A DNA stretch of 60,687 nt, taken from Patescibacteria group bacterium (GTDB lineage Bacteria; Patescibacteriota; Minisyncoccia; Phycocordibacterales; UBA2100). Every line of letters begins with the position of its first letter. Within the stretch, counting starts at the first letter, position 1. The position numbers and the translations under genes are program-made. Below the pieces are notes generated by a model. It had not been told where the DNA came from. It did not search any database and worked only from the letters and a program-made list of their open reading frames with translations. Positions 1 to 60,687 of the stretch are shown here, one piece after another. The stretch covers positions 1 to 60,687 of the forward strand of contig JBBTXY010000019.1 of the NCBI GenBank assembly GCA_038062075.1. The letters are read 5' to 3'.

Positions 1-897
1 AAAACCGGTCGCCCACGGTCGCGCCGCGCAGCCGCGTCCGGCGACAGAAAGCGATTGCGACGAGCCGAAGGTGCTCCCGCCGAAGAAGCTCGCGACTTCG
101 CTTAACCCCTGACGTAAGTTCGCGATGATGGTCGCTCCCGCGCTTCCGAGGCGCACATCGCCAGAGAGCCCTGGAGAGAGCCGAACGGCATTTGATGGCC
201 GCGATGTCTGTGAGCCGGTCTGTGTCTCTTGTGTGCCGGTGCCGCCTGCGGACTGCGTACCTTTCTGCAAGATACTGCTCACGCTCGTCTGCGTACCGCC
301 CGAGGTGCCTCCGCCCTGGAGCGCATCCAAAAGATTCCCCGAAACGCCTGAAGAACCTCCCGCCGCATCGGAAACGGCATTCGGATTATAGATAGCGCAG
401 GGGTCGGATGAGGGAACCGTAACCACATAGTACGAGACGCAATAATTATAATTGTCATAGCCTCCATATGTCGAAGTAGGCATCTCCCCCGCCCCCCCGC
501 CGCCTCCGCCGCCGCCTTTCATAAGTTTCTCCATCATTTGTTTAAGCATTTCTGAAAGCTGCCCCATTCCTTCGCCGCCGAGTCCTTGCGAGATCTTCCC
601 CTCGCATTTGCCAGGAAGAGGACATGTACCAATGGTTACTAGCTCATTTGTGGTATCTATACAGATATCGGGAGCCGGGGGGCAGTTGTGCTTGTTTGCT
701 TGAGGCCCTGCGTATGTATCGCACGGCTTTTTACCGTGTACATAACCACAAGCGCACTCGACGATTACCGGAGTGCACATCGTATTAGCATCTGCTCCCA
801 AAGCGTCAACACGTGGTGCAAAAATAAAAAACGATGCCGCGACTGCAACAATAACCCCTAAAGTTATGACTGGAACCAATGCGTAGCGACTGCTCAC
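1..897 (-). CDS. secreted Cys-rich / poly-Gly / Gly-Ser-Thr-rich protein, partial (3' end lies outside the window)
   Basis: The minus-strand frame is open from 927 down to position 1 with no stop, so it is absent from the ORF track. A GTG at 897 precedes a hydrophobic signal/TM segment (ALVPVITLGVIVAVAASFFIFAP). This is followed by 8 Cys in about 60 aa, a Gly8 run encoded by the C5/C7 tracts at 486-498, and a G/S/T-rich tail. No family recognised. Confidence 0.45.
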   Translation of the reverse strand, partial: MSSRYALVPVITLGVIVAVAASFFIFAPRVDALGADANTMCTPVIVECACGYVHGKKPCDTYAGPQANKHNCPPAPDICIDTTNELVTIGTCPLPGKCEGKISQGLGGEGMGQLSEMLKQMMEKLMKGGGGGGGGAGEMPTSTYGGYDNYNYCVSYYVVTVPSSDPCAIYNPNAVSDAAGGSSGVSGNLLDALQGGGTSGGTQTSVSSILQKGTQSAGGTGTQETQTGSQTSRPSNAVRLSPGLSGDVRLGSAGATIIANLRQGLSEVASFFGGSTFGSSQSLSVAGRGCAARPWATGF

Positions 898-937
898 CCA
901 TCTATAGTACGACCTTGCCGCATCTTCCTACAATCAG

Positions 938-1561
938 TTATACACAGAGCGCAAACCGCTCAAGTGCATATTCGAGGTCTTCCCCCCTCCGCCGCGCTTC
1001 ATGGGGAAGCGCGGCAAGTTCGGCGACAAGCGCACGAGAGCGCGCTTCTTTCCCGCTAGTTTTGAGGAACGCATCTTTCGCCGCCCAAAAGAGAACGCCG
1101 TGTATTGCTTCCGGCGCCGTTCCTTTCTCAAGTTCGCGCATATAGCCCACCCAGAGCGCCTTTTTGTCAGCACGGCGCAAGGCATTCGCAAGTGCGAAGA
1201 TGCTACCGTCCCTCTCTTTTTTCGGCGCGTCAAATCTCTCGACATGCTCCGCATGCTTTTCTAATTTCCTGCGGAGATCCGCGAGAGGTTTCTCCTCAAA
1301 CACGTATGTCTTCTCGGAAGAAGCCGCAAGCGCGGGAAGCGCGGCAAGAAGTATCGCGCCCATCTCCTCATTGTTGAACACGTTCTCGAACACGAGCACC
1401 CGGCGCTCAATGAACATGCCGCCACCACGAAGTGCCGCTTGTAGATCGTCGACGGTGTGCACATCGGTGATGCGAAGCGCGTCGCCGCGTGCCTTTGCGA
1501 TCTCGGCGTTCATCTTCGCTCGCGCGCGCTCCCTATCGGTCCCGAGGTAGAGGTAGAGCAT
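938..1561 (-). CDS. DNA polymerase III delta-subunit-like protein (short form)
   Basis: 207-aa ORF ending 2 nt after the polA stop. The N-terminus (LYLYLGTDRERARAKM..., helical C-terminal part) resembles HolA but is shorter than classical delta. The family call is from pattern recognition only. Confidence 0.35.
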   Translation of the reverse strand: MLYLYLGTDRERARAKMNAEIAKARGDALRITDVHTVDDLQAALRGGGMFIERRVLVFENVFNNEEMGAILLAALPALAASSEKTYVFEEKPLADLRRKLEKHAEHVERFDAPKKERDGSIFALANALRRADKKALWVGYMRELEKGTAPEAIHGVLFWAAKDAFLKTSGKEARSRALVAELAALPHEARRRGEDLEYALERFALCV

Positions 1562-1563
1562 GG

Positions 1564-3975
1564 TTATCGTTCGAGCTTTTCAAGCTCTCCCCAATTCTTC
1601 CCCAATGCCGCCTCGGCGCGGATAGGAACTCCGGAGAGCGCGTCCTTCGGAACAACTGATTCCATCACGTCCCGAATATCACGCGCCGCTTCATCGGCAA
1701 TGTCTTCCGCGAGCTCATAGACCAGTTCATCATGTACCTGCAACACGAGTTTCGCCTTCTCGCGCCAGCCTTTTTGCTCGATCAACTCATCCGCCCGCAC
1801 CATCGCGAGCTTGATGATGTCCGCCTGCGTGCCCTGTATCGGCGCATTGATCGCCATCCGCTCCGCCTGCGCGCGCATCTGCGGGAGTGCGGAATCGAAT
1901 CCGGCAAAGTACCGGCGGCGGCCAAAGTTGGTCTCGGTGTAGCCCTTCTGCGCGGCGCTTCTCTTCGTGAGTTCGATCCACTTCGCAAGCCCTGCGAAAT
2001 TCGCGAAATAGTCGCTCAAGAATTTCGCTGCTTCCTCGCGCGAAACGCTCTCGCCGAGAGAGAGTCGGAGCGCATTCACTCCCATCCCGTAGATGATACC
2101 GAAATTGATGATCTTCGCCCTCCGGCGCATTTCCTTGTCCACTAATTCCGGCGGAACGCCAAAGACCTGCGATGCGACCGCCGCGTGCACGTCGCCGTCG
2201 CGCTTGAAAATCTCGAGGAGCTTCTCGTCACCGGAGAGCCCTGCCGCAACGCGAAGCTCGATCTGCGAGTAGTCGAGTGCCGCAAGGAGCGCCCCCTTCG
2301 GCGCCTCGAACGCATGCCGGATGCGCCGACCGTACTCGGTCCTGATGGGAATGTTCTGCAGGTTCGGATTCTGGCTCGACATCCGCCCCGTCGTCGTCCC
2401 CGCCTGCAGGAATTCCGCATGGAGCCTCCCTTCTGCACCCACGAGCTCTACCATTTTCTCCACGTAGGTCGAGAGGAGTTTCTGGAGCTCGCGATACGCG
2501 AGAATGTCGTCGATGATGGGGTGCGCGTCCCGCATCTTCGCCAATTCCTCCTCACGCGTCGTGCGCGCGCCCGTCGGGGTCTTTTTCGTCCGCGCGCCGT
2601 TCGAGAGCTTCAGTTCGTCATACAGGACTCCCGCGAGCTGGCGGGGGGAGTTGATGTTGAACTCGTGCCCGACGTGATCAAAGATGCGCTGCGCGATCTC
2701 GCCCAATTCTTCGCGATACTCGCCCGCCATCTCGTTGAGTGCGTCTTTGTTGATGCGCACACCGTCACGGTTCATCCGCGCGACGATAGGGATGAGTGGT
2801 TTCTCGATCCTGTCGAACACCTCGCGTAATCGCCCCGTCTCGTGCAAGGTAGCAAACACTTTCTCGCGTGCCTTCTCAAAATCCTGTGTTTGTGCGAATG
2901 AGAGGATATCGTCCAAGGTCGGATTGGTGATGTCGGATTTGATGAGCCAGAGCGCGACCGCACACTCCGCAAACGCACGCGGGTCCACCTCTCTGTTCGT
3001 CTCGAACGAGAGCTGTTCGTGCACCGTTTCAGGCACAGGCTCTTCTTCCTCGACACGAGCGCGCACGCGCTCCTTAAGCGAGCGGAATTCATACGCGTCG
3101 CACAAGGCTTCGATAGCGGCACGGTGATCGCTCAACCGCCAGGATTTTGCGGGAAGCGTGAACGTGATGGGAGCCTCGGCGTGAATGGTCGCAAGCCCTT
3201 TCGAAAAGCGCGCATCTTCCTCCCCTTCCTTCAGAAGCTCGACGATGCGCTTCTTGATGCCTGCCTTTTCGAATTCTTCCGGCTCTTCGGCGAGCGCCGT
3301 ATAGATGTCATCGAGCGAGCCGAACTCGGTCACGAGCGTTTCCGCGCTCTTCTCCCCGATCCCCCTGATGCCCTTGATGTTATCGGAAGGGTCGCCGCGA
3401 AGACCTTTGTAGTCGGGGATGTATTCGGGACCGAAGCCGTAGCGTTCGCGCACGCGGTCCTCGTCATAGAGAATGGTGTCGGTAATGCCTTGCCGCAGCG
3501 TGTAGACCCGCACCGTATTTCCGGAAACCAGCTGCAGCGTATCGAGGTCCCCCGTCGCAATAATGACCTCTATATCCTTGTCCTTGAGCTGCCGCACAAT
3601 CGTCCCGATCATGTCGTCCGCTTCGAAGCCGGGAGATGCATAGACGGGAATGCCAAACGCGTCGAACACCTCCGGTGCTCTCTTCAACTGTTCCACGAGC
3701 GCATGATCTGCCTCGATCCGCGTCGCCTTATATTCTTCAAAAAGTTCATGGCGGTAGGTACCGCCAGGAAGATCGCGTGTCGCGACGATGTAGTCAGGCT
3801 TCAGTTCGTTCACGACCTTGAGGAGCATCGAGATGAGGCCGTAGAGGGCGCCCGTTGGCTCGCCCTTCGATGTTGCAAAATCAGGGATCGCATGAAATGC
3901 GCGATGGAGGATGGCGTGCGAATCAAGCAGCACGAGACGTTTTTTCTTTTTGTCTTGAAGAGGCTTCTTCGCCAT
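1564..3975 (-). CDS. polA: DNA polymerase I
   Basis: 5'-nuclease N-terminus (LLDSHAILHRAFHA, GIRGIGEKSA) and family A polymerase motifs (DYSQIELRVAA, QVHDELVYE). The start is taken at MAKKPLQ (codon 13 of the ORF). Confidence 0.95.
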   Translation of the reverse strand: MAKKPLQDKKKKRLVLLDSHAILHRAFHAIPDFATSKGEPTGALYGLISMLLKVVNELKPDYIVATRDLPGGTYRHELFEEYKATRIEADHALVEQLKRAPEVFDAFGIPVYASPGFEADDMIGTIVRQLKDKDIEVIIATGDLDTLQLVSGNTVRVYTLRQGITDTILYDEDRVRERYGFGPEYIPDYKGLRGDPSDNIKGIRGIGEKSAETLVTEFGSLDDIYTALAEEPEEFEKAGIKKRIVELLKEGEEDARFSKGLATIHAEAPITFTLPAKSWRLSDHRAAIEALCDAYEFRSLKERVRARVEEEEPVPETVHEQLSFETNREVDPRAFAECAVALWLIKSDITNPTLDDILSFAQTQDFEKAREKVFATLHETGRLREVFDRIEKPLIPIVARMNRDGVRINKDALNEMAGEYREELGEIAQRIFDHVGHEFNINSPRQLAGVLYDELKLSNGARTKKTPTGARTTREEELAKMRDAHPIIDDILAYRELQKLLSTYVEKMVELVGAEGRLHAEFLQAGTTTGRMSSQNPNLQNIPIRTEYGRRIRHAFEAPKGALLAALDYSQIELRVAAGLSGDEKLLEIFKRDGDVHAAVASQVFGVPPELVDKEMRRRAKIINFGIIYGMGVNALRLSLGESVSREEAAKFLSDYFANFAGLAKWIELTKRSAAQKGYTETNFGRRRYFAGFDSALPQMRAQAERMAINAPIQGTQADIIKLAMVRADELIEQKGWREKAKLVLQVHDELVYELAEDIADEAARDIRDVMESVVPKDALSGVPIRAEAALGKNWGELEKLER

Positions 3976-4094
3976 ACCCCGTAGTGAAATTTCGGCTTGT
4001 GCAGTGCACAAACGTCAACACGTTTACGATATCTGTTCTGCGCCGATGAAGCAACACTACCAATTCGTTACTCGAAGAGTGAGCCGAAATTCTA

Positions 4095-4523
4095 CTACGG
4101 GGCATAGGTGATCTCGCGGATATCCTCACCACTATAGCGGAGTCCGACACAAACCGCACCTTTCGGCATCGCCTCGGCGACTTGTTCCGGCCACTCGACG
4201 AAGATCAGGTTGTGCGGATCACGCACCAACTCTTCCCATCCCAAGACCTTCAAATGGTGCATGCCTTTCAAGCGATACGCATCGATGTGCACGAGTTTCT
4301 GGAATTTCTGCCGCTCGAGCTCGTAGATCTTCATAATGACGAACGTGGGGCTCGTGACATGTTCGCGCACTCCAAGGGCTTTTGTGACCGCCTTCACGAA
4401 CGCCGTCTTCCCCGCGCCAAGCTCGCCCGAGAGCGCAACGACCACTGCCTCTGCGCGCGGGTGAAGCGCCGCGACGAACCGCTTCGCTTCTGCCTCCAGC
4501 TCGCGCATGCCTCGTACCTGCAT
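4095..4523 (-). CDS. tsaE: tRNA t6A37 biosynthesis ATPase TsaE
   Basis: LSGELGAGKTAFVKA P-loop, SPTFVIM and HIDAYRL motifs typical of TsaE/YjeE. Confidence 0.85.
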   Translation of the reverse strand: MQVRGMRELEAEAKRFVAALHPRAEAVVVALSGELGAGKTAFVKAVTKALGVREHVTSPTFVIMKIYELERQKFQKLVHIDAYRLKGMHHLKVLGWEELVRDPHNLIFVEWPEQVAEAMPKGAVCVGLRYSGEDIREITYAP

Positions 4524-4557
4524 ATAGCTATTCTACGGTGCGTTATGATATACGCAC

Positions 4558-6252
4558 ATGCCCGCACAGTTCAACGAACGCAAGCAGGAGGAGCGCCTCG
4601 AGGAATTGCATAAGCGAGAAGAAGAGCAGCTCGCCCAAATGCTCGCCTCCAAATACGGCGTGGAGTACGTCGATCTCACCAAAAAGTCGATCGACACCGA
4701 CGCCCTGCGCCTCATTCCCGAAAAAGGGGCCCGAGATGCGGAGGTCGCCGCATTCCACAAATTGAACAAGAAGCTCTGGGTCGCGATGCGCGCGCCGGAG
4801 CGCCCCGATTCCGCACAAACGGTCGAGAACCTCGTGCGCCTTGGCTTTGAAGTTCGCCGCTTCATCGTCTCGCGCGCCTCTTTGGATCACGCCTGGGACC
4901 GTTACCACGACCTCTCCTTCGCCACCGAGACGGAGGCGGGCATTCTCACCCTCTCCAACGAGACCATCCAGCGCATGCTCGCAGAATTAAAGACCTTAGA
5001 CGATGTCCGCAACCACATTAAGGAGCACATGGGGAGTAAAGATACGCACCGCATCTCCCGCGCTTTGGAAGTCACTATGGCCGGCGCGCTCTCACTTGGC
5101 GCATCCGACGTGCACTTGGAGCCGGAGGAGAATGGTGTGCGCATGCGCTACCGCCTCGACGGCGTCCTCATCGAAGTTCTCATGTTCGACGCGCCGACCT
5201 ACGCGCTTCTCTCGTCGCGCCTGAAGCTTCTCTCTGGATTGAAACTTAACATCAAGAATGCGGCGCAGGATGGACGCTTCTCCATCGTCGTCAATGAAAA
5301 AGAGATCGAGATACGTACCTCGGTCCTCCCCGGCGCGTATGCGGAAACTATCGTCATGCGTATCTTGGACCCGACGACGATCGCGCTCCCCATGGAAAAA
5401 CTAGGCTTCGACCAGTACCTCATGGAGATATTCGAGCGCGAGATCGCAAAACCCAACGGCCTCCTCTTGAACACCGGCCCCACGGGAAGCGGTAAGACGA
5501 CGACCTTGTACGCATTCCTCCGCAAAGTCTCGAATCCTGGCATCAAGGTCGTCACGATCGAAGACCCGATCGAATACCACCTCCCCGGCGTCGTGCAGAC
5601 ACAGGTCTCAAAAGATTACACTTTCGCCTCAGGGCTGCGTTCCACCTTGCGCCAAGACCCGGATGTCATCATGGTCGGCGAGATCCGCGACAGCGAAGTC
5701 GCTTCAACGGCGGTGAATGCCGCACTCACCGGGCACCTCGTCTTCTCGACCTTGCACACGAACGACGCCGCGGGCACCTTCCCCCGCCTCATTGACATGG
5801 GGGTGAATCCCGACATCTTAGGCGCTGCCATTACCGTCTCCATGGCGCAGCGCCTCGTGCGTAAATTATGCGAGTTCTGTCGCGTCGCAACGCCGATTAC
5901 GGGAAACGATGCGAAAACGATGGAGCCGTTGCTCGCGCACCTCCCGCCCCCGGAAGGCTTACCGGCGAACCGCGACACGATGTGGACGGCGAAGGGATGC
6001 GAGAAATGCGGCGGCATCGGCTACAAAGGACGCATCAGTGTCGTTGAAGTTATTCTCATGGATAAAGCTATCGAGGAGACCGTCCGCCGGACGTCGAGCG
6101 ATCGCGAGATATGGAAGGCCTCACGGCCTCAGCAGATACGCCGCATGGCGCAGGATGGCGCGGTGAAAGTGCTGAATGGCATCACATCGCTCGATGAATT
6201 GGGCCGCGTCGTCGATCTGCACGACGAAGTGATGCTCGAAACTCTCTCATGA
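4558..6252 (+). CDS. GspE/PilB-family type II/IV secretion (type IV pilus assembly) ATPase
   Basis: Walker A GPTGSGKTTT, Asp/His boxes and a tetracysteine motif (CEFC...CEKCGGIGYKGR), with a T2SSE_N-like N-terminal domain. Confidence 0.9.
   Translation: MPAQFNERKQEERLEELHKREEEQLAQMLASKYGVEYVDLTKKSIDTDALRLIPEKGARDAEVAAFHKLNKKLWVAMRAPERPDSAQTVENLVRLGFEVRRFIVSRASLDHAWDRYHDLSFATETEAGILTLSNETIQRMLAELKTLDDVRNHIKEHMGSKDTHRISRALEVTMAGALSLGASDVHLEPEENGVRMRYRLDGVLIEVLMFDAPTYALLSSRLKLLSGLKLNIKNAAQDGRFSIVVNEKEIEIRTSVLPGAYAETIVMRILDPTTIALPMEKLGFDQYLMEIFEREIAKPNGLLLNTGPTGSGKTTTLYAFLRKVSNPGIKVVTIEDPIEYHLPGVVQTQVSKDYTFASGLRSTLRQDPDVIMVGEIRDSEVASTAVNAALTGHLVFSTLHTNDAAGTFPRLIDMGVNPDILGAAITVSMAQRLVRKLCEFCRVATPITGNDAKTMEPLLAHLPPPEGLPANRDTMWTAKGCEKCGGIGYKGRISVVEVILMDKAIEETVRRTSSDREIWKASRPQQIRRMAQDGAVKVLNGITSLDELGRVVDLHDEVMLETLS
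6187..6250. repeat. left copy of a perfect 64-bp direct repeat (the last 21 codons of the pilB-like gene)
   Basis: Identical to 9539..9602. Identity extends to 69 bp with one mismatch (6182..6250 versus 9534..9602). Confidence 0.9.
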
Positions 6253-6298
6253 CGTACGCAACACCGACGCCCATTGTACTAACTCGTTGTATCTTCCA

Positions 6299-7087
6299 TT
6301 AACTTTCATAAGTTGGTGTAGCGGACATGTTGGACAGAGCCCCCACGCTCGCAGTGAAAAGAATTTTCATAAGTTCACTCCGCTTCTGATCAAGATATTC
6401 TTTTGCGGGACCATAGAGCAGTTCTTTAATGTCCTCCGTTTGCGGTTTATCTTTAAGTTCGACTTCAGCTCTCAATGCCTTAGTTGGGTGCACATACACA
6501 ATACGGTCACATAGCAAAAGCAGCGTGTCTACGTCATGCGAAACTAACAGGAGAGTCCTTTCTGAAGTAACGCGGAGGTAACTATAGAGAACTTGCAGGA
6601 TGCGATATTTTGCATCAATATCAACTCCTGTCAGCGGTTCATCTACAATCATGCATTCCGGCTGGCTCGCAAGAGCAGCGGCGAGTACAACACGCTGGTA
6701 CTCTCCTCCCGAAAGGGAGTCCGGATATGCTTCGGTCGTATGATGGACACCGAACGTATGAGCTGTATGGAGCCAGTCCGATTTCGTATCAACAACCCTG
6801 GAAAGAATGTCGAAGTTTTTCCCAACCGTGTACCAAGGCAGTAGCCCGTGCCGTTGCGGTGCATAGCTGACGTGCATGCGAGACAACGTACTTTCAAATT
6901 TCTCAGCTTTTGATCCTTGTGGCAATTTCCCGTGTACAAGACTGTGTAGAAGCGTCGTCTTGCCGCAACCTGATGGGCCCGTTAAACCTACTCGTTCGCC
7001 GGAATGCATACGTAGCCCAAAGTTTTCTAGAAGAGGCTTTCCCCCAATCGCGAGTGCCAGATTTTTAATGTCTAAAACGTCCGACAT
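6299..7087 (-). CDS. ABC transporter ATP-binding protein (NitT/TauT nitrate/sulfonate/bicarbonate-type)
   Basis: Walker A GPSGCGKTTL, signature LSGGEYQRV, Walker B MIVDEPLTGVD. The start is taken at MSDVLDIKNL, 5 nt after the permease stop. Confidence 0.85.
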   Translation of the reverse strand: MSDVLDIKNLALAIGGKPLLENFGLRMHSGERVGLTGPSGCGKTTLLHSLVHGKLPQGSKAEKFESTLSRMHVSYAPQRHGLLPWYTVGKNFDILSRVVDTKSDWLHTAHTFGVHHTTEAYPDSLSGGEYQRVVLAAALASQPECMIVDEPLTGVDIDAKYRILQVLYSYLRVTSERTLLLVSHDVDTLLLLCDRIVYVHPTKALRAEVELKDKPQTEDIKELLYGPAKEYLDQKRSELMKILFTASVGALSNMSATPTYES

Positions 7088-7092
7088 AATTC

Positions 7093-7737
7093 TTAGGTTT
7101 TGAAAGGGGTGATGCCCGTTGCCCGAACAAAAAGCGCAATACCGGATGTTTTCCATGCAACTGACGATACGAGACCGAGAAAGCCAAACATAAGGAGGGC
7201 GGCAATACCCGTTTGCCAATCATTAATCGAGAACGAATAAAACAACCGGTGCCCCAACCCGCCTGCCCAAAAGCCTTGAGAATAGGTGGCGATTAACTCT
7301 GCCGCCACGACTGCAAGCCAGCCTAAACCAATTGCTATTTCGATACCCTGCAGGAAACCCCCGACAACTCGAGGCAATGTGTAAATGCGAAAGATATCTC
7401 CCTGACTCATTTTGCGTGCATGCAGTACCAGTTCTAACTCATAAAAACGAATTTTTGCTGCTTGCCGCACAGAGATCCACATCGGGAATGCGACGCCCCA
7501 TGCAATAAGGCCGATCTTCCCGAATTCGCTGATCCCAAACAAAAGCTGTATGACCGGAACGAGCCCGATGATTGGTACAGCGCGGGCAAAATTAAGAAGC
7601 CAAGAAGTTCCGGCGTCCGCAGTACGATTAAGGGAAAGAACTCCTAGTCCAAACCCGATTAGGCATCCGGCGGATACACCGAGAGCCCAGCGCAACGTAC
7701 TAATGAGAATGTCATAGAGCTGTATTTCAATGTGCAT
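7093..7737 (-). CDS. ABC transporter permease (NitT/TauT-type)
   Basis: 214-aa polytopic membrane protein lying between the SBP and ATPase genes. It has a binding-protein-dependent transport inner-membrane-component pattern. Confidence 0.8.
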   Translation of the reverse strand: MHIEIQLYDILISTLRWALGVSAGCLIGFGLGVLSLNRTADAGTSWLLNFARAVPIIGLVPVIQLLFGISEFGKIGLIAWGVAFPMWISVRQAAKIRFYELELVLHARKMSQGDIFRIYTLPRVVGGFLQGIEIAIGLGWLAVVAAELIATYSQGFWAGGLGHRLFYSFSINDWQTGIAALLMFGFLGLVSSVAWKTSGIALFVRATGITPFKT

Positions 7738-7848
7738 GTCCTAACTAGTCCTTCAGTGCCTCTGCCACCTCCGGTAGTTTCGAGAGCATGTTGGAGAAAT
7801 CAGGAATGTCTTTAACTATCCCTGCAGTGCGTGCGAGCTCTGCTTCTT

Positions 7849-8547
7849 TCATCTTTGCTCCCACGCATCTTTGCTCGTTATGATGTAAGTCCGGAGGGTA
7901 TATGCGTTAGGCAAGGCTTCTGCAATAACACCGGCCTCTTTCATCTGTGACGCAAACGGCTCCCAGATAACCGCTACTCCCACATCTTCTTTTGCGAATG
8001 TAGTAGGGATCCCAGAAGGGGTGAGCGCAACGAGATTCAACTTCTTGGATAGGTAGAGATCTTCGAGACCTTTCGCTTTCAAGTAGGAAAATAGGTAGAA
8101 CTCAGAAATTGTGCCCGGAACGTAACCGATTGGCTGTTCCCACCACCGATCATATACTCTTTCGCGGGCAACGAGCGAAAGTAGTTCTGACGACTGCATA
8201 TAGCTCCCGAGGACTATCACTTCCTCATTTTTCGAGGCTGAGTTTACTAATGGAGCAGAAGCAACGATTCCAACATCGGCATTCCCTTGGACCACAGCAT
8301 TTTTCGACTCAAGCCCAGTTGCTACGCTAAAACTTACTACCTGCAGATTATGCTTTGCGTATAAGTCACGCTCCCTCGCAAGACGCGACTGCGTATCCGA
8401 CCACCAAACACCCGAACCTTCCGCGAAACGAAGTGTGTATATTTCCGCCTTTTTTGTAAAGACGGAGCCTGTATATATTAGAGCGAATCCTGTACCGAGT
8501 ATGAGGACAATGGCACTAACATACCAAAACGCCTTATAGGTTTTCAT
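7849..8547 (-). CDS. ABC substrate-binding protein (NMT1/SsuA-like), possibly frameshifted at its 3' end
   Basis: N-terminal TM/signal segment followed by a periplasmic-binding-protein-like sequence. A 35-codon ORF (7745..7852) overlapping the stop in another frame reads like a continuation of the C-terminus. Confidence 0.6.
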   Translation of the reverse strand: MKTYKAFWYVSAIVLILGTGFALIYTGSVFTKKAEIYTLRFAEGSGVWWSDTQSRLARERDLYAKHNLQVVSFSVATGLESKNAVVQGNADVGIVASAPLVNSASKNEEVIVLGSYMQSSELLSLVARERVYDRWWEQPIGYVPGTISEFYLFSYLKAKGLEDLYLSKKLNLVALTPSGIPTTFAKEDVGVAVIWEPFASQMKEAGVIAEALPNAYTLRTYIITSKDAWEQR

Positions 8548-8617
8548 AAATATAGAGATTGTTCCCCTGGATAAAGTAATTTGACACTAAGGGACATATG
8601 AAGTAATGTAAATATGT

Positions 8618-8632
8618 TGTCGAATCTCGACA
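8618..8632. promoter_or_regulatory. 6-3-6 palindrome TGTCGAatcTCGACA in the divergent ABC-operon/TrmB promoter region (operator candidate)
   Basis: Perfect inverted repeat 16 nt upstream of the TrmB-like gene start, located between divergent genes. Confidence 0.3.
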
Positions 8633-8647
8633 CCATCTGTTTATTTT

Positions 8648-9433
8648 ATGAAGCACACCATTTCATTACTTGAGCAGTTGGGATGCAGCATCCACGAAGC
8701 CCGCACTTTCCTTGCTCTTTGCGAGGCACGTGAGGGAGCAAGCGTCGTCCAGCTTGCACGGAAAATGAATATTCCTCGCCCCAGCGTATATGGCTATCTT
8801 TCAGGCTTGATTGCAAAGGGATTGGTTAAAAAAAGTCGTGGCAACGAAGGCGCTCGTTTCCACGCCGAGTCACCAGAATATGTAGGAAGTTTATTCGCCG
8901 AGAAAGCGCATGAGATGAACACGGCACGTCCGCATATTATCCATGAACTGAGCAACCTTACGGACATGCATGTCCATGAACCGAAGTTTTTCTTTTACGA
9001 TGGTGCTGATGCGGCTGATCGGGTATTCCGCGATGTGGTGCGATCTGGTGAGAAGAATATTTTTTGGTTCGTACCGATACGAGACACACTTAAAGTAATC
9101 TCATTTGAGGTGATGCAACGCTTCCATCGCGAACGCATAGCGCGCAACATGAAAATTCAAGTGCTGTGGCCATTGAATCAAAAGGTACGAATACGCGACT
9201 ATCCCCAGCTTCTTGATGAAGATCCTCGCAAATCTTTGCGCGAAGTGCGCATTTTACCGGCCCACATGGACATGTGGCTTGGTTACGGTATATACGGCAC
9301 ACGTGTCGCATTTAACGCTTCACAACGTGAGAACTACGGATTTATTGTGGATAGTGTGGATTTAAGCAGGACTCTGAAAAAACAGTTCGACTATTGGTGG
9401 AGAATTTCCAAGCCATTGGAATCTAAAAAGTAA
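8648..9433 (+). CDS. TrmB-family transcriptional regulator
   Basis: N-terminal winged-HTH (ARTFLALCEAREGASVVQLARKMNIPRPSVYGYLSGLIAKGLV). It is divergent from the ABC operon. Confidence 0.7.
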   Translation: MKHTISLLEQLGCSIHEARTFLALCEAREGASVVQLARKMNIPRPSVYGYLSGLIAKGLVKKSRGNEGARFHAESPEYVGSLFAEKAHEMNTARPHIIHELSNLTDMHVHEPKFFFYDGADAADRVFRDVVRSGEKNIFWFVPIRDTLKVISFEVMQRFHRERIARNMKIQVLWPLNQKVRIRDYPQLLDEDPRKSLREVRILPAHMDMWLGYGIYGTRVAFNASQRENYGFIVDSVDLSRTLKKQFDYWWRISKPLESKK

Positions 9434-9538
9434 AAATTTCCAAACAGCATTATCAATGTCTTTTGAAACGCCTCATACGCCGGGTATGTGAGTGGTTCTC
9501 GGAAACTGATAAAGCGAAAGTCCTCCGGGGGCGTCACG

Positions 9539-9602
9539 TCGCTCGATGAATTGGGCCGCGTCGTCGATCTGCACGACGAAGTGATGCTCGAAACTCTCTC
9601 AT
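9539..9602. repeat. right copy of the 64-bp direct repeat (orphan pilB 3'-end fragment)
   Basis: Identical to 6187..6250 and followed by TAG instead of TGA. Upstream similarity decays and needs a 1-nt indel, and there is no long ORF, so this is a remnant. Confidence 0.9.
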
Positions 9603-10057
9603 AGAGTTTCGAGCCTGTGGACCAATCCCACACTTTCTTCTCCGAACCACCAAAAGCATCAACAACGCGGCTGATTCACACGAGTATTTTTCTCAACGGC
9701 ATACCCACAGAAAGTGAGGGACCAAAGTTGATGCTTGGTGTGAATCAAAACACGAAAAGTAAGTTGTGTATTCGCATCGAAATGCTATCGTGAGTAGAGA
9801 AATTTTGTCGGAGAAGCACATCCCCGAGTGATGCTTTCAATGGATCATCGAAAGTTGGACAAAATCTGAGGAGAGGGGCAGCAAAACAGCCCGAAAGCGG
9901 TCACCACCGCCGTCCTCGAAGGAGTCCTGGTATCACTCGGAGATGTGCGTCCCTGACCTGTCCGACGCTCGCAAGGCGAGCGGATAGGAAAAAAGAAAAG
10001 AGGCGTTGGGACGCCGCTCTGCCGGATAATCTATCACGCTGGAGCGCCGTTGTCAAT

Positions 10058-11074
10058 ATGACTGAAAAACACCAGGAACCGCTCGGTAAAAGCGTCCGCT
10101 CGCTCGATCAGGCGCTCCGCCCTTCTGTGTGGGCAGAATATGTGGGCCAGCCGACGATAAAAGAGAATCTGCGCATTCTCCTTTCGGCCGCCAAAGGCCG
10201 CACCCAGCAGCCAGAACACGTCCTTCTCTACGGCCCTCCCGGATTGGGAAAGACAACACTCGCGCATTTGATAACGAAAGAGATCGGCGCATCACTTCGC
10301 TCCACGTCCGGCCCCGCGATCGAGCGCGTGGGCGACCTCGCCTCCATCCTCACCAACCTCTCTCCTGGTGACGTGCTCTTCATTGACGAGGTGCACCGCC
10401 TGAATCGCACCATTGAAGAGATCCTCTATCCTGCGATGGAAAGCGGCGTCCTCGATATCGTCATCGGCAAGGGGCCGAGCGCACGCACGGTGCAACTGGA
10501 GTTGCCTGCTTTTACCTTAATCGCCGCAACTACACGCATCTCAATGCTCTCGTCTCCTTTGCGCAGCCGCTTTTCAGGCGGCACTTTCCGCCTCACCTAC
10601 TACAATGAAAACGAGATCGCGACCGTCCTCAAACGTTCTGCAAAAATCCTCGGCATTGAAATTGACGACGATTCCATTAAAGAGATCGCGCGGCGGAGCC
10701 GTGCAACGCCGCGCACTGCTAATTATTTATTGAAACGCTGCCGCGACTTCGCACAGGTAAGCGACGAGAAGCTGGACATGAAGACAGTGAAGAAAGCACT
10801 CGCGCTTCTCGAGATCGACGAACTCGGCCTCAATCAGATCGACCGCGACATTTTGAGTGTGCTTGTCGACAAATTCAAAGGTGGTCCGGTTGGCCTCAAA
10901 ACCATCTCTGCCGCGCTCTCCGAAGAAGAAGCAACTATTGAAGAAGTCCACGAGCCCTACCTCATGCAGCTCGGCCTTCTTGATCGCACCCCCCGCGGCC
11001 GCACCGTCACCGAAAAAGGCTACCAACATCTTGGCGAAGACATGCCGAAAACAGAACAGCCAAAACTAATATGA
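10058..11074 (+). CDS. ruvB: Holliday junction branch migration helicase RuvB
   Basis: GPPGLGKTTLA Walker A, LFIDEVHRL, and the RuvB C-terminal winged-helix region. Confidence 0.95.
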   Translation: MTEKHQEPLGKSVRSLDQALRPSVWAEYVGQPTIKENLRILLSAAKGRTQQPEHVLLYGPPGLGKTTLAHLITKEIGASLRSTSGPAIERVGDLASILTNLSPGDVLFIDEVHRLNRTIEEILYPAMESGVLDIVIGKGPSARTVQLELPAFTLIAATTRISMLSSPLRSRFSGGTFRLTYYNENEIATVLKRSAKILGIEIDDDSIKEIARRSRATPRTANYLLKRCRDFAQVSDEKLDMKTVKKALALLEIDELGLNQIDRDILSVLVDKFKGGPVGLKTISAALSEEEATIEEVHEPYLMQLGLLDRTPRGRTVTEKGYQHLGEDMPKTEQPKLI

Positions 11075-11113
11075 GTATCATACAATTTACACTACGTGAT
11101 ACGCTGATTATTT

Positions 11114-11605
11114 ATGATAAGAGCTGAAAAAGTGCTTTATAACAACTTTTCGCCTTGTGGCTGTTTCTCGTCATTCAAAGATCAAGAAACCGACTTTCTT
11201 AGGGAGTATTCACATTGGTTTCTTGCGCTCAATTGGGAGCAGGGCTTTCTTGGCCGCTCAATTCTCTTCTTAAAACGACATGCCCTTGATGAGGTAGAAT
11301 TAACCGAAGAGGAGGTTTTAGAAAAACATCAGGCATATGTAGATTGGCATCGTGCCGTTACGCAAGCCTTTCGTCCTGACAAAATCAATCAGGCGCAACT
11401 AGGTAACGAAGAATTTCTACATAAAGGCCATATCCATTGGCATTTCGTGCCACGGTATCGACGGCCAATCACATTCGAAGGCGTAGATTTTCAGTCTGAC
11501 GATTCGGAGTCGCAAAAAAGGATTTATTCCGATGTCCATAAGCGCATTGTGTATCCAGTAGAGATTCGAAGAAAAATCAAAGGCGAATTACTTCGGTATT
11601 TATAG
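11114..11605 (+). CDS. HIT (histidine triad) family protein
   Basis: HIHWHFVPRY matches the HxHxHxx triad. The segment is AT-richer than its flanks. Confidence 0.7.
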   Translation: MIRAEKVLYNNFSPCGCFSSFKDQETDFLREYSHWFLALNWEQGFLGRSILFLKRHALDEVELTEEEVLEKHQAYVDWHRAVTQAFRPDKINQAQLGNEEFLHKGHIHWHFVPRYRRPITFEGVDFQSDDSESQKRIYSDVHKRIVYPVEIRRKIKGELLRYL

Positions 11606-11618
11606 CCCTCCCCAAGCC

Positions 11619-11942
11619 ATGCCGGAAAACATCAATAATAGGCCTAAAGAAAGTGACGCTACGGAAATCAGACATGAGATTATTGCGTCGGGTAAACGTT
11701 GTGCTCTTGGAAACATGCTTGAAGCATATCTCCCCGCGCACGTAGAGTATCTTAACGATCCAGAAGTGAACCGTTTTATTGCCACACGACCCCCTTTTAG
11801 CATCGAACAACAACGCGCATGGTTACGAGATAGAACCGTCGCTGGCGATAAAATTTATGCTCTGCTCGCTCCTGACGAAGAAGGAAAATTTATTTATGTT
11901 GGAACGAGGACGCAGTTATGCAGATATGTCAAAGCACATTGA
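11619..11942 (+). pseudogene. GNAT (RimJ/RimL-like) N-acetyltransferase, N-terminal fragment only
   Basis: The YLNDPEVNRFIATRPPFSIEQQRAWL pattern is typical of the GNAT N-terminal half. The ORF stops after about 107 aa, and the following frame (11779..12183) shows no GNAT-like sequence. Confidence 0.35.
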
Positions 11943-12268
11943 CGAGCCCCTGGAACGACTCCCCTCTGCAATACCCCCCGCAAACCTCGGTTCCATCCCT
12001 TTGAGTGTCTATGCCCGCATCATGGATCACTTGCAACCAGCGAGACAATTTGTGGAAGTTGCAAGCATCGCGCGAAGCAAAGGTGAAGCGTACGAAGGGA
12101 GTCTCGACGCGGCATGTGATGCTGCATGGAGCGCTATTTATACTCTCTACAAAGGTCTACAGGCTCTGCCACGACAGCTTTGATCTCTACGGGGAACAAG
12201 TCGCATGCAAACGAAATGCTATAAAGAGTTTTTGCAATTCACTCCTGCGCGCGGCATACTAGCGGCCT

Positions 12269-12799
12269 ATGGCCGGACACAACAAGTGGGCACAGATTAA
12301 ACGCCAGAAAGGCGCGGCGGACGCGGCGAAAAGCAATCTTTGGGGCAAGCTCGGAAGGCGCATCGCCGTCGAGAGTAAGAAAGCGAATGGCGATATGGAC
12401 GCGGCGAATCTCCGCGCCATCATCGAGACCGCGAAAAAGGCGAACATGCCGAAAGACACCATCGAGCGCGCGGTCACAAAAGGCACCTCGGCCGATGCGT
12501 CCACGCTCGAGCAGGTCGTTTACGAAACTTACGGCCCCGGAGGCGCGGCCATCATCATCGATGCACTTACGGATAGCCGCAATCGCACGGCGCAGGAGAT
12601 AAAACACCTCCTATCAAAGAATGGGCTCGAATTGGCCGCTCCCGGCTCCGCTGCATGGGCATTCGAAAAAACCGCCGAAGGCTACGCGCCGAAAACCACC
12701 GTTCCCCTCTCCGAAACCGATGACACGACACTTGTGGGCATCTTAGAGCAACTCGATGCCCACGATGACGTGCAGGAGGTGTACACTAATGCTGCTTGA
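12269..12799 (+). CDS. YebC/PmpR-family transcriptional regulator (short form)
   Basis: The MAGHNKWAQIKRQKG N-terminus is diagnostic of YebC. At 176 aa it is shorter than usual. Confidence 0.85.
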   Translation: MAGHNKWAQIKRQKGAADAAKSNLWGKLGRRIAVESKKANGDMDAANLRAIIETAKKANMPKDTIERAVTKGTSADASTLEQVVYETYGPGGAAIIIDALTDSRNRTAQEIKHLLSKNGLELAAPGSAAWAFEKTAEGYAPKTTVPLSETDDTTLVGILEQLDAHDDVQEVYTNAA

Positions 12800-12829
12800 C
12801 TGGTGCTCCACTTTTGATACACTTTCTGC

Positions 12830-13078
12830 ATGGCCACGACAAAACCACGTTTGCATATCTCGCTCTCAAAGACTGAAGAGCAATTTTTGGCGTCGCTCGC
12901 GAAGCGCGACCAGGTGCCGCGCGCAACAAAGGCCGCGCAGCTCGTGCGGCAAGCGATGGAAATTGAGGAAGACTTTGCGCTCTCAAAAATAGCGATGGAG
13001 CGCGATGTGCCGGGAGCGCCGCGCATGAGTGCAAAGGCGTTCTGGAAAGCCGCCTTCAAGAAAGCAAGAAAAACATGA
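12830..13078 (+). CDS. ribbon-helix-helix-type antitoxin (partner of the RelE/ParE toxin)
   Basis: 82-aa ORF whose stop overlaps the toxin start (ATGA at 13075..13078). Small and basic/acidic in composition. Confidence 0.55.
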   Translation: MATTKPRLHISLSKTEEQFLASLAKRDQVPRATKAAQLVRQAMEIEEDFALSKIAMERDVPGAPRMSAKAFWKAAFKKARKT

Positions 13079-13353
13079 ATTATACGGTGGAGTTTCTTAC
13101 CGTCGTGGAAAGAGAAGATATACCGAGACTCGACAGGGTAGTTCTGACGAACGTTCAGAAGGCCATTTCAGCAAAATTGCTGAAATCACCGACTGTTTTT
13201 GGCAAGCCGCTTCGAGAGTCCCTAAAAGGGCACCGATCGCTCCGCGTTGAAGACTACCGCATCGTGTACACGGTGGAACAAAACAGTAACATCCTCGTTG
13301 TCGCGATCCGACACCGGCGCGATGTGTACAAAATTGCGGAAAAGCGTATCTGA
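13075..13353 (+). CDS. RelE/ParE-family type II toxin
   Basis: 92 aa. The KPLRESLKGHRSLRVEDYRIVYTVEQNSNILVVAIRHRRDVY pattern is typical of RelE/ParE. Confidence 0.75.
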   Translation: MNYTVEFLTVVEREDIPRLDRVVLTNVQKAISAKLLKSPTVFGKPLRESLKGHRSLRVEDYRIVYTVEQNSNILVVAIRHRRDVYKIAEKRI

Positions 13354-13355
13354 TT

Positions 13356-13826
13356 ATGCGTGTTCTAGCAATTGATCCTGGCTATGGCCGCTGCGGGATC
13401 GCGATAGTCGAAAAAGAGAACGGGAAAGAGCGTTGGGTGTACTCCGACTGCATTGAGACACAGGCAAAAGATGGATTTGCCGAGCGGCTCGCACAAATAG
13501 TCGCCGAGTGCGAACTTCTTATCAAAAAGCATAAGCCCGACGCGCTTGCGATGGAGCGGCTTTTCTTCACCTCCAACCAGAAAACCGCGATGCATGTCGC
13601 GGAAGTACGCGGCGCGCTTCTCCAAGCCGCGAACGAGGCCGGTATCCCTTCATTTGAATACACGCCCGCGCAGGTGAAGAGCGCGACCGCAGGGAGCGGT
13701 CGCGCCGACAAGAAGCAGATAATGAGCATGCTCCACCTTCTCCTCAAGATTGAGAAACCTATCACACACGACGATGAATATGACGCCATCGCCGTTGGAA
13801 TTACACACTTAGCCCATGTGCGATGA
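13356..13826 (+). CDS. ruvC: crossover junction endodeoxyribonuclease RuvC
   Basis: MRVLAIDPGYGRCGIA catalytic Asp motif and a C-terminal DDEYDAIAVGITH motif. Confidence 0.9.
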   Translation: MRVLAIDPGYGRCGIAIVEKENGKERWVYSDCIETQAKDGFAERLAQIVAECELLIKKHKPDALAMERLFFTSNQKTAMHVAEVRGALLQAANEAGIPSFEYTPAQVKSATAGSGRADKKQIMSMLHLLLKIEKPITHDDEYDAIAVGITHLAHVR

Positions 13827-13925
13827 AAGAAGTTTTGAGGAGAGTCGTCTAACAGATTGCTGGACAAGTGTGTCTCTGCACGCCACAATCTAAAAACTTC
13901 CGGCACACGCCGGTTTTTCACGACA

Positions 13926-16337
13926 ATGGAAACCGACTCACGATATCGGCGTCTGCACCGCGCGACCCGGACTCACTCAAGAAATCACCGGCTCCATTTC
14001 TTTCTGCGCCTGCTCGCGCTTACGACTATTGCCGGCGCGGGCGTCTTTGCCGCGTGGGCTGTCTTTGCCTCAGTGCCCGCCGTCGATACCATCCAGAACC
14101 GCATCGTGGGCGAGAGCACCAAGATATACGACCGCACCGGAGAAGTCCTTCTCTACGACGTGCATGGCGCCATGCGCCGCACCGAAGTCCCCATTGAAGA
14201 GATCTCCCCCTACATCAGGAACGCGACCGTCGCCATCGAAGACGACTCCTTCTATCAGCACCGCGGCTTCCGTCCGCTCTCATTCCTGCGCGCCGTCCTC
14301 GTCAACCTGCGCCTCATGCCCGGCATCGTCGGCCAAGGCGGCTCGACGATCACCCAGCAGGTCGTGAAGAACACGCTCCTCACGAAAGACAAGACGCTCA
14401 TCCGGAAGGCAAAAGAGATCGTACTCGCGATGAAGTTAGAGAAGATCGCCACGAAAGACCAAATATTAAACATTTACCTCAACGAAACCTCGTACGGTGG
14501 GACGATCTACGGCGTCGAAGAGGCGACACAATATTTCTTTGGAAAACCCGCCAAAGACGTGACCTTGGCCGAAGCAGCCTACGTCGCGGCCTTGCCGCAA
14601 GCCCCCACGCGTTATTCGCCCTACGGCAACCATCGCGACGAGCTGGAGGATCGTAAGAACCTTGTCCTCTCGCGCATGAAAGACTTAGGGTACATCACCG
14701 AGGATGACTATGCGATCGCGCAGGCAGAAGTCGTGCAATTCCGCGCACAGGCGGAGGCCGGCATCAAAGCGCCGCACTTCGTCTTTTACGTCCGCGAACA
14801 TCTGGAAGACAAATACGGCCCCGACGCTATCGCGAACGAGGGCCTCAAGGTCATCACGACCTTGGATTGGGAGTTGCAGCAGAAAGCAGAGGAAACAGTC
14901 GCGAAATTCGCGCCGGATATGGAGAAGAACTTCAACGCGACGAACGAAGGCATTGTTGCTGTTGACCCGAAGAGCGGGCAAATTCTCGCTATGGTCGGCT
15001 CGCGCGGCTACTTCGACGAGACCATCGACGGCAAGGTCAATGTTACTCTGGCAAGGCGTCAGCCAGGCTCCTCATTCAAGCCGTTCGTGTACGCGACCGC
15101 ATTCGAAAAAGGCTATACACCGGAAACGGTCGTCTTCGACGTGCAAACGCAGTTCTCAACCGCCTGCAGCCCGACCGACGTCACGAATGACACGCCCCCC
15201 TGCTACAGCCCGCAGAACTACGACGGCGTATTCCACGGCCCCATGAAGCTGCGCGACGCCCTCGCGCAGTCGATGAACATCCCGTCGGTGAAATCGGTCT
15301 ATCTCGCGGGCATCCAGGACTCGATCGAGACCGCGCGCGATATGGGAATCTCGACCCTTGAAGACGCAGGCCGGTATGGACTTACCCTGGTTCTCGGCGG
15401 CGGCGAAGTGACGCTCCTTGATATGACGAGTGCTTATGGCGTCTTCGCGAATGACGGCGTGAGGAACCCCGCGACCGGCATCATTTCAGTAGAAGACAAT
15501 AACGGGAAGCTCCTTGAACAATATGAGAAACAAGAGAGCCGCGCCCTCGACCCACAAGTTGCGCGGCAGATCAACGATGTGCTCTCCGACAATATCGCGC
15601 GCACGCCGGAGTTCGGCGCCGACTCCCCGCTCCACTTCCCTGGCTATGATGTCGCTGATAAGACGGGGACCACAAATGACTTCCGTGACGTCTGGATCGT
15701 GGGCTACACGCCGGGCGTCGCCGTCGGCGCGTGGGCGGGGAACAACGACAACTCGGAAATGGTGAAAAAAATAGCGGCTTTCATCATCGCGCCGATGTGG
15801 CATGAGTTTATGGCATTCGCGCTCTCCAAATACCACTCCGGTGAATTTGTCGCGCCCGCGCCAGACCCTGTCTATGACTCACTCCCGCCGGTTCTGCGCG
15901 GCGAATGGAATACCAATCCTTCGCTCGGCGTCCACGACATCCTCTTTTGGATCGACAAGAGCAATCCGCGCACCGGGAACCCCAACCCGAGCGACTCCCA
16001 GCTTCCGTACTGGGAATATGCGGCCGCGCTTTGGGCGCAACAGTTCGGCGGATTCGCGACCTCGACGCAGAACCTACTTGGTTTCTCTATCATCTCTCCG
16101 ACACCAAATGCACAAGTCCCGCTTTCAGAGCCTTTTGACGCAAAAGTCTCGTTCGAGCCACGTATGGGCATTAGGAGCGTCACCTACTACTTGAATGGCA
16201 CGTTCGTTGGCGTCTCCGCGCAACCGCCGTACGTGATCGCGGTCCAACCAACACAGAGCGGCATGCAAAACCTCCGCGCCGTCGCCGACACACAGAGCGG
16301 CCAGCACGAAACACAGATAACCTTTAGCGCCCAGTAG
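13926..16337 (+). CDS. class A penicillin-binding protein (transglycosylase/transpeptidase, PBP1A-like)
   Basis: GT51 motifs (EDDSFYQHRGF, GGSTITQQ, RKAKE) and transpeptidase motifs (SSFKP, KTGTT). The start is taken at METDSRY, upstream of the TM segment. Confidence 0.9.
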   Translation: METDSRYRRLHRATRTHSRNHRLHFFLRLLALTTIAGAGVFAAWAVFASVPAVDTIQNRIVGESTKIYDRTGEVLLYDVHGAMRRTEVPIEEISPYIRNATVAIEDDSFYQHRGFRPLSFLRAVLVNLRLMPGIVGQGGSTITQQVVKNTLLTKDKTLIRKAKEIVLAMKLEKIATKDQILNIYLNETSYGGTIYGVEEATQYFFGKPAKDVTLAEAAYVAALPQAPTRYSPYGNHRDELEDRKNLVLSRMKDLGYITEDDYAIAQAEVVQFRAQAEAGIKAPHFVFYVREHLEDKYGPDAIANEGLKVITTLDWELQQKAEETVAKFAPDMEKNFNATNEGIVAVDPKSGQILAMVGSRGYFDETIDGKVNVTLARRQPGSSFKPFVYATAFEKGYTPETVVFDVQTQFSTACSPTDVTNDTPPCYSPQNYDGVFHGPMKLRDALAQSMNIPSVKSVYLAGIQDSIETARDMGISTLEDAGRYGLTLVLGGGEVTLLDMTSAYGVFANDGVRNPATGIISVEDNNGKLLEQYEKQESRALDPQVARQINDVLSDNIARTPEFGADSPLHFPGYDVADKTGTTNDFRDVWIVGYTPGVAVGAWAGNNDNSEMVKKIAAFIIAPMWHEFMAFALSKYHSGEFVAPAPDPVYDSLPPVLRGEWNTNPSLGVHDILFWIDKSNPRTGNPNPSDSQLPYWEYAAALWAQQFGGFATSTQNLLGFSIISPTPNAQVPLSEPFDAKVSFEPRMGIRSVTYYLNGTFVGVSAQPPYVIAVQPTQSGMQNLRAVADTQSGQHETQITFSAQ

Positions 16338-16345
16338 GAACTACC

Positions 16346-16580
16346 CGTCTCACATACGTGCGAGACGCTCGAAGGGGTTGGAAAAACTGTAGTTTTAGAG
16401 CATGCCCCCGTGGAGGAAGGAATGGGAAACCGAGAGGTTTCCCAGATGGAGGGGTCGGGGGCAGGCGTCCGTATTGGAGAGCCGCCCCACCCTAATTTCG
16501 CATTGCGAAATTAGGGTGGGGCGTTGAGAACCGAGGGTTCTCAAAGATAAACCTATGAGTAGCAACTCGTAGGTTTATCT
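16346..16580. terminator. array of five stem-loops between the convergent PBP and dnaN genes
   Basis: Hairpins at 16346-16367, 16424-16443, 16485-16521 (17-bp perfect stem), 16526-16542 and 16545-16580 (16-bp stem overlapping the dnaN stop). Confidence 0.55.
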
Positions 16581-17675
16581 GTTCAGTGGCATCGCGAGGT
16601 AGGTAAACGTCGCATCGGAAACACCTTTAATGACCACTGGTTTCCCCGCGCCGGCAAATCCAAGGGTTATCGAATCCGATTGGATCGATTGGAGACAGTC
16701 GGCAATGTAGCCGATGTGGAAATTCACATCGATATCCTCACCGGAGACCGCCGCTTCAAGGGAATCCGACATCTCGCCAATTGCGGCGCTTTGCGCCGTT
16801 ACGTCGAACACTTTCTTTTTCGGATAGACATGGAAGCCGACGTGTTGGTCAGCGCCTGAAAAAACACGAGCTTTCCGTAGTGCTTCGGCAAAGTCGTTCT
16901 TAAGAAGCGTCGCTTCGGTCGAGAATTTCTTTGGGATTATCTCTTTGTAATTCGGGAAATTCCCGTCGATGACGCGCGAAATAAAACGCAATCCATCCGC
17001 CACAAGCGCGAGCTGCGAATCGTCGACCGAGAGTTTGATGGTCTCAAGAGGAAGCCGCTCGAGGATATATATGATTTCCTGCACATGTTTGAGGGGAATT
17101 AATACCTCAGCGTCACCCCCACCCGAGGAATCAATTACCTTTTTCTCCGCGAGCCGGAACGAGTCGGTCGCGACACAGGTAAGCGCCCCACCATCAATAG
17201 AAACATACACACTCCCTAGTTCCGGGCGGATCATTGAGGTGGATGCGGCATAGGAGACTGATTGGAGCGCCTCTAAGAATGACTTCCGCGAAACCTCAAG
17301 TTGTTTCCAGCTCTCTTTAGGAGCTGTAAGGGATGGAAATTCGTCGTGAGGAATTGCCTTAATAAGGGTCTTAGAGCCTTTTGCCTCAATAAGAAGATTC
17401 CCCCCATCCATCTTAAAACTCACCTTCTCTCCCGAAACCGCACGGAGTGTTTGAGAGAGAATACTCGCCGGAACCGCGACCATCCCCTTTTCACTAATCT
17501 CACCCAGAACAACACCATCAACTCCCGCCTCAAGGTTGGTTGAACGCACTACAATCTCCTTATCAACTTGTATAACAACACAAGAAAGAACAGGAAGAGA
17601 CTCCTTTTTCCCCACAACACGTTCGGCAATAAGTACGGTGTTAAGTATTTTTTCTTTAAATGTTGTGAAGTTCAT
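16575..17675 (-). CDS. dnaN: DNA polymerase III beta sliding clamp
   Basis: 366-aa three-domain clamp pattern, adjacent to dnaA. Confidence 0.95.
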   Translation of the reverse strand: MNFTTFKEKILNTVLIAERVVGKKESLPVLSCVVIQVDKEIVVRSTNLEAGVDGVVLGEISEKGMVAVPASILSQTLRAVSGEKVSFKMDGGNLLIEAKGSKTLIKAIPHDEFPSLTAPKESWKQLEVSRKSFLEALQSVSYAASTSMIRPELGSVYVSIDGGALTCVATDSFRLAEKKVIDSSGGGDAEVLIPLKHVQEIIYILERLPLETIKLSVDDSQLALVADGLRFISRVIDGNFPNYKEIIPKKFSTEATLLKNDFAEALRKARVFSGADQHVGFHVYPKKKVFDVTAQSAAIGEMSDSLEAAVSGEDIDVNFHIGYIADCLQSIQSDSITLGFAGAGKPVVIKGVSDATFTYLAMPLNR

Positions 17676-18016
17676 AGTAAAGTGTGTAATTTAATTTTTT
17701 ATTTAATACTTATTATTACTATTAGTGGTGTTGATAGGTGGAAAAGTTTTAAAAATGTAGGTATATGGTGGTGATTTTCATAAGGAATGTTGTGGATTAG
17801 TGTGGGTATTGCTGTTGGTGTGAGGTGTGGATTGTTGTTTTGTAGGGAATATATTTTTTCATTCAGGTGTTGTTGTGTTCGTTCTCAACAGGTTATCGAC
17901 AGGCCCTATACCAAAACTCTCAACATATTTTCCACAGTTGTTCATAGATTTGATTGGGGCACTTGTGTTCCGTGGTGAACATCTCATTCATACATTGAGT
18001 TTGGTACGGGGTAGGG
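17676..18016. other. candidate oriC (AT-rich unwinding region plus DnaA-box-like 9-mers)
   Basis: A very AT-rich stretch at 17676-17760. Boxes: TGTGGATTA at 17791-17799, TGTGGATTG at 17826-17834, TTATCGACA at 17893-17901, TTTTCCACA at 17928-17936. Located between dnaA and dnaN. Confidence 0.6.
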
Positions 18017-19372
18017 TTATACATGCACGAGGGAGCGGATGTGTTCCAATTCTTGCTCGAGGATGTTGTTCCGTTTTACTTCTTCTTTTATCTTCTCGCA
18101 CGAGTGGATGACGGTCGTGTGGTCGCGTCCGCCCAATTTTTCTCCAATAGAAGGGTAGGACACATTGAATTCCTCACGGAGGATATACATGATGATCTGC
18201 CGCGGCTTCACCACTTCCTTTTTGCGGGTCTTTTCGTAAATGCTCTTCTCGGCGATCTCGTAGTACTGTGCGATGCGGCGGACCACTTCCTCGACGGAGA
18301 CCCCCTTGTTGGGGCGGATGTTGTGTTTAATGAGAGCGCGGACGTCCGGGAGTGAGATGGTCTTCCCTTTCAGTTGTGATTTGCAGACGATCATGTTGAG
18401 GATGCCTTCGAGCTCACGGATGTTGCCCCGCACATTCTCGGCGATATAGGCAACAATGTCGTCGGCGAGGCTAAAGCCCAACTGCTCGACTTTCGCTCGG
18501 ATGATCGCTGCGCGCGACTCCACATCAGGCTCGGGGATCTCCATAATGATGCCCCCTGAAAGGCGCCCGCGGACGCGCTCTTCGAAGCCGGGGAGGAGCA
18601 TAGGATGCTTATCACTCGAGAAAATGATCTGCTTGTTGTTGTCGTGCATCGCGTTGAAGAGGTGGAACAATTCCTCTTGCGTGCGCTCTTTCTCTGCCAT
18701 GAATTGCACGTCGTCCATGATGAGGACGTCGTACTGGCGGTACTGGTCCTTGAACTCATTGGCGCGCCCCTTCTGGACGGCGTTGATGAAGTCGACCGCG
18801 AAACGCTCCGACGAGACGTAGAAGACCTTTTTATTGCTGTGGTTTTTCTTGAAGTGGTTGCCGATGGCTTGGATGAGGTGGGTCTTTCCATGCCCCGTCG
18901 AACCGTAGACGAAAAAGGGGTTATAGGCTAATCCGGGGCGCTCGACGACTGCTTTTGCAGCAGCATGTGCGAGTTGGTTGAAAGGGCCGACGATGAACGT
19001 GTCGAAAGTGTAGCGCGGGTTCAGGTTGTCGCGCTTATCGATGTAGAGGGTGCCGAGATCGAGGGCGGCGTTCTCTTGTGCTGATTGGTGTTTTTCGGGA
19101 CGACGCTCTCCCCCTATTGCTACCGAGCGGTGGACGACGTAGTCAACGGAGCGGATAGTATTATCTAAGGTGCGCAGAGTCCCCAAAATAAGCTTGTGAT
19201 GCTTATCCATGAGCCATTCCTTGACGATCTTTGAAGGGACCGCGACCTGTACGATGCTCGCGTCACGCGAAACAATATCGGTATTACGGAACCACGTCCG
19301 GAAACTAGCTTGCGAGGTGCCAAGCTCGATTTGCACCAAAGCGTTCTGCCATAGCTCGCGATTACTCGTCAT
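18017..19372 (-). CDS. dnaA: chromosomal replication initiator DnaA
   Basis: AAA+ motifs (GSTGHGKTHL, LIMDDVQF) and the C-terminal DnaA-box-binding domain (GGRDHTTVIHSCEKI). Confidence 0.97.
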   Translation of the reverse strand: MTSNRELWQNALVQIELGTSQASFRTWFRNTDIVSRDASIVQVAVPSKIVKEWLMDKHHKLILGTLRTLDNTIRSVDYVVHRSVAIGGERRPEKHQSAQENAALDLGTLYIDKRDNLNPRYTFDTFIVGPFNQLAHAAAKAVVERPGLAYNPFFVYGSTGHGKTHLIQAIGNHFKKNHSNKKVFYVSSERFAVDFINAVQKGRANEFKDQYRQYDVLIMDDVQFMAEKERTQEELFHLFNAMHDNNKQIIFSSDKHPMLLPGFEERVRGRLSGGIIMEIPEPDVESRAAIIRAKVEQLGFSLADDIVAYIAENVRGNIRELEGILNMIVCKSQLKGKTISLPDVRALIKHNIRPNKGVSVEEVVRRIAQYYEIAEKSIYEKTRKKEVVKPRQIIMYILREEFNVSYPSIGEKLGGRDHTTVIHSCEKIKEEVKRNNILEQELEHIRSLVHV

Positions 19373-19685
19373 ATGCTAGAGATTCTTAGCGAGCGCAGCA
19401 ACTTGAGAGGCTCTTGCATTCCGCCCCAATTTTGAATGCAAAACGTTATGTCATCAGAGCCTGTTTTAGATGGATGAGTACTCAGACAGACTCTCTTTCC
19501 ATCCGTATCAAAATTGGGGCGGGACAGGCGCACGCACATAGTGGGGACATTATACGCTTATCACTTGGTTGTGGAAGTCATACAAGAAGGCACCAAAGAT
19601 GTTCACAAGGTGTGTACAACGTGGGGATAGGAGGAGAGCTCTTCGAGAGTGGTAAAAAGCGAAGGATCGTGCTACTCTTCTGTGC

Positions 19686-19820
19686 ATGAAGCGAAACTAC
19701 CAACCGAAGAAGAAAAAGCGAGCCACAACGCACGGATTCCGCGCGCGTCTGAAGACGAAAACAGGGATGCGGGTTCTCGCGCGCCGTCGCCGGAAGGGGC
19801 GCGCACGACTTGCGCTCTAA
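19686..19820 (+). CDS. rpmH: 50S ribosomal protein L34
   Basis: Hand translation gives [44 protein letters not shown]. At 44 aa it is below the ORF-track cutoff. Its stop overlaps the rnpA ATG (TAATG). Confidence 0.9.
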
Positions 19821-20155
19821 TGCCAAAGAACTATCGTCTCACACGAGCTGATTTCGCTCGTATGCGGGGCTTCAAACGACTCCCAGGAGAGCTTTTCTCG
19901 CTCTCCTATGGCGCCATTCCTGGTCGAAAGATGCCAGGATTCGCCTGTGTGGTGTCTGCCAAAGCTATCGCTCGCGCCTCTGCCCGCAATACGGTAAAAC
20001 GCCGGTGCCGTGCCGTGTTTCGAAGGATCGTCGATACGCGGCACCCTCTCGTGTACGTTTATTATGCGAAAAAAGCGGCGCAGAGCGCTCCCTTTGGTGA
20101 GGTAGAGCGCGATGTACGTGCGCTCTATGCGCGGGTGCACTCTCCTCTCGCCTAG
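19820..20155 (+). CDS. rnpA: RNase P protein component
   Basis: [12 protein letters not shown]... with the RNR-like basic motif (ARNTVKRRCR). The position directly after rpmH is canonical. Confidence 0.85.
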   Translation: MPKNYRLTRADFARMRGFKRLPGELFSLSYGAIPGRKMPGFACVVSAKAIARASARNTVKRRCRAVFRRIVDTRHPLVYVYYAKKAAQSAPFGEVERDVRALYARVHSPLA

Positions 20156-20182
20156 CGGGATACGACAAGATACAATACCCCG

Positions 20183-20941
20183 ATGTTCTCATATTTGTTC
20201 TCGGCACTTATCTACGACCCGCTTTACAACGGGCTTATTTATTTGGTGGATGTCGTGCCCGCGCATGATGTGGGTATTGCCGTTGTCATTCTCACCGTCG
20301 TGGTGAAGATCATACTCTTTCCCCTCTCGAAACAGGCTATCCGCACGCAAGCGGCGATGCGCACTATCGCGCCGGAGATCGAAGAGATAAAGAAACGTCT
20401 CAAGGACAAACAGGAAGAGCAGGCACGCGCCATCTTTGCACTCTACCGTGAGCGCGGCGTCCGTCCTTTCTCGAGTTTTCTCCTCATCCTCATCCAGCTC
20501 CCTATCCTCATCGGTCTCTACTGGGTGTTCTGGAAAGGAGGGCTCCCGAGCGTGGATGTCTCACTTTTGTATTCGTTCGTGTCTGCCCCCGAGACGATCA
20601 ACATGGACTTTTTGGGTTTTCTTGATATGGGTGAGCGCAGCATCGTGCTTGCGATACTCACCGCCCTCACTCAATTTACGTATACGCGTCTTTCCATGGG
20701 TCCGCGGCAGCCGCGCCCTGCAGAGGCATCCCCCTCGTTCTCAACGGACATGGCGCGGAGCCTCGATCTGCAGATGCGCTACATCTTGCCGCTCTTTATT
20801 GGCGGCATCGCGCTCACGCTCGCCTCGGCCGTATCACTCTACTGGACGACGAGCAACATCTTCATGATCTTGCAAGAGCTCGCGATGGGGCGGCGCTTCA
20901 CGGAGAAGGCCGCTCTGTTACAGGCGTCCAAAAGCGCTTGA
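20183..20941 (+). CDS. yidC: membrane protein insertase YidC (short form)
   Basis: Five-TM Oxa1/YidC core (LFPLSKQAIRTQAAMRTIAPEIEEIKKRLKD). Canonical rnpA-yidC-jag order. Confidence 0.9.
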   Translation: MFSYLFSALIYDPLYNGLIYLVDVVPAHDVGIAVVILTVVVKIILFPLSKQAIRTQAAMRTIAPEIEEIKKRLKDKQEEQARAIFALYRERGVRPFSSFLLILIQLPILIGLYWVFWKGGLPSVDVSLLYSFVSAPETINMDFLGFLDMGERSIVLAILTALTQFTYTRLSMGPRQPRPAEASPSFSTDMARSLDLQMRYILPLFIGGIALTLASAVSLYWTTSNIFMILQELAMGRRFTEKAALLQASKSA

Positions 20942-20987
20942 AAAGGCTCTATTTGGTAGAGCGCGGGTTTCGTGGTAAACAAAGGGC

Positions 20988-21473
20988 ATGCTACGCGAAG
21001 CCCACACGATCCTCGAAGAGTTCCTTGCCGCGATGGGAGCGCAGTATTCCGGCATTTCAGAGGCGAGTGTGGCCGGGCAGACCGTTCTTACTATTGCAGC
21101 AGAGGACGCGAAACTCTTGATCGGCGCGCATGGCGACACCATCCATGCGATCGATTTTTTGGTGAAGCGGATACTCGAGCAGCGGCGTCTTGCGAGCACT
21201 CTCGTGCATGAGGGTGCTTCTCCGGAAGAGCCACATTTTCTCATTGATGTGAACGACTATCGCGCGCGGCAGATTCGCGATCTGCAATCGAAGGCCTTGA
21301 TGATGGCCGAGCGCGCGCGAAGCTTCCAATATGACGTCGAGCTCTCTCCCATGAGCGCCTACGAGCGCCTTATCGTCCACACGACTCTGCAGGATGCGCC
21401 GAACGTGAAGACCGAATCGCAGGGCGAAGGGCGCAATCGCCGCGTTGTTATCCGGTACACCAGCACTACTTAA
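20988..21473 (+). CDS. Jag/KhpB-like RNA-binding protein (KH + R3H domains)
   Basis: C-terminal R3H-like segment (ERLIVHTTLQDAPNVKTESQGEGRNRRVVI). Follows yidC. Confidence 0.8.
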   Translation: MLREAHTILEEFLAAMGAQYSGISEASVAGQTVLTIAAEDAKLLIGAHGDTIHAIDFLVKRILEQRRLASTLVHEGASPEEPHFLIDVNDYRARQIRDLQSKALMMAERARSFQYDVELSPMSAYERLIVHTTLQDAPNVKTESQGEGRNRRVVIRYTSTT

Positions 21474-21505
21474 TTGTCACAAAGTGTTTGTATGTTGGCT
21501 GGCGC

Positions 21506-21856
21506 TTATTGGCCTTTCACGGAGCGGAGAATGTTGAGGTTAAGAATATCGGGGTTGATCTGATTAAGAATGAGCCAGACGCTGAGTAGGAGAAGAAGGC
21601 CGAGAACAGCTTGACTGATGATCTCGCGCGCATTTTGTTTCTGCTGGAAAAGATCAGTCGTCATGTATTTGAAACCAGCGTAGCCGAGGCGCAGAACCGC
21701 AAGTATCGCACCTATTGCAAGCGCGGTGTAGAAGAGCGCGGAGAAAAAGTCCGCGAGGCTCGAATTGGGGTCGAAGAGCGCCGAGAGTTGCGACGGCTGC
21801 ACTGCCGTTTCTTGGAGCAGGACCTGTCCGAGGGGTGGTTGTGTATTCGGGTCCAT
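21506..21856 (-). CDS. TrbC/VirB2-like pilin candidate (two-TM hairpin protein)
   Basis: 116 aa with two hydrophobic helices (FFSALFYTALAIGAILAVL and AVLGLLLLLSVWLIL) separated by a basic loop. It is the last gene of the VirB4 operon, 2 nt after the previous stop. Confidence 0.45.
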   Translation of the reverse strand: MDPNTQPPLGQVLLQETAVQPSQLSALFDPNSSLADFFSALFYTALAIGAILAVLRLGYAGFKYMTTDLFQQKQNAREIISQAVLGLLLLLSVWLILNQINPDILNLNILRSVKGQ

Positions 21857-21858
21857 AG

Positions 21859-23118
21859 TTATTCAGCGATGCGCAGAAGCCACAGCGACTTATCACTCGC
21901 ATTCATGAAGGCGATGTAGTTCCCACTCTTATCGATCACGGGGCGCTCGACGTCGATCGCGGTCGCGTTGTTCATTGCGAAAAACTCTTCGGCTGTTCCA
22001 GCACTTCCGTCGACAACGTACCACGAGTCGGTCGTGTGCACGGTGCCGCGATACCAGTTGTCCAGGAAATTCGTTCCCGTCGGAGATTGTGGGACGGCGC
22101 AGTAAGCGACGAGTGTCCGCGTGGTAGTCGAGGGAGCATTGTCCGAGCGCGCCTGCGGCGCCCATGCGCATTTCTCTGCAGTGGTCGGAGTGGACGAGAG
22201 CGGAAGCAGAGTTCCCGTAGCCGATGTTTTCACCGCGAGGGAGAGCCCCGCGCCGCTATCGGTGCCGATGAGAAGTGCCTCCGAGCTTGCATGCGGGAGG
22301 AGCGTCAGGCCGGGGACCCCGCGCATAAGCGGCGTGAGGGTGCCGCTTATGCTCACCTCATATGCGTTCCCGAGGATACCGCTTGCTGCGCGCTCGACGA
22401 GGACTATGCGTCCATCAGAGAGAGGCGCCAGCTTAAAGTCTCCCGCGGCAAGCAAGAGTATCTCTTTCGCGCCAGTGCCGTCGAGCTTGGTGCGAACGAG
22501 ATGGGTGCCTGCCGCATCCGATACGATGAATGTCAGCTCGGTGCCGGAGAGAAACGCGATGTCGGAGATATGTGCACCGAGATTTACTCCTTCGAGCGCG
22601 AGGAGGCCGTCCTCGGTCGTGGTGCCGAATTGTCCCACAAACGTCGTTACCGCGTCATCCCTGAGGAACCGTTCGATGACGGTCTCGCCCTGCACGTGCG
22701 CAGCATATATTTTCGGAAGAAGGGTATTCGTCCGGCGGACGACGGTGCCGCCTTCAGGGTCGGCGTCGAAGACGTGCCCCGTCGAGCGCTCGACGAAGCG
22801 CACGAGGGACGACGTGCCATGGGGAACGAAACTAAATCCTGCGATCGGTGTTGCGTTCACGTGCCAGAGGCGCGGTGGGCGCGCACCCCCCTTTTTCTCA
22901 GAGCTTGCGCGTTCGCCGAATCCGGAGACGATGTTCTCGACGGTCGAGCCGCGCGAGCCGGCGAATGACGGGATACTGATATCGAAACCGCGCGCGAGGT
23001 CCGTCCCCTCGATGTTCGCGGTCTGCCGTGAGATGAAAAAGTACCAACCGGCAAGGCCAAAGAGAAGAAGAGTGATGGCCGCGAATCCGATGTAAGTGAA
23101 CGTGCGCTCGTTGGGCAT
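21859..23118 (-). CDS. membrane-anchored protein, possible beta-propeller (PD40/TolB-like C-terminal repeat); function unknown
   Basis: The start is taken at MPNERTF, 4 nt after the upstream stop. N-terminal TM segment, and C-terminal DKSGNYIAFMNASDKSLWLL resembling a PD40 repeat. Confidence 0.45.
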   Translation of the reverse strand: MPNERTFTYIGFAAITLLLFGLAGWYFFISRQTANIEGTDLARGFDISIPSFAGSRGSTVENIVSGFGERASSEKKGGARPPRLWHVNATPIAGFSFVPHGTSSLVRFVERSTGHVFDADPEGGTVVRRTNTLLPKIYAAHVQGETVIERFLRDDAVTTFVGQFGTTTEDGLLALEGVNLGAHISDIAFLSGTELTFIVSDAAGTHLVRTKLDGTGAKEILLLAAGDFKLAPLSDGRIVLVERAASGILGNAYEVSISGTLTPLMRGVPGLTLLPHASSEALLIGTDSGAGLSLAVKTSATGTLLPLSSTPTTAEKCAWAPQARSDNAPSTTTRTLVAYCAVPQSPTGTNFLDNWYRGTVHTTDSWYVVDGSAGTAEEFFAMNNATAIDVERPVIDKSGNYIAFMNASDKSLWLLRIAE

Positions 23119-23122
23119 AATG

Positions 23123-24169
23123 CTATTGATTTGTGAACGGATCAGTGCCGAAGATAGTCGCATTTCCCTGTATGAAGGTCAGCTGCCACGAGCCTGTGGC
23201 GCGCAGAAAGATGTCGGTGAGGCTCGTGAGCGAGAGCTCGATCGTCGCAGGGCCGGTGTAGTTGTTCGTGGTGATGAGGAGCGTGTGTGGTGCCTTTGGA
23301 TCGGGTGTGACGTTTTGGTCGTTCACGCGCCACACGTAGGTGAGCGACTGGTCGCGCGGCGACTCGACGTGGGCAAAGTAGGCAAAAGCAACAACTTCCT
23401 CTTCGGTCTCCGTCGTACGCGCGCCTGAAACGAGCGCGCGGTGGAAGAGCACCCCGAAGAGCGGATGGTTTTCGTAAAGCTCGAGCGAAGGATCCACTGA
23501 TTGAATGCGAGTGCGCGCTTCCCCGCGCAGCGTACCGTCAGTCGACTCTGCGACGACGCGGATATCGTCGGTCCCGAAAAGTGTTGGGCCGGGGAATGAG
23601 AACGATGACCTGCCGCGTCCGGAGGACATCCTGGTGTTCCCTTTGTACCACGTGTAAATGATGGATGTGTCGGGAAGAAGCGTGCCATTCGTTTGTTTGA
23701 ATCGCGCGAGCGCCTGCGCGCGGATAATTGCGCTCGTTCCCGGGAGCGCACGTCCCTCATAAAAGGGAGGCACATAGGAATCCGACTCCCACAGAAGATC
23801 GACCTCGGTGGGGCGGATCGTCGCTTGTGCGCTTCCGATAAGGCCCGCCTCATCCTCCGCAACGACCTCGACAGTCGTGCGTGAGCCAAGTGCTCCTGCG
23901 GTGACCGAGGCAGTCGTTACGCCGGTGCCGCGGGCAATTTCTTTCTCGTTCTCGTACCACACGACTTCACTACGATTAAGGTCGAGCCCGTAGCTCTGCA
24001 CGGTGAGACGCACGGTGTCTCCCGACATTGGGTACTCCGGCGTCATCGAGAGTGTAAGCGGCCGCTCGAGCCCCGTGAGTGAGAATTGCGCGCGCGCGGC
24101 AGGCGCATAAGCAAGGGAGAGGAGCGTGCCTGTAATAGTGAGAGAAACGAGAGAGAGGCGTGCGATCAT
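23123..24169 (-). CDS. secreted protein of unknown function
   Basis: Clear signal peptide (MIARLSLVSLTITGTLLSLAYAPAARA), beta-rich and repetitive. Its start overlaps the VirB4 stop by 4 nt. Confidence 0.5.
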   Translation of the reverse strand: MIARLSLVSLTITGTLLSLAYAPAARAQFSLTGLERPLTLSMTPEYPMSGDTVRLTVQSYGLDLNRSEVVWYENEKEIARGTGVTTASVTAGALGSRTTVEVVAEDEAGLIGSAQATIRPTEVDLLWESDSYVPPFYEGRALPGTSAIIRAQALARFKQTNGTLLPDTSIIYTWYKGNTRMSSGRGRSSFSFPGPTLFGTDDIRVVAESTDGTLRGEARTRIQSVDPSLELYENHPLFGVLFHRALVSGARTTETEEEVVAFAYFAHVESPRDQSLTYVWRVNDQNVTPDPKAPHTLLITTNNYTGPATIELSLTSLTDIFLRATGSWQLTFIQGNATIFGTDPFTNQ

Positions 24170-27100
24170 AGCGGCTGCGGGCCAGGCGGGAGCGGCGTCT
24201 GCGGCGGGATGATAGGGGCGCTTGGCGGAGGCTCAAGCGGTGTGCTGGCAGATAATGCCGAAGAAGAAGGTGGCGTTGTAGGAGGAGAGAACGACTGGAT
24301 TGGTGTGGGTGCCGGGGTGGGGATTGATTGAGGTGGAAGAGGCGATGGTCCTGGAGCGATTTCTGGCAGGGATTCGGATGCTGCTTGTTGCGGGACGCCA
24401 CTCATCTCTTTGAGCGCCGCCGCCTGCAGGGTCGCCGCAGCGCTTGAGACTTGGGTTCTCTCTGGCGCGGCAAACGCTTGTTCCGCGTCGAGTTCCGAGG
24501 AGCGCGCGAGTTCTTGTTTTGCCTTTTTGATGGCGAGGATCTGCGAGGGGTCGGACGTGATGATCTGGTCTTCGGTGTACGAGGCGATGACCTTAATGGC
24601 GACGTGCTTCAAGCCGGCGAAGAAAATCCCCTCCCCCACATCCGACTCCAACAACAAATATTTCTCTTCATCCGACAACTTAAACGTTTGCTGCACAAGG
24701 TCGACGGATGTGGGGGATTGGCGCAAAAGTATTTGGATCGATGAGTTGGTGATCATGGCAGTCCCGTAGGGTGAGGTCAAAAAGTCGTTCACGTCCTGCG
24801 TGATCGTTGAGAGACCGAGGTAGTATTTGCGGCCGCGCTTCGCGATACCGAAGAGGAAGGAAGCGGTGTCCTGCGATTTCATCATCCACCACGCCTCGTC
24901 GATGACGAGTAATCTCTTGCGCAGCTCTTTGCGCACCGTATTCCAGATGTGGTGCGTGATGATGTACATCGCGACGGGCTTCAGGTCATCTTCCATGTCG
25001 CGCACGGAAAAGACCACGAGCTTTTTGTTCATGTCGACGTTCGTCGGGCGGTTCATGAAACCCGACCAGGTGCCCTTCGTATACTTCGAGAGGCGCGCGA
25101 CCAAGGAGTCCGATCCCTCCATGCCGGAGAGGACGAGTTCGAAGTCGGAGAGAAGGGGCGGCTCGACGGACGCGAAGTTGGCTTCCGCAGTGATGTCTTT
25201 GAGCGCATAGGTTTCCGTGATTGCTCTGTCGATGACTGCGTCTTCTTCAGGCGTAAGGCCGCCGAGCATGATGCGGAAGAGGCCTACAAGCGTGATGATG
25301 TTGTTGCGCAGGATGTCTCCTGGACTTTCGTCCTCACGTGGAATGGGAAGATCGAAGGGGTTGATGTGGTGCTCGGAGGAGAGTGAAATATTAAAGTAGC
25401 GGCCGCCGACGGTCTCTGCAAGGTATTCATATTCACGTTCCGGGTCGATGACGATGACTTCCGTGTCGAACATGAGGGAGCGCAAAATTTCGAGTTTCGT
25501 GGTGTACGAGTTGTGTACGAACATGCCGCCGTGCCCTGCGAGAAACACCTCATCATCGACCGTAAGATCGTAGACGTACTTGTCTTTTTTGTTCGGCTTT
25601 TTGACGATCGACACGATCGGGTCCCAAAAAAGGTCTGCATTCGCGAGTGTCTTGAAGGTGGCAACGATTTCCTCGACGCGGTTCAGATTTTGCAGCGTGC
25701 GATGATACTCGTGCACGATGAATTGCGCCGCCGTGCGCAGGAGTTCGTACGACGAATTGTCACGCGTGCCATTGAGCGTTCGCGCCAAGTACTCATCAAA
25801 CCCGTTTGCATGAACATTAACTCGTTCGACGCCTTCCGAGATCATTCCCTTCAAGTCGTCGACCGTTTTAGGGGCATCTACCCCTGCAGTCTCGAATATT
25901 TTGAGCGCATTTTTCGTTCGTGGCGGCATACCTTGCTTTACGGTAAACCACGAACTGCTCAGTTTTTCGATAAGTGTGCGATTGAGCTCGCGATCCTCGT
26001 CGGCTTTTTTGACAATCGCTTCTACCGTCGGTAGATCTTGGAGTTTCTGCATGAAAGGATACAAGTCTTTGAACCTTTGCACGCGTGCCTCCATCATCTC
26101 GACGAGTTTTCCAAGCCGTTTCGGCGAGAGATCGTGTCCTTGCTTGAGTGCGGAAAAATCTGAAATGTCCGAGAGCTGCGTGTCAAAAAGCCCCGCCAGC
26201 TCCTGTGCAAGCGGCTGCAGTCCCGGGACGATGTCGCAATTGGTGTTTTCTACTTTCGTGGTAAGCCGCGCGAGCGCTTCTTTTTTGCGTGTTGAGATAA
26301 AACCTATGTGCTCCTGGAACTTGCGGAGATTGTCCTGTCCCGAGATGCTCATCTGCCAAAACGTCCGCTTGCGACCGGTTTTTGCGTATGTTTTCTGTCG
26401 TCGGTGAATCCGCACGATGATACCGAAGTAGTAGCACAGATAGGAAAGGTCTGAAATGAGTGCGCGTGATTTTGAAAGTGCAGTGACTGCGGCGCCATCT
26501 ACTCCACCGTCACCCTCGAAATAGGCACGGAGGTATGCAGCGACTGCTTCTCGGGGCGCATCGAATATGGGTCCCGCTACGTGCTTTTTGTGAGAGAGGC
26601 CTGCGCCTCGAATACCATGCACATAGTCGCGGAACGCGCTGCTGTAAATTGCAATCCACCGTGGATGGCTACCATGTCGAAGACTGAGTGCTGCGCAGCA
26701 GCGTTTAATGTCGGCAAGCCCCTCGGGGTCTTCATTACTAATAATAATAGAGCGGTCTGTGGTGCTTCCTTCGGCAGCGATCCAGCCAAGAAGAGCGCCT
26801 AAATCTGGAGACATCGGCGTCAGTGTTTGTGTGGCAGCAACCGTGATTGACCGTGGAAGCGGGATATACTCTCCCTCTTTCACATCCTCGCTTTTTGCAG
26901 CAACAACTCTCCCATCTCGCAAAACAAGCATATTGTGATCTGCTGTGGTTGTAATTTCGCGACCGCTTTTTGTTGTGAATGTGTAGTATGTGTCAGTGGC
27001 ATCCTTACGCGCTGCGACCGACACTTTACTCCAACGCCCTTTCATGTGCTTGTCGAAGCTAAATACTTCCACGTCGGGATCGATAACCCCCTCAAGCTCC

Positions 27101-28014
27101 TCATCAATTTGTGTCGCACCATGCTTCCGAATGAGTGCGTCGATATACAGGCCAATTTCTACGTTGCGAACCACTCCGCGGTCTCGCATCAGAACGCGTT
27201 CCTTGACAAATATCGATTTTCCCGCTCCGCTTTTTGCGAATGTGACCGAATTATAGTTCTCCAAACTAAATCGATCGAACAAAATCAACGACGAATTGTG
27301 TCGGTTGATGCCGTAGAGGATGCCGCGATCCGAGGTGAGGTCGAAGGAGATGAAAGGGAAAATAGATGAGAGCGGCGCGGAATTAAGCTTCGTGTGCACG
27401 TTGAGTTCATCAGTTGCGAGGGGCAAGACCGAGCGGAATCCTTGCTCCTGCTGGAAGAGTGCCGGGCGGATGTACACAAGACGGCTCTCAAGGATGGAGC
27501 GGATTTCTGATTCCACCTTATCAATATCCTCGCGCGTCGAGCCGTAAATGGTGAGGTAGAGACCGACTTCGAAAATGCGCTCTTGCGCCTGCTGGAGGGA
27601 GTCGCGCAGTTTTTCAAGGTCCGCGTAGGCGGTGTCGAGGATTGGGTCGCGCACCATGCCCTTCTCTTCGCGCGTCGCGATCTGGCTCTGCACCTCGGCG
27701 ACCTTTTTCTGGAATTTACGGAGCATCTCGTTGGTGTCCATTGGGTGGATGTAGATGGAAACATCGAGGACCTTGTCCATATTAATGATGGGTGCGAACC
27801 ACCCCGTGGTGAGAAATCTGGGGTAAGAAATGACGAAGAACGTGCGCGCGATTTTTTCGCCGAGATCAAGTTCGCGCGGGGATATCTTCAGCGCGTGCGG
27901 GGCGATAACGTCCTGAAGGCCGAGGACGCCCGTGCGATAGATTTCTTCCGGAAGGACCGGCAAGACCGTCGCCGGTTCGGCCGTTTTTCTGGTGAAGAAA
28001 TCAAAGAGTGCCAT
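24166..28014 (-). CDS. VirB4/TrbE-family type IV secretion ATPase, interrupted by an intein; Pro-rich C-terminal tail
   Basis: VirB4 N-domain pattern (ISYPRFLTTGWFAPII), Walker A KSGAGK|S split at residue 266/267, Walker B LLVIDEAWWMM, downstream GLSTITQD. The last ~90 aa are Pro/Ser-rich. Confidence 0.9.
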   Translation of the reverse strand: MALFDFFTRKTAEPATVLPVLPEEIYRTGVLGLQDVIAPHALKISPRELDLGEKIARTFFVISYPRFLTTGWFAPIINMDKVLDVSIYIHPMDTNEMLRKFQKKVAEVQSQIATREEKGMVRDPILDTAYADLEKLRDSLQQAQERIFEVGLYLTIYGSTREDIDKVESEIRSILESRLVYIRPALFQQEQGFRSVLPLATDELNVHTKLNSAPLSSIFPFISFDLTSDRGILYGINRHNSSLILFDRFSLENYNSVTFAKSGAGKSIFVKERVLMRDRGVVRNVEIGLYIDALIRKHGATQIDEELEGVIDPDVEVFSFDKHMKGRWSKVSVAARKDATDTYYTFTTKSGREITTTADHNMLVLRDGRVVAAKSEDVKEGEYIPLPRSITVAATQTLTPMSPDLGALLGWIAAEGSTTDRSIIISNEDPEGLADIKRCCAALSLRHGSHPRWIAIYSSAFRDYVHGIRGAGLSHKKHVAGPIFDAPREAVAAYLRAYFEGDGGVDGAAVTALSKSRALISDLSYLCYYFGIIVRIHRRQKTYAKTGRKRTFWQMSISGQDNLRKFQEHIGFISTRKKEALARLTTKVENTNCDIVPGLQPLAQELAGLFDTQLSDISDFSALKQGHDLSPKRLGKLVEMMEARVQRFKDLYPFMQKLQDLPTVEAIVKKADEDRELNRTLIEKLSSSWFTVKQGMPPRTKNALKIFETAGVDAPKTVDDLKGMISEGVERVNVHANGFDEYLARTLNGTRDNSSYELLRTAAQFIVHEYHRTLQNLNRVEEIVATFKTLANADLFWDPIVSIVKKPNKKDKYVYDLTVDDEVFLAGHGGMFVHNSYTTKLEILRSLMFDTEVIVIDPEREYEYLAETVGGRYFNISLSSEHHINPFDLPIPREDESPGDILRNNIITLVGLFRIMLGGLTPEEDAVIDRAITETYALKDITAEANFASVEPPLLSDFELVLSGMEGSDSLVARLSKYTKGTWSGFMNRPTNVDMNKKLVVFSVRDMEDDLKPVAMYIITHHIWNTVRKELRKRLLVIDEAWWMMKSQDTASFLFGIAKRGRKYYLGLSTITQDVNDFLTSPYGTAMITNSSIQILLRQSPTSVDLVQQTFKLSDEEKYLLLESDVGEGIFFAGLKHVAIKVIASYTEDQIITSDPSQILAIKKAKQELARSSELDAEQAFAAPERTQVSSAAATLQAAALKEMSGVPQQAASESLPEIAPGPSPLPPQSIPTPAPTPIQSFSPPTTPPSSSALSASTPLEPPPSAPIIPPQTPLPPGPQPL
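25510..27216 (-). mobile_element. 569-aa intein with a LAGLIDADG homing-endonuclease domain, inserted in the VirB4 P-loop
   Basis: Ser1 (SIFVKERV), block B TTADH, LAGLIDADG motifs LLGWIAAEGS and YLRAYFEGDGGV, and C-terminal VYDLTVDD...GMFVHN followed by +1 Ser. Joining the exteins restores GAGKSYTTK. Confidence 0.8.
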
Positions 28015-28019
28015 AGTGT

Positions 28020-28703
28020 TTATGCTTGCGTGAAGCCCTCGACGGGCATCGGCTTTCCTTCCTCGCCGGGGTTGAAGAGCTTGTAGAGGAGTTCGATCGC
28101 CTCTTCGGTCCCCAGCTGCACCGTGCGCACGCCACAGCGCACGAGGCCTTGTTGCACGATCGCGATACGCTGCTCAAGCTGCGAGACTTTCTCTTCGAAC
28201 GTGCGGTTCGTCTCTTCAGTGCTTCTCTTACTTGCTCTCCCGAATGGGAGCTTGTCTTTAATACTTCCTCCTTCGGCGATGGATGAGATGATGGCCGGCG
28301 AATATGGGACGACGACGAAGAAATTTTTGGTCATGATGTTCGCCGCTTCCGTGAAGCTCTTGATGAACTCAATGTATTCGCGTATTTGGATGCGCATCAG
28401 ATCATCAAGCTGGTTCTTGTAAGCAACCTCCAGGGTCGCGATGTACGGGCGGATATCGAGCATGCGCGATTGCACGAAGATCTGGCAGGAGAAATCCAGC
28501 GAATTGAGGAAATTCTGAAATTGCACGATAAAAGCGGTCTGCTCGTCTTCGGATTTGAGCGCGAAGTTGAGGGACGACGCGAGGAGGATAGCGCGCAAGC
28601 TTCCGTCGCGCATAACGACGATGCCATCACGCACTTCAGAGACGGGGACGAACCCCTGGGTGGTACGGTTGCTGGCGCGAATGGTTGAGGCTTCGGAGGG
28701 CAT
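28020..28703 (-). CDS. soluble protein of unknown function, resembles a stand-alone VirB4 N-terminal domain
   Basis: 227 aa with no TM segment. The pattern VSEVRDGIVVMRDGSLRAILLASSLNFALKSEDEQ...FQNFLNSL...QIFVQS parallels the N-domain of the adjacent ATPase. Gene gaps are 5-6 nt on both sides. Confidence 0.4.
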   Translation of the reverse strand: MPSEASTIRASNRTTQGFVPVSEVRDGIVVMRDGSLRAILLASSLNFALKSEDEQTAFIVQFQNFLNSLDFSCQIFVQSRMLDIRPYIATLEVAYKNQLDDLMRIQIREYIEFIKSFTEAANIMTKNFFVVVPYSPAIISSIAEGGSIKDKLPFGRASKRSTEETNRTFEEKVSQLEQRIAIVQQGLVRCGVRTVQLGTEEAIELLYKLFNPGEEGKPMPVEGFTQA

Positions 28704-28709
28704 AGATTT

Positions 28710-29216
28710 TTAGCGCACGATGGCGTCTTTGGCGGTGCGTACCGGTGCGACGATGTCGGGAAGGGGCGAAGCATTCTCCCGATCTACCGTGTCAGCAGTC
28801 CCTGCCGCGATGCGCTCCTTGATGTCGAGGCTCCAGGCGAGCTCGTGCAGTTTGCTTTCAGAAAGGTGCGGCACGTAGGGAGCGGCCGCTGGCGTTGTTG
28901 GCGCGGACGAAGCGAGTTTCTTCTGCGTCTCAAGAGCCTCTTCATTGCTCCAGAGGTAGAGCTTGCTCTTTATGAGGTAGAAGAATCCGTGCTCGAGAGC
29001 CGCGATGAAGGGTTGTCCGTTGTAGGTAAGGAAGGCGAGGGCCGCGCCAAAGCCGAGGAGGGCAAGGATAAGGGGACCGGCGACGTAGACAGGAAGCGTA
29101 CGCCAGAGCATGTAGCTTAAGCCCGCACTCCCCGCGAGGTAGACGAACTGCTTGAAGGTGAGAGGGCCAAAAATCTTGTCCTCGACCTCAATGAACTGTG
29201 GCACTTGAAACTGCAT
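28710..29216 (-). CDS. PrgI-family (VirB3-like) membrane protein
   Basis: The N-terminus MQFQVPQFIEVEDKIFGPLTFKQFVYLAG followed by two TM helices matches my recollection of PrgI-family proteins of Gram-positive-type T4SS. Confidence 0.6.
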   Translation of the reverse strand: MQFQVPQFIEVEDKIFGPLTFKQFVYLAGSAGLSYMLWRTLPVYVAGPLILALLGFGAALAFLTYNGQPFIAALEHGFFYLIKSKLYLWSNEEALETQKKLASSAPTTPAAAPYVPHLSESKLHELAWSLDIKERIAAGTADTVDRENASPLPDIVAPVRTAKDAIVR

Positions 29217-29220
29217 GGGA

Positions 29221-29675
29221 TAGCTGTCAGCTTTCAGCTTCTAGCTTTCAGGAAAAACGCATCCAACAAGCGCTAGTTGCTAGCCTTCAGTCCATTTATC
29301 ATACCATGCAACATACGGCAGACTTCCGACAAGAGTTGGCTGATTTCACTAAATTTGCTGTCATTGCAATACGAGAGCTTGTTGCTGATAATAAGTTGTG
29401 TTTCGAGTTCCGTGCCGGATCCAAGAGCCGTATGAAGAAAGTTTACAAAGTCTTTTGAGGTGCTGCGGCTTCGTCCTTCGGCAATATTCGATGGAATTGA
29501 AATGGCCGCCCTGCGCATTTGAGAAGCGAGTCCATACACTTCTCTCTGTGGGAAGTTTTCCGTGAGTTTGTATACCTGGATAACCAGCTCGATGGACTTT
29601 TGCCACACAAGCAGATCTTTGTATGACTGTGCTGTTTTCATGCCCGAAAGCTGAAAGCTGATACCTGAAAGCTAC
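29221..29675 (-). mobile_element. IVS-like cassette: four-helix-bundle gene bracketed by AGCTTTCAG/CTGAAAGCT inverted-repeat arms
   Basis: Left arm 29221-29252 (tAGCTGTCAGCTTTCAGcttctAGCTTTCAGg). Right arm 29645-29675 (cgaaAGCTGAAAGCTGatacCTGAAAGCTac). The right arm overlaps the stop codon of the upstream gene. Confidence 0.45.
29273..29641 (-). CDS. four-helix-bundle protein (23S rRNA intervening-sequence protein / S23p family)
   Basis: YKDLLVWQKSIELVIQVYKLTENFPQREVYGLASQMRRAAISIPSNIAEG...FLHTALGSGTELETQL is the characteristic pattern of this family. Confidence 0.85.
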   Translation of the reverse strand: MKTAQSYKDLLVWQKSIELVIQVYKLTENFPQREVYGLASQMRRAAISIPSNIAEGRSRSTSKDFVNFLHTALGSGTELETQLIISNKLSYCNDSKFSEISQLLSEVCRMLHGMINGLKASN

Positions 29676-30253
29676 TGTGGTGGTTCCCTATATGGATCAT
29701 CAACCACGGACTTTCGCTCAATCGATGCTTCGCCGGGCTTGTAGGCGCCCGATGCGGGCGCGCGGGCGACGGTTACTTCCGGCGGTGGTGCAGGAGGAGT
29801 CGCAGGTACAACTGGCGGCGGGAGGGGTTGTTGTACCGTTGCGGGAAGCGCTTCTTGTGTCCCTCCTCCCAAGATCTGCGTTCGAGCAGCCTCTACTCCA
29901 CTTACGGTTTCAGCCTTTGCTTCCGGATGCTCGAGCTGGCGCTCGAGTTCTGCTCTGATGGGTTCGAAGACGGTAGAGTTTATACTCTCCGCGAGCGCGT
30001 GAGCAATATCAAGTGTGACCCCCACTTCCCTCATGAGGTTTTTCTCAAAGTTCTCCACCGCTTCGATGCCAAGAAGGGTAAGCATCACCTCATTTTCAAG
30101 TGATTCCCATTGGTCCACATGTAGTTTGTGTGTATCTGCTAGTTGTCGTAGTCGCTTTTGGACGTCAGTTGATGTAATAGCGTCTTGAACCACCTTAGGC
30201 AGTTTCGAGAAGCGCTCCTTTATCAAAGTACTAAGATCTGATTCCTCGGGCAT
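29672..30253 (-). CDS. hypothetical protein with a Pro-rich C-terminus (operon member)
   Basis: 193-aa ORF with a helical N-terminal half and a PPPVVPATPPAPPPE tract. No family recognised. Confidence 0.45.
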   Translation of the reverse strand: MPEESDLSTLIKERFSKLPKVVQDAITSTDVQKRLRQLADTHKLHVDQWESLENEVMLTLLGIEAVENFEKNLMREVGVTLDIAHALAESINSTVFEPIRAELERQLEHPEAKAETVSGVEAARTQILGGGTQEALPATVQQPLPPPVVPATPPAPPPEVTVARAPASGAYKPGEASIERKSVVDDPYREPPQ

Positions 30254-30259
30254 AAGGTG

Positions 30260-32374
30260 TTAGTGGATCGTGGTTCCTCCATCGTGGGTCGGTGCCTTGG
30301 GGGGTGTGGGTGATTGCGCTGGCGCAGGCGTCTCTTCCTCAGTTGTTTTTTTTAGGTAGTCAGCAATTTTCTTAGCTTCTTTCTTTTCACCACTTTCCCT
30401 TACTGCTTTTCGTGCAAGTTTCGCTAACTCATCATTTTTCTCATCGATAGACACTCCGACAGCTTCCTTTAAAACATTGGTAAACCGTTTATTTGCAAGC
30501 GCAGAAGCGAGTGCTTCTTTCGTTTTCGGTAACGTTCCCGCTTGTTCAGCAACTTTGTGAAGTTCCGTAAAGGCTTTCTGTTGGGACGTCCGGGCTTGTT
30601 GAGTTGCGAGTCTTGCCTCCTCTATTCGTTGTTTCTCACGTTGCATTGCAGCAGTGTGTTCAGTACGTGTGCGGTTCATTTGATCTTTTATGTCCTCAAT
30701 ATCCTTCTTTGTTCTTTCTGTTGAATGCATGGTGTCGCGCAAAGTGACATTTTCCAAATTGGTCGTCAGTTGCTGCATGTTCTTCTCGAATGATGAAACT
30801 GTTTCTGCCTGGATGGCCGTTAGTCGCTCGATTTGCTTTTCTCCTTCTCGGACCGTCGCCGAAGCTTCTGCATGTTGCTTGCCTAATTCTGGCGCTCTCT
30901 TCATTGCGTCTACTATCGCGGCGCCGAATGCCTGCTCAGTTTCTTCCTTTGATAGCCCCATTCGTTCTGCTTGTTCAGCGTAACGTCCTGCTCGAGCTTT
31001 TTGTGATCCCTCAAACCCTTTCACAGCTTTTCCGGCGAGAGTATCAAGTTTTTTCAAGCCAGGAACGTTTCCGACCAATCCATGCACCTCTTTACCGAAG
31101 GTAGTGCGCATAAGATTCATATCTTGCTTCGCGAGGCCTTTGAATTGTTGTGCACCAAAATCGTATAATTGCCTGGTCCATAAAGATTTTGTCGTGTCTT
31201 TTGATACGTCTTGCATCTGCCTTCCTACCCACGCACTTCCTCGACCGATAGTTTGACGGCCGGCGAATGCAGCAGCCCGGGCAAATAAAGCTGTGCCAAA
31301 TGCCGGTACCACAGCTGCCCAATTAAATCCGACAATTTTCGTGGAGAACGCGCTCGCGAAACGGATACTGCCGAAGAGCATTCCGAGAATGAGGAAGAAA
31401 GTTAGGAGTGCCATGATGCCTGAGCCACTGGTGGGGTTGGAAAAGAGCTTATCGAACGACCGGTTCGCTCCCGGCCCTTCCACGAGCGCGTATGAGATGA
31501 TAAGCGTCGCCCAGAGCATGAGCATAAGGAGGGGGGCGAAGACCGCGTTGCGCAAGAGCGAGCTCCACCACATGTCCCAGAATTTATCTCCCCACTTCGG
31601 CACAAGATGCGCCGCGAAAGCGAGTGACGAAACGACCATGAGGAATATGAACAAAATAGTGCGGGCAATGAGAAGAAAAATGGCGTAGAAAAGGACAAGG
31701 CCTGTGGCAACCATGATCGTCGCCGTAGTAAAACTGTATGCGATTGCCCAAACGCTGCCGGAGAGCCATCCATCTTGCGCATCGTAGACGGACCTGACCG
31801 TACCATACGCCTGAAGGGCGTCGTTCAGGCCAAGGAGTTGGACGAATCGGCCGGAAATACCAGCTTTGCTCGCGTAGTCGAGAACGCCGGGCGCTTCACT
31901 GCCTGCGGCAGCAGCAGAATTGGTAAGGGACTCAAGGGACATGGCCGAGTAGAATTTGCCCGCGACGAAATTCGAGCTCGCAATGATGATGCGCGTGAAG
32001 AGCAGGCTGAAGTTGATAAGGACGGCGATGATGAGAACACGTGCAATGAGTTTCCGGGCACCAAATGATTCGATACCAAGGATCGTTGCGATAGCAATGA
32101 AGGTGAACATGCCGATGATAACGATGTTCGCGATGTCGCGGAAAGCCGTCCACACTTCACCGAGTCGGCCCGCGATAGCGGAGTATATCTGGCTGTCGAA
32201 CTGCACGACGAAGAACGTAAGGGTGTGGTCAAGCGCCATCCCCATAAAAGCAACGAATATTCCCGCCAGGTTGATGATCCCCGCGCCGATTGTTGCGGGG
32301 GCAAGGATTACGCCGACGGCGGCAAGGAGTGCTGGCAGTGGCAGTAGTGGTAATAGGAGTGCGAGGGCAGGCAT
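30260..32374 (-). CDS. polytopic membrane protein, VirB6/TrbL-like candidate, with a long coiled-coil cytoplasmic tail
   Basis: The start is taken at MPALALLLPLLPL, 4 nt after the upstream stop. About 400 aa contain many TM helices, followed by ~300 aa of charged heptad-like sequence. Confidence 0.45.
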   Translation of the reverse strand: MPALALLLPLLPLPALLAAVGVILAPATIGAGIINLAGIFVAFMGMALDHTLTFFVVQFDSQIYSAIAGRLGEVWTAFRDIANIVIIGMFTFIAIATILGIESFGARKLIARVLIIAVLINFSLLFTRIIIASSNFVAGKFYSAMSLESLTNSAAAAGSEAPGVLDYASKAGISGRFVQLLGLNDALQAYGTVRSVYDAQDGWLSGSVWAIAYSFTTATIMVATGLVLFYAIFLLIARTILFIFLMVVSSLAFAAHLVPKWGDKFWDMWWSSLLRNAVFAPLLMLMLWATLIISYALVEGPGANRSFDKLFSNPTSGSGIMALLTFFLILGMLFGSIRFASAFSTKIVGFNWAAVVPAFGTALFARAAAFAGRQTIGRGSAWVGRQMQDVSKDTTKSLWTRQLYDFGAQQFKGLAKQDMNLMRTTFGKEVHGLVGNVPGLKKLDTLAGKAVKGFEGSQKARAGRYAEQAERMGLSKEETEQAFGAAIVDAMKRAPELGKQHAEASATVREGEKQIERLTAIQAETVSSFEKNMQQLTTNLENVTLRDTMHSTERTKKDIEDIKDQMNRTRTEHTAAMQREKQRIEEARLATQQARTSQQKAFTELHKVAEQAGTLPKTKEALASALANKRFTNVLKEAVGVSIDEKNDELAKLARKAVRESGEKKEAKKIADYLKKTTEEETPAPAQSPTPPKAPTHDGGTTIH

Positions 32375-32378
32375 ACGT

Positions 32379-34034
32379 TTATTGTCTCCACGCGTTGAAC
32401 CACCGTTCAACGACTGCTGTGTTGTTTATATTGCACCACCCAATATTCGAGTCAGTGCTGTCCCCCCAGGATTTGATGGTGTCGGTGACAAGGGTGCCCA
32501 CTGCGCTCACGACGTTATCGCGCTGGGTTGCCGCATTTGTCGCGTCGGCGGCAGTGTGGAGCTGACGGTTCGCGACCATCGTGTCGAGCCGCAGAAGGGC
32601 CTGTTGCTGGTTGGCTTGCGAGGCGCTGTTCGTGACACTTGCGATGAGTTGGTTGAGGATCGCGATAGTTGCATCGGAAGCACGGATGTCGTTAATTGTC
32701 GTGGTTGCGAGCGGGGCTATCTGCGAGTCGATGATTTGTTGCGAGAATTGGGTTGAGGTCGCGATGTTGAGGGTCGGATTTCCGTTCGCTTGAGCATAGG
32801 TTTGCACTGCGGGAATAATGAGGCCCCAGCATTGGTTCTCGGCGCTGCGCAGCTGCTGTATCGCATTCGTAAGTGCAGTTGCAATTCCCTCTTTCGCTTG
32901 ACGATAGGTGAGTTCGATTTGACGTGCCGCGCTAATAACCGCGAGCGCGGCGTTCGTTGCTTGCTGCCGTACGTTTGCGCCGGTCTGCGACGTCATGCGA
33001 TCGAGGTACGACGGCTGGCCGTTCAAGGATTGCGTGAGACCAATAAGTCCGCGAGTATCCGCGACAAGTTGTGTCGTGAGGCCGCCGAAGAGGTTGCCAA
33101 CAACTTGATCGATCTCATTCGCGGTTTCAAGCTGGCGGAAGCCGGAGCCGATAACCTGCCCGACCGACTGCGCGATAATGTATCCAGGGGTAAGCACGCG
33201 TTCGGCAAGTGGGTCTTCCGTGTTATCAGTAAGCGGGAAGACGCCATTTCCCCAATCGAGCATTTGCCGGATGTTACGGTCATATTTGGCGAGATCGGCG
33301 TTGATTTGCGCTTGCGTGACCGCGGTCGCACCGAATACGTTTCCACTGGGTCGTATGGTGTTGAACCAGTTGCCATACGTAAATCCCTGGTTTTGCTGGC
33401 TTGATGCGGCCGGAAATGGGCATGAATAGATGCTCGTTGGATTATTGAAGGTCCGTGCGTAGTTTCGCGCAAGCGCGTTCTGGACGGTTCCCTTGAACGC
33501 CTGGCACATCGCCGACTGGTTCATTCGCTGTATATCTGCGACAACCACTCCGATCATCGGGGGGGTTAGGTCGAGGTCGAAATTCACCAGATACTGAGGA
33601 TTCCCGCCCCGACCGGCGTTGAAGGCTCTGAGTTGAGTCGCAGTGTATTCTGCCGAGATATTTTCGGCAATTTTTCTTGTGACGCCATCAAGGATGCATT
33701 CTTTATAGACGAGAAAGCCGGTGTTTAGGGTTACCGCGGCATCGTTGACGGGAACATAGATGCCGCCAATCGCTGAAAGCGTTCCTACGTTTGCAACTTG
33801 CGCGCCGAGGCCTCGGCATCCATAGATACCGTCATTTGAAAGCGTTTGTCCCGTTGGGGTGGTTACGGGTACTCCAGGCGTTTTGCTTTCAATGACACAA
33901 GTCTGAGGATTTTGAGGATCATGTATCATCCCGGGGGCGCAGTGGTCGGATAATGCGACGTGCGGTAGTGAACCGATACAGAAGGCACATACTCCAAGAA
34001 GAGATGCTATACGTGCGATGTTAATTTTCGACAT
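32379..34034 (-). CDS. secreted protein of unknown function (Gln/Asn/Thr/Ala-rich helical C-terminal half)
   Basis: Signal peptide MSKINIARIASLLGVCAFCIGSLPHVALS. No family recognised. Confidence 0.45.
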   Translation of the reverse strand: MSKINIARIASLLGVCAFCIGSLPHVALSDHCAPGMIHDPQNPQTCVIESKTPGVPVTTPTGQTLSNDGIYGCRGLGAQVANVGTLSAIGGIYVPVNDAAVTLNTGFLVYKECILDGVTRKIAENISAEYTATQLRAFNAGRGGNPQYLVNFDLDLTPPMIGVVVADIQRMNQSAMCQAFKGTVQNALARNYARTFNNPTSIYSCPFPAASSQQNQGFTYGNWFNTIRPSGNVFGATAVTQAQINADLAKYDRNIRQMLDWGNGVFPLTDNTEDPLAERVLTPGYIIAQSVGQVIGSGFRQLETANEIDQVVGNLFGGLTTQLVADTRGLIGLTQSLNGQPSYLDRMTSQTGANVRQQATNAALAVISAARQIELTYRQAKEGIATALTNAIQQLRSAENQCWGLIIPAVQTYAQANGNPTLNIATSTQFSQQIIDSQIAPLATTTINDIRASDATIAILNQLIASVTNSASQANQQQALLRLDTMVANRQLHTAADATNAATQRDNVVSAVGTLVTDTIKSWGDSTDSNIGWCNINNTAVVERWFNAWRQ

Positions 34035-34944
34035 GTGCAACATAGAATTTCGCCAATGCATCAAACGCGAGAAACATTTCTCGCTCGTCTTCATTATACG
34101 TTCTTAAAAGCGCCGCGGTGGCTATTGGGTCATTCGCGAAGCGAACAAGCCGCTCCAAGGTTTCCGTAAATTTCCCGAGTGCATTTACGGCACGCAGGTG
34201 CGTCTCGATCGCGCTTGCAGGAGTGGATACCGCGAGCATGGCGTGCTCGACGTCTCGGTAGTTTTTCGCTGTTGCAGACAGTTTGTCGAGCCATGAGGTA
34301 TCCTCCGTCGCGATGAAGCGTGCGAAGATCGTGAATTCCGGCTCGGCGGAGAAGTCGACCATACGCGCGGTCGCTTCCTGCATATCGGCACGGTAGCGCA
34401 GGATACGCTCTTGTGAGGTGTCGGCATCGATGATGAGCTCATCAGTAGTGTGCGGCATGAATATTGCGGGGGCACGCAAGTTCGTCGCGATCGTCTGCGC
34501 CAACTGTTCACCGCGCGCCGGCGTGTACTGGTTGTATTCTTTGAGCGAAAGATAGCCACTTACGACCGATTGCAGAACACTGCTTCCCATAGTTGCAAGG
34601 GGGTCTTGCGGGGCGGCAGGTGCTGCGGGTTCGGTTGTTGTTGCGATTGCAATGCCCGCTTCTGCAAGTGCGTCACGCCAGTCGGGAACGCCGTTTCCGT
34701 CAGCATCCTCGATCGCTATGTAGGTTTGCCGCTCTGCCGGCTTGCGTGATTCTGCAACAGCCACAACCTTTTGCGCTTGTGTCGCACTGCCAATATACGA
34801 GCCGATGGCGGCAATAAGAACAGCAACCGAGAGCGCGGCAGTAATGGCAATCGGAGAAACTCCGCGAACATATTTCGCATCCACAGGAGAATTATACCTC
34901 GTCCTAGAATCCTGCACTGACGTTGGCATTGAACATAAAGACAC
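34021..34944 (-). CDS. membrane-anchored protein of unknown function (start uncertain)
   Basis: Single TM segment (SPIAITAALSVAVLIAAIGSYIG). Alternative starts are ATG at 34929 or GTG at 34884, the latter preceded by GGACGAGG. Confidence 0.4.
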   Translation of the reverse strand: MSLCSMPTSVQDSRTRYNSPVDAKYVRGVSPIAITAALSVAVLIAAIGSYIGSATQAQKVVAVAESRKPAERQTYIAIEDADGNGVPDWRDALAEAGIAIATTTEPAAPAAPQDPLATMGSSVLQSVVSGYLSLKEYNQYTPARGEQLAQTIATNLRAPAIFMPHTTDELIIDADTSQERILRYRADMQEATARMVDFSAEPEFTIFARFIATEDTSWLDKLSATAKNYRDVEHAMLAVSTPASAIETHLRAVNALGKFTETLERLVRFANDPIATAALLRTYNEDEREMFLAFDALAKFYVAHVEN

Positions 34945-35947
34945 TGCCCGGATCCGATGAAGAAAAGGTTATGTTATTGGCTCCGAAGAGGGCGACAAGC
35001 ATCAAAAATCGCTTGGTGAGCTCCTCCACACTCGCATTGTACGTCGCTATTGTATCGACGAATGCTTCATCCGTCGTCGTTTTCGCGACGTCTTCGAGTG
35101 CAAAGCCTATCGCCCGGTAGGCATTCGCGTAGGCCTTATGCATGCCCGAAGCGGCGCTCGGCACATAGTCCATCTCAACGAGACTTCTCCCGAACTCTTG
35201 CATGTCAAAGGCAAGCCGCTCAAGTGCGGCTATTTTTTGCGGGTTCGTGCGGTCTTCGACGTGGTCTTTGAGGATCTGCGCTCCTGAACGATGGGTGTCC
35301 TCGAAGTCTTTGATGTAGGTCCCGATCTGGTTGCCGTACTCGTGGAGGCTCGATTCTTGGCCGACGACGACCGTTCGTGATTCGTTTGAGGTCTTAGTGC
35401 TGATAAGGCCTTGCGGGATGAATGCAAACGCGTCAGATGTTTCCTCTACTCCTACTCCCCCGCTGGAGCTCGGGGGCTTCGTGAGAAGGGCAAGAAGTGC
35501 TGCGATGTCATCCGGTTCTTCCTCCCCTCCTTCTTGTTGGGTATCTTGGGGTTTTTTCGGGAGCGGGATGAAAGGAACCGCGTGCCCGGCGGATTGCACG
35601 TAGGTAATGTCTTCTGCGCTTGGCCGATAGGGTGCCTGGGCGCGCAAGTTGGCGAAGAACAGCCCGCCCGCCCCTCCCCACGCACCGCTTGAGTCCGCGG
35701 GGTTCACGTCCGTTCTTTGGAGGAAGAGCACGCCGCCGAAGAGGAGAAGCCCGACGATACCGATAGCGGCGGCAAGGTACGGGTGTGCGTGTATCCAGCC
35801 GGGCTTTGAAGGAGTTTCGGTAACTACTACTTCAGGCTCCTGCAGAGGCTCTACCCCCGCGATCATTTTTTGATAGTCGCCGCCTTCGTGGAGCACCATG
35901 TGCATAGTATACCCTTGTGTACCTGCAGAGCGGTGTACAATGTGCAC
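34904..35947 (-). CDS. membrane-anchored protein of unknown function; first gene of the operon (start uncertain)
   Basis: Single TM segment (YLAAAIGIVGLLLFGGVLFL), an acidic linker and a helical C-terminal domain. Alternative ATGs at 35905 and 35899. Confidence 0.4.
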   Translation of the reverse strand: MHIVHRSAGTQGYTMHMVLHEGGDYQKMIAGVEPLQEPEVVVTETPSKPGWIHAHPYLAAAIGIVGLLLFGGVLFLQRTDVNPADSSGAWGGAGGLFFANLRAQAPYRPSAEDITYVQSAGHAVPFIPLPKKPQDTQQEGGEEEPDDIAALLALLTKPPSSSGGVGVEETSDAFAFIPQGLISTKTSNESRTVVVGQESSLHEYGNQIGTYIKDFEDTHRSGAQILKDHVEDRTNPQKIAALERLAFDMQEFGRSLVEMDYVPSAASGMHKAYANAYRAIGFALEDVAKTTTDEAFVDTIATYNASVEELTKRFLMLVALFGANNITFSSSDPGSVFMFNANVSAGF

Positions 35948-36268
35948 ATGCGTGTTGCTGCTATTCCTATAATCGTCGGCGCTCTCTTGCTCGTCCTACC
36001 TTTTTCAGTATACGCATTCCCCTTTGGGGGACAGATAACGACCATTCGGCCGTGCTACAACAACGCGATCTACGTGTTTCTCTCGCCGCCGCGCGGCGGC
36101 CAATACATCTGGACGCCCGCGACGCGCACGTATCAGTTCGGGCCGCCGCGCCACGTCGGCCAGTGGCTCTTGGGGCTTGCGAGCGCTCCCTACTACTGCG
36201 TCGTCTCCATTTTCCCGCTTATCGTCTGGCCGGGGACGAACATCGACATGATGGGCAGCAGCCAGTAA
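35948..36268 (+). CDS. small secreted 2-Cys protein of unknown function, divergent from the operon
   Basis: The start is taken at MRVAAIPIIVGALLLVLPFSVYA (signal peptide). The mature part is about 80 aa. Confidence 0.45.
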   Translation: MRVAAIPIIVGALLLVLPFSVYAFPFGGQITTIRPCYNNAIYVFLSPPRGGQYIWTPATRTYQFGPPRHVGQWLLGLASAPYYCVVSIFPLIVWPGTNIDMMGSSQ

Positions 36269-36269
36269 T

Positions 36270-36628
36270 CAAAGAGTGCCTTCGCACTTTTTGATACGGA
36301 GCTGCTGAGACGGAGACATGTTTCGCCAGCAGGCGAAACAGTCGAGTCGGGGTCGCGGAAATTTCCGAGCGGCGGCGAGGAAATTATCTGTGACCAAGCA
36401 GTAACAAACAGTGCCTTCGCACTGTTTTGTACGGCGAACTCGGGCGGAGCGATGTTTTTGCCAGCAGGCAAAAACCGCGAGCCGTGGGTGAGGCGCGGGT
36501 TAAGGAGCGCCGCAAGGACGGAGCGCGACGGCGCGAGGCGGGGTCGCGCAGCTTTTCAGCAGAAAAAGCATGCGTGACAGGAAATTTTTTCGTAGCGACG
36601 AAAAAATTATCCGTGCCTAGCCAGTAAC
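36270..36628. repeat. two tandem, diverged copies of a three-hairpin element (unit 1 36270-36405, unit 2 36406-36628)
   Basis: Shared blocks: AGTGCCTTCGCACT (36275-36288 and 36410-36423), GTTT(T)(C/T)GCCAGCAGGC..AAAC (36320-36339 and 36454-36475), CGGGGTCGCG, a GGAAATT hairpin (36360-36385 and 36583-36608), and ATTATC(T/C)GTG..AGC(C)AGTAAC. Confidence 0.6.
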
Positions 36629-37396
36629 TTTCAGCTGCCTTGTCAGGCACTTCCACTTTTCCAGCAGGACGTCCTCTGCGCGTGATTTTTGCGGGAGATC
36701 ACATGTCGCAAGCAACGCCTCGGGATTTTTCATCACTTTTTTCAGATTGTTTGCAAGAAACTTCCTTTTCGAAGCGAATCCGGCGCGTATCACGTTGAAG
36801 AAAGCTTCTTCTGACACGTCCTTGAAAAAATTTCTCGAGACATTCTCAATGAGGAGGATCGCTGAATCGACGCGCGGGGGCGGATTGAAACAACTGCGCG
36901 GGACCCGTGCGACGATTGATGGAGTCCCGTATGCTTTTACCGAGAGCGAGAGGATGCTCTCCTTCCCATCACGGGCGATGATGCGCTCGGCAACTTCCTT
37001 TTGGATGAGGAGCGCGATCGCGCGCGGCTGTTTCTGCGCTGTAAGGAAGTGCTTGATGATCTCGCCGGTGATGTAGTAAGGAATGTTCGCCGCGACGGCA
37101 TACGAATCGAGACCGAGTTTCTCTGGAGTTATGTCGCGGATATCCCCCTCGACGACCTTCAATTTCCCTTCCGTGATTTCCATCTTAAACGTTTTCTGCA
37201 GAGTAGACACCAGTATCGGATCTTTCTCGATCGCGACGACGTGAGCGCCGTGCGCGAGCAGTTGTTTGGTAAGTGCACCTTTTCCCGGTCCTACTTCCAC
37301 GACAGTTTCGCTAGGGTGCAGAGCCGCGTTCTTTACAAGCTCGCGCGCGACCCATGGGGCGTTCAGGAAATGCTGGCCGAATCGTGCCCCGCGCAT
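36617..37396 (-). CDS. rsmA: 16S rRNA (adenine1518/1519-N6)-dimethyltransferase
   Basis: FGQHFL, VVEVGPGKGALT and ANIPYYIT motifs. Confidence 0.9.
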   Translation of the reverse strand: MRGARFGQHFLNAPWVARELVKNAALHPSETVVEVGPGKGALTKQLLAHGAHVVAIEKDPILVSTLQKTFKMEITEGKLKVVEGDIRDITPEKLGLDSYAVAANIPYYITGEIIKHFLTAQKQPRAIALLIQKEVAERIIARDGKESILSLSVKAYGTPSIVARVPRSCFNPPPRVDSAILLIENVSRNFFKDVSEEAFFNVIRAGFASKRKFLANNLKKVMKNPEALLATCDLPQKSRAEDVLLEKWKCLTRQLKVTG

Positions 37397-37398
37397 AG

Positions 37399-39321
37399 TC
37401 AGCGGATGACGCGCTCGAATGTCTCCGGAAGTGCATGGGAGATAAGCCGCGGATCGATATCGTCGAGAAATTCCGAGGGAGTCGTGAGTTCGCGCGTCCC
37501 GTAGCGCAGGCGGCTCTCGGCGAGCGTGAGGTAGAGATGCAGGCGCGCACGGGTGAGTGCCACATAAAAAAGGCGACGTTCTTCCTCCGGGTCGCGTCCG
37601 CCGGCTGACGAGTCGTCCTCGTGCTCTGAAGGAAAAAGTCCCTGCTCGAGGCCGGTCACGAAGACCACATCAAATTCAAGGCCCTTTGATGCATGCACGG
37701 TCATAAGGGAGATTGCCTCGTGGCGCTCTTCGAGCGCATCCTGCTCGCTCATCAAGGCCGCGTCCTCGAGCAGACACTCGATGCCCTCCAAGGGCGGCAG
37801 TGCGTCGTAGCGCATGGCGTGGGCAACGAGCTCGTAGATGTTGGCGAGTCGTTCCTTCTCTTCGTCGCCGCCTTCCGCAAGCGCAGTCTCGAAGCCGCTT
37901 TCTTTGAGGATGAACCGCAGCGTCTCCGACGGGCGCATGGTGTGCGCTACGCCCTCAATTCGCCTGAGGAGTTCTCGGAAGAGTGCGATTTTCGCCCGCG
38001 CGGCGGGAGAGAGCATGGCTTCATGCCCCGCAGCGATTTTGTCCAACGTTGTCTTTCCGATGCCGCGCGATGGAGCCCCTGCCGCGCGGGCGAAGTCGGT
38101 AAAGCTCGCAGGATTAAGGGCTGCACGCAGGTAGGAGAGCACGTCTTTCACCTCCGCGCGGTCAAAGAACCGCACGCCCAAGACACGATACGGGATGCCT
38201 TCGGCGATGCACGCCTCTTCGAGCGCGCGCGATTGGAAGTTCTCGCGGAAGAGGACCGCGACCTCCGAAGCCTTCACGCCCGATGCGAGGAGTTCGCGCG
38301 CAGTTTTGGCGACGTAGCGGGCCTCATCGCGCTCGCTTCTCCCCGCAAAGAGCGTGATAGCCTCGCCGGTTCCATTGCTCGTGAAAAGCTTTTTAGGAAT
38401 GCGATTCACATTCTTCTCGATAATGGCGTTCGCAGCAGTAAGGATGGTCTGCGTTGAGCGGTAGTTCTGCTCCAAGAGAACAGTTTTCGTTCTCGGGAAA
38501 ATCCGCTCAAATGAGAGCAGGTTTTCCATCCGTGCGCCGCGCCAGCTGTAAATGAGTTGGTCGAGGTCGGCGACTGCACAGATGTTTTGACTCTTGCCAG
38601 TAAGAAGACGGGCGATATCATACTGCACGTTGTTCGTATCCTGGTACTCATCGATCGTAAGGTGCCGCCACCGGTCTTGGATTTTTGACAGCACATCTGG
38701 TTTTTGCGCGAGCAGGAGCAGGGTGCGCAGAAGAAGATCATCAAAATCCAAGGCCCCCTCTGTGGCAAGCGCTTGCTCGTACTTTTCCCACATCTCCGCA
38801 ATGGATTCCTCGTAGAAAGAAGAAGCCTGATCCCTGAAGCGCTCGACGGTAACACCATCCCCCTTCTCTCTGGAGATACGCCCGATGACTTGCTTCGGAG
38901 GGAAACGGTTCCCCAGATCGGCGGCACTCAGGATTCTCTTCAGAGCCCGGGTACTGTCATCGCGGTCCCAGATGGCGAATGAGCGTGGCACTCCCGCTTC
39001 TTGCGCGAATTCGCGCAGCAGCCGTACCCCGAGCGAGTGAAAGGTGGTGATGAGCGGTACACTGCTTACCCTCTCTTCCTTGAGGAGGTTCAGGATGCGT
39101 TCGCGCATCTCCGCAGCTGCTTTGTTCGTGAAGGTGACCGCGAGGATGGCAGACGGGCGAGTGCCGGAGGCTATGAGGTGGGCGATGCGGTGGGTGATGG
39201 TTTTGGTCTTTCCGGCACCTGCCCCAGCAATGATAAGGAGAGGGCCCGTGAGATGTTCGACCGCCTCTTTTTGCGCTCTGTTAAGCCCTTCTAAGTGTCT
39301 CACCGGTAGACTATACCACAT
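37399..39321 (-). CDS. UvrD/PcrA-family ATP-dependent DNA helicase
   Basis: LIIAGAGAGKTKT Walker A, TFTNKAAAEM, TIDEYQDTN, LEQNYRS and VHASKGLEF motifs. Confidence 0.9.
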   Translation of the reverse strand: MWYSLPVRHLEGLNRAQKEAVEHLTGPLLIIAGAGAGKTKTITHRIAHLIASGTRPSAILAVTFTNKAAAEMRERILNLLKEERVSSVPLITTFHSLGVRLLREFAQEAGVPRSFAIWDRDDSTRALKRILSAADLGNRFPPKQVIGRISREKGDGVTVERFRDQASSFYEESIAEMWEKYEQALATEGALDFDDLLLRTLLLLAQKPDVLSKIQDRWRHLTIDEYQDTNNVQYDIARLLTGKSQNICAVADLDQLIYSWRGARMENLLSFERIFPRTKTVLLEQNYRSTQTILTAANAIIEKNVNRIPKKLFTSNGTGEAITLFAGRSERDEARYVAKTARELLASGVKASEVAVLFRENFQSRALEEACIAEGIPYRVLGVRFFDRAEVKDVLSYLRAALNPASFTDFARAAGAPSRGIGKTTLDKIAAGHEAMLSPAARAKIALFRELLRRIEGVAHTMRPSETLRFILKESGFETALAEGGDEEKERLANIYELVAHAMRYDALPPLEGIECLLEDAALMSEQDALEERHEAISLMTVHASKGLEFDVVFVTGLEQGLFPSEHEDDSSAGGRDPEEERRLFYVALTRARLHLYLTLAESRLRYGTRELTTPSEFLDDIDPRLISHALPETFERVIR

Positions 39322-39484
39322 GGGGGCGGCTCCTTGACCAATGCGTTATCCCCCGGCGTAATCTATTCTGTATTGACTCAAAATCACCCGGGAGGATACA
39401 GTTGAAGGCGGTGGTAGCTGACAATCCTGTCTGGCCTGTGTCTTGAAAAAACAAGATGTAGAGCCATATTTTCCTGAACATCCT

Positions 39485-39585
39485 GCTAAGAACCACCGAA
39501 AAATGGCTTGAAACCTTGCTTGAGACGAAAGGGTCCCCCGTACGGTCCTGAAATCCTTGGAGGAGGCAAAGCCACTAACTTAAGC
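39485..39585 (+). ncRNA. candidate structured 5' leader (possibly c-di-AMP / ydaO-yuaA-like riboswitch) upstream of the LysM-M23 peptidase
   Basis: An enclosing helix pairs GCUAAG (39485-39490) with CUUAAGC (39579-39585). The block CUGAAAUCCUUGGAGGAGGCAAAGCCACUAACUUAAGC resembles my recollection of the ydaO 3' half. The 5' half matches poorly and strand assignment is uncertain. Confidence 0.25.
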
Positions 39586-39629
39586 ATATTTCTATTGCAG
39601 AACAGGATCTCCATGCACGCATTCGTGCG

Positions 39630-40670
39630 GTGCAGGGAGTGAAAGATCGTGAACATATTCCCGTGGGGGCGATTGCTCTGATGCTTCTTCTTTCTATTGT
39701 CGTTACCCCCTTCCAGGCACATGCGAGGGTCTTTGACGAGATACAGACGTGGTTCTCAAGTAGAGCTGAAGCGTCGGTTACGAGTAGCATCCAGAGCGTT
39801 CAGACGATGCCGCTCCCGAAGCCTGCCATGAACATCAACCCTCATCCCGCGAAAGGTGGCGGCGACGTTGTCATCGTTAAAGGCGAGGCGGTTGTGCCGG
39901 AAGAAGGGCCGGCAGGCACTATCGCCGATATCGTGCGGCCGAAGAACTCTGAGATCAGCATTTACGTGGTCCGCGAGGGCGATACGCTCTCCCAGATAGC
40001 GGAAATGTTCGAAGTGTCGGTGAATACCATTCGATGGGCAAACGATATTCCGCCAAGCGGCACTATCCGCGTCGGGCAGACGCTCACGATCCTGCCGATC
40101 ACCAGTGTCAGGCACATGGTCAAGAAGGGTGACACGGTGGCTGCTATCGCAAAGCGCTATGATGCGGATGCGAATGAGATAGTCAATTATAACAAGATCG
40201 AAGGGGCACTTGTTGTGGGGAGCGAGATCATCATCCCTAACGGTGAAATCGCAGCTGCTCCCGCGCCTGCAGCGAAGGCAAAGATACCGGCGGTTTCTTC
40301 GGGCAGTTCATCGGTATCGTACGCCGGCTACTACCTGCGCCCTATTGTTGGGGGCTCACGCACGCAGGGAATTCATGGCTATAACAGCGTCGATCTTGCG
40401 GCACCTCTCGGCACGCCGGTTCTGGCATCCGCGGCTGGTGACGTCATTGTGGCGCGGCAGGGCGGCTGGAATGGCGGGTACGGTTCGTATGTCGTCATAC
40501 GGCATGACAATGGCACGCAGACACTGTATTCACACGAGTCTTCCGTGATCGTGGGCGTCGGCGAGCGTGTCGTGCAGGGGCAGGTTATCGGCTATGTGGG
40601 CCAGAGCGGCAAGGCGACGGGACCACACGTCCACTTCGAGATCCGCGGAGGACCACGAAATCCATTTTAA
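39630..40670 (+). CDS. LysM-domain M23-family peptidoglycan metallopeptidase
   Basis: Signal peptide, two LysM repeats (YVVREGDTLSQIAEMF..., HMVKKGDTVAAIAKRY...) and M23 motifs (HGYNSVDLAAP...GPHVHFEIR). GTG start. Confidence 0.85.
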   Translation: MQGVKDREHIPVGAIALMLLLSIVVTPFQAHARVFDEIQTWFSSRAEASVTSSIQSVQTMPLPKPAMNINPHPAKGGGDVVIVKGEAVVPEEGPAGTIADIVRPKNSEISIYVVREGDTLSQIAEMFEVSVNTIRWANDIPPSGTIRVGQTLTILPITSVRHMVKKGDTVAAIAKRYDADANEIVNYNKIEGALVVGSEIIIPNGEIAAAPAPAAKAKIPAVSSGSSSVSYAGYYLRPIVGGSRTQGIHGYNSVDLAAPLGTPVLASAAGDVIVARQGGWNGGYGSYVVIRHDNGTQTLYSHESSVIVGVGERVVQGQVIGYVGQSGKATGPHVHFEIRGGPRNPF

Positions 40671-40673
40671 GGT

Positions 40674-40800
40674 ATGAATCCCGTTAGAAATCGCGGACGC
40701 ACGAAGTACATATTCGATATTCAGGTCGGGCTTAATCGCCGTAATCAAGTGTGGTGCGGAAACTCCAACTTGTCCGCGTCCTATTTCTAACGGGATGAAT
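40674..40800. repeat. inverted-repeat-bounded element with CCCGTTAGAA termini and flanking ATGAAT direct repeats
   Basis: Left IR 40680-40698 (CCCGTTAGAAATCGCGGAC) and right IR 40772-40794 (GTCCGCGtcctATTTCTAACGGG). ATGAAT occurs at 40674-40679 and 40795-40800. Confidence 0.45.
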
Positions 40801-40844
40801 CTCCAATTCGTCGTCCAGTTCATTCTGGCACTTCGTTATTTTTT

Positions 40845-42392
40845 CTAGACCAGTTCGCGTGTGCGATACTGCAAAGCCTCCAGCATGTGCGGAGGCTCGA
40901 TAATTTCTGAAACAGCAAGGTCAGCAATGGTGCGGGCGAGTTTGATGGTGCGGTGATAGCCGCGCGGGGAGAGACGCATGCGCGTTGCGGCCTCGATGAG
41001 CGCGGCCTCGGCTTTGTCGGAGAGTTCCGCAAAGGCTTCAATGTCTCTCGCACGCATGTCGGCATTTGTACTGAGCTTTTTATTGTTTTTGAATCGCGTT
41101 CGCTGGATCTCACGAGCGCGCTCGATGCGCTCGCGCGCCTTTTCTGTTTCTCCTCCTGCTCGCTTCCCGCGCGACGAAAGTGATTCGAGCGGCATTTCAG
41201 GCACCGTGACCCACATATCGATCCTGTCGGCGATGGGGCCGGAGATTTTTCGCCGGTATTTCTCCACGATGTGCGGCATACACTCACAGCGCGGCGTTCC
41301 CCAGAAGCCGCAGGGGCAAGGGTTTAAGGCGGCGATGAGCATGAAATTCGCGGGGAATGTTGCCGAGCTCTTCGAGCGCGCGATGGAGACAACGCCGTCT
41401 TCCAATGGCTCGCGCAAGGCCTGAATGACGTCGCGGTGGAATTCGGGGAATTCGTCGAGGAAAAGGACGCCGCGATGCGCAAGCGTTGCCTCGCCGGGGC
41501 GCACCGTTCCGCCCGAGCCGCCGCCGATCAAGGATGCGTATGAGGAGGTGTGGTGCGGGCTGCGCAAAGGCGGGCGGAACACCGCGTCTCTCTGGAGGAC
41601 ACCGGCAAGCGAGTGAATGGTAGTCACCTCGATCGTCTCCTCGTCAGTGAGGTCGGGAAGAATGGAGGCTGCTGCGCGTGCGAGCATGGTCTTTCCTGTT
41701 CCCGGCGGGCCGTAGAGCGCGATGTTGTGCCGCCCCGCGGCTGCGATCTCAAGGCCGCGTTTCGCACTCTCTTGCCCCCTGATCTCGTCGAGTGCTGGCT
41801 CGGTGTCGGTGTGGCGGGGACGCTTGCGCGGCTTGAAAATCGTATCAGCGTCTCCCCGGAGTGCTGCAACGGTCGCTTCGAGGCTTGTAAGAGGGTGGGT
41901 ATGCAGGCCTCCAACGAGGGATGCCTCTTCGGCGTTCTCTTCCGGGATATAGAGATCGGTGAATCCGCGTTCGCGGGCTGCCGCAGCAATGGAGAGCGTG
42001 CCGCGAATACCGCGCACTTCGCCATCAAGCGCAAGTTCCCCTGCAAAGAGCTTTCCCTTTGGATCGAAGCGCACCTGTTCGGAGGCGAGGAGAAACGAGA
42101 GCGCAAGCGGCACGTCGAAAACCGCCCCTTCCTTTTTCAAGGCTGCGGGGGCGAGCGAGAGTACGATCTTTTTGTTGCTGCGCTTGGGCGATTCGAGCCC
42201 GCTATTTTTGATCGCCGAGGCGATGCGATCTTTCGCTTCCTCGACCGATTTATCAGGAAGTCCCACGATCGAGAACGCATGCAAGCCCTTCACGATGTCG
42301 CACTCGACGGAGACGACCGTTGCATGTGGAAGCGCCGGTTGTGCGCCGAAAACGCGCGCGAATCCGGAGGCAATGGTCTGCTTATGAGCCAC
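40845..42392 (-). CDS. YifB/ComM-family Mg-chelatase-like AAA+ ATPase
   Basis: Lon-protease-like N-domain, GPPGTGKTM Walker A, LFLDEFPEF, and the C-terminal helical domain typical of ComM/YifB. Confidence 0.9.
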   Translation of the reverse strand: MAHKQTIASGFARVFGAQPALPHATVVSVECDIVKGLHAFSIVGLPDKSVEEAKDRIASAIKNSGLESPKRSNKKIVLSLAPAALKKEGAVFDVPLALSFLLASEQVRFDPKGKLFAGELALDGEVRGIRGTLSIAAAARERGFTDLYIPEENAEEASLVGGLHTHPLTSLEATVAALRGDADTIFKPRKRPRHTDTEPALDEIRGQESAKRGLEIAAAGRHNIALYGPPGTGKTMLARAAASILPDLTDEETIEVTTIHSLAGVLQRDAVFRPPLRSPHHTSSYASLIGGGSGGTVRPGEATLAHRGVLFLDEFPEFHRDVIQALREPLEDGVVSIARSKSSATFPANFMLIAALNPCPCGFWGTPRCECMPHIVEKYRRKISGPIADRIDMWVTVPEMPLESLSSRGKRAGGETEKARERIERAREIQRTRFKNNKKLSTNADMRARDIEAFAELSDKAEAALIEAATRMRLSPRGYHRTIKLARTIADLAVSEIIEPPHMLEALQYRTRELV

Positions 42393-42417
42393 CCGCGTAT
42401 TGTACTATGCGCGCTTC

Positions 42418-42765
42418 CTAGATGTTCGCCATCGCGGCAGGATTCGCGCGCAGGCGCTTCACGTCAATAGGATTACCGTTCTCGTCGATACCGTAGGTTC
42501 CTTCGTCCATCCGCTTAAGGGCCGCGACGATCTCTTTGTAGCGCTTCTCAAGTTCTTCGACAAGCGGGACGTTCACGGACAACTCTTCCATCTTGTCCGC
42601 CGCGTCGATCTGATCGGCTTCTTCTGTTTCGAATCCTGCCGGCGTTCCCTGCCAGTCGCCGTTCACCTTGCGGCCGTGCTCGGCGAGCTCGTCTTCAAGC
42701 GATGCTTTTTCGGCATCGAGTGCGGCGCGCAGTTCTTCCAACTCTTCGGACGTTAAGTGGTTCAT
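42418..42765 (-). CDS. DksA/TraR-like coiled-coil protein lacking the Cys4 zinc finger
   Basis: The start is taken at MNHLTSEELEELRAALD. Acidic coiled coil plus a ...MDEGTYGIDENGNPI segment, with no Cys residues. Weak call. Confidence 0.3.
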   Translation of the reverse strand: MNHLTSEELEELRAALDAEKASLEDELAEHGRKVNGDWQGTPAGFETEEADQIDAADKMEELSVNVPLVEELEKRYKEIVAALKRMDEGTYGIDENGNPIDVKRLRANPAAMANI

Positions 42766-42893
42766 GCGAAGTATGATACACGATTGGATGTTACTGCCAA
42801 GTACAGGTGAGCCACTAGCCATTAGCCACTCGCAATTAGGAAAATTCAAATGCGTCTGGATTTCCCTCGTGGCTAATGGCTAACTATCTATCC

Positions 42894-44111
42894 TTAGAGC
42901 CTTCGATCAGCTCTAAGACGACTTAATACTTCAGTAAAGGAGAATGGGCTCTCGGCGATGATGAGGATGTTCCGCGTGGGGAACGAATAGTAGAGCTGGA
43001 TCGTGCCGCTGTCGTCTTTGAGGGCACGAACGTCGTAGTTACGCATTACGGTATCCGCGAATTCGCGGGCGATGGGGACGCCATCGGGGCCTGTCGCTTG
43101 CGCTGAGAGCCCGGTAAACAAGGGATCGAGATCGGCGTTTATGTATGGCTCCCATTCGAGCATCGCGGCGAAGGCGCGCTCGTAGGAGCGGACGGGGACG
43201 ATAATGACCGGCGCGTTCTCATCTACGGTGTGGATGCCGAAGAAGAAATCATCTCCGAGTGCACGCGCGAGCTCGGCGGGGGCACGCGTGCCGAGGGCGG
43301 TCAGGAATGCTCCGAACGTGATGGGTGTTGCGCTCACAGAGCCGCTTATCGGGTCGGTCACCGTGGTGACTGGTTCGATCTGGAGGATTGCGCCGAGGGT
43401 AAGTGCGTTCGAGGTGCGTGCGGACGCGAGTATCCGTCGCACATCTCCCGGCGCTTCGTTATCGATGGGAAATGGCACCTTCTGCTCCGCGAACAGGATA
43501 TTCGATTGAAGCGCAGCATTTGATTGCACGGCGCGCTGGTTAGTGATGACGTAAACAGCACCGAGCGCGAGTGCGCCAGTACCGAAAAGGAGGATGACAA
43601 TGAAGAGTGTGAAGAGTGAGTGTTTGCTCGCGCGGACTCTCGGCGGTGTACGCTTCTCGATGCGGTGCCGCTTCTCTTCTTCGAGTGCGATGGCACGCAC
43701 GTAGGAAATTTTGTTCTCCTGGACGACATGCTGGAGGTCGTCCTTGAGCGTGTGAAGGGAGCCCAGACGGTCGGGATGCATTGGCGGAGCTCCTCCTGGA
43801 GCCGTCCCACTTTCCGGGGTGGGAACAGGCGTAGTTTTCGGTAGAGGGACGTTCGGGTCGGCAAGCGACGTCGCGTATTGTTTTTGTGGGGCAGGGCCCT
43901 GTGGTGCTCCGGGAACTGTTCTGCGCTCAGGCAACTTTACCTCGCCGAGGATCTTCGTGATATCGGTCTGCAGTCCCCCACTTTCTAACCACTGTGGGTT
44001 CTGCGAAGGAGCCACTTCTTTTGCCGGCGCGGGCACTTTCAGCTCACTCCCTGATGAAAGTGGGGGATTAGATGCGGCGGCGTTGTTCGGTGTTGTAGCG
44101 TCGTTCCCCAT
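42894..44111 (-). CDS. membrane-anchored protein of unknown function (Pro-rich N-terminal region)
   Basis: 405-aa ORF with a single TM segment (LFTLFIVILLFGTGALALGAVYVI). It overlaps the pnp 3' end by 44 nt, so the true start may differ. Confidence 0.45.
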   Translation of the reverse strand: MGNDATTPNNAAASNPPLSSGSELKVPAPAKEVAPSQNPQWLESGGLQTDITKILGEVKLPERRTVPGAPQGPAPQKQYATSLADPNVPLPKTTPVPTPESGTAPGGAPPMHPDRLGSLHTLKDDLQHVVQENKISYVRAIALEEEKRHRIEKRTPPRVRASKHSLFTLFIVILLFGTGALALGAVYVITNQRAVQSNAALQSNILFAEQKVPFPIDNEAPGDVRRILASARTSNALTLGAILQIEPVTTVTDPISGSVSATPITFGAFLTALGTRAPAELARALGDDFFFGIHTVDENAPVIIVPVRSYERAFAAMLEWEPYINADLDPLFTGLSAQATGPDGVPIAREFADTVMRNYDVRALKDDSGTIQLYYSFPTRNILIIAESPFSFTEVLSRLRADRRL

Positions 44112-46266
44112 TGTTCTCGCGGCCGCCGCCCTGGCTCGGGACGAGTCCTTTCCTCGCCGCGAATTCCGGGTCGGCTGCCTTTATGGAGAGATTATACCGC
44201 CCTTTCTCGTCGATCTCTTTCAGGACGACGGGCACAACGTCGCCGACCTGCACCGCCTGTGCGATGTTCTCGATACGAAACGGTGCGACTTCGGAGACGT
44301 GCACCAAGCCTTCCGTATTGGGGCCGATCTTCACGAAGGCGCCGAAATCCATAAGACGCGTGACGGTGCCCTCGAAGCGCTCACCGGGCGTGTACTCGTG
44401 CGTGAGGTCCTCGATCTCTTTGTATGCGGCCTCGGCCGCACCGAGTTTGCCCGTAATGAATATCGTACCGTCTTCTTCGATGGTGATGTCGTCGGCCCCT
44501 GTCTTTTCCTTGATGCCATTGATGGTCTTTCCGCCCGGGCCGATGACGAGGCCGATCTGGTCGACTTTGACCTTCAAGGTAAGTATCTTCGGCGCGCGCG
44601 GGCTGATGTCGGCGCGCGGTGCTGCGATTTCTTTCGCGATGACCTCCAAGATCTGCAGACGCGCCTTTTTCGCTTGCGCGAACGCTTCTGCCAGGACGTT
44701 AAGCGGCACGCCGTCCACTTTCACATCCATTTGCACGCCGGTGACACCTTCCGAGGTTCCTGCAACCTTGAAATCCATATCGCCATGATGGTCTTCGGGG
44801 CCTTGGATGTCGGTCAAGACTTTGTAGATGCCTGCCTGTGCATCTGACATCATGCCCATCGCGATGCCAGCGACCGGCTTCGTGATGGGGACGCCCGCAT
44901 CCATGAGGGCAACGGTTCCTGCGCAGACGCTCGCCATTGAGGTCGAGCCGTTCGAGGCAAGACAATCCGCGACGATGCGGATGGTGTAGGGGAATTGTTC
45001 TTTCGCTGGCAAGACAGCGCGTAGTGATTTCTCCGCCAAGGCGCCATGGCCGATCATGCGGCGATTAAAGCCGCCAACACGGCCGGTCTCGCCGACGCTG
45101 TAGGGCGGGAAGTTGTAGTGAAGCATGAAGGTTTTCTTTTTGTCTTGGAATTCGATGGTGTCGATGAGCTGCGCGTCGCCGGGACCGCCTAAGGTAAGCG
45201 CGGCCAAGACGTGCGTCTCGCCGCGGTAGAACAGGCCGGTGCCGTGGATGATGGGCGAGATGCCGCCAGCTTGTGCGAAAAGCGGGCGTATCTCATCGAG
45301 TGCACGGCCATCAACGCGTTTCCCCTCTTTCGTTGTGAGGTCGTGCACATATTGGTCAATACGATGTTCATAGTACGTGTCGATGACGCCTGCCGGCACA
45401 TCAGGGAACGTGAGTGCTGCATGTGCCGACCAATTCGTTTTGAATTTCCCAAGGTTTTTCTTGGTGATGCGTCCATTCATTGCCGCGAGCTCTGTGCCGA
45501 CGATCTCTTCGAACGCAGGCGCAAGTTTCGCATCGTCTTCGAACGGCGCGATGAAGGTGGCCTTTGCGACGGCGCGTTCAGCAACGATCTGTTTCTGCCA
45601 TGTCTGGATCTTCTCGATCTCTTTGACGGCGCCCGCAAGGGCAGCGGTGAGGACATCTTCCGATACTTCACGGGCATTCACTTCGATCATGTTGACCATC
45701 CCGTCTTTTCCGGAAACGGTGAGGTCCAGTTTTGCCTTCGGCGGCAGCTCATCAGAGCGCTGGCCGTAGCTCGGGTTCACGACGAGTTCTTCCCCATCGC
45801 CGGGGATCCCGATGCGCACGGCGGAGACTGGCCCATTCCATGGAATGTCTGACGTTGCGAGTGCGAGGGACGCCGCGTTCACCGCAAGGATGTCGGTATC
45901 GTAATCTTCAAGCGAAAGGACGGTAACCATCACCTGCACGTCGCGCTTTAGTCCCTTCGGAAAGAGGGGGCGGATAGTGCGATCGACGATGCGGCCGGAG
46001 AGCACGGCCTCGTCCGAAGGCCGGCCTTCGCGACGCATGAAGCGGCTGCCCAAGATGGCGCCCGTCGCATAGAACTTCTCTTCGTATTCGACGGAGAGCG
46101 GGAAGTAATCGAGGTTCGACTCCTTCGCGCTCATGACGGCGGTCGCGAGGACCGCACTGTTGCCGTATCTCACGAGGACCGAGCCGTTCGCCTGATTCGC
46201 CCAGTCATTGAACTCGGCGGTTAACGTTTTTCCGCCAACTTCGACGGAGTATTCTTTCTTTTGCAT
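44068..46266 (-). CDS. pnp: polyribonucleotide nucleotidyltransferase (PNPase)
   Basis: Two RNase PH domains, a KH domain and an S1 domain (GERFEGTVTRLMDFGAFVKI). Confidence 0.95.
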   Translation of the reverse strand: MQKKEYSVEVGGKTLTAEFNDWANQANGSVLVRYGNSAVLATAVMSAKESNLDYFPLSVEYEEKFYATGAILGSRFMRREGRPSDEAVLSGRIVDRTIRPLFPKGLKRDVQVMVTVLSLEDYDTDILAVNAASLALATSDIPWNGPVSAVRIGIPGDGEELVVNPSYGQRSDELPPKAKLDLTVSGKDGMVNMIEVNAREVSEDVLTAALAGAVKEIEKIQTWQKQIVAERAVAKATFIAPFEDDAKLAPAFEEIVGTELAAMNGRITKKNLGKFKTNWSAHAALTFPDVPAGVIDTYYEHRIDQYVHDLTTKEGKRVDGRALDEIRPLFAQAGGISPIIHGTGLFYRGETHVLAALTLGGPGDAQLIDTIEFQDKKKTFMLHYNFPPYSVGETGRVGGFNRRMIGHGALAEKSLRAVLPAKEQFPYTIRIVADCLASNGSTSMASVCAGTVALMDAGVPITKPVAGIAMGMMSDAQAGIYKVLTDIQGPEDHHGDMDFKVAGTSEGVTGVQMDVKVDGVPLNVLAEAFAQAKKARLQILEVIAKEIAAPRADISPRAPKILTLKVKVDQIGLVIGPGGKTINGIKEKTGADDITIEEDGTIFITGKLGAAEAAYKEIEDLTHEYTPGERFEGTVTRLMDFGAFVKIGPNTEGLVHVSEVAPFRIENIAQAVQVGDVVPVVLKEIDEKGRYNLSIKAADPEFAARKGLVPSQGGGRENNGERRYNTEQRRRI

Positions 46267-46292
46267 TGTCTCTTTGGTAACGACCAGACCTG

Positions 46293-46399
46293 CCCCGTAG
46301 TGAGTCTCTATGTCTATCCCGCAGGACAGTTCAATTCCTGATTGTGTCTCCCGATCGGTGTCAGACTACGCAATCAAAAATTGAGACTCTACTACGGGG
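46293..46399 (-). promoter_or_regulatory. long-range stem in the pnp 5' leader
   Basis: CCCCGTAGTGAGTCTC (46293-46308) is complementary to GAGACTCTACTACGGGG (46383-46399) with one bulge. It lies 27 nt upstream of the pnp ATG. Confidence 0.4.
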
Positions 46400-46511
46400 T
46401 TTCAGCAAAGAACCACCACTGCCTATCCGAGCGCCACGGCTATTCTAATGTGGAAACAGTACCATATACCATCCTTCTTGTCGCCTGCGGCTGCATGATA
46501 GTATTCGTAAC

Positions 46512-46880
46512 ATGACAGAAACTCCTTCACATCAACCCGGGAGGCAGAAAGAGTTGTCTAAGGAAGACATAAAAAAGATAGAAGAGAAAGCATCTGATAT
46601 ATTACAGCCCATTCTCGAAGAGCTTGAGGATTCGACTAAGGAGCGTTATGTAAAAGCTAATAAGGCCATAAGGGATGCGTTAAAAGAAGTTGACCCTAAT
46701 CATGAAATGACCTACGAGGAGAGTTTATACATGGTCCAATATTTTCATAGAAAAATGACAAGCGGGCTTATTCGCGTAATGAACGAACATATGCTTAATG
46801 GCATACCGGGCGACCAGAAATTCGTCGGTGATTTCATTGATGAATCCCTTGCCCGCCAAGGATTCCCTCGCCGTAAATAG
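46512..46880 (+). CDS. hypothetical protein
   Basis: 122-aa ORF in an AT-richer segment. No family recognised. Confidence 0.35.
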   Translation: MTETPSHQPGRQKELSKEDIKKIEEKASDILQPILEELEDSTKERYVKANKAIRDALKEVDPNHEMTYEESLYMVQYFHRKMTSGLIRVMNEHMLNGIPGDQKFVGDFIDESLARQGFPRRK

Positions 46881-47255
46881 TGAAGAAATTTTACTCCAAC
46901 TCACGCTCTGTCTCGTCCGGTGTCTCCTGCGGGGTCTGCGCAGAAAATAGAAAAATAGGGGTCAGAAAAATAGGGGTCAGGTACCATTTATGCCAAGGCG
47001 AATATTCAGTTCCCACTTCGCTCCTTTGCGTTCGCTCTTATTGACTCTCCGTTTTCCATAGGGACGGGCGTGTTTCCACCATCCGGTAGCGGATCTGGAT
47101 TTTTTGGATGCGTACCGCAGTTTTCTCATGTGGCAAGTATATCCTCATAATTGGATGCAGGGACACTGTGTACCTACAATAAGGCACTTGAGATTCAAGA
47201 TCGATAGCCGTCACCCCATCCCTCATCCGGCATTTCGGTCGGAGCGGTTTCGCCA

Positions 47256-47714
47256 TCACGTGCCGTCCTTTTCCGCGACGTGCGCGGCAAAGCCACCGCC
47301 TTGTTTGTAGGCGACAAGCTTTTTGACAAATTCCTCTGGCGTCATGATGTTGATGCCTTTCAAAGGCCGCAGCGAAAGGATGTCATCGTCGCCTGTTATG
47401 AGGGCGTTCGCCTTCCCCTCGAACGCGGTTTCAATGACCATATTGTCTCGTGGGTCGCGGCAAATGTGCAGTGTTCCAGGAATCTCGACCTGGTCAGAAG
47501 CTTGGATATATGTCGCAAGAAGTGCGAGCCGCTCGTTCCGCGGAGTATACGCGTCGAACTTCGAACTGGACATGACGCGGCCGTATTCGCGTATCATCGC
47601 ATCTGAAACGAGCGGCGTATGGAAACGCATGGTCAGCACCAGGGCACTGCGCGGCACGCTCTCATCGAACAATGCGGCGCTGACGAGAACGCTGGTGTCT
47701 ACAACGACCCGCAT
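47256..47714 (-). CDS. PIN-domain type II toxin (VapC-like)
   Basis: MRVVVDTSVLVSA... with the acidic residues of a PIN fold (D6, E.., ITGDDD). Confidence 0.8.
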   Translation of the reverse strand: MRVVVDTSVLVSAALFDESVPRSALVLTMRFHTPLVSDAMIREYGRVMSSSKFDAYTPRNERLALLATYIQASDQVEIPGTLHICRDPRDNMVIETAFEGKANALITGDDDILSLRPLKGINIMTPEEFVKKLVAYKQGGGFAAHVAEKDGT

Positions 47715-47720
47715 ACTGAC

Positions 47721-47978
47721 CTATGCGCCCAGCTCGTCAAGAATTTTTCGCAATTTTTTTTGTGTAAGACCGCGTTTCTTTGCCTCAGCGCTGAGTTGGT
47801 CGGCGAGCATCAGCACGCGATACCTCGCGATAAGCTTGTACTCTTCCGGCGACATGACGATAAGTTCGGGCTCGCCGTTGTTGGTGATGGTAACGGGCGC
47901 GCGCCGGACGGCGCGTTTGAGCATACCAAAGCGGTTTTTTGCCTCACGCGCGGAAACGGTTGTTATGTCTCTTGCCAT
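47721..47978 (-). CDS. Phd/YefM-like antitoxin
   Basis: The start is taken at MARDITTVSAREAKNRFGMLKRAVRRAPVTITNNGEPELIVMSPEEY. It ends 6 nt before the PIN toxin start. Confidence 0.6.
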   Translation of the reverse strand: MARDITTVSAREAKNRFGMLKRAVRRAPVTITNNGEPELIVMSPEEYKLIARYRVLMLADQLSAEAKKRGLTQKKLRKILDELGA

Positions 47979-48043
47979 GCGATGTATTGTAGCTATGAGA
48001 GCTACAATCTGCAAGCGGCGCGCGCGGGGCATCTTATAGAGAG

Positions 48044-48643
48044 CTACTCCATCCCCATTTCTTTTTCCATCTCGTCTGGCATTTCGGTGGGGGCGTTGTG
48101 AGTACCGCGGGAGCTGGTGCGGCGAGAGCTCCCGCGGAATCCGAGGAGATAGCGCCGCGGGTCCTCATCGAGGTCAAGGAAATCATCCGCCGCTTCTTTC
48201 AGCTTACTTGAGGTCGACCGGCCGAAGGAGACCACCTCGACCTGGCAGCCGCCGTGGGTCTGGAGGTATTCCACGAGGGGGACGAAGTCGCCGTCCCCGG
48301 TAACGAGGATGATGGTGTCCAGCTTCGGGGAGGCGGTAATGGCGTCGACAGCAAGCCCGACATCCCAATCGGCCTTTTTGGCGCCTCCGAAGAATATCTG
48401 TAATTCTTTTGTTATCATCTCGATGCCAATTTTCCCCAGGGCCTCGAAAAAGGCTTTTTCCTCGCCGCTCTCCGTCGTCACGGAATATGCGCGGGCGCGG
48501 ATAAGGCGCCGCCCCGCGACTGAATCCTTGAGAACGTTGCCGAAATTGACGCGCGCATGATAGAGATTCTTCGCGCTATGGTAGAGATTCTGCGTGTCGA
48601 TAAAGACGCCGACGCGCTGTTCAGGGTGTTTGATAATTGACAT
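48044..48643 (-). CDS. NYN-domain (LabA-like) protein
   Basis: VGVFIDTQNLYHS...DWDVGLAVDAI...IILVTGDGDFVPLVEYL is the NYN/LabA pattern. Confidence 0.8.
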   Translation of the reverse strand: MSIIKHPEQRVGVFIDTQNLYHSAKNLYHARVNFGNVLKDSVAGRRLIRARAYSVTTESGEEKAFFEALGKIGIEMITKELQIFFGGAKKADWDVGLAVDAITASPKLDTIILVTGDGDFVPLVEYLQTHGGCQVEVVSFGRSTSSKLKEAADDFLDLDEDPRRYLLGFRGSSRRTSSRGTHNAPTEMPDEMEKEMGME

Positions 48644-48790
48644 AGCTTTCAGCTGTCAGCTTTTAGCTTTCAGCAATAAAATACCAAATCTAATAAAAAC
48701 GTATGCAAAGCGCATGAATGCGCTTTCTAAGTATAACTGACGGGGCGGTTTCCGCTTTTCCTGAAAGCTGATACCTGAAAGCTGACAGCT
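48644..48790. repeat. 'empty' AGCTTTCAG-type inverted-repeat bracket (no ORF inside)
   Basis: Left arm 48644-48674 (AGCTTTCAGCTGTCAGCTTTTAGCTTTCAGC) and right arm 48761-48790. The 23-mer CTGAAAGCTGATACCTGAAAGCT (48761-48783) is identical to 29651-29673. The ~86-nt interior contains the hairpin AAAGCGCAtgaaTGCGCTTT. Confidence 0.6.
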
Positions 48791-49055
48791 ACTTCTTCAG
48801 TCCGAGCTTCCTGGTCAAGGCGCTATAGGCGCGCTTGTTGGTGGCCTCGAGGTACTTCAAGTGCTTCCGGCGGTCGGCGACAAGGCCGAGAAGCCCGCGG
48901 CGGGAGCTTTTGTCCTTCCGGTTCTTATCCAAATGGGCAGAAAGTTCCTCAATGCGACGCGTCAAAATAGCGACCTGCACCTCGGGCGAACCCGTATCGG
49001 TGTCGTGGCGCGCTGCTTTCTTCATCTCGTTCTCCTTCTTACGCTTCGTCAGCAT
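48789..49055 (-). CDS. rpsO: 30S ribosomal protein S15
   Basis: The start is taken at MLTKRKK. DTGSPEVQVAILT...HLDKNRKDKSSRRGLL...RKLGL matches S15. Confidence 0.9.
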   Translation of the reverse strand: MLTKRKKENEMKKAARHDTDTGSPEVQVAILTRRIEELSAHLDKNRKDKSSRRGLLGLVADRRKHLKYLEATNKRAYSALTRKLGLKK

Positions 49056-49107
49056 GGGCGTTAATGTAGCACATTCCCCGCCCCTTCGCAACCCCTGCGC
49101 GTGTTTT

Positions 49108-49638
49108 TTATTCTTGCGTTTCCTGGACTCCTTCAGCGGGTGCCGCAGGCGCACTCTCGACCTTTACGAGCTTAATGTCGAAGACCAAGGTCGAATTCGC
49201 AGGGATGATGACTATGCCAGCTGGGTCTTTCACATCCTGGTTGCCGTAACCGAATTCCGGCGGGATGGCGATGCGCCGTTCTCCTCCCTCTTTCATGCTG
49301 TTTACGCCAATTTGGAAGCCGGGGATAATTCCTTCTGCGCCGAGCTGGAAGACGAGTGGTTGGTTACCGTTCTTCTCGGAACTGTCGAAGACTGTGCCGT
49401 CTTGGAGCCTGCCGACGTAGAGCACGGAGACGAGGGAGCCCGGTGTCGCTTCCGCACCGGTGCCGATGGTAACGTCTTGTCCCTGCACTTGCGATGCGGC
49501 TGCAGTTGCCGCCTGATCCTCATTTGTGTCAGTTGTTTCTGGAGTGGACGACATAGAGGGACCGAATTTCCAATAGAGAAAGATTCCGCCGATAATAACT
49601 ACGATAACGATTGCCCAAATGATGATACTTCGTGTCAT
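49108..49638 (-). CDS. FKBP-type peptidyl-prolyl cis-trans isomerase, membrane-anchored
   Basis: N-terminal TM segment followed by an FKBP domain (VLYVGRLQDGTVFDSS...FQLGAEGIIPGFQIGVNSMKEGGERRIAIPPEFGYG). Confidence 0.85.
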   Translation of the reverse strand: MTRSIIIWAIVIVVIIGGIFLYWKFGPSMSSTPETTDTNEDQAATAAASQVQGQDVTIGTGAEATPGSLVSVLYVGRLQDGTVFDSSEKNGNQPLVFQLGAEGIIPGFQIGVNSMKEGGERRIAIPPEFGYGNQDVKDPAGIVIIPANSTLVFDIKLVKVESAPAAPAEGVQETQE

Positions 49639-49806
49639 CGGGTAACCATACTCCGTTAGATTTTTCGTGCAACTGTGCATAAGATTCGCTCGGGCACATA
49701 CTCCTTCGAAGTCGCTGTCTGGCCGCTCCTGCGGCAGCGCTCACTCTCGGCCCGGCCTGCGAGAGACCTCGAAGAAGTATGTACCCTCGCTCTGGTTGCT
49801 AGAAAA

Positions 49807-50961
49807 ATGCATACTGCAGGTATGGTTGAGCCATTAGCATCACAGATACGACCGAAGAACCTTCATGAATTCGTAGGTCAGGCGCATCTCGTCGGCGCGG
49901 GGAAGCCCTTGCGCGTTGCCATTGAGAAGAAAGAGTTCTTCTCCTTCATTCTTTGGGGACCGCCCGGCTCGGGAAAGACGACGCTCGCGCGCATCTACGC
50001 GAATGCCGTCGGCGCAGATTTCTTCGAGCTCTCGGCGGTGGATGCGGGGAAGGAAGATATCCGGAAGGTGATCGGTGCGCGCGGCACGCTCCTTGCCGCG
50101 AAACCCCGCGTGCTCTTTGTGGATGAAATCCATCGTTTCAATAAAGCCCAGCAGGATTTCCTTCTCCCCTTCGTCGAGCGTGGTGACATCACGCTCGTGG
50201 GGGCCACGACGGAGAATCCGTCATTCGAGGTCATCGCTCCCCTTCTCTCGCGTTGCCGCGTGTTCGTGCTGAGTGAGCTCGGCGAGAAAGACATGGAGAA
50301 GATCATCGCGCGGACGAAGCTGAAGGTCCCGAAGGATGCGCGCGACTGGCTCATCCGAATGGCGCAAGGCGACGCGCGGCAAGCCATCACGGTTTTAGAA
50401 ACCGCCGACAAACTCTATAGAAAGATCACCGTTGAAACACTAAAAGAAGCCATCCAGTCGCGCCACTTGCGTTACGATAAGAAAGGCGAAGAACACTACA
50501 ACACTATCTCTGCGTTCATAAAATCCATGCGTGCCGGGCAGCCCGATGCTGCCATCTATTACCTTGCACGGATGGTTGAAGCCGGCGAAGATCCAAAATT
50601 CATCGCGCGTCGCATGATTATTTTCGCGAGCGAAGACATTGGACTCGCACAACCTACGGCGCTTGTAGTTGCCAACGCCGTCTTTGAAGCAGTGAACAAG
50701 ATCGGCTATCCGGAAGCGTCGATCAATCTCGCGCATGGCGTCGTGTACCTCGCGCAGTCGAAGAAAGACAGGAGCGCCTACGAGGCTCTCGGCGCAGCAT
50801 TAGAAGACGTGAAAAAATTCGGTAATCTTCCCATCCCGATGAAAGTTCGTAATCCAGTCACGAAACTCATGAAAAATCTCGAGTATGGAAAAGGCTATGA
50901 GAAGTACGATAAGGAATCGTATCTGCCGGAGAAGCTTAAAAAAAGAAAGTATCTAAAATAG
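49807..50961 (+). CDS. rarA: replication-associated recombination protein A (RarA/MgsA)
   Basis: GPPGSGKTTLA, LFVDEIHRFNK and the MgsA C-terminal domain (YYLARMVEAGEDPKFIARRM). The start is at 49807 or 49822. Confidence 0.9.
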   Translation: MHTAGMVEPLASQIRPKNLHEFVGQAHLVGAGKPLRVAIEKKEFFSFILWGPPGSGKTTLARIYANAVGADFFELSAVDAGKEDIRKVIGARGTLLAAKPRVLFVDEIHRFNKAQQDFLLPFVERGDITLVGATTENPSFEVIAPLLSRCRVFVLSELGEKDMEKIIARTKLKVPKDARDWLIRMAQGDARQAITVLETADKLYRKITVETLKEAIQSRHLRYDKKGEEHYNTISAFIKSMRAGQPDAAIYYLARMVEAGEDPKFIARRMIIFASEDIGLAQPTALVVANAVFEAVNKIGYPEASINLAHGVVYLAQSKKDRSAYEALGAALEDVKKFGNLPIPMKVRNPVTKLMKNLEYGKGYEKYDKESYLPEKLKKRKYLK

Positions 50962-50982
50962 TTGGCATAAATACCACGAAAG

Positions 50983-51010
50983 AAGCCAGCTGCGTTTCCG
51001 CAGCTGGCTT
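50983..51010. terminator. bidirectional stem-loop between the convergent rarA and 51036..51521 genes
   Basis: AAGCCAGCTGCG-tttc-CGCAGCTGGCTT, a 12-bp perfect stem. Confidence 0.6.
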
Positions 51011-51035
51011 TAGAGGGTCACATTTGTGCGAGCTT

Positions 51036-51521
51036 TTACTGAAGATTGGATTTTTCCTCCGTGTATTTATGCTCCGCCTGACGCCTTTCTTTAGCTGCCT
51101 GTGGGATAAAACGACTGTCGTAGAATTCTATCCCACACATTTCATTGAGCGTCGTGCCGCGTCGGGCTTGCCAGATTGTGAACCACTCGATCCCGCACAC
51201 ATCTTTGCGAATGGATGCGAGGTTTACGATTTCTTTGGAGATTTCCGTGGTTCGATACTTGGTAGAGGTTGCGTGAGCGGATGCAGTTGCGATTGTCAGG
51301 CTTGTGTCGCACGCAACTCGTTGTAAGTGGTATACGCAATCCTCGACCAGTATGAATGCCCACAGCTCCTCATCTTGTTCGCAGAATCGCTCAAATAAGT
51401 CCCTTGTCGGAACAGATTCTTTTATTGTTACAAGAGTTTGCCCCGGGGTCCAGCGACTCCTGATTCCCCATAACCAGGGGTATTTGGCAAGCAGACGCGC
51501 TTGGGTAGCGAAGAAGGACAT
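51036..51521 (-). CDS. hypothetical protein
   Basis: 161-aa ORF in an AT-richer segment. No family recognised. Confidence 0.35.
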   Translation of the reverse strand: MSFFATQARLLAKYPWLWGIRSRWTPGQTLVTIKESVPTRDLFERFCEQDEELWAFILVEDCVYHLQRVACDTSLTIATASAHATSTKYRTTEISKEIVNLASIRKDVCGIEWFTIWQARRGTTLNEMCGIEFYDSRFIPQAAKERRQAEHKYTEEKSNLQ

Positions 51522-51679
51522 ATCTATGTCTCCCTTGTGGTGTTCTGTACGACCATCAGAACTGTGCTACGAGAATTTAATCTAGTCTATTAATTTTGGC
51601 AGCCATGTTGCATTGGGTCAAAATATGTTGATATTTATTGTTCTTATTATAATATAGTGTTGTCCAGAAAGACGACAGT

Positions 51680-52435
51680 ATGCAGAAAATGGAAGACATG
51701 CTTGAGATAGTTGGGCTTAGCCCCAAGGAAGTACGGCTGTACGTGGCCGCGCTCAACTACGGGGATGCACCGATGTCGCTGCTTGCAAAACGAGCTGGTA
51801 TAAAACGCTCGACTGCGTATCAGGTATTCAAGGGCTTGGAAAAGCGCGGGCTTATGGGCTCTTTCAAGATGCGCGGTGGTATGCGTTTTGCCGCGATGAG
51901 CCCAGACGCGCTCTATGCACTGCGGAAGAAAGAGCTTGGGGATTTTGCATTGATATTACCGCAGCTCAAGGCACTTGAGAAGAAAAAGGGCGTGCATCCG
52001 AAAGTTTCGTATTTTGAAGGTCGGGAGGGATATCGGCTCGCTATTGAGGATTCGCTCGAAAAACCGGGCAACCTCTTGCGTACTATCGGCTCCCTCACCG
52101 AAACGTACAAGATGATGGGGGAGGAATACGATTTGAAGTATTACGTGCCGGCGCGAATCAAACAAAGCATCGGTATTAGAGCACTTCTCTTTCCGGACGT
52201 ACGCGATGACCTCGCGGGGCGTAACCACGCGGGGGAGTTGCGCGAGATCAAATGGCTGCCAAAGAAGTTTTGGTTTGAGGGCTCAAGCCTTATCTATGAC
52301 CACAAAGTGGTCATTGTGAGTGGCGTAGAAGAGATGGTAACGGTCGTTATCGAAAGTGAGACGATCGCCGAGGCAGAAAAGCAGAAGTTCGACTTGTTGT
52401 GGGAGCTAGTTGGCAGCGGTACAAAAAACGCATAG
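51680..52435 (+). CDS. TrmB-family transcriptional regulator (second paralogue)
   Basis: wHTH N-terminus (EVRLYVAALNYGDAPMSLLAKRAGIKRSTAYQVFKGLEKRGLM). Same architecture as the 8648..9433 gene. Confidence 0.7.
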   Translation: MQKMEDMLEIVGLSPKEVRLYVAALNYGDAPMSLLAKRAGIKRSTAYQVFKGLEKRGLMGSFKMRGGMRFAAMSPDALYALRKKELGDFALILPQLKALEKKKGVHPKVSYFEGREGYRLAIEDSLEKPGNLLRTIGSLTETYKMMGEEYDLKYYVPARIKQSIGIRALLFPDVRDDLAGRNHAGELREIKWLPKKFWFEGSSLIYDHKVVIVSGVEEMVTVVIESETIAEAEKQKFDLLWELVGSGTKNA

Positions 52436-52493
52436 CGCGTATCATGGTCTTCAGTCAACGCGAAGTATTCAAAAATCTCTGGCCGCTTGTTTA

Positions 52494-52531
52494 GACGATA
52501 TTGTGCGACGCCTGTGTCGCACAATATCGTC
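52494..52531. promoter_or_regulatory. perfect 16-bp-stem palindrome (terminator and/or operator) upstream of xerC/D
   Basis: GACGATATTGTGCGAC-gcctgt-GTCGCACAATATCGTC. A third half-site ATATTGTGCGAC lies at 52565-52576, and TATAAT at 52585-52590. Confidence 0.5.
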
Positions 52532-52596
52532 AGGTTTTCCGACGCTTTTGCGTTGGAATAACTTATATTGTGCGACATGCACGGTATAATTGCTGG

Positions 52597-53496
52597 ATGG
52601 CGCAGGATCTGAAGTCGCTCAAGATGCAATTTTTGGAGTACTGTGAGATTGAAAAAGGACGCTCCGTGAAGACGGTCGAGAACTATGACCATTATCTGAC
52701 GCGGTTTTTAGAGCATGCGGGAGTCAATTCACCTGCAAAACTGAATGAGACAGTTGTCCGCGAATTCCGTCTGTGGCTCAACCGCCAGCCGGGAACGGCC
52801 GGCGACATGAAAAAGAAGACGCAGAACTACTATCTCATCGCGCTCCGCGCGTTCCTCAAATACCTGCGGAAACTCGGCATCGAGTCTCTCTCCCCCGAAA
52901 AGATTGAGCTCGCAAAAGTGGGTGGTCGCGACCTCGATCTCATTACCGCCGATGAGCTTAACCGCCTCATGAAAAGTCCCGTTGGCGATTCTCTGAACGA
53001 ACTGCGCGATCGCGCGATACTGGAGTTATTGTTTTCGACGGGACTGCGTGTTTCCGAGCTCTGCTCCTTGAATGCTGACATTGACCTCACGCGCGACGAG
53101 TTTTCCGTGCGCGGTAAGGGTGACAAGGTACGGGTCGTCTTTCTCTCCCCCTCCGCGAAGAAGGCGGTCGCGGAATATCTCAAGAAGCGTGGGGACATGG
53201 GCGAAGCGCTGTTTGTCGGTTATGGTGCGAACCAAGATTCGGCGCGCCTCACCCCTCGTTCAATAGAGAGAATCGTAAAACAGCATGCCGTAAAAGCTGG
53301 CATCACACGCAAGGTTACCCCGCACACCCTGCGCCATTCTTTTGCGACCGATTTACTAGATGGTGGTGCGGACTTGCGCTCAGTTCAGGCGCTTCTAGGG
53401 CACGCGAACATTGCGACCACCCAGGTCTATACGCACGTGACCGACCGGCACCTTCGCGAGGTACACAAAAGCTTCCACGGGAAACGACGCCACTAA
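52597..53496 (+). CDS. XerC/XerD-type tyrosine recombinase
   Basis: The start is taken at MAQDLKSLKMQFLEY. SAM-like N-domain and catalytic R...HTLRHSFAT...LLGHANIATTQVYTHV. Confidence 0.9.
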   Translation: MAQDLKSLKMQFLEYCEIEKGRSVKTVENYDHYLTRFLEHAGVNSPAKLNETVVREFRLWLNRQPGTAGDMKKKTQNYYLIALRAFLKYLRKLGIESLSPEKIELAKVGGRDLDLITADELNRLMKSPVGDSLNELRDRAILELLFSTGLRVSELCSLNADIDLTRDEFSVRGKGDKVRVVFLSPSAKKAVAEYLKKRGDMGEALFVGYGANQDSARLTPRSIERIVKQHAVKAGITRKVTPHTLRHSFATDLLDGGADLRSVQALLGHANIATTQVYTHVTDRHLREVHKSFHGKRRH

Positions 53497-53516
53497 CCTT
53501 TTGCTATCATAGGGGC

Positions 53517-54317
53517 ATGAAACTCGTCTCCTGGAACGTGAACGGTTTGCGCAGCGTTCATAAAAAAGGACTCTTTACTCTTGCAGTGGAGGCTCTGAAA
53601 CCCGACATGCTGTGTCTCCAGGAGACCAAAGCAGAGAAGGGTCAGGCGGAGGTTGATCTGCCAGACTATGAAGAATATTGGAACTCGTCAACTGGCCGTA
53701 AGGGATACAGTGGTACTGCTATTTTCACGAAGATCAAGCCGCACGCGGTGTTTCTGGGATTCCCTGAAGACATCATCAAGAAATTCAGGCTTGCCGGAGA
53801 CAGCTACGGCGACCCGAATGCGGAAGGACGCGTTATCGCTGCTGAATATAGCGACTTTTTCCTGGTGAATGTTTATACACCAAATGCAAAGGAAGATCTC
53901 AGCCGGCTACAGCTCCGGCACAAGCATTGGGACCCCGCGTTCCTTGCCTACTGCAAGCAATTAGAGAAGGAGAAACCCGTTATTTTCTGTGGCGACTTGA
54001 ATGTAGCTCATACTCCCGATGATCTTGCGCATCCTAAGGAAAATGATGGCAAAAAGGGATTTACTCAAGAGGAGCGGGCGGGTATTGATGCAATAATCGC
54101 TGCTGGATTCGTTGATGCGTTTCGATTATTCACAAAGGGTGGGGGGCACTACACGTGGTGGAGCAACTTCTCGAATGCGCGGGCGCGCAACCTTGGCTGG
54201 CGTATTGACTATTTTTTCGTAAGTAAGCATTTGGCGTCAAAAGTCACAAAGGCAGAGATATATCCCCGGTTTATGGGTTCTGACCATTGTCCAATAAGTT
54301 TAGAGCTTAAAATATAG
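53517..54317 (+). CDS. xth: exodeoxyribonuclease III (AP endonuclease)
   Basis: MKLVSWNVNGLR, LCLQETK, GDLNVAH and SDHCPI motifs. Confidence 0.9.
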   Translation: MKLVSWNVNGLRSVHKKGLFTLAVEALKPDMLCLQETKAEKGQAEVDLPDYEEYWNSSTGRKGYSGTAIFTKIKPHAVFLGFPEDIIKKFRLAGDSYGDPNAEGRVIAAEYSDFFLVNVYTPNAKEDLSRLQLRHKHWDPAFLAYCKQLEKEKPVIFCGDLNVAHTPDDLAHPKENDGKKGFTQEERAGIDAIIAAGFVDAFRLFTKGGGHYTWWSNFSNARARNLGWRIDYFFVSKHLASKVTKAEIYPRFMGSDHCPISLELKI

Positions 54318-54701
54318 ATATTTCCAATAACCAGTATCTAGTAACTAGCAACCAGTTCAGGTTATCCACAGTACGTCCTTTACAATGTCCTTTACGGAGA
54401 TATTCTTTCCCCTAGGAGTCTTCGGACTCTTTCGAGGTTAGAGGTAGATAGGGAAACTTGTCTCTCAAACCAATGTCAGGTACACCGTACTCGACATGTC
54501 CCGTATCCGTGTTCTTTATAGAGTAGATTGCTGTACAAGTACCAAGCTTGCAGGGGGAATTGCATAGCAATTCCAAAACTTGGAAAAAGTACTATCGTAA
54601 CAGTCAATCAATATACTCAATTTTCGCGAACGGGAAGTAAGAAGCCGTCTTGGTGCGGCATACGGAAGAATCCGTATGTGGCACCAGGGCGGCTTTTCTT
54701 T

Positions 54702-56165
54702 TTAACTGACATGGTGTTTTTTACGCAGTTCTGCGACCGCACTTCGCTCCTCCTCTTCCCGCCTCTCCTTTCCCCCCTCCCCTATCTCTTTTAGATTCTC
54801 GTCAGAGAGCCGCAGGAGCTCCACAGCTCGTTTTTCAAGGTACTCTGAAGTGTTTTTTGCAGGATCGTCGAGAACTTCCTCGAGGAGCGCATGCAGTGTC
54901 CAGCCAAGCCGCGGCCCGGGTTTTTCTCCCCCAACCTCCATAATTCGTGTGCCATTGATTTTGAGCATTGAGACAGAAATCGGGTCGCGGAGCGCTTCGT
55001 CAACCATTGACATGTATTTGCGGAGTCGGAACGGATGTGCTTTCGGGCGGCCAGTGCCGATCCGGTCGCACACACGCGTTTTCAGGAGTTCTTGAATGTT
55101 GTCGGTACCGACGCGGGCAATCGTGCGCCGCACCGCCGAAAGCGTCACTTGGTCGGGGTCGGAGAAGAACATGTGCCATCGCACGAGAGACTCGACGGCG
55201 TCAATAGTTTCTTTCGGGAAACGCAAGTCTTTCATGATTTTCTTTGCCATACGGGCGCTGATGACGTCGTGGCCATGGAATGTCCAATCGTTCTTTTCCT
55301 CCGACCACTCGCATGTTGCGGGCTTTCCGATGTCGTGGAGGAGGGCGGCAAGCCGCACATTGAGCGACCATTTCTGGTCTGCTGCATATTGCACACAACG
55401 CAGAAGGTGCTCGAATACTTCATATGAATGCGCCTGATTCTGCTTGATGCCAATCCCTTCCTCCAATTCAGGAATGATGTGCGTTAAAATACCGAGCTTT
55501 TGAGCCATGAAAAGGGCTTGCATCGGCCGGTCGCTCTCCAGAATGCGTATAAGTTCGTCCCGTACCCGCTCGCGGGAAATCAGAGACAGTTTCTCGGCAT
55601 TGCGTGCAATTCCCTCTGCCGTTTTCCCATCAAGTGCAAAATCGAGCTCGGCCGCGATACGGATTGCTCGAAGCATGCGCAAGGCGTCTTCGGAAAAACG
55701 ATCGGTTGGCTCCCCTACCGTGACGACGAGTTTTCGTTTTAAATCGTCCGACCCCCCATGCTCATCAACTACTGTTTCAGTGACGGGGTCGTAGGCGATG
55801 GCGTTGATGGTGAAATCACGGCGCTTAAGGTCATCGGAAAGGTTATCGCTCCATGTTACCTCATCTGGATGACGCACATTTGAATACTTCCCTTCGATGC
55901 GGTAGGGCGTCACCTCGATGACCTTAAGGCGAGGATCCTCAGATTGTGTCACGACGCCGACGGTGCCATACTCGTTCTCATAGAACGTCTCCGCATAGAG
56001 CGGCTGGATTTCTTCCGGTTTTGCATTGGTGGTAATATCCCAATCTTTCGGCTCTTTTCCGAGAAGAAGATCACGGACGCAGCCGCCCACAAGATACGCC
56101 TCAAAACCCGCGTTTTTCAAGCGAGAATGGATGTCGAATACCTCCTTCGGCACATCTAATTTCAT
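54702..56165 (-). CDS. cca: CCA-adding enzyme / poly(A) polymerase-family nucleotidyltransferase with HD domain
   Basis: YLVGGCVRDLLLGKEPKDWDITT head domain, RDFTINA, and HD motif LLHDIGKP. Confidence 0.85.
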   Translation of the reverse strand: MKLDVPKEVFDIHSRLKNAGFEAYLVGGCVRDLLLGKEPKDWDITTNAKPEEIQPLYAETFYENEYGTVGVVTQSEDPRLKVIEVTPYRIEGKYSNVRHPDEVTWSDNLSDDLKRRDFTINAIAYDPVTETVVDEHGGSDDLKRKLVVTVGEPTDRFSEDALRMLRAIRIAAELDFALDGKTAEGIARNAEKLSLISRERVRDELIRILESDRPMQALFMAQKLGILTHIIPELEEGIGIKQNQAHSYEVFEHLLRCVQYAADQKWSLNVRLAALLHDIGKPATCEWSEEKNDWTFHGHDVISARMAKKIMKDLRFPKETIDAVESLVRWHMFFSDPDQVTLSAVRRTIARVGTDNIQELLKTRVCDRIGTGRPKAHPFRLRKYMSMVDEALRDPISVSMLKINGTRIMEVGGEKPGPRLGWTLHALLEEVLDDPAKNTSEYLEKRAVELLRLSDENLKEIGEGGKERREEEERSAVAELRKKHHVS

Positions 56166-56215
56166 GCGCGCATTCTAGCACCGAAGCGCATATTCAGGGT
56201 ATGATGCACCGTATT

Positions 56216-56287
56216 GCTCCCGTGGTGAAACGGATATCACAGCAGTCTTCGGAACTGCTATTCTAGGTTCGAATCCTAGCGGGAGCA
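56216..56287 (+). tRNA. tRNA-Arg (anticodon TCG)
   Basis: Hand-folded cloverleaf: acceptor GCTCCCG/CGGGAGC, D stem GTGA/TCAC, anticodon stem GCAGT/ACTGC with loop CTTCGGA, T arm CTAGG-TTCGAAT-CCTAG. 72 nt, no encoded CCA. Confidence 0.85.
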
Positions 56288-56355
56288 CACGTGTGGGGAT
56301 AGGTGAAGAAATTGCCCTCCCCTGTTTCTGCTGTATAATCACCCTGTTTTCAAAA

Positions 56356-56429
56356 GCGGGCATGGTTAAGTGGTATAATGCGTCCTTGCCAAGGACGAGT
56401 TGGGAGTTCGATTCTCCCTGCCCGCACCA
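56356..56429 (+). tRNA. tRNA-Gly (anticodon GCC), CCA encoded
   Basis: Acceptor GCGGGCA/TGCCCGC, anticodon stem CGTCC/GGACG with loop TTGCCAA, T loop TTCGATT, and 3' ACCA. Confidence 0.9.
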
Positions 56430-56679
56430 CAAGGTTTTCGATTTTTTCGATATTACTCTTGAAGAAAGAAGCCCTGGGAGCTGGAAGATGATATCTCCTA
56501 GTATGTGGAAAACTCTGGGGATATGTGGATATAGGACAGTCTTATAATCAGGCGTCTTAATGAATAATCCAGTTTTTAAGCCAGATATATGGGACACCAT
56601 CTTATACTTCCATTTCTCAGGAGCCTGTAATATGTTACTTAAGTTACGTATTTAAATGACTTTCACGTGAAAATGCATT

Positions 56680-57078
56680 ATGGCAAAGACGGAGAAAAGA
56701 AAGACAGGAGATATTGGAGAGGATGTTGCTTGCATCTTTCTTGAGCGTAAGGGATTTAGAATTGTCGAAAGGAATTATCGAAAACCATGGGGGGAGATCG
56801 ATATAGTCGCTGAAAAAGATGGAATAGTACGTTTTGTCGAAGTAAAATCCACTTCAAGAGATATGGCGGCTTTTTCACGTGAAAGTTATGGGTATAGACC
56901 AGAGGAAATGGCTACTCGGGGGAAACTCATGAAAGTTGCGAGAACAGCAGCTCTGTATATGGAAACTAAGAAAGATAGGCGAGAATACCAAATCGATGTT
57001 ATTGCTGTCTTGCTTGACCAAGAAAAAAGAGTAGCCAAGTGTCGATTTTTCGAGCAAGCTCTCGCGGATAATCTATAG
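56680..57078 (+). CDS. YraN-family (UPF0102) endonuclease
   Basis: GDIGEDVACIFLERKGFRIVERNYRKPWGEIDIVAEKDGIVRFVEVKS is the YraN signature. Confidence 0.8.
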   Translation: MAKTEKRKTGDIGEDVACIFLERKGFRIVERNYRKPWGEIDIVAEKDGIVRFVEVKSTSRDMAAFSRESYGYRPEEMATRGKLMKVARTAALYMETKKDRREYQIDVIAVLLDQEKRVAKCRFFEQALADNL

Positions 57079-57177
57079 AACATCAGTAATGGACATGTTT
57101 GTCCCTTAAGATATGTGTTAAAATCAGCCGGATTCCGGGCGTGCCTGTAGTCTCGTGTGTGGGAGCGTTCTTATTTT

Positions 57178-57248
57178 CGGGGAGTAGTATACCGGTAGTA
57201 CGCTTGGTTTGGGACCAAGTAGACCGAGTTCGATTCTCGGCTCCCCGA
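57178..57248 (+). tRNA. tRNA-Pro (anticodon TGG)
   Basis: Acceptor CGGGGAG/CTCCCCG, anticodon stem CTTGG/CCAAG with loop TTTGGGA, T arm CCGAG-TTCGATT-CTCGG. 71 nt, no encoded CCA. Confidence 0.85.
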
Positions 57249-57406
57249 AAATAAGAATGTCCAGCGGGCAGATTACTGTATTCGGAGAGGATATTGACCG
57301 AGTCCGACCTGCCCCGCCCGCCGAAGCCTCGGCGTAAGCAGGTAGCCAACCGAGCGATGCGAGGCGGTAGTACTGGGGTCTCGGCGTCCCGACCAGAATA
57401 GATAGT

Positions 57407-58573
57407 TTATCGGTTCTCGAGTTCAGTAATCAGTCTTTGGGAGAGAAGAGGGGCTTTAACCTGCATAAATTGAGCCGCTTGCGCTTTCATATCTCGAGAC
57501 AGGAACTCCTTGAGGTCTCCTGAAGTAGAATTAAGGAAGTCGCGGTTGATATATAAGAGTGTTAAAGCATGGAGATCCCGTTCTGCGGTCGTTTCGCCAT
57601 CGCTGGTGGTCGTAATGATGCCTATGAGGTGCCCCCATGCATTAACGACCGCGCCACCCGATGAACCGCTCTGTGCGAGGACCGTACTGCCCAGAGAATA
57701 GAGGTCGACAGTGTTCTCGTTGAACGTGAGAAGTTGTTGAATAACCCCTATCGCAGAGGAGGCGGAGAGAAATCCGCGAGTTGCATTCCCCCCTGAGAAT
57801 TCTGCCGGGTACGCTGCAAGGAAGACGTTGTCGTTGACCGTTGCTGTGTCTCCACGGGTATCTAGTGGCAGGAAAGGGAAAACAGGGGGAAGTGGCTCCG
57901 GGGTCGCACTTTCTGTGATGAGGAGGAGCGCGTAATCTCGCTCTCCCGTCCCCATTGGTCGGCTCTTGGTAAGGTCGGCGGCGTGTTCATCAAGCCACTG
58001 TTCGGGGAAATAGAGAATGCTGGCTTTCCAGCGGGACTGTGCGGGGGGGTCGGTTCGAATGACACAGTTCAGGTCAACCTCAGGGCGTGAGCCGAGGAGA
58101 ACATATTGAGCGACGTGGGCATTCGTGAGAATAACGCCGCGGGGATCAATAATGACGCCGGAGCCGGCAATCGGCCGTACAAGAGAGCTGGACGTGGTGC
58201 AGAGAATGTTGATCAAGGCGCTCCGTGTGAGTGTATTCAGTGCATCGTCGGAGAGCGGCGGATAGGGGTAGGAAGGCACCACTGCTGTCTCTTTGTTTTG
58301 AGCCGTATTTTGGCTATTTGCTGTGCTGTTTTGAGAGTCAGGTTGTGTGAGGCCTAGATCAGTGGGGGGCAGTTTTTCCTCTTGAGCTGGGGCTGGTTCA
58401 TCTGATTCGGATATTGCTTGTGAGGTGGCGGCGGTAAGCCCCGGTGCAGTGTCAGAAACTGTGCGTGCAGTATTTACTGCCTCAAATGAGGTTGAGAGTA
58501 TCTGGGGAAGGAACACAAAAATCACTCCAGCAATGCCGAGTAAACCAATCAGCTGCAAGAGGGTACGGATCAT
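57407..58573 (-). CDS. membrane-anchored trypsin-like (S1-family) serine protease
   Basis: The start is taken at MIRTLLQLIGLLGIAG, because the longer ORF would overlap the tRNA-Gly. GSGVIIDPRGVILTNAHV (His) and SGSSGGAVVN (Ser) motifs. Confidence 0.8.
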   Translation of the reverse strand: MIRTLLQLIGLLGIAGVIFVFLPQILSTSFEAVNTARTVSDTAPGLTAATSQAISESDEPAPAQEEKLPPTDLGLTQPDSQNSTANSQNTAQNKETAVVPSYPYPPLSDDALNTLTRSALINILCTTSSSLVRPIAGSGVIIDPRGVILTNAHVAQYVLLGSRPEVDLNCVIRTDPPAQSRWKASILYFPEQWLDEHAADLTKSRPMGTGERDYALLLITESATPEPLPPVFPFLPLDTRGDTATVNDNVFLAAYPAEFSGGNATRGFLSASSAIGVIQQLLTFNENTVDLYSLGSTVLAQSGSSGGAVVNAWGHLIGIITTTSDGETTAERDLHALTLLYINRDFLNSTSGDLKEFLSRDMKAQAAQFMQVKAPLLSQRLITELENR

Positions 58574-58642
58574 GGTTGGTGCGGGATGCCGGGAACCCCG
58601 GTGAGAAACACTTCGCGTTCTCACGGGGCAGGTCGAACCGCT

Positions 58643-58713
58643 TGCGGGATGGGAGAATCGAACTCCCGCCAACAGGTTGGAAACCTGCTGTTCTGCCATT
58701 AAACTAATCCCGC
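58643..58713 (-). tRNA. tRNA-Gly (anticodon TCC)
   Basis: Minus-strand fold: acceptor GCGGGAT/ATCCCGC, anticodon loop TTTCCAA, T arm GGGAG-TTCGATT-CTCCC. 71 nt. Confidence 0.85.
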
Positions 58714-58769
58714 CCTGTCCGGAAGATTAGGACGTGGCTCTACTCTACATGAATTGAGCATTTCATACA

Positions 58770-58791
58770 AAAACTGCCGTACGGCAGTTTT
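58770..58791 (-). terminator. rho-independent terminator of the HU gene
   Basis: AAAACTGCCG-ta-CGGCAGTTTT palindrome. On the minus strand it is followed by a T5 run. Confidence 0.6.
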
Positions 58792-58825
58792 GTATCGCTA
58801 GGAGCTATAAGCTGAAAGCTCGAAG

Positions 58826-59101
58826 CTATTTTATTGCGTCTTTGAGTGTCTTCGACGCGCGGAATTTGGGAACGCGCATCGATTTGATCTGAATAGTTGC
58901 GCCCGTGCGCGGATTCCTCCCGGTGCGGCCAGCACGCGTCTTAGCTTCGAAAATGCCGAGGCCCGCGATCGAGACTTCCTCGCCGCGCTTGAGGCAGTCG
59001 GTGATCGTGCTAATGATCGCTTCGACTGCGCGCTCTGCGTCGGCTTTCGTGGAGCCGATGGTTGCATGAACTTTGTCGACCAGATCCATTTTATTTGCCA
59101 T
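58826..59101 (-). CDS. hup: DNA-binding protein HU
   Basis: The start is taken at MANKMDLVDKV. GFGIFEAK-type motif (GLGIFEAKTRAGRTGRNPRTGATIQI). Confidence 0.9.
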   Translation of the reverse strand: MANKMDLVDKVHATIGSTKADAERAVEAIISTITDCLKRGEEVSIAGLGIFEAKTRAGRTGRNPRTGATIQIKSMRVPKFRASKTLKDAIK

Positions 59102-59174
59102 ACAAATTTGTGTATTAGAAATATGATAATGCGACCGACCAATACTCGACCATTTTGAGCCGTATTTTGGGGCT

Positions 59175-59278
59175 GTCAACCCCGTTAGAAGCCTGAACCT
59201 GAATACTTATGCTTGTCTATGGCAGCTCAACAGCAAACGCAGTAAAGTCTATTTCGCCAAGCTTCTAACGGGGTCAAT
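59175..59278. repeat. second inverted-repeat-bounded element with CCCGTTAGAA termini
   Basis: ACCCCGTTAGAAGC (59179-59192) and GCTTCTAACGGGGT (59261-59274) form a 14-bp perfect IR with a 68-nt spacer. The flanks are GTCAAC and GTCAAT. Confidence 0.45.
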
Positions 59279-59317
59279 CCTTGTCATTCCTTCACAACCC
59301 CCGTATTATTCGCACCC

Positions 59318-59890
59318 ATGGCAGTCAAAATCGGTGTCATGGGCGCCAAGGGAAGTTTCTCCGAGGAAGCTGCGCGTGTCTATGCGAAAAAGCATGCGAA
59401 TCTCAAAAAGTTCACAATCCTCTACCTCATAACGGCGGAAAACGTGCTCTCGGAACTCGAAAAGGGAGCTATAGATATCGCTATTTTTCCGATCGAGAAC
59501 TCGAACGGTGGCATCGTCATCGAGGCTGTCTACGCGATGGCCAGGCATAACTTCCGCATCAAGAAAATGTTCGATATCGACATCCACCACTGTCTCTTGG
59601 TCAAAAATGGCATCACAGCTGACGCCATTAAAACCATCGTCTCGCACGATCAGGCGCTGAAACAGTGCCGCATGTACCTGAAGCGGGCGTGGCCGAAAGT
59701 GAAGCTCCAAGAATATGCCGATACCGCAAAGGCGGCAGAGGACCTTGCGAAGGGGAAGCTCCCGAAGACGTCTGCAGTAATTGCGTCGCGTGCCGCCGCC
59801 GAGCTCTACAAACTCGGTATTTTCGAGGAGTCCATCCAAGATTTGAAGTTCAACTACACGAGTTTTATCGCTGCTGAAAAGCTGCGGTAA
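59318..59890 (+). CDS. pheA: prephenate dehydratase (catalytic PDT domain only, no ACT domain)
   Basis: IGVMGAKGSFSEEAA...FPIENSNGGIV...SHDQALKQC...TSF pattern of the PDT domain. 190 aa. Confidence 0.7.
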   Translation: MAVKIGVMGAKGSFSEEAARVYAKKHANLKKFTILYLITAENVLSELEKGAIDIAIFPIENSNGGIVIEAVYAMARHNFRIKKMFDIDIHHCLLVKNGITADAIKTIVSHDQALKQCRMYLKRAWPKVKLQEYADTAKAAEDLAKGKLPKTSAVIASRAAAELYKLGIFEESIQDLKFNYTSFIAAEKLR

Positions 59891-59892
59891 GA

Positions 59893-60231
59893 CTATGCGA
59901 AGTATTTTTGAAGCATCGTGCGGATAGCATCTTTTGTCCGCGTATCAAGGACTCCCGCTTTTTTCTCAACGAACGAGGCATCAACGCATGCGATTTTTGA
60001 CGTCCGTACGATGGATGGGATGGGCAGACCAGCTTTCTGCACATCATCAATGTCAACGTCTCCTTTCCAACCTTTTAGATGCGTGCTCGTTATCATAAGG
60101 AGCCAATAGAGTTCAATATCATCGGCCGGATTGAAAGCGGCAACGCACACTGCGGGGCGCATCTTTGAGCGAAGTTCGTCGGCAAACGGGAATGCAGTGA
60201 CGAGCACGTCCCATCTTTTATAGCGCGTCAT
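59893..60231 (-). CDS. PemK/MazF-family type II toxin
   Basis: The start is taken at MTRYKRWDVLVTAFPF...KMRPAVCV...LLMITS...GLPIPSIVRTSKIACVD. It overlaps the antitoxin by 14 nt. Confidence 0.6.
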   Translation of the reverse strand: MTRYKRWDVLVTAFPFADELRSKMRPAVCVAAFNPADDIELYWLLMITSTHLKGWKGDVDIDDVQKAGLPIPSIVRTSKIACVDASFVEKKAGVLDTRTKDAIRTMLQKYFA

Positions 60232-60445
60232 AGGCGTCGTTGGAAGGATCGTTCCACTCACTGAAGGTTGCAAACGGCACGTCAAAGACGTCGATGCGTG
60301 CATCGTTTGACTCAATCGGCACTATACGTGCCAAAGGTTTTCCAGCCCTCGCGACAGTAAACTTCTCACCGCGAAGCGCCACGCGATTCATGATCTCACC
60401 AAAGCGCTTGCGCGCCTCCATCGCCGAAAGGGTTTTCGTTGCCAT
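60218..60445 (-). CDS. Phd/YefM-like antitoxin
   Basis: 75 aa. LSAMEARKRFGEIMNRVALRGEKFTVARAGKPLARIVPIE. Located upstream of, and overlapping, the MazF-like gene. Confidence 0.6.
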   Translation of the reverse strand: MATKTLSAMEARKRFGEIMNRVALRGEKFTVARAGKPLARIVPIESNDARIDVFDVPFATFSEWNDPSNDAYDAL

Positions 60446-60485
60446 ACACTTGTCATATTAATTCTATCAATTGATAGAGTTCGTG

Positions 60486-60687
60486 TCAAGCATGCGTTTC
60501 AAACAAATCCTCTCTCGGGAAAAAGAGGGTGTCGGCAATGTCGGTGACATCGGAAAAAAGCATAATAAGGCGATCCACTCCTACTGCGATGCCACCGGCT
60601 TTCGGCATACCGGTTTTAAGCGCTTCGATAAAGTCCATATCTATAGGGTGATCGACTTTCCCTAGACGTTTTCGCTCAAGTGCTTCT
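60486..60687 (-). CDS. class II aminoacyl-tRNA synthetase C-terminus, LysRS-like (partial, 5' end outside the window)
   Basis: Hand translation gives ...DFIEALKTGMPKAGGIAVGVDRLIMLFSDVTDIADTLFFPREDLFETHA*. The GMPxxGGxxxGxDRLxML pattern is motif 3 of the Lys/Asp/Asn class IIb enzymes. Confidence 0.5.
   Translation of the reverse strand, partial: EALERKRLGKVDHPIDMDFIEALKTGMPKAGGIAVGVDRLIMLFSDVTDIADTLFFPREDLFETHA

Follow-up and report, generated by a model that had tools for sequence, protein, structure and literature searches.

The gene cluster at 21506-35947 is a chromosomal type IV secretion system (T4SS) of the kind that ultra-small Patescibacteria keep beside the replication origin. It lies in a 60,687-nt stretch of DNA (hereafter the window) from a Patescibacteria MAG recovered from the 0.1-um fraction of Hainich groundwater. 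We put at roughly 0.85 the probability that it encodes a monoderm, MPF_FATA-derived machine kept for an epibiotic lifestyle, which no longer serves conjugation. An earlier sequence-only reading had proposed a domesticated, conjugation-independent, T4SS-derived surface or pilus machine, and this proposal is supported by synteny, by the divergence of VirB4 from its plasmid relatives and by 60 kb that hold no transfer genes.

The cluster is real and was correctly interpreted by that reading; it is also already known, having been described between 2023 and 2025. Patescibacteria, Paceibacteria among them, carry MPF_FATA-related T4SSs with TrsD, VirB3/PrgI, VirB6 and VirB2-like pilins, and Quiñonero-Coronel et al. 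(2025) described Paceibacteria T4SSs that lack a relaxase and lie near dnaA, rnpA, ksgA and rpmH (PMC12102498). The saccharibacterial counterpart, SEML1_0006-0019, has no recognisable coupling protein or relaxase and was found by Tn-seq to be essential, pilins included, for epibiotic growth (Wang et al. 2023; PMC10633639); that essentiality was established in Saccharimonadia, a class other than Paceibacteria, whereas the present locus is known from its sequence. The sole previously unreported detail is an intein in the ATP-binding loop of the motor ATPase.

Organization and conservation of the cluster

Twelve tightly packed ORFs, all on the minus strand, make up the cluster (Table 1), and a second, independent gene caller run on the same contig returned the same genes, in agreement with the twelve co-directional ORFs first reported. 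The packing by 2-6 nt gaps or short overlaps holds at most junctions (the overlaps measure 26, 23 and 4 nt); it breaks down around the inserted four-helix-bundle gene, which is set off from its neighbours by spacers of 30 and 56 nt. Because a promoter and terminator scan gave signal at chance level, the putative operon boundaries were placed from gene spacing alone. The claimed position in the chromosomal core near dnaA is confirmed by the flanks, with dnaA (18017-19372), rpmH (19686-19820), rnpA, yidC and jag/R3H on one side and ksgA and uvrD on the other. The cluster also resembles its surroundings in base composition, as had been noted (GC 0.50-0.60 vs 0.47-0.60 in the rest of the window). 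Elsewhere in the window, comM (40845-42392), ruvABC and recombination genes are found near the cluster, a separate PilB-type ATPase is encoded at 4558-6252, and the closest wall hydrolase is a LysM-M23 peptidase (39630-40670).

Table 1. Features of the T4SS cluster and its divergent neighbour
Feature	Coordinates	Strand	Remarks
VirB2-like T4SS pilin	21506..21856	-	116 aa; two hydrophobic helices
g02, beta-propeller protein	21859..23118 (longest ORF to 23163)	-	419 aa by gene caller
g03, secreted protein, tandem Ig-like domains	23123..24169	-	348 aa
VirB4 ATPase precursor	24166..28014	-	1282 aa; 713 aa after predicted splicing; Pro-rich C-terminal tail
Intein with LAGLIDADG homing endonuclease	25510..27216	-	569 aa; VirB4 aa 267-835
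TrsD/TraD-like, free-standing VirB4 N-terminal-domain homologue	28020..28703	-	227 aa
PrgI/VirB3-like membrane protein	28710..29216	-	168 aa
Cassette, 23S_rRNA_IVP/Avd-like four-helix-bundle gene in inverted repeat	29222..29666	-	gene 29273-29641
g08, soluble helical protein with Pro-rich region	29672..30253	-	193 aa
g09, polytopic membrane protein	30260..32374 (30260-32410 in VirB6/TrbL call)	-	~7 TM segments in aa 12-377
g10, signal-anchored, Cys-containing, elongated all-alpha protein	32379..34043	-	554 aa
g11, bitopic, N-terminal TM and C-terminal helical domain	34021..34929	-	TM aa 25-55
g12, bitopic, first operon gene	34904..35905 (longest ORF to 35947)	-	TM aa 54-79 of longest ORF
g13, small secreted 2-Cys protein	35948..36268	+	106 aa; divergent to operon

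Far from being absent from close relatives, the block is syntenic, together with its housekeeping flanks, in about 80 Paceibacteria species (Kaiser-, Taylor-, Nomura-, Zambryski- and Adlerbacteria). The recurrent order runs dnaA-(rpmH-rnpA)-yidC-jag, then pilin-g02-g03-VirB4-TrsD-PrgI-g08-g09-…, then ksgA-uvrD. Median identities are 79.5% for VirB4, 59% for TrsD, 53% for DnaA, 50% for UvrD and 44% for YidC; VirB4 is conserved more strongly than DnaA. Across 80 Patescibacteria species VirB4 is 74-94% identical (74-95% when the best segment alone is compared), while the nearest plasmid VirB4s reach 29-37%. Vertical inheritance of the cluster as part of the core genome is supported by these comparisons.

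Components of the secretion machine

The predicted ATPase is, by profile matching, a VirB4 of the Gram-positive CD1110 type. Its ORF matches NCBIfam conju_CD1110 above the curated cut-off (8.6e-103, 345 bits, cut-off 325), Pfam P-loop_TraG (6.6e-21) and the Thermoanaerobacter pseudethanolicus VirB4 structure (PDB 4AG5, 2e-36), which bears out the VirB4 call and places the protein in this family instead of a HerA/FtsK clade; the match to NCBIfam CedB is weak and far under the cut-off (8.5e-7). A 569-aa intein lies inside Walker A, between GAGK and S (GAGK|S…HN|S), and therefore the GAGKS motif from which the ATPase was first recognised consists of GAGK plus Ser1 of the intein: the assignment to VirB4 stands, the motif as read does not. 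The intein matches Pfam Intein_splicing (8.4e-19) and LAGLIDADG_3 (2e-17), both the N- and C-terminal TIGR intein models, and PI-PkoII (2cw7, 4.6e-15). It is intact: Ser1 and the TADH of block B are present, as are two LAGLIDADG motifs, and HN stands at its end with Ser+1 directly after it. Its sequence is identical in three independent assemblies; none of the VirB4 proteins of 80 related species carries it. The intact ORF and intact motifs argue against this VirB4 allele being a pseudogene.

Two of the other component calls were upheld by Pfam. The VirB2-like pilin matches T4SS_pilin (PF18895, E 1.8e-8, 34.8 bits, cut-off 26.6) and, weakly, the NCBIfam Mycoplasma ICE pilin-like Mbov_0395 family; no classical signal peptide was found in it, and its orthologues in about 60 loci share the motif GLLLLL..YLILNQINP. 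The PrgI/VirB3-like protein, found in 74 loci, matches PF12666 (4.7e-10, 40.3 bits, cut-off 27) and has a single long hydrophobic stretch (aa 40-67). For g09, proposed as VirB6/TrbL-like, the topology agrees, but Pfam TrbL matches only two of 21 orthologues (at 5e-4) and none of 54 further relatives, so that g09 may be VirB6-like by position and topology, with marginal homology. Its TM domain retrieves 10,012 cluster representatives at E<=1e-3, and its tail of about 300 aa, coiled-coil and Pro-rich, resembles a TolA-type coiled coil.

Seven further proteins had been listed as envelope proteins of no recognisable family. Just one of the seven, that at 28020, corresponds to a known conjugation component, and the other six remain orphans. 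The protein at 28020 is no orphan: it is TrsD by NCBIfam (9.6e-7) and by a precomputed assignment to PF26593 (TraC-like), it matches the N-terminal regions of VirB4_plasma (5.3e-10) and CD1110 (4.3e-5), and it is found in 78 loci. The account of the protein at 29672 (g08) needs correcting as well: no hydrophobic segment, TM or signal peptide, was found in it. It has no family match in Pfam, NCBIfam or PHROG, and a C-terminal DPYRE motif (D186-P-Y-R-E190) is invariant in an alignment of 19 orthologues.

The protein g02, present in 65 of 80 loci, has an N-terminal TM helix, a disordered linker and an extracytoplasmic beta-propeller (AlphaFold2 pLDDT 89.3, pTM 0.82). Its 840 Foldseek matches in the PDB (E<1e-3) are without exception generic propellers, TolB (7mx5, 1.7e-7) among them, and no family in Pfam, NCBIfam or PHROG was matched. 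A profile of 35 orthologues of g03 (in 78 of 80 loci) matches the Ig domains of T4 Hoc (3shs, 2.8e-4), along with PHROG Hoc-like (3.6e-4) and, weakly, Pfam Ig_3. The g10 model (pLDDT 79, pTM 0.54), with longest helices of 74 residues, had no Foldseek match in the PDB under E 0.1, nor did a profile search of the PDB give one. Its 279 homologues are unnamed or "hypothetical", the named ones coming from Kaiser-, Parcu- and Paceibacterota, and no Pfam domain was found in them bar one FN3 match. The g11 and g12 families (the latter aligned from eight orthologues) align by hhalign over about 145 columns (probability 96.7%, E 3.3e-10) and are paralogues; no relative of g11 was found in the PDB. Finally, g13, with a signal-peptide-like N-terminus and no match in a family search, is retained at this divergent site in 12 close loci (41-71% identity), and is a candidate member of the system.

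Function of the machine

An ordinary ICE- or plasmid-derived conjugation system that still moves DNA, and whose relaxase, coupling protein and integrase genes lie elsewhere, is highly improbable. The VirB4, TrsD and PrgI families were indeed defined on Gram-positive conjugative elements, and many Patescibacteria have T4CP homologues far from virB4 (PMC12102498). However, the block keeps one chromosomal position and the same housekeeping neighbours in its ~80 species, its GC and its VirB4 conservation are those described above, and the 2025 survey found relaxases in no more than 103 genomes of Patescibacteria (PMC12102498). When the main non-nested ORFs of at least 100 aa in the 60-kb window were scanned, none matched the relaxase, VirD4, VirB11 or VirB8/9/10 families, as had been claimed; within the cluster nothing resembling VirB8 or VirB1 was recognised, and no att-like repeats were found in the 60 kb, so that neither a relaxase nor VirD4 nor an att site flanks the cluster. 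The statement that the window has no integrase is literally wrong, since a tyrosine recombinase is encoded at 52501-53496, 16 kb from the cluster, which could be taken to favour conjugation; yet it is Xer-like, with a XerC/D domain pair, and sits amid housekeeping genes.

The same lack of relaxase and T4CP, together with a pilus-type pilin, would suit a competence system that takes up DNA from the environment or the host, as a source of nucleotides and for recombination, likened to Helicobacter ComB and the archaeal Ced system. The nearby comM, ruvABC and recombination genes and the VirB4-CedB match point the same way, as does the co-localisation of the ABY1-class T4SS with comF, recG and radA (PMC12102498). 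We nevertheless consider this quite unlikely: the CedB score is negligible, the window has its own PilB-type ATPase, and competence in Southlakia needs type IV pili and ComEC, where comEC deletion abolishes competence and leaves cells viable while the T4SS is essential (PMC12857230). A pure adhesion organelle that holds the epibiont on its host, in which a VirB2-type pilus would carry Ig-repeat and propeller adhesins and play no part in translocation, is unlikely. In its favour, all three of the pilin, Ig-repeat protein and beta-propeller lie outside the cytoplasm, and the coupling protein is absent from the window; however, type IV pili and dedicated adhesins are credited with adhesion in Saccharibacteria, where the T4SS is separately essential (PMC12857230, PMC10633639), and the VirB4-VirB3-VirB6-type core is kept under very strong constraint.

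In the favoured reading, a machine retained for epibiotic life, the VirB4 precursor would first splice out its intein and thereby rebuild Walker A (GAGK-S), as the splicing motifs seen in the sequence suggest. The spliced protein, presumably a hexamer, would, by analogy with homologous systems, use PrgI/VirB3 and the TrsD N-domain homologue to dock at the membrane, with g09 as a possible membrane channel, like VirB6/PrgH elsewhere, to which its homology is weak. With VirB4 as the motor, the VirB2-like pilin would then be extracted and polymerised to give a tube or pilus that crosses the wall, where g02, g03, g10 and g11/g12 may form the wall-spanning base and tip; folds and topology are shown for g02, g03 and g10. 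That the accessory proteins are placed in the envelope supports this reading. The tube would touch the host cell and move macromolecules between host and epibiont, either by effector export or by import of host nucleic acid.

Insertions in the operon

The inserted four-helix-bundle gene was correctly recognised, and matches Pfam 23S_rRNA_IVP (4.1e-40) and PHROG Avd (9.5e-11). It is bracketed by inverted repeat arms (29222-29240 and 29648-29666) whose flank duplex has a dG of -46.3 vs -27.1±4.2 in shuffles, and in the RNA fold a terminal stem encloses the whole cassette ORF. The gene occurs in just ~10 of 80 loci, at three different intergenic sites. Both the intein and this stem-bracketed IVP gene are selfish elements that have inserted into an operon of high conservation.

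Genomic context and conservation of the cluster

Twelve co-directional genes occupy the minus strand from 35947 to 21506, and an independent gene caller recovered the same twelve on the public copy of this region (CAYIIW010000004.1 of MAG GCA_964363605.1); the window sequence is also present in two Hainich H51 0.1-µm groundwater assemblies. Within the cluster, adjacent genes show either an overlap of 26, 23 or 4 nt or a gap of 2-6 nt, the exceptions being the spacers of 30 and 56 nt on either side of an inserted four-helix-bundle gene (the IVP gene). A promoter and terminator scan of positions 20900-36700 returned counts equal to the shuffled expectation and so does not inform the limits of the operon. 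The cluster converges with rpmH (19686-19820)-rnpA-yidC-jag, adjoins ksgA-uvrD, lies 2.1 kb from dnaA and has the same GC content as its flanks. Its description as origin-adjacent is reasonable, given three near-consensus DnaA boxes in the dnaN-dnaA spacer (17791-17936) and a turn of the cumulative GC skew at about 15-17 kb; with oriC in that spacer, the whole 14.5-kb operon would be transcribed head-on to replication. The orientation of the operon relative to dnaA is the same in related loci.

The remainder of the window carries housekeeping genes (polA, tsaE, a PilB-type ATPase, an ABC transporter, ruvABC, a PBP, dnaN, dnaA, comM, PNPase, mgsA, the CCA enzyme and tRNAs). The Rfam scan returned four tRNAs only, none of them in the cluster, and matches in the PHROGs scan were limited to the secreted protein g03 (Hoc-like Ig) and the IVP gene (Avd).

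The VirB4 sequence without its intein was searched against one genome per species, which gave more than 591 loci, and the best 80 were analysed. These 80 belong to Patescibacteria only (Kaiser-, Taylor-, Nomura-, Zambryski-, Adlerbacteria and other Paceibacterota), and a recurring gene order is found among them: dnaA-(rnpA)-yidC-jag, followed by pilin, g02, g03-VirB4-TrsD-PrgI-g08-g09-(g10-g12) and then ksgA-uvrD. The window VirB4 is 74-95% identical to those of the best 80 Patescibacteria species and 29-37% identical to the best plasmid VirB4s, which points to a VirB4 of Patescibacteria type. Over the same genome pairs, median identity is 79.5% for VirB4, a figure to be read knowing that the loci had been ranked by VirB4 similarity, 59% for TrsD, 53% for DnaA, 50% for UvrD, 47% for PrgI, 44% for YidC and 26-38% for the envelope proteins. 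VirB4 thus appears to be under stronger constraint than DnaA, with the same ranking of loci by VirB4 similarity in mind. As judged from these comparisons, the system is a vertically inherited part of the core genome, its motor being under strong constraint while its surface parts evolve fast. In more distant loci the order g03-pilin-g02 is seen, compared with g03-g02-pilin here.

Features of the window, with the matches or properties recorded for each
Feature	Position	Strand	Match or property
PilB-type T2SSE ATPase (type IV pilus)	4558-6252	+	
T4SS_pilin, VirB2-like	21506-21856	-	PF18895 above gathering score; three genes downstream of virB4
g02	21859-23118	-	N-terminal TM helix, disordered linker, beta-propeller model (pLDDT 89, pTM 0.82)
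g03	23123-24169	-	Secreted, Ig-like repeats; profile match to Hoc 3shs, 2.8e-4; PHROG Hoc-like
VirB4 precursor, 1282 aa	24166-28014	-	P-loop_TraG; NCBIfam conju_CD1110, 345 bits against a cut-off of 325
Intein with LAGLIDADG endonuclease (VirB4 residues 267-835)	25510-27216	-	Intein_splicing 8e-19; LAGLIDADG_3 2e-17; PI-PkoII intein
TrsD/TraD-like	28020-28703	-	NCBIfam 9.6e-7; PF26593; immediately upstream of virB4
PrgI (VirB3-like)	28710-29216	-	PF12666, 4.7e-10; upstream of virB4
IVP cassette: 23S_rRNA_IVP/Avd-like gene (29273-29641) inside an inverted repeat	29222-29666	-	Pfam PF05635; PHROG Avd
g08	29672-30253	-	No hydrophobic segment; invariant C-terminal DPYRE motif
g09	30260-32374	-	About 7 TM segments and an extended hydrophilic coiled-coil tail
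g10	32379-34043	-	Signal-anchored, all-alpha, very long helices (model pLDDT 79)
g13	35948-36268	+	Same divergent position in 12 close relatives
LysM-LysM-Peptidase_M23 protein	39630-40670	+	Outside the cluster, 3.7 kb upstream of the operon
Tyrosine recombinase, XerC/D-like	52501-53496	+	Phage_integrase and SAM-like N-terminal domain; among housekeeping genes

Core components of the T4SS

As had been proposed from the sequence, the ATPase is a VirB4; it is not a member of the HerA/FtsK group, since it scores above the conju_CD1110 cut-off and the Thermoanaerobacter VirB4 4AG5 (2e-36) is its best match among solved structures. The protein starting at 28020 had been counted among the orphans without a family; it proved to be TrsD/TraD-like, a stand-alone protein homologous to the N-terminal domain of VirB4. 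For g09, position and topology agree with the proposed VirB6/TrbL-like identity, but the profile evidence does so only in part: the window protein does not match TrbL, which is weakly matched (5e-4) by 2 of 21 orthologues and by none of 54 further relatives scanned out of the 10,012 found by exhaustive phmmer, and a PDB profile search returned coiled-coil noise only and no VirB6.

The pilins of the window lineage and of its closest relative (locus L005) are without a classical N-terminal signal peptide, while more distant orthologues (e.g., L017:14184-14609) carry one. Pro-rich low-complexity C-terminal tails are common to VirB4 (24166-24480), g08 (29672-29800) and g09 (30260-30330); in VirB4, about 100 residues rich in P, S and T follow the ATPase domain.

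Pfam scans of the main ORFs of at least 100 aa in the 60.7-kb window gave no match to a relaxase, a coupling protein, VirB11 or VirB8/9/10, in agreement with the sequence-only reading, and no att-like direct repeats flank the cluster. That reading had also reported the window to be free of integrases, which is contradicted by the Xer-like tyrosine recombinase, although this gene lies 16 kb from the cluster. An ordinary ICE was considered and rejected, because the cluster occupies the same place between the same flanks in about 80 species with the best VirB4 loci, has the GC content of its surroundings and is accompanied by no relaxase, T4CP or att repeats in the window. The finding is thus real, and its reading as a domesticated, conjugation-independent T4SS-derived machine is supported by the synteny and by the lack of DNA-transfer genes in 60 kb and had been correct.

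An intein splits the Walker A motif of VirB4

The Walker A motif had been read as GAGKS; the 1282-aa ORF is in fact a precursor, in which an intein is inserted between GAGK and S. Its motifs comprise S267 (Ser1), block B TADH, the LAGLIDADG motifs LLGWIAAEGS and LRAYFEGDGG, and the terminal FVHN835|S836. Predicted excision yields FAKSGAGK-SYTTKLEIL, which is the uninterrupted peptide of 10 of the 80 relatives (the best 80 of more than 591 loci) and matches the consensus FAKSG[AS]GK|SY[AT]TKLEIL of the others; the DNA of the empty site reads GCAAAAAGCGGAGCGGGAAAA|TCGTACACCACGAAACTCGAA. The motor ATPase of this lineage would work only after the predicted protein splicing.

Three independent assemblies carry the identical intein and none of the 80 related species does (again the best 80 of more than 591 loci), while in a few VirB4 fragments from Yanofsky-, Andersen- and Paceibacterota the same site is occupied by inteins with 32-66% identity. 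This scattered occurrence is that of a homing element. Five VirB4 inteins from Firmicutes and Proteobacteria have been catalogued, and the Walker A loop is the commonest intein site in ATPases, P-loop insertion being already on record (Novikova et al. 2016, MBE, PMC4760082). The window intein resembles those P-loop inteins in being of class-1 type (Ser1 … His-Asn | Ser+1), in carrying LAGLIDADG motifs, in its Walker A position and in its sporadic presence among close relatives; it differs from the catalogued VirB4 inteins in residing in a chromosomal VirB4 of Patescibacteria. In the literature searched, no report of inteins in Patescibacteria/CPR VirB4 was found, and Quiñonero-Coronel et al. 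2025 (PMC12102498) make no mention of inteins. Since both VirB4 inteins and P-loop insertion were already catalogued, what is new is the host lineage and not the phenomenon, and the intein-split motor is a modest addition to a known system.

A stem-enclosed IVP cassette within the operon

The IVP gene lies within an inverted repeat made of short tandem motifs. Its flanks form a duplex with a dG of -46.3, compared with -27.1±4.2 in shuffled sequences, and flanks with z<=-3 were found for 7 of 11 IVP genes of related loci versus 1 of 11 control genes. Such genes occur at L014:8186-8557, L015:3604-3975, L028:8542-8904, L054:9565-9963, L066:5789-6148 and L031:2999-3382 and occupy, depending on the lineage, one of three intergenic sites, between g08 and PrgI, PrgI and TrsD, or TrsD and VirB4. 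Intervening sequences with 23S_rRNA_IVP ORFs have been described from the rRNA genes of CPR (Tsurumaki et al. 2024, PMC11270868), and apart from this rRNA insertion-sequence survey nothing informative on IVP was found in the literature searched. Like them, the window cassette encodes a PF05635 protein in a long stem of flanking inverted repeats; unlike them, it is placed in an mRNA operon, with protein-coding genes on both sides. It looks as if a stem-enclosed ORF of rRNA-IVS type had been inserted repeatedly in the T4SS operon, and in the mRNA its stem could be an RNase III site. A diversity-generating role (DGR) for the Avd-like gene was rejected, as neither a reverse transcriptase family nor a pair of template/variable-region repeats was found in the window.

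Accessory envelope proteins

The model of g02 gave 840 Foldseek matches, generic propellers throughout, TolB included. For g10, the fold search returned no PDB match below E 0.1, and among 279 homologues none is named or Pfam-annotated, except for one FN3 match; likeness to MsbA or to the ClyA-type toxins AhlC, AhlB, MakA and NheA was rejected (E>0.1, TM about 0.1-0.2). The bitopic proteins g11 and g12 are paralogues that share a helical domain of about 145 aa at their C termini (hhalign probability 96.7%, E 3e-10), for which no solved relative was found; their sequence profiles suggest helical proteins that are not NTF2-like. PDB profile searches of g02, g10 and g11 gave nothing significant, and no cluster protein had a family or PDB match to a VirB8-like protein (PrgL/TraM, NTF2 fold) or a VirB1-like hydrolase. 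With the g02 and g10 models, the Ig-like profile of g03 and the features of g08 and g11/g12, the accessory proteins are here given first structural descriptions, a modest addition. The small secreted protein g13 had been suggested as a substrate or pilin; its conserved divergent position is the one tie to the machine that was found.

Relation to described systems and possible function

According to Quiñonero-Coronel et al. 2025 (Microb Genom, PMC12102498), Patescibacteria have a VirB4 clade that is related to MPF_FATA but distinct from it, with adjacent TrsD, VirB3/PrgI, VirB6 and PF18895-type VirB2-like pilins, in which relaxases are nearly absent and nearby T4CPs few, and which in Paceibacteria is close to dnaA, dnaN, rnpA, ksgA and rpmH. 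The window system shares with this clade the Patescibacteria-type VirB4 with adjacent TrsD, PrgI/VirB3 and PF18895 pilin, a polytopic protein that is a candidate for VirB6 (g09, by position and topology), the absence of a relaxase and coupling protein nearby, and many unannotated neighbours; as in Paceibacteria, it is chromosomal and adjoins dnaA, rpmH, rnpA and ksgA. It differs in the VirB4 split by a Walker A LAGLIDADG intein and in the IVS-like IVP cassette inside the operon, and has one pilin gene, compared with the arrays of 2-11 pilin genes in Saccharimonadia and Microgenomatia. The interpretation of the cluster is correct and already published, and the locus adds no new system.

The MPF_FATA T4SSs of Firmicutes and Actinobacteria (pGO1 Trs, pCF10 Prg, CTn2/CD1110) likewise have a CD1110-family VirB4, PrgI and a monoderm layout without VirB7/9/10, and the TrsD-like protein is a trait of the pGO1 subclass. 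However, their VirB4s are just 29-37% identical to that of the window, they are carried on mobile elements whereas the window system is fixed in the chromosome core, and the cluster is without relaxase, T4CP, PrgB-type adhesin or recognisable VirB8-like or VirB1-like protein; it does have a VirB2-like pilin, absent in Gram-positive systems. To our knowledge, the T4SS of Patescibacteria is the only monoderm T4SS with VirB2-like pilins.

Patescibacteria account for a large part of bacterial diversity; in the question of how they feed on their hosts, the T4SS, essential in the one species tested, is the leading candidate for the host interface. The present locus is a clean, fully syntenic Paceibacteria example. 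In the proposed mechanism, intein splicing would restore the VirB4 P-loop, and VirB4 would then dock on PrgI, TrsD and g09, the putative polytopic channel, and drive the extraction and polymerisation of pilin into a wall-spanning tube; the lineage-specific extracytoplasmic proteins would form its base and tip, and the tube would touch the host and move macromolecules. In Southlakia epibionticum, the saccharibacterial genes SEML1_0006-0019, pilins included, are essential for epibiotic growth by Tn-seq (Wang et al. 2023, Cell, PMC10633639) and come without a recognisable coupling protein or relaxase. Residual conjugation by the window system is highly improbable, with the DNA-transfer genes missing from the window and the locus syntenic across species. 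A role in DNA uptake is improbable: deletion of comEC left viability unaffected (PMC12857230), which argues against competence. Pure adhesion is likewise improbable.

According to a 2026 preprint, a cultivated patescibacterium takes up host RNA and has host-penetrating tubes, possibly T4SS pili. A speculative joint reading, to which we give a probability of about 0.15, is that the Paceibacteria T4SS imports: a VirB2-type tube would pierce the host and VirB4 would pull nucleic acid (RNA) out of it, while lineage-specific proteins of unrecognised fold (the g10 family, g11/g12, the g02 propeller and the Ig-repeat protein g03) would make up the extracellular half. Under the same importer reading, the operon would be a homing target for selfish elements of CPR rRNA genes (the P-loop LAGLIDADG intein and IVS-like IVP cassettes), because few sequences in these genomes are as conserved as the VirB4 gene; if true, an essential host-interaction machine would come under further, conditional control, exerted through intein splicing and processing of the stem. 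The intein, TrsD and the accessory models are concrete targets for structural work and for asking whether the intein gates an essential secretion machine.

Features flanking the operon

The LysM-M23 protein is a possible stand-in for the absent VirB1-type wall hydrolase; its gene is found close to the cluster in about 8 related loci as well. The convergent spacer between g13 and ksgA (36269-36616, 348 nt) had no Rfam match and contains a pair of direct repeats, each unit being about 135 nt long and having the hairpins AAAGAGTGC-CTTC-GCACTTTTT and TTTCGCC-AGCA-GGCGAAA, the latter with a compensatory change in its second copy (TTTTGCC…GGCAAAA). A 35-63-nt piece of this spacer (36343-36405) is 86-94% conserved in the related loci L007, L011 and L017.

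What the first reader, a model, noticed from the sequence alone, without database searches (positions are those of the whole stretch)
25510..27216. Large LAGLIDADG intein splitting the Walker A lysine-serine of the VirB4 ATPase
The 1282-aa VirB4 ORF contains a 569-aa in-frame insertion exactly between K266 and the P-loop Ser. The sequence reads FAKSGAGK | SIFVKERV...GMFVHN | SYTTK.

It carries the canonical intein hallmarks:
- A Ser1 nucleophile.
- Block B TxxH (TTADH).
- Two LAGLIDADG motifs (LLGWIAAEGS and YLRAYFEGDGGV).
- A terminal His-Asn followed by a +1 Ser.

Excision would restore GAGKSYTTK. The machine's only recognisable motor therefore depends on protein splicing.

The intein is also unusually long. 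About 200 aa of helical sequence lie between the second LAGLIDADG motif and the C-terminal splicing blocks, and I cannot assign that region. I do not recall inteins being described in VirB4-family ATPases.
Basis: partly seen in the sequence, partly recalled or inferred. Interest (0 to 1): 0.75.

Follow-up and report, generated by a model that had tools for sequence, protein, structure and literature searches.

The report
Homing intein splitting VirB4's ATP site
A self-splicing, mobile protein insert (an intein with its own DNA-cutting enzyme) sits in the ATP-binding loop of the secretion-system ATPase VirB4 of an ultrasmall Kaiserbacteria-like bacterium; it is real and textbook in design, and belongs to a family spread across these bacteria that the searched literature does not mention.

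Summary
ORF 24166..28014 (-) encodes a 1282-aa VirB4/TraC ATPase. It carries a 569-aa in-frame insert (window 25510..27216) between Walker-A K266 and the P-loop Ser.

Intein-free orthologues from Kaiserbacteria/Paceibacterota are 91-96% identical. They read GAGK-SYTTK without a gap.

The insert is a canonical class-1 intein:
- Ser1, TxxH, block F/G, His-Asn and +1 Ser are all present.
- It carries a two-motif LAGLIDADG homing endonuclease.
- Pfam, PDB sequence, AlphaFold2 and Foldseek evidence all agree.

The unassigned ~200-aa helical stretch lies where accessory domains (ACDs) of endonuclease-bearing inteins are known to lie. Its first ~65 aa are homologous to the HTH_3 module of archaeal MCM P-loop inteins. 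The remaining ~135 aa match nothing in the libraries searched.

The element is not unique. Sixty GTDB species representatives, mostly labelled Patescibacteria, carry the same intein family. The 55 loci whose N-junction could be read have it at the same K|S site.

Novikova et al. 2016 already list five VirB4 inteins, and P-loops are a known intein hotspot.

Verdict: a genuine, probably splicing-competent, mobile intein. It is a new member of a known kind, with an enlarged accessory domain as the only unexplained part.

The parts
24166..28014 (-). virB4/traC-like T4SS ATPase gene, intein-containing precursor (1282 aa)
   Evidence: Pfam P-loop_TraG (E 6.6e-21) on aa 836-1123. The spliced product is 91-96% identical over 100% of its length to 630-730-aa VirB4/TraC proteins of Kaiserbacteria/Paceibacterota.
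27217..28014 (-). N-extein (aa 1-266), ending in Walker A ...KSGAGK
25510..27216 (-). Intein (569 aa): Hint splicing domain + LAGLIDADG endonuclease + accessory helical domain
   Evidence: GC3 is 0.55 against 0.70-0.76 in the exteins.
26842..27216 (-). N-terminal Hint half (blocks A and B; Ser1; T91-A-D-H94 at 26935-26946)
   Evidence: Over 44 complete family members, S1 is >=90% conserved and T91, D93, H94, N95 are invariant or nearly so. PDB sequence match to PI-PkoII (2cw7), E 2.8e-36.
26257..26814 (-). LAGLIDADG homing-endonuclease domain (motif 1 LLGWIAAEGS 26764-26793; motif 2 YLRAYFEGDGGV 26500-26535)
   Evidence: Pfam LAGLIDADG_3, E 2e-17. Foldseek matches I-DmoI (TM 0.61-0.67 normalised to the target) and the PI-SceI, PI-PfuI and TliVMA inteins. 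The acidic residues E149 and D236 are >=90% conserved.
25636..26253 (-). Accessory helical domain (ACD), intein residues 322-527, about 12 helices
   Evidence: AF2 pLDDT about 86-90. No Pfam hit. No PDB or BFVD fold match: best E about 0.09, TM <=0.31. Only 26 representative clusters among 1.84 billion match its profile.
26041..26241 (-). First ACD module (intein residues 326-392): NTN-D-x-x-P linker plus a degenerate HTH_3-like unit
   Evidence: hhalign gives Prob 92-96%, E 3e-9 to 6e-7, to the post-endonuclease module of archaeal MCM inteins. In the first intein of P0158 that module is Pfam HTH_3, E 2e-10.
25510..25635 (-). C-terminal Hint half (blocks F and G: DLFWDP...YVYDLTVDDEVFLAGHGGMFVHN)
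   Evidence: V548, Y549, D550, L551, H568 and N569 are invariant across 43 aligned inteins.
24166..25509 (-). C-extein, starting with the +1 Ser (the Walker A Ser): SYTTKLEIL...; includes Walker B LLVIDEAWW and a Pro-rich tail
28710..29216 (-). PrgI/VirB3-like membrane protein of the same T4SS cluster (context)
   Evidence: Pfam PrgI, E 4.7e-10. Syntenic in L001.
21506..21856 (-). T4SS pilin (VirB2-like) of the same cluster (context)
   Evidence: Pfam T4SS_pilin, E 1.8e-8.

Best explanation
The 569 codons are a canonical class-1 intein carrying a LAGLIDADG homing endonuclease. It is a selfish mobile element lodged in the Walker-A loop of the chromosomal VirB4 ATPase of a Kaiserbacteria-like (Patescibacteria) bacterium.

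Inferred mechanism, from established intein chemistry:
1. The precursor is translated as one 1282-aa chain.
2. Ser1 makes an N-O acyl shift at the K266-S267 bond.
3. The +1 Ser (S836) attacks the resulting ester.
4. Asn569, assisted by His568, cyclises to release the intein.
5. An O-N shift leaves the native peptide GAGK-SYTTK, that is, an intact P-loop and an active VirB4.

The freed intein, or the precursor, then acts as a site-specific endonuclease. It cuts intein-free virB4 alleles at the sequence encoding GxGK|SY, so that repair copies the intein in (homing).

The ~200-aa helical domain between the endonuclease and the C-terminal splicing blocks is an enlarged accessory domain. Its first module is a degenerate XRE/HTH_3-type unit. 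It most likely extends or modulates DNA target recognition.

The element belongs to a family spread through Patescibacteria at this one site. It is related to archaeal MCM inteins that sit at the same K|S position of their own P-loop.
For: Shown:
- Clean insertion, absent from 120/120 listed top orthologues (91-96% identical) and from all 8 aligned.
- Pfam Hint and LAGLIDADG hits above their cut-offs.
- PDB sequence hits to PI-PkoII (E 2.8e-36) and to VMA inteins.
- Confident AF2 model, pLDDT 86.6, pTM 0.80. Its best folds are the TliVMA intein, PI-TkoII, PI-PfuI, PI-SceI and I-DmoI.
- Every catalytic position is conserved (>=90% or invariant) in 43-44 complete family members that are only 36-69% identical overall: S1, T91, H94, E149, D236, D550, H568, N569.
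- 60 independent species-level genomes carry the family, which excludes an assembly artefact. The K|S junction was read in 55 of them. The matching HN|S C-junction was read in the 51 whose ORF continues through the intein.
- Extein protein is 96% identical to an intein-free allele while the DNA is only 80% identical, so the host gene is under strong purifying selection.
- Intein GC3 is 0.55 against 0.70-0.76 in the exteins.
- The intein-free allele P0001 is closer in extein sequence (96%) than any intein-bearing allele (<=92%). That sporadic distribution is what a homing cycle predicts.
- ACD module 1 is homologous to the HTH_3 module of MCM inteins.
- The whole intein is 27% identical over 407 aa (E 9e-32) to an MCM intein inserted at GVAK|C...HN|S.

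From the literature:
- ACDs lie between the endonuclease and C-Hint, and they modulate DNA cleavage (PMC8966425).
Against: - No experiment: neither splicing nor cleavage is shown.
- The Ser1/Ser+1 pair uses oxygen nucleophiles. From my own knowledge, these are often slower than Cys.
- The intein's identity tracks extein identity. Much of its history could therefore be vertical, and current homing activity is not proven.
- The HTH assignment of ACD module 1 is transitive only. There is no direct Pfam HTH_3 hit and no significant PDB HTH hit. It also has a ~5-residue deletion in the helix-turn region relative to MCM inteins.
- The remaining ~135 aa of the ACD have no homologue, so their DNA-binding role is pure inference.
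Confidence: 0.88

Rival explanations
1. The intein still splices but no longer homes. The endonuclease is inactive or its targets are exhausted, and the element persists by vertical descent, because imprecise loss would destroy the P-loop of a strongly conserved gene.
For: - Intein identity falls in step with extein identity: 66-70% at 89-92% extein identity, and 40-47% at 54-65%.
- The nearest intein-bearing relatives are only 66-70% identical, so there is no sign of very recent transfer.
- Shorter relatives exist (391, 511 and 524 aa), consistent with endonuclease decay in some lineages.
Against: - The LAGLIDADG acidic residues, and the invariant K211, K249 and S250, are kept in nearly all members.
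- Presence and absence is patchy among very close VirB4 alleles.
- The large ACD is conserved. There would be no reason to keep it if DNA targeting were dead.
Confidence: 0.25
2. The intein has been co-opted as a post-translational switch. Splicing is conditional (on redox state, temperature, metal or host contact), so the cell gates assembly of the T4SS by controlling when VirB4 gets a working P-loop. This T4SS was found essential for epibiotic growth in Saccharimonadia.
For: - Position in the catalytic P-loop means the precursor cannot bind ATP normally (inference from the sequence).
- Novikova et al. argue that P-loop clustering suggests benefit (PMC4760082).
- T4SS genes are reported essential for epibiotic growth in Saccharimonadia (PMC12102498).
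Against: - All 120 listed closest orthologues lack the intein and evidently do without it.
- There is no Cys at the splice junctions that could form a redox trap. The nucleophiles are Ser1 and Ser+1.
- The endonuclease and ACD are conserved, which fits selfish mobility rather than regulation.
- No data of any kind on conditionality.
Confidence: 0.07
3. The gene is a dead VirB4. The intein cannot splice and the locus is decaying into a pseudogene.
For: One related Kaiserbacteria-type protein (P0130) lacks the Walker A motif and the intein start. This shows that damaged alleles can occur.
Against: - The window ORF is intact over 3846 nt, with every splicing residue present.
- The exteins are 96% identical in protein but only 80% in DNA to an intein-free allele. 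That pattern reflects purifying selection, not decay.
- The neighbouring cluster genes are intact and syntenic.
Confidence: 0.04
4. The 569 aa are a lineage-specific VirB4 domain rather than an insertion.
For: None found.
Against: - All 120 listed top homologues are 628-732 aa and lack it.
- The alignment gap is exact.
- The segment matches intein and endonuclease profiles and folds.
Confidence: 0.01

Closest known systems
Archaeal MCM 'site a' P-loop inteins (e.g. the first intein of P0158 and P0160, returned)
   Same: - Inserted between the Walker-A Lys and Ser (GVAK|C...HN|S).
- Same domain order: Hint-N, LAGLIDADG endonuclease, NTN-D-x-x-P linker plus HTH module, SD-x-FWD, Hint-C.
- 27% identity over 407 aa, E 9e-32.
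- ACD module 1 is homologous, hhalign Prob 96%.
   Different: - The host protein is an AAA+ helicase of archaea, not a VirB4 of bacteria.
- Cys1 instead of Ser1.
- The ACD is shorter, about 95-155 aa. In the first intein of P0158 it has one or two canonical HTH units by Pfam (HTH_3 plus a below-cut-off HTH_31 hit).
- The window's ACD is ~205 aa, with a degenerate first HTH and ~135 aa without relatives.
PI-TkoII / PI-PkoII (PDB 2cw7) and the TliVMA intein (PDB 7qss)
   Same: - Best solved relative by sequence: 2cw7, E 2.8e-36.
- Best solved relative by fold: 7qss, E 8.5e-21.
- Hint + LAGLIDADG + accessory-domain architecture. The ACDs of both are described as HTH-like (PMC8966425).
   Different: - Archaeal DNA polymerase and V-ATPase hosts.
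- The ACDs are small.
- PI-TkoII has an extra domain between Hint-N and the endonuclease. The window's intein lacks this, but the 657-679-aa members of its family appear to have it.
VirB4 inteins listed by Novikova et al. 2016 (PMC4760082, Table 3: 5 inteins, COG3451, Firmicutes and Proteobacteria)
   Same: Same host protein family. Same general rule that inteins favour ATPase domains and P-loops.
   Different: - Different phyla.
- Their insertion site and sequences could not be checked, because the supplement is not held.
- A tblastn search with the window's intein against 72,556 plasmids found no relative. They are therefore probably a different intein lineage.
Other P-loop inteins (DnaB-b, RFC-a, and others cited by Novikova et al. 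2016)
   Same: Insertion inside the GxxxxGK[ST] loop, so host activity depends on splicing.
   Different: Different hosts. Relatedness to the present intein was not tested.

Membership tests
Class 1 intein (Hint splicing domain) | In-frame insertion in a conserved host protein, absent from orthologues, whose removal restores the conserved host motif | tested here: met
   a 569-aa gap exactly between K266 and S836. Orthologues read GAGKSYTTK.
Class 1 intein (Hint splicing domain) | Block A nucleophile (Cys/Ser) as first residue | tested here: met
   Ser1. Ser in 41 of 43 completely parsed relatives and Thr in 2.
Class 1 intein (Hint splicing domain) | Block B TxxH | tested here: met
   T91-A-D-H94. 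T91 and H94 are invariant in 43 inteins.
Class 1 intein (Hint splicing domain) | Blocks F and G with penultimate His, terminal Asn, and +1 Ser/Thr/Cys | tested here: met
   YVYDLTVDDEVFLAGHGGMFVHN|S. D550, H568 and N569 are invariant.
Class 1 intein (Hint splicing domain) | Hint profile and fold | tested here: met
   PF14890 scores 68.3 bits against a cut-off of 35.8. Foldseek top hits are solved inteins, prob 1.00.
Class 1 intein (Hint splicing domain) | Demonstrated protein splicing | not testable with these tools
   Needs expression plus western blot or mass spectrometry.
LAGLIDADG homing endonuclease (two-motif, monomeric) | Two LAGLIDADG helices, each ending in a catalytic Asp/Glu | tested here: met
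   LLGWIAAE149G and YLRAYFEGD236G. Both are >=90% conserved.
LAGLIDADG homing endonuclease (two-motif, monomeric) | Profile and alpha-beta-beta-alpha-beta-beta-alpha fold | tested here: met
   PF14528, E 2e-17. I-DmoI and I-Tsp061I matches, TM (target-normalised) 0.61-0.67.
LAGLIDADG homing endonuclease (two-motif, monomeric) | Site-specific cleavage of the intein-less allele | not testable with these tools
   Needs a cleavage assay on an intein-free virB4 target.
VirB4/TraC T4SS ATPase (Patescibacteria clade, MPF_FATA-related) | VirB4-type P-loop domain with Walker A and B | tested here: met
   PF19044, E 6.6e-21. Walker A is restored only after splicing. Walker B reads LLVIDEAWW. 91-96% identity to proteins named VirB4/TraC.
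VirB4/TraC T4SS ATPase (Patescibacteria clade, MPF_FATA-related) | Neighbouring T4SS genes (VirB3/PrgI, pilin), chromosomal near dnaA | tested here: met
   PrgI and T4SS_pilin. DnaA and YidC lie adjacent. This matches PMC12102498.
Intein accessory domain (ACD) of endonuclease-bearing inteins | Extra domain between the endonuclease and the C-terminal Hint half | tested here: met
   Residues 322-527 lie between the LAGLIDADG domain and block F. The definition comes from PMC8966425.
HTH_3 / XRE-type helix-turn-helix (for ACD module 1) | Match to the HTH_3 profile or to a solved HTH fold | tested here: inconclusive
   - No direct Pfam hit at E<=10.
- No significant PDB sequence hit; the best XRE protein, DdrOC, scores E 0.74.
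- No Foldseek hit.
- However, hhalign gives Prob 96% to an MCM-intein segment that Pfam itself calls HTH_3.

The most novel reading that the evidence does not exclude
The ~205-aa accessory domain is a new kind of target-recognition or regulatory module: one decayed HTH plus ~135 aa with no sequence or fold relative in the libraries searched. It would let one intein lineage hop between the GxGK|S sites of unrelated P-loop ATPases and across domains. The candidates are archaeal MCM, a HerA/DUF87 ATPase on a Micrarchaeota-labelled contig, and Patescibacteria VirB4. Alternatively, splicing is conditional and gates the T4SS that these epibionts appear to depend on.
Probability: 0.15. Interest if true: 0.6.

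Novelty: new member of a known kind. Interest (0 to 1): 0.35.

Why it matters
- **Annotation.** Intein-bearing VirB4 genes in Patescibacteria are currently labelled 'LAGLIDADG family homing endonuclease' or 'hypothetical'. They often appear as partial ORFs, so T4SS surveys can mis-size or miss them.
- **Biology.** T4SS genes were found essential for epibiotic growth in Saccharimonadia (PMC12102498). In lineages that carry the intein, VirB4 function depends on protein splicing. That makes a testable vulnerability and a possible control point.
- **Intein evolution.** The family links a bacterial VirB4 site to the archaeal MCM P-loop site. It is a concrete case for studying ectopic homing between P-loops.
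- **Protein engineering.** This is a large, confidently predicted accessory domain with no fold relative in PDB or BFVD, attached to a LAGLIDADG scaffold. ACDs have been shown to re-target cleavage (PMC8966425).

None of this overturns current understanding of inteins.

Tried and rejected
1. **Three tandem HTH repeats in the helical region.** hhalign of segment profiles built from 41-43 sequences gave seg1-seg2 E 0.015 (Prob 3%), with seg1-seg3 and seg2-seg3 weaker. seg2 and seg3 also failed against the MCM HTH modules. Only the first module is supported.
2. **Direct HTH evidence for module 1.** A PDB profile search gave only noise. Pfam at E<=10 gave nothing.
3. **Fold search of the ACD alone.** No significant hit against PDB or BFVD.
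4. **Insertion site of the published VirB4 inteins.** The supplement of PMC4760082 is not held.
5. **Plasmid-borne relatives.** tblastn against PLSDB found only one weak, unrelated LAGLIDADG hit.
6. **Context of P0130, the allele lacking Walker A.** It is not on record.
7. **The search for related loci with the fragmentary alignment A2.** It failed. The search was redone with the N-Hint alignment A4.
8. **Suspected second P-loop interruption in the ComM-like gene at 40845-42392.** This was a false alarm from my ATG-only gene caller. The GTG-started ORF is intact at 515 aa.
9. **Third large protein search.** Not used. A profile search for the nearest non-VirB4 inteins would probably have been saturated by VirB4 inteins in its 120 listed rows.

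Full report
**1. Observation**

The window carries one uninterrupted 1282-codon ORF on the minus strand, 24166..28014. Translating it places SIFVKERV...GGMFVHN at aa 267-835 (569 aa). That maps to window 27216..25510, exactly the finding's coordinates. The flanks read ...NSVTFAKSGAGK| and |SYTTKLEILRSL.

Pfam finds three domains above their curated cut-offs:
- Intein_splicing, aa 312-835, E 8.4e-19, 68.3 bits against a cut-off of 35.8.
- LAGLIDADG_3, aa 490-571, E 2e-17.
- P-loop_TraG, aa 836-1123, E 6.6e-21.

**2. It is an insertion, not a domain**

I searched with the conceptually spliced protein.
- The 120 best are all 628-732 aa, cover 96-100% of the query and are 91-96% identical.
- Where they carry a name, it is VirB4 / TraC / DUF87 / HerA-like, from Candidatus Kaiserbacteria or Paceibacterota.

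In an alignment of eight of them with the window's ORF, the only large gap is 569 columns. It falls exactly between K266 and S836, and every homologue reads SG[AS]GK-SYTTK.

The best intein-free allele (P0001) lies on a 31-kb contig, fetched as L001. That contig is syntenic with the window: PrgI, a TraC-like/TrsD gene, VirB4, then R3H, YidC, RnpA and DnaA.

Codon by codon, the two exteins are 96% identical in protein but only 80% in DNA. The host gene is therefore under strong purifying selection. The intein's GC3 is 0.55, against 0.70-0.76 in the exteins.

**3. Host and context**

The locus is a chromosomal, origin-proximal T4SS-like cluster. Its annotated members are:

| Gene | Window position | Strand |
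|---|---|---|
| DnaA | 18017-19372 | - |
| YidC | 20183-20941 | + |
| T4SS pilin | 21506-21856 | - |
| VirB4 | 24166-28014 | - |
| PrgI/VirB3 | 28710-29216 | - |

Further large proteins of the cluster have no Pfam match.

This is the arrangement described for Patescibacteria by PMC12102498:
- The VirB4 clade is MPF_FATA-related.
- There is usually no relaxase.
- The cluster is often next to dnaA.
- The VirD4-like coupling ATPase is usually encoded elsewhere.
- T4SS genes are essential for epibiotic growth in Saccharimonadia.

That paper does not contain the word 'intein'.

Among the cluster genes scanned, VirB4 is the only one with a recognised ATPase domain. A separate PilB/T2SSE ATPase lies at 4558-6252.

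**4. Anatomy of the intein**

*Sequence and structure matches*
- A profile of the family hits solved inteins by sequence: PI-PkoII (2cw7, E 2.8e-36), the Tli and Pho VMA inteins, TFIIB, CDC21 and PolII mini-inteins, and I-DmoI.
- AlphaFold2 with an 11-sequence alignment gives pLDDT 86.6 and pTM 0.80.
- Foldseek against the PDB ranks the TliVMA intein (7qss, E 8.5e-21), PI-TkoII (2cw7), PI-PfuI and PI-SceI first. Mini-inteins and I-DmoI follow.

*Domain order (intein numbering)*
- Hint-N, residues 1-~125.
- LAGLIDADG endonuclease, ~135-320.
- All-helical region, 322-527.
- Hint-C, 528-569.

*Conservation*

I compared 43 complete relatives recovered from genomes, which are 36-69% identical to the window. 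The following positions are invariant or at least 90% conserved:
- S1, and T91 / D93 / H94 / N95 (block B).
- E149-G150 (LAGLIDADG motif 1).
- F233-E-G-D236-G (LAGLIDADG motif 2).
- K211, K249, S250.
- Y549-D550-L551 (block F).
- H568-N569 (block G).

The +1 residue is Ser at every C-junction read. These are all the residues needed for class-1 splicing and for a two-motif LAGLIDADG active site.

**5. The 'unassigned' helical region**

Taken alone, it models confidently: pLDDT 86.3 with twelve helices.

It finds nothing as a whole:
- No Pfam family at E<=10.
- No PDB fold: best E 0.095, TM <0.26.
- No BFVD fold: best E 0.088.

A profile search of 1.84 billion cluster representatives gave only 26 hits. 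Full-length matches are all in fragments or in proteins of about 1200-1400 aa. The two I scanned with Pfam (P0143, P0150) are intein-bearing, and P0143 also has the TraG P-loop domain.

The first ~75 profile positions also match three archaeal MCM proteins. The match falls just after the LAGLIDADG domain of their inteins, in a segment that Pfam calls HTH_3. In P0158 that is residues 693-742, E 2e-10.

Profile comparison confirms the link:
- A3 against P0158: Prob 83.5%, E 8e-6.
- A 43-sequence profile of residues 326-392 against three such MCM modules: Prob 92-96%, E 3e-9 to 6e-7.

The Patescibacteria version has a ~5-residue deletion in the helix-turn part. It gives no direct HTH hit, so I call it a degenerate HTH_3-like module.

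My idea that the rest consists of two further HTH repeats was not supported.

The position between the endonuclease and C-Hint is that of the 'accessory domain' (ACD) defined by Beyer et al. 2022 (PMC8966425). Their findings:
- The ACDs of TliVMA and PI-TkoII are HTH-like.
- ACDs differ widely between inteins.
- Deleting or swapping them alters which DNA sites are cut.

The region is therefore an enlarged ACD. Its DNA-targeting role here is inferred, not shown.

**6. The element is one of a family**

With the intein alone as query, the word-indexed search found 15 clusters at 32-66% identity.
- All but one are in VirB4/TraC-like contexts of Patescibacteria.
- Most are partial.
- Eleven show G-x-G-K|S at the N-junction, one shows GARK|S, and three show VHN|SY at the C-junction.

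A scan of one genome per GTDB species with the N-Hint alignment returned 60 loci.

*Taxonomic labels*
- Kaiser-, Taylor-, Nealson-, Yanofsky-, Uhr-, Zambryskii-, Harrison-, Gribaldo- and Collierbacteria.
- Paceibacterota and Minisyncoccia.
- Many bins labelled Saccharibacteria.
- One complete Nealsonbacteria genome, CP179887.1.

*What the ORFs show*
- They are mostly 1190-1350 aa.
- I could read the K|[ST] junction in 55 loci.
- I could read the HN|S C-junction in the 51 whose ORF runs through the intein.
- For 43 loci I parsed complete inteins of 391-679 aa.

*Intein length classes*
- 30 of the 43 are 657-679 aa. They carry an extra ~100 aa between Hint-N and the endonuclease, which aligns with the corresponding insert of PI-PkoII.
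- The window's 569-aa form groups with the three closest relatives, L002-L004 (568-574 aa).
- The intein is therefore not unusually long for its family.

*Inheritance pattern*
- Intein identity to the window tracks extein identity: 66-70% at 89-92% extein identity, falling to 37-47% at 41-65%.
- The closest exteins of all (96%) are intein-free.
- This patchy pattern with long residence is what the homing cycle predicts. It does not prove present activity.

**7. Wider relationships**

The whole intein is 27% identical over 407 aa (E 9e-32) to the first intein of the archaeal MCM protein P0158. That intein is inserted at GEPGVAK|CVDG...FVHN|SRIL, the same Lys|Ser position of a Walker A loop.

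A 654-aa member of the same family, ACD included, sits at TGSGK|S...VHN|S of a ~520-aa HerA/DUF87-type ATPase. The contig is labelled Micrarchaeota (L055).

These observations suggest that this intein lineage has moved between P-loops of different ATPases, possibly across domains. I did not make a phylogeny, and MAG labels can be wrong.

**8. What is known**

- Novikova et al. 2016 (PMC4760082, Table 3) already list VirB4 (COG3451) with five inteins in Firmicutes and Proteobacteria. They stress that P-loops are intein hotspots, for example DnaB-b, MCM-a and RFC-a.
- I could not see where those five are inserted, because the supplement is not held.
- A tblastn of the window's intein against 72,556 plasmids found no relative. 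The published cases are probably another lineage.
- Full-text searches found no paper describing inteins in Patescibacteria VirB4.
- Database names for the relatives are 'LAGLIDADG family homing endonuclease, partial' or 'hypothetical protein'.

**9. Mechanism**

*Shown*
- The architecture.
- The catalytic residues.
- The exact restoration of the P-loop on conceptual excision.
- Family-wide conservation of the catalytic positions.

*Inferred from established intein and LAGLIDADG biochemistry*
1. Ser1 N-O shift.
2. Trans-esterification to Ser+1.
3. Asn569 cyclisation assisted by His568.
4. O-N shift giving GAGK-SYTTK.
5. Endonuclease cleavage of intein-free alleles, followed by gene conversion.
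6. ACD-assisted target recognition.

*Rivals (full evidence in their own section)*
- A splicing-only, homing-dead element (0.25).
- A conditional-splicing switch for the T4SS (0.07).
- A dead gene (0.04).
- A native VirB4 domain (refuted).

**10. Verdict**

It is a new member of a known kind:
- The host protein and the site type are both precedented.
- The Patescibacteria VirB4 family is widespread but was not found described.

The only unexplained part is the ~135-aa C-terminal portion of the accessory domain. Interest is moderate to low (0.35).

Noticed in passing
window 29273-29641 (-): A 122-aa '23S rRNA-intervening sequence protein' / bAvd-like four-helix-bundle gene (PF05635, E 4e-40) sits inside the T4SS cluster, between the PrgI gene and the upstream 193-aa gene. 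The syntenic intein-free locus L001 has no gene called there. It looks like a second small insertion in this cluster.
   Followed up: partly
L011, L033, L051 (N-junctions GSGK|TIHG, GSGK|TLDY, GSGK|TIRG): Three relatives have Thr instead of Ser as the first intein residue, with otherwise intact blocks and HN|S at the C-junction. From memory, Thr1 is at best very rare as an intein N-terminal nucleophile. Whether these splice is unknown.
   Followed up: no
L055 799-4323 (+): A contig labelled Candidatus Micrarchaeota carries a 654-aa member of the same intein family, accessory domain included. It sits in a ~520-aa HerA/DUF87/AAA_10 ATPase at TGSGK|S...VHN|S. Either this is a different host protein in an archaeon, or the contig is mis-binned.
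   Followed up: partly
protein P0130, no contig on record: A Kaiserbacteria-type VirB4 fragment carries an intein 66% identical to the window's. In it, ~17 residues spanning the Walker A motif and the start of the intein (NYNSVTFAKSGAGKSIF) are missing: it reads ...FDRFSLE-KNEVVLYRDHGVV... This may be a decayed allele or an assembly or gene-calling error.
   Followed up: partly
L030, L048, L049, L056, L061: MAGs labelled Gammaproteobacteria or Pseudomonadales carry VirB4 ORFs with this intein family at the same K|S junction. L056's extein is only 41% identical to the window's. The labels are probably binning or labelling errors rather than real hosts.
   Followed up: no
window 24166-24440 (-), VirB4 aa ~1190-1282: The C-terminal tail of this VirB4 is a long Pro/Ser/Thr-rich low-complexity stretch (...PSPLPPQSIPTPAPTPIQSFSPPTTPPSSS...PPQTPLPPGPQPL). 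It is longer than in the aligned orthologues, whose tails also differ from one another in length and sequence.
   Followed up: no
window 17800-21500: The T4SS cluster abuts the replication-origin gene set. DnaA and YidC are confirmed by Pfam. RnpA, R3H/Jag and a likely dnaN are assigned only by position and by synteny with L001. This matches the origin-proximal placement reported for Patescibacteria T4SS (PMC12102498).
   Followed up: partly
window 4558-6252 (+): A PilB/GspE-type ATPase (T2SSE, E 3.6e-111, plus the MshEN domain). It is a type IV pilus motor unrelated to the VirB4 cluster, and its P-loop is uninterrupted.
   Followed up: no
P0158 and P0160 (archaeal MCM): These MCM proteins each carry two large inteins. 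All four have an NTN-D-x-x-P linker after the endonuclease. The first intein of each carries a Pfam HTH_3 module there. The second intein of each showed hhalign similarity (Prob ~92-94%) to the window's first ACD module. This accessory module therefore looks widespread among archaeal P-loop inteins.
   Followed up: partly

Follow-up and report, generated by a model that had tools for sequence, protein, structure and literature searches.

The closest described counterpart in build is the intervening sequence (IVS) in the 23S rRNA of Coxiella burnetii, an element of 428–444 nt with a 28-bp terminal stem and an S23p open reading frame (ORF) in the loop (PMC4990558). Two or three tandem GACAGAT heptamers lie beside the S23p start, with a copy number that varies by strain, and RNase III cuts inside the stem have been mapped by RACE (PMC4990558). 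Short ORF-less IVSs exist as well, and IVSs are thought to be horizontally acquired (PMC4990558). Genes of the 23S_rRNA_IVP family have been reported inside cas operons (PMC3936711) and in CPR rRNA insertions (PMC11270868). Heptamer repeats, in turn, are described as TAACTGA units in Beggiatoaceae, Cyanobacteria and Bacteroidetes (PMC4679880) and as 4–5× heptanucleotide elements in Geobacter (PMC2700814). A literature search returned no paper tying S23p genes generally to inverted heptad arms and none on S23p cassettes polymorphic at operon junctions; the Coxiella paper was the only one found to link S23p with heptamers.

To our knowledge, the S23p family and the rRNA IVSs have been on record for about 30 years, and neither a function nor a mechanism of mobility has been assigned to them. 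Cyanobacterial STRR sequences are further heptanucleotide tandem repeats, and we know of no explanation for such repeats in any of the several phyla that carry them. A third system to be considered is REPIN/RAYT, in which REP sequences flank a Y1 transposase gene and also occur as many non-autonomous hairpins. In contrast to REPIN/RAYT, we know of no mobility biochemistry for S23p-type elements.

The element described here probably represents a mobile cassette of the rRNA-IVS type, situated between two genes of a protein-coding operon, whose arms would be cut by RNase III in the transcript and whose S23p protein would serve as its own factor.

The cassette and its inverted arms

The window, i.e. 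the whole stretch of 60,687 nt that was analysed, contains a T4SS-like operon in which large membrane-protein genes are followed by a gene for a 193-aa protein without family match (U193, 29672..30253), a PrgI-family gene (28710..29216), a TraC-like gene (28020..28703) and the gene of an intein-bearing VirB4-like ATPase (24166..28014). These genes are on the minus strand, as are all genes around the cassette. The junctions of the operon overlap or measure 5–6 nt, with the exception of a single long gap of 455 nt between U193 and PrgI, which holds a 122-aa ORF (29273..29641, minus strand). The original prediction of a four-helix-bundle gene in the only long gap of the operon holds: the ORF matches PF05635 (23S_rRNA_IVP) with E 4e-40 and 136.7 bits (cut-off 33.8) over model positions 1-106/106, and TIGR02436 (“four helix bundle protein”) with E 1.8e-39 and 134.3 bits (cut-off 24). 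The nearest solved structure is XCC0516 (2GSC; E 3.3e-24), the deposit of which has five chains, and a homopentameric toroid of four-helix bundles has been described for S23p (PMC4990558, citing Lin 2006). By homology, the window protein would likewise form a ring-shaped pentamer. No nuclease or recombinase motif is recognisable in this helical bundle of ~120 aa, and PADLOC defence models gave no match.

Weak similarity to the accessory protein (Avd) of diversity-generating retroelements (DGRs) was also observed, with 32.2 bits for the bAvd-like family PF22296 and 32.4 bits for the NCBIfam Avd model. Avd shares the four-helix-bundle fold family, is pentameric in solved relatives, and works with nucleic acid and a polymerase, so that the gene might be read as an Avd or the locus as a DGR remnant. 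Both scores, however, are below the curated cut-offs (40 for PF22296 and 80 for NCBIfam Avd), the neighbours are T4SS-like genes, and the tested ORFs of 338–366 aa are RuvB, DnaN, an M23 peptidase or without family match. Since neither a reverse transcriptase nor a template/variable repeat (TR/VR) pair accompanies the gene, a DGR origin is extremely improbable.

Two inverted arms of 32 nt each, 81% complementary and 390 nt apart, bracket the S23p gene (29221-29252 and 29643-29674). In gene sense, the 5′ arm (29643..29674, minus strand; TAGCTTTC AGGTATC AGCTTTC AGCTTTC GGG) corresponds to the right arm of the window and opens with the TAG stop codon of U193 (29672-29674), which is fused with the first heptad. 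This overlap of arm and upstream stop had been noted before and is correct. The S23p ATG lies 1 nt past the arm, or 8 nt past its last full heptad, and is not preceded by a Shine-Dalgarno motif. On the other side, a spacer of 20 nt (29253..29272, minus strand; CGCTTGTTGGATGCGTTTTT), which has a comparable equivalent in the related cassette L126, separates the S23p stop from the 3′ arm (29221..29252, minus strand; CCTGAAAGCTAGAAGCTGAAAGCTGACAGCTA). The latter complements the 5′ arm, and 4 nt separate it from the start codon (ATG) of the PrgI-family gene. The junction reads, in gene sense, ...CAG TAG-CTTTC AGGTATC AGCTTTC AGCTTTC GGGC ATG (S23p) TAG cgcttgttggatgcgttttt CCTGAAAGCTAGAAGCTGAAAGCTGACAGCTA tccc ATG (PrgI).

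The arms had been described as arrays of AGCT(T/G)TCAG units. Inverted arms are indeed present on both sides, although the repeat unit is a heptad rather than a 9-mer, namely (T)AGCTTTC, AGGTATC or AGCTGTC, i.e. AGCT(T/G)TC and variants thereof. The sequence AGCTTTCAG occurs 10 times in the window compared to 0.6 expected occurrences, a count reached by 0/100 shuffles. The 7-nt periodicity had been overlooked, as had the ORF-less copy and the fact that many heptad types are interchangeable, this arm sequence being one of them (see below).

In the predicted fold the two arms pair as a single long stem that encloses the ORF (MFE −142.7 kcal/mol, z −3.0). As the original prediction had proposed, this arm–arm stem is seen in the MFE as well as in the centroid structure, with a duplex energy of −41.7 kcal/mol. 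With its 455 nt, 32-nt heptad arms and S23p ORF, the element displays the claimed rRNA-IVS-like architecture and parallels the Coxiella IVS. Rfam returned four tRNAs only and no rRNA for the whole window at the gathering threshold, and nothing for the cassette at E ≤ 1. Between 28900 and 30000, neither strand contains a terminator-like site or a GC-rich hairpin with a T-run, by which an intrinsic terminator or attenuator is recognised. The sole promoter-like site in this interval is on the plus strand, and the gene strand (minus) has none.

Heptad units are confined to three places in the 60-kb window. A second element of the AGCTTTC heptad type, without ORF, is located between rpsO and a NYN-domain gene (48644..48791, minus strand). 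Its 5′ arm (48760-48791) is fused to the rpsO TAG stop, its 3′ arm (48644-48674) abuts the ATG of the NYN-domain gene, and the interior of 85 nt contains a small hairpin and no ORF. A search of the window for the previously named 23-mer AGCTTTCAGGTATCAGCTTTCAG found its second copy in this element, at 48.7 kb; the 23-mer is thus exactly common to the ORF-less element and the S23p cassette. Pairing between the arms of the ORF-less element and those of the cassette is at least as good as that between each arm and its own partner, and the first ~20 nt of the interior of the ORF-less element are similar to the S23p ORF start. The sequence is only suggestive of a deletion derivative of the S23p cassette. 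The third place is a solo heptad arm (58797..58829, minus strand; TAGCTTCG AGCTTTC AGCTTAT AGCTCCT AGC), which is fused to the TAG stop of the HU gene and followed by a terminator-like hairpin (58766-58795); a partner arm was not found.

Exchange of the cassette at operon junctions

A search with the TraC-like protein yielded 80 orthologous operons, which were annotated with the window proteins and an S23p profile, and distinct junction sequences were counted. The U193/PrgI junction (60 distinct) is occupied by an S23p cassette in 22 cases, a plain spacer of 23–182 nt in 32, an IS200/RAYT-like gene in four, and a truncated S23p with another gene in two. At the TraC/VirB4 junction (63 distinct), 35 are empty, six hold S23p cassettes, two of which Pfam confirms as belonging to a distant subfamily of PF05635, and at least 13 hold ORF-less heptad hairpins of ~100–130 nt. 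The PrgI/TraC junction (72 distinct) is empty in 56 cases and carries an ORF-less hairpin in nine and an S23p gene in none. With 32/60 distinct U193/PrgI junctions lacking the cassette, the comparison of orthologous operons bears out the proposed insertion. Plain U193/PrgI spacers contain the motif TTGAC-N17-TATACT, 6–7 nt before the ATG. In a filled junction the whole intergenic spacer is replaced, not split, and this promoter-like motif is gone with it. Among close relatives, the cassette is present, absent or replaced as a unit at U193/PrgI, and it is found also at other junctions of the operon. Such cassettes split operons in genome-reduced CPR bacteria.

Three close relatives (window, L126 and L133) have VirB4 N-termini that are 92–94% identical, yet they show three different states at TraC/VirB4: the junction is empty in the window, filled by an AGCTTTC-type cassette in L126 and by a TAGGTnn-type cassette in L133. 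The S23p proteins of L126 and L133 are 89% and 48% identical to that of the window, respectively, and the L126 cassette with its 89%-identical S23p and the same arms is located at TraC/VirB4, that of the window at U193/PrgI. At a dS of 0.87 between these two S23p genes, which is near saturation, their 3′ arms are nearly identical all the same. Over 231 pairs, S23p identity does not follow host TraC identity (Spearman rho 0.04, p 0.5). Hosts that are 93–95% identical may carry S23p proteins of only 49–56% identity with different heptads, as exemplified by L143 and L154 (TraC 95%, S23p 56%, differing heptads). S23p clades, on the other hand, follow heptad type. The S23p cassette is inherited independently of the host operon, and the related cassette at another junction together with this uncoupling supports the mobility suggested in the original prediction. 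Still, comparison of filled and empty junctions reveals no visible target-site duplication and no direct repeat outside the arms, and no recombinase is visible at the cassette. “Mobile” could therefore in part stand for allelic replacement by homologous recombination via the conserved flanking genes.

The S23p protein is under strong purifying selection, with a dN/dS of 0.05–0.08. This selection, the co-orientation of S23p with the operon and the filling of the same junction in 22 related operons could also be accommodated by a resident functional member of the T4SS-like operon (e.g. a regulator or chaperone), flanked by arms that form an ordinary attenuator or terminator. Such a role is very unlikely, given that 32/60 orthologous junctions have no S23p, that S23p is found at other junctions too and that its phylogeny is uncoupled from the host. 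Moreover, the family is found with the same arm design in unrelated operons (e.g. nrdB/nrdA, cas6/cas4, cmr2/cmr3 and parA/parB), and the interval 28900-30000 has no terminator-like site on either strand and its only promoter-like site on the plus strand.

The arms were compared across cassettes. Lag 7 was the best lag in 35/35 5′ and 33/35 3′ S23p flanks, as opposed to 41/400 random windows (Fisher p 1e-30), and the median is about 5 heptads per arm (4–5 in the cassette 5′ arm). The heptad type differs by cassette (e.g. AGCTTTC, CTAGCnn, CAGGTnn, AGGCACA, GTAGCnn, GAACAGn, AGGGACT, TCGAGnn), and the 3′ arm of each cassette co-varies so as to complement its own 5′ arm, the median duplex energy being −44.5 kcal/mol for cognate and −29.7 kcal/mol for non-cognate arms (p 1.6e-7). 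The 7-nt periodicity and the arm complementarity are kept while the heptad sequence varies among cassettes, and selection acts on the arms as well as on the protein. The uncoupling of S23p from its host, the purifying selection and the kept arms together argue that the cassette evolves as a unit, which junctions can gain, lose or have replaced, and that both its protein and its arms are functional. In line with the original prediction, no relative carries the gene without arms, the arms do fold, and within the 60 kb the units are restricted to three places.

Arm mismatches did not reveal a sense-strand G-U bias: 22 transitions are sense-compatible and 37 antisense-compatible, besides 90 transversions. 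The mismatches show no sense-strand tolerance of G-U pairs, and an RNA-only constraint or role is not favoured. Selection of the heptads for stop codons in three frames was considered as well and rejected as too weak an effect (5′ arms 18/46 vs. 15.9 expected, not significant; 3′ arms 16 vs. 8.5, p 0.008).

S23p genes and heptad arms beyond the operon

Of all results of the analysis, the one of greatest interest is that S23p and heptad arms occur together in many phyla. S23p genes from IMG/VR and from plasmids were picked by protein alone, blind to arms. A lag-7 repeat in a flank was found for 33/38 distinct IMG/VR S23p genes compared to 8/49 control ORFs (p 2e-11), and the flanks are complementary in 31/38, with many different heptads. 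Similarly, arms with a repeat unit of 7 nt, or of 8 nt in two cases, flank 8/10 plasmid S23p genes, which come from cyanobacteria, Gemmatirosa and Azospirillum. The plasmid sites lie between nrdB/nrdA, cas6/cas4, cmr2/cmr3, parA/parB and similar pairs.

These data bear on the view that heptad runs are primarily protein-binding or translation-control sites before start codons, comparable to TAACTGA in Beggiatoaceae, and that S23p merely tends to sit there. In every CPR cassette, and likewise in the ORF-less element of the window, the 3′ arm stops 0–6 nt short of the following ATG, and Shine-Dalgarno motifs are scarce in the genome (6/54 genes). Heptamers ending about 1 nt before starts have been described (MacGregor 2015, PMC4679880), and the Geobacter 4–5× heptanucleotide elements are candidate regulator sites (PMC2700814). 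Conversely, a site of this kind explains neither the complementary arm beyond S23p in 31/38 arm-blind cases nor the joint movement of arms and ORF between junctions, and orthologous junctions function without heptads. We regard it as improbable that control at start codons is the primary role.

The pattern AGCTTTCAGN5AGCTTTCAG was scanned in one genome per species and gave at least 120 loci. Among the matches listed, Acidobacteriota, Planctomycetota, Verrucomicrobiota, Cyanobacteriota, Chloroflexota, Bacteroidota, Omnitrophota and CPR are represented. The listed matches are TCAGCnn heptad arrays, very often with an inverted array within 0–150 nt and mostly ORF-less. Searches by phmmer and then by a broader HMM identified 4 S23p genes near the listed AGCTTTC-type arrays, in about 0.9 Mb covering the at least 120 loci, which indicates that most such hairpins are ORF-less.

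Outside CPR operons, S23p is antisense to its neighbours in 19 cases and co-oriented in 7, and in many non-CPR copies a promoter-like motif separates the 5′ arm from the ATG. With its own promoter past the 5′ arm, the S23p mRNA of these copies would be devoid of this arm, leaving read-through transcripts of the host and DNA as the only settings in which the stem could form. Together with the lack of a G-U bias, the frequent antisense orientation and the position of the promoter-like motif call for caution on an RNA-only view and make a DNA-level, REPIN-like role a serious rival or complement.

In its explicit form, this rival describes a DNA-level hairpin element similar to the “REPtrons” of REPIN/RAYT. 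The arms would form single-stranded or cruciform DNA hairpins, on which an enzyme would act in trans to copy or move them; ORF-less hairpins would be non-autonomous, S23p copies would be “masters” encoding a heptad-binding protein, and RNA processing would be incidental. It agrees with the preferred explanation on mobility and differs on where the arms act. The window contains ORF-less hairpins of the heptad type of its S23p cassette, ORF-less hairpins far outnumber S23p genes in other phyla (4 genes vs. at least 120 loci among those listed), heptad type follows S23p clade, arm mismatches are without G-U bias, S23p can take either orientation relative to host genes, and four relatives have IS200/RAYT-like genes at U193/PrgI, all of which speaks for such an element. 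However, S23p is a 120-aa helical bundle in which no nuclease or recombinase motif is recognisable, and the window cassette has no Y1 transposase. Y1_Tnp genes are found at U193/PrgI only in other loci, where these RAYT-like genes bear different, non-heptad palindromes of their own. ORF-less hairpins are, furthermore, often of another heptad type than the S23p cassette in the same locus, and the sole experimentally studied member, the Coxiella IVS, works at the RNA level. On balance, we consider an exclusively DNA-level element rather unlikely, albeit worth serious attention.

A wider reading, which we put forward tentatively as a possibility short of an even chance, would unite PF05635 S23p genes and inverted heptad arrays in one widespread, undescribed class of hairpin elements with autonomous S23p copies and far commoner ORF-less ones. 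It would include the rRNA IVSs, the cyanobacterial, Beggiatoa and Geobacter heptamers, and the S23p genes wedged into cas, nrd, par and T4SS operons. The pentamer ring might then read the heptads, with one subunit per heptad and ~5 heptads per arm.

Proposed processing and comparison with known systems

In the preferred explanation, i.e. an IVS-type mobile cassette, the unit consists of the S23p gene with a 5′ arm of ~4–5 heptads ahead of it and, behind a short spacer, a 3′ arm whose heptads are complementary to those of the first. It fills the junction, beginning with the stop codon of the upstream gene and ending 4 nt short of the following start codon. Once transcribed with the operon, the two arms would pair into a duplex of ~30 bp and be cut by RNase III, by analogy to the Coxiella 23S IVS. 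Cleavage would release the S23p message and leave the PrgI start codon near a new 5′ end. A new 5′ end close to this start would suit a genome in which a Shine-Dalgarno-like motif precedes only 6/54 genes and in which empty junctions have a leaderless-type promoter. The S23p protein, as the element's own factor, may act on the heptad arms. Six-frame translations of the 60-kb window contain no RNase III signature, which is uninformative on the rest of the genome. As the Coxiella 23S IVS is of the same build (28-bp stem, heptamers, S23p ORF) and is cut by RNase III, it supports the IVS-like mobile-cassette reading. RNase III excision is demonstrated for the Coxiella IVS, and for the window element we infer such stem-directed mRNA processing from this analogy.

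Compared to the Coxiella helix-45 IVS, the window element is similar in size (455 nt vs. 428–444 nt) and stem length (~28–32 bp), has heptamers by the S23p start and carries PF05635 in the loop; S23p-ORF-bearing 23S IVSs are also found in Leptospira. Two features of rRNA IVSs are thus present, terminal inverted repeats with a stem of at least about 20 bp and an S23p ORF with tandem heptamers at its start. A further defining feature is missing, since the window element lies between protein-coding genes and not in a helix of 23S or 16S rRNA. The proteins differ in fate as well: S23p is under strong purifying selection here, whereas the Coxiella ORF is described as decaying and probably untranslated (PMC4990558). 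The IVS design, a heptad stem around an S23p gene, is hence not tied to rRNA and occurs as an exchangeable cassette at operon junctions.

REPIN/RAYT systems resemble the element in that a small gene lies between inverted short repeats, that the repeats are also found as gene-less intergenic hairpins, often after stops, and that repeat type and clade of the enclosed gene vary together. They are distinguished by an HUH/Y1 transposase in place of the four-helix bundle and by a single imperfect palindrome in place of tandem 7-nt arrays. Insertion sequences and MITEs are recognised by a transposase, or by terminal inverted repeats combined with a target-site duplication; the cassette has neither the former nor the latter combination. 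Integron attC cassettes share the promoter-poor, single-gene organisation, the swapping at a fixed position and a site that is conserved in fold and not in sequence. Unlike these, the element has two mutually pairing arms, and an integrase, attI or cassette array is absent.

The known heptamer repeats, finally, agree with the arms in forming intergenic 7-nt tandem arrays of 2–6 or more units, often a few nt from a start codon. The phyla in which they are found are rich in PF05635 genes, and the CTGA units of these repeats (TAACTGA, MTYCTGA) resemble GCTGAAA of the present element. Published accounts treat the heptamer repeats alone and without a link to S23p, and a pairing on opposite strands is mentioned for none but the Geobacter class-3 sites; here, in contrast, complementary pairs surround a gene or a short loop. 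In annotation, heptad arrays can be taken for other repeat classes. With the heptad-stem design as the general context of the S23p family, as this locus and its relatives indicate, three separate curiosities become one testable system.

Apparently disrupted cassettes and paired cassettes in orthologous operons

Among the orthologous CPR operons, the S23p cassette, i.e. a PF05635 gene enclosed by inverted arms of tandem 7-nt repeats (heptads), is reduced to a remnant in L167 (2185-2829) and L172 (2583-3357). All that is left in both loci is the last 57 codons of the S23p gene plus the 3′ arm, with the gene of a 214-aa protein of no known family ahead of them; the cassette appears to have been disrupted. 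Two S23p cassettes in one operon are found in L143, L150, L154 and L156, one at the junction between the 193-aa gene U193 and PrgI, where the window cassette is located, and one at the TraC–VirB4 junction. The paired cassettes differ in PF05635 subfamily as well as in heptad, and an ORF-less hairpin is often present additionally at the PrgI–TraC junction of these operons.

Other occupants and signals at the U193–PrgI junction

An IS200/RAYT-like Y1_Tnp gene occupies the U193–PrgI junction of L137 (519-1223), L141 (2743-3438), L166 (2758-3483) and L171 (2756-3469), with REP-like palindromes (TCAAGGGnnCCCTTGA) ahead of it. In L141, a 5′ arm remnant of the AGCTTTC type survives upstream of the Y1_Tnp gene. 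Five further loci (L155, L157, L173, L175 and L181) carry a different hairpin insert, not built of heptads, that measures about 64-96 nt, is flanked by a direct GTGAAC repeat and is positioned after the stop codon and before the promoter-like motif (see below); it looks MITE-like.

Relatives' junctions that are empty, i.e. lack the S23p cassette, display the motif TTGAC-N17-TATACT (L134-L209). As this motif is separated from the ATG by only 6-7 nt, leaderless transcripts are suggested at these sites. Shine-Dalgarno motifs are scarce in the genome, preceding 6 of 54 genes over the whole window versus a background of 16%.

Further elements of the window

An ORF-less heptad hairpin of the AGCTTTC type, like the window cassette (48644-48791), lies between rpsO and the adjoining NYN-domain gene (48044-48643, minus strand). 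It contains a small hairpin, and its interior is weakly similar to the S23p ORF start. A PIN-domain gene (47256-47714, minus strand) is located nearby; both it and the NYN-domain gene encode putative RNases. The HU gene has a solo heptad arm fused to its TAG stop, and a terminator-like hairpin comes after the arm (58766-58829). In each of the three arm sets of the window, the first bases are the TAG stop codon of the gene upstream.

The VirB4-like ATPase (24166-28014, minus strand, 1282 aa) harbours an intein that includes a LAGLIDADG_3 domain, whereas its L130 ortholog, of 642 aa, is intein-free.

S23p loci outside CPR

In the non-CPR loci (L213-L222 and L223-L266), the S23p gene is antisense to both neighbours in 19 cases, versus co-oriented in 7. 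Bacteroidota-like copies among them feature a TAnnTTTG promoter-like motif between 5′ arm and ATG. A few cassettes (L219, L221 and L237) have arms of 8-nt units instead of heptads, and the arms of L215 are directly oriented.
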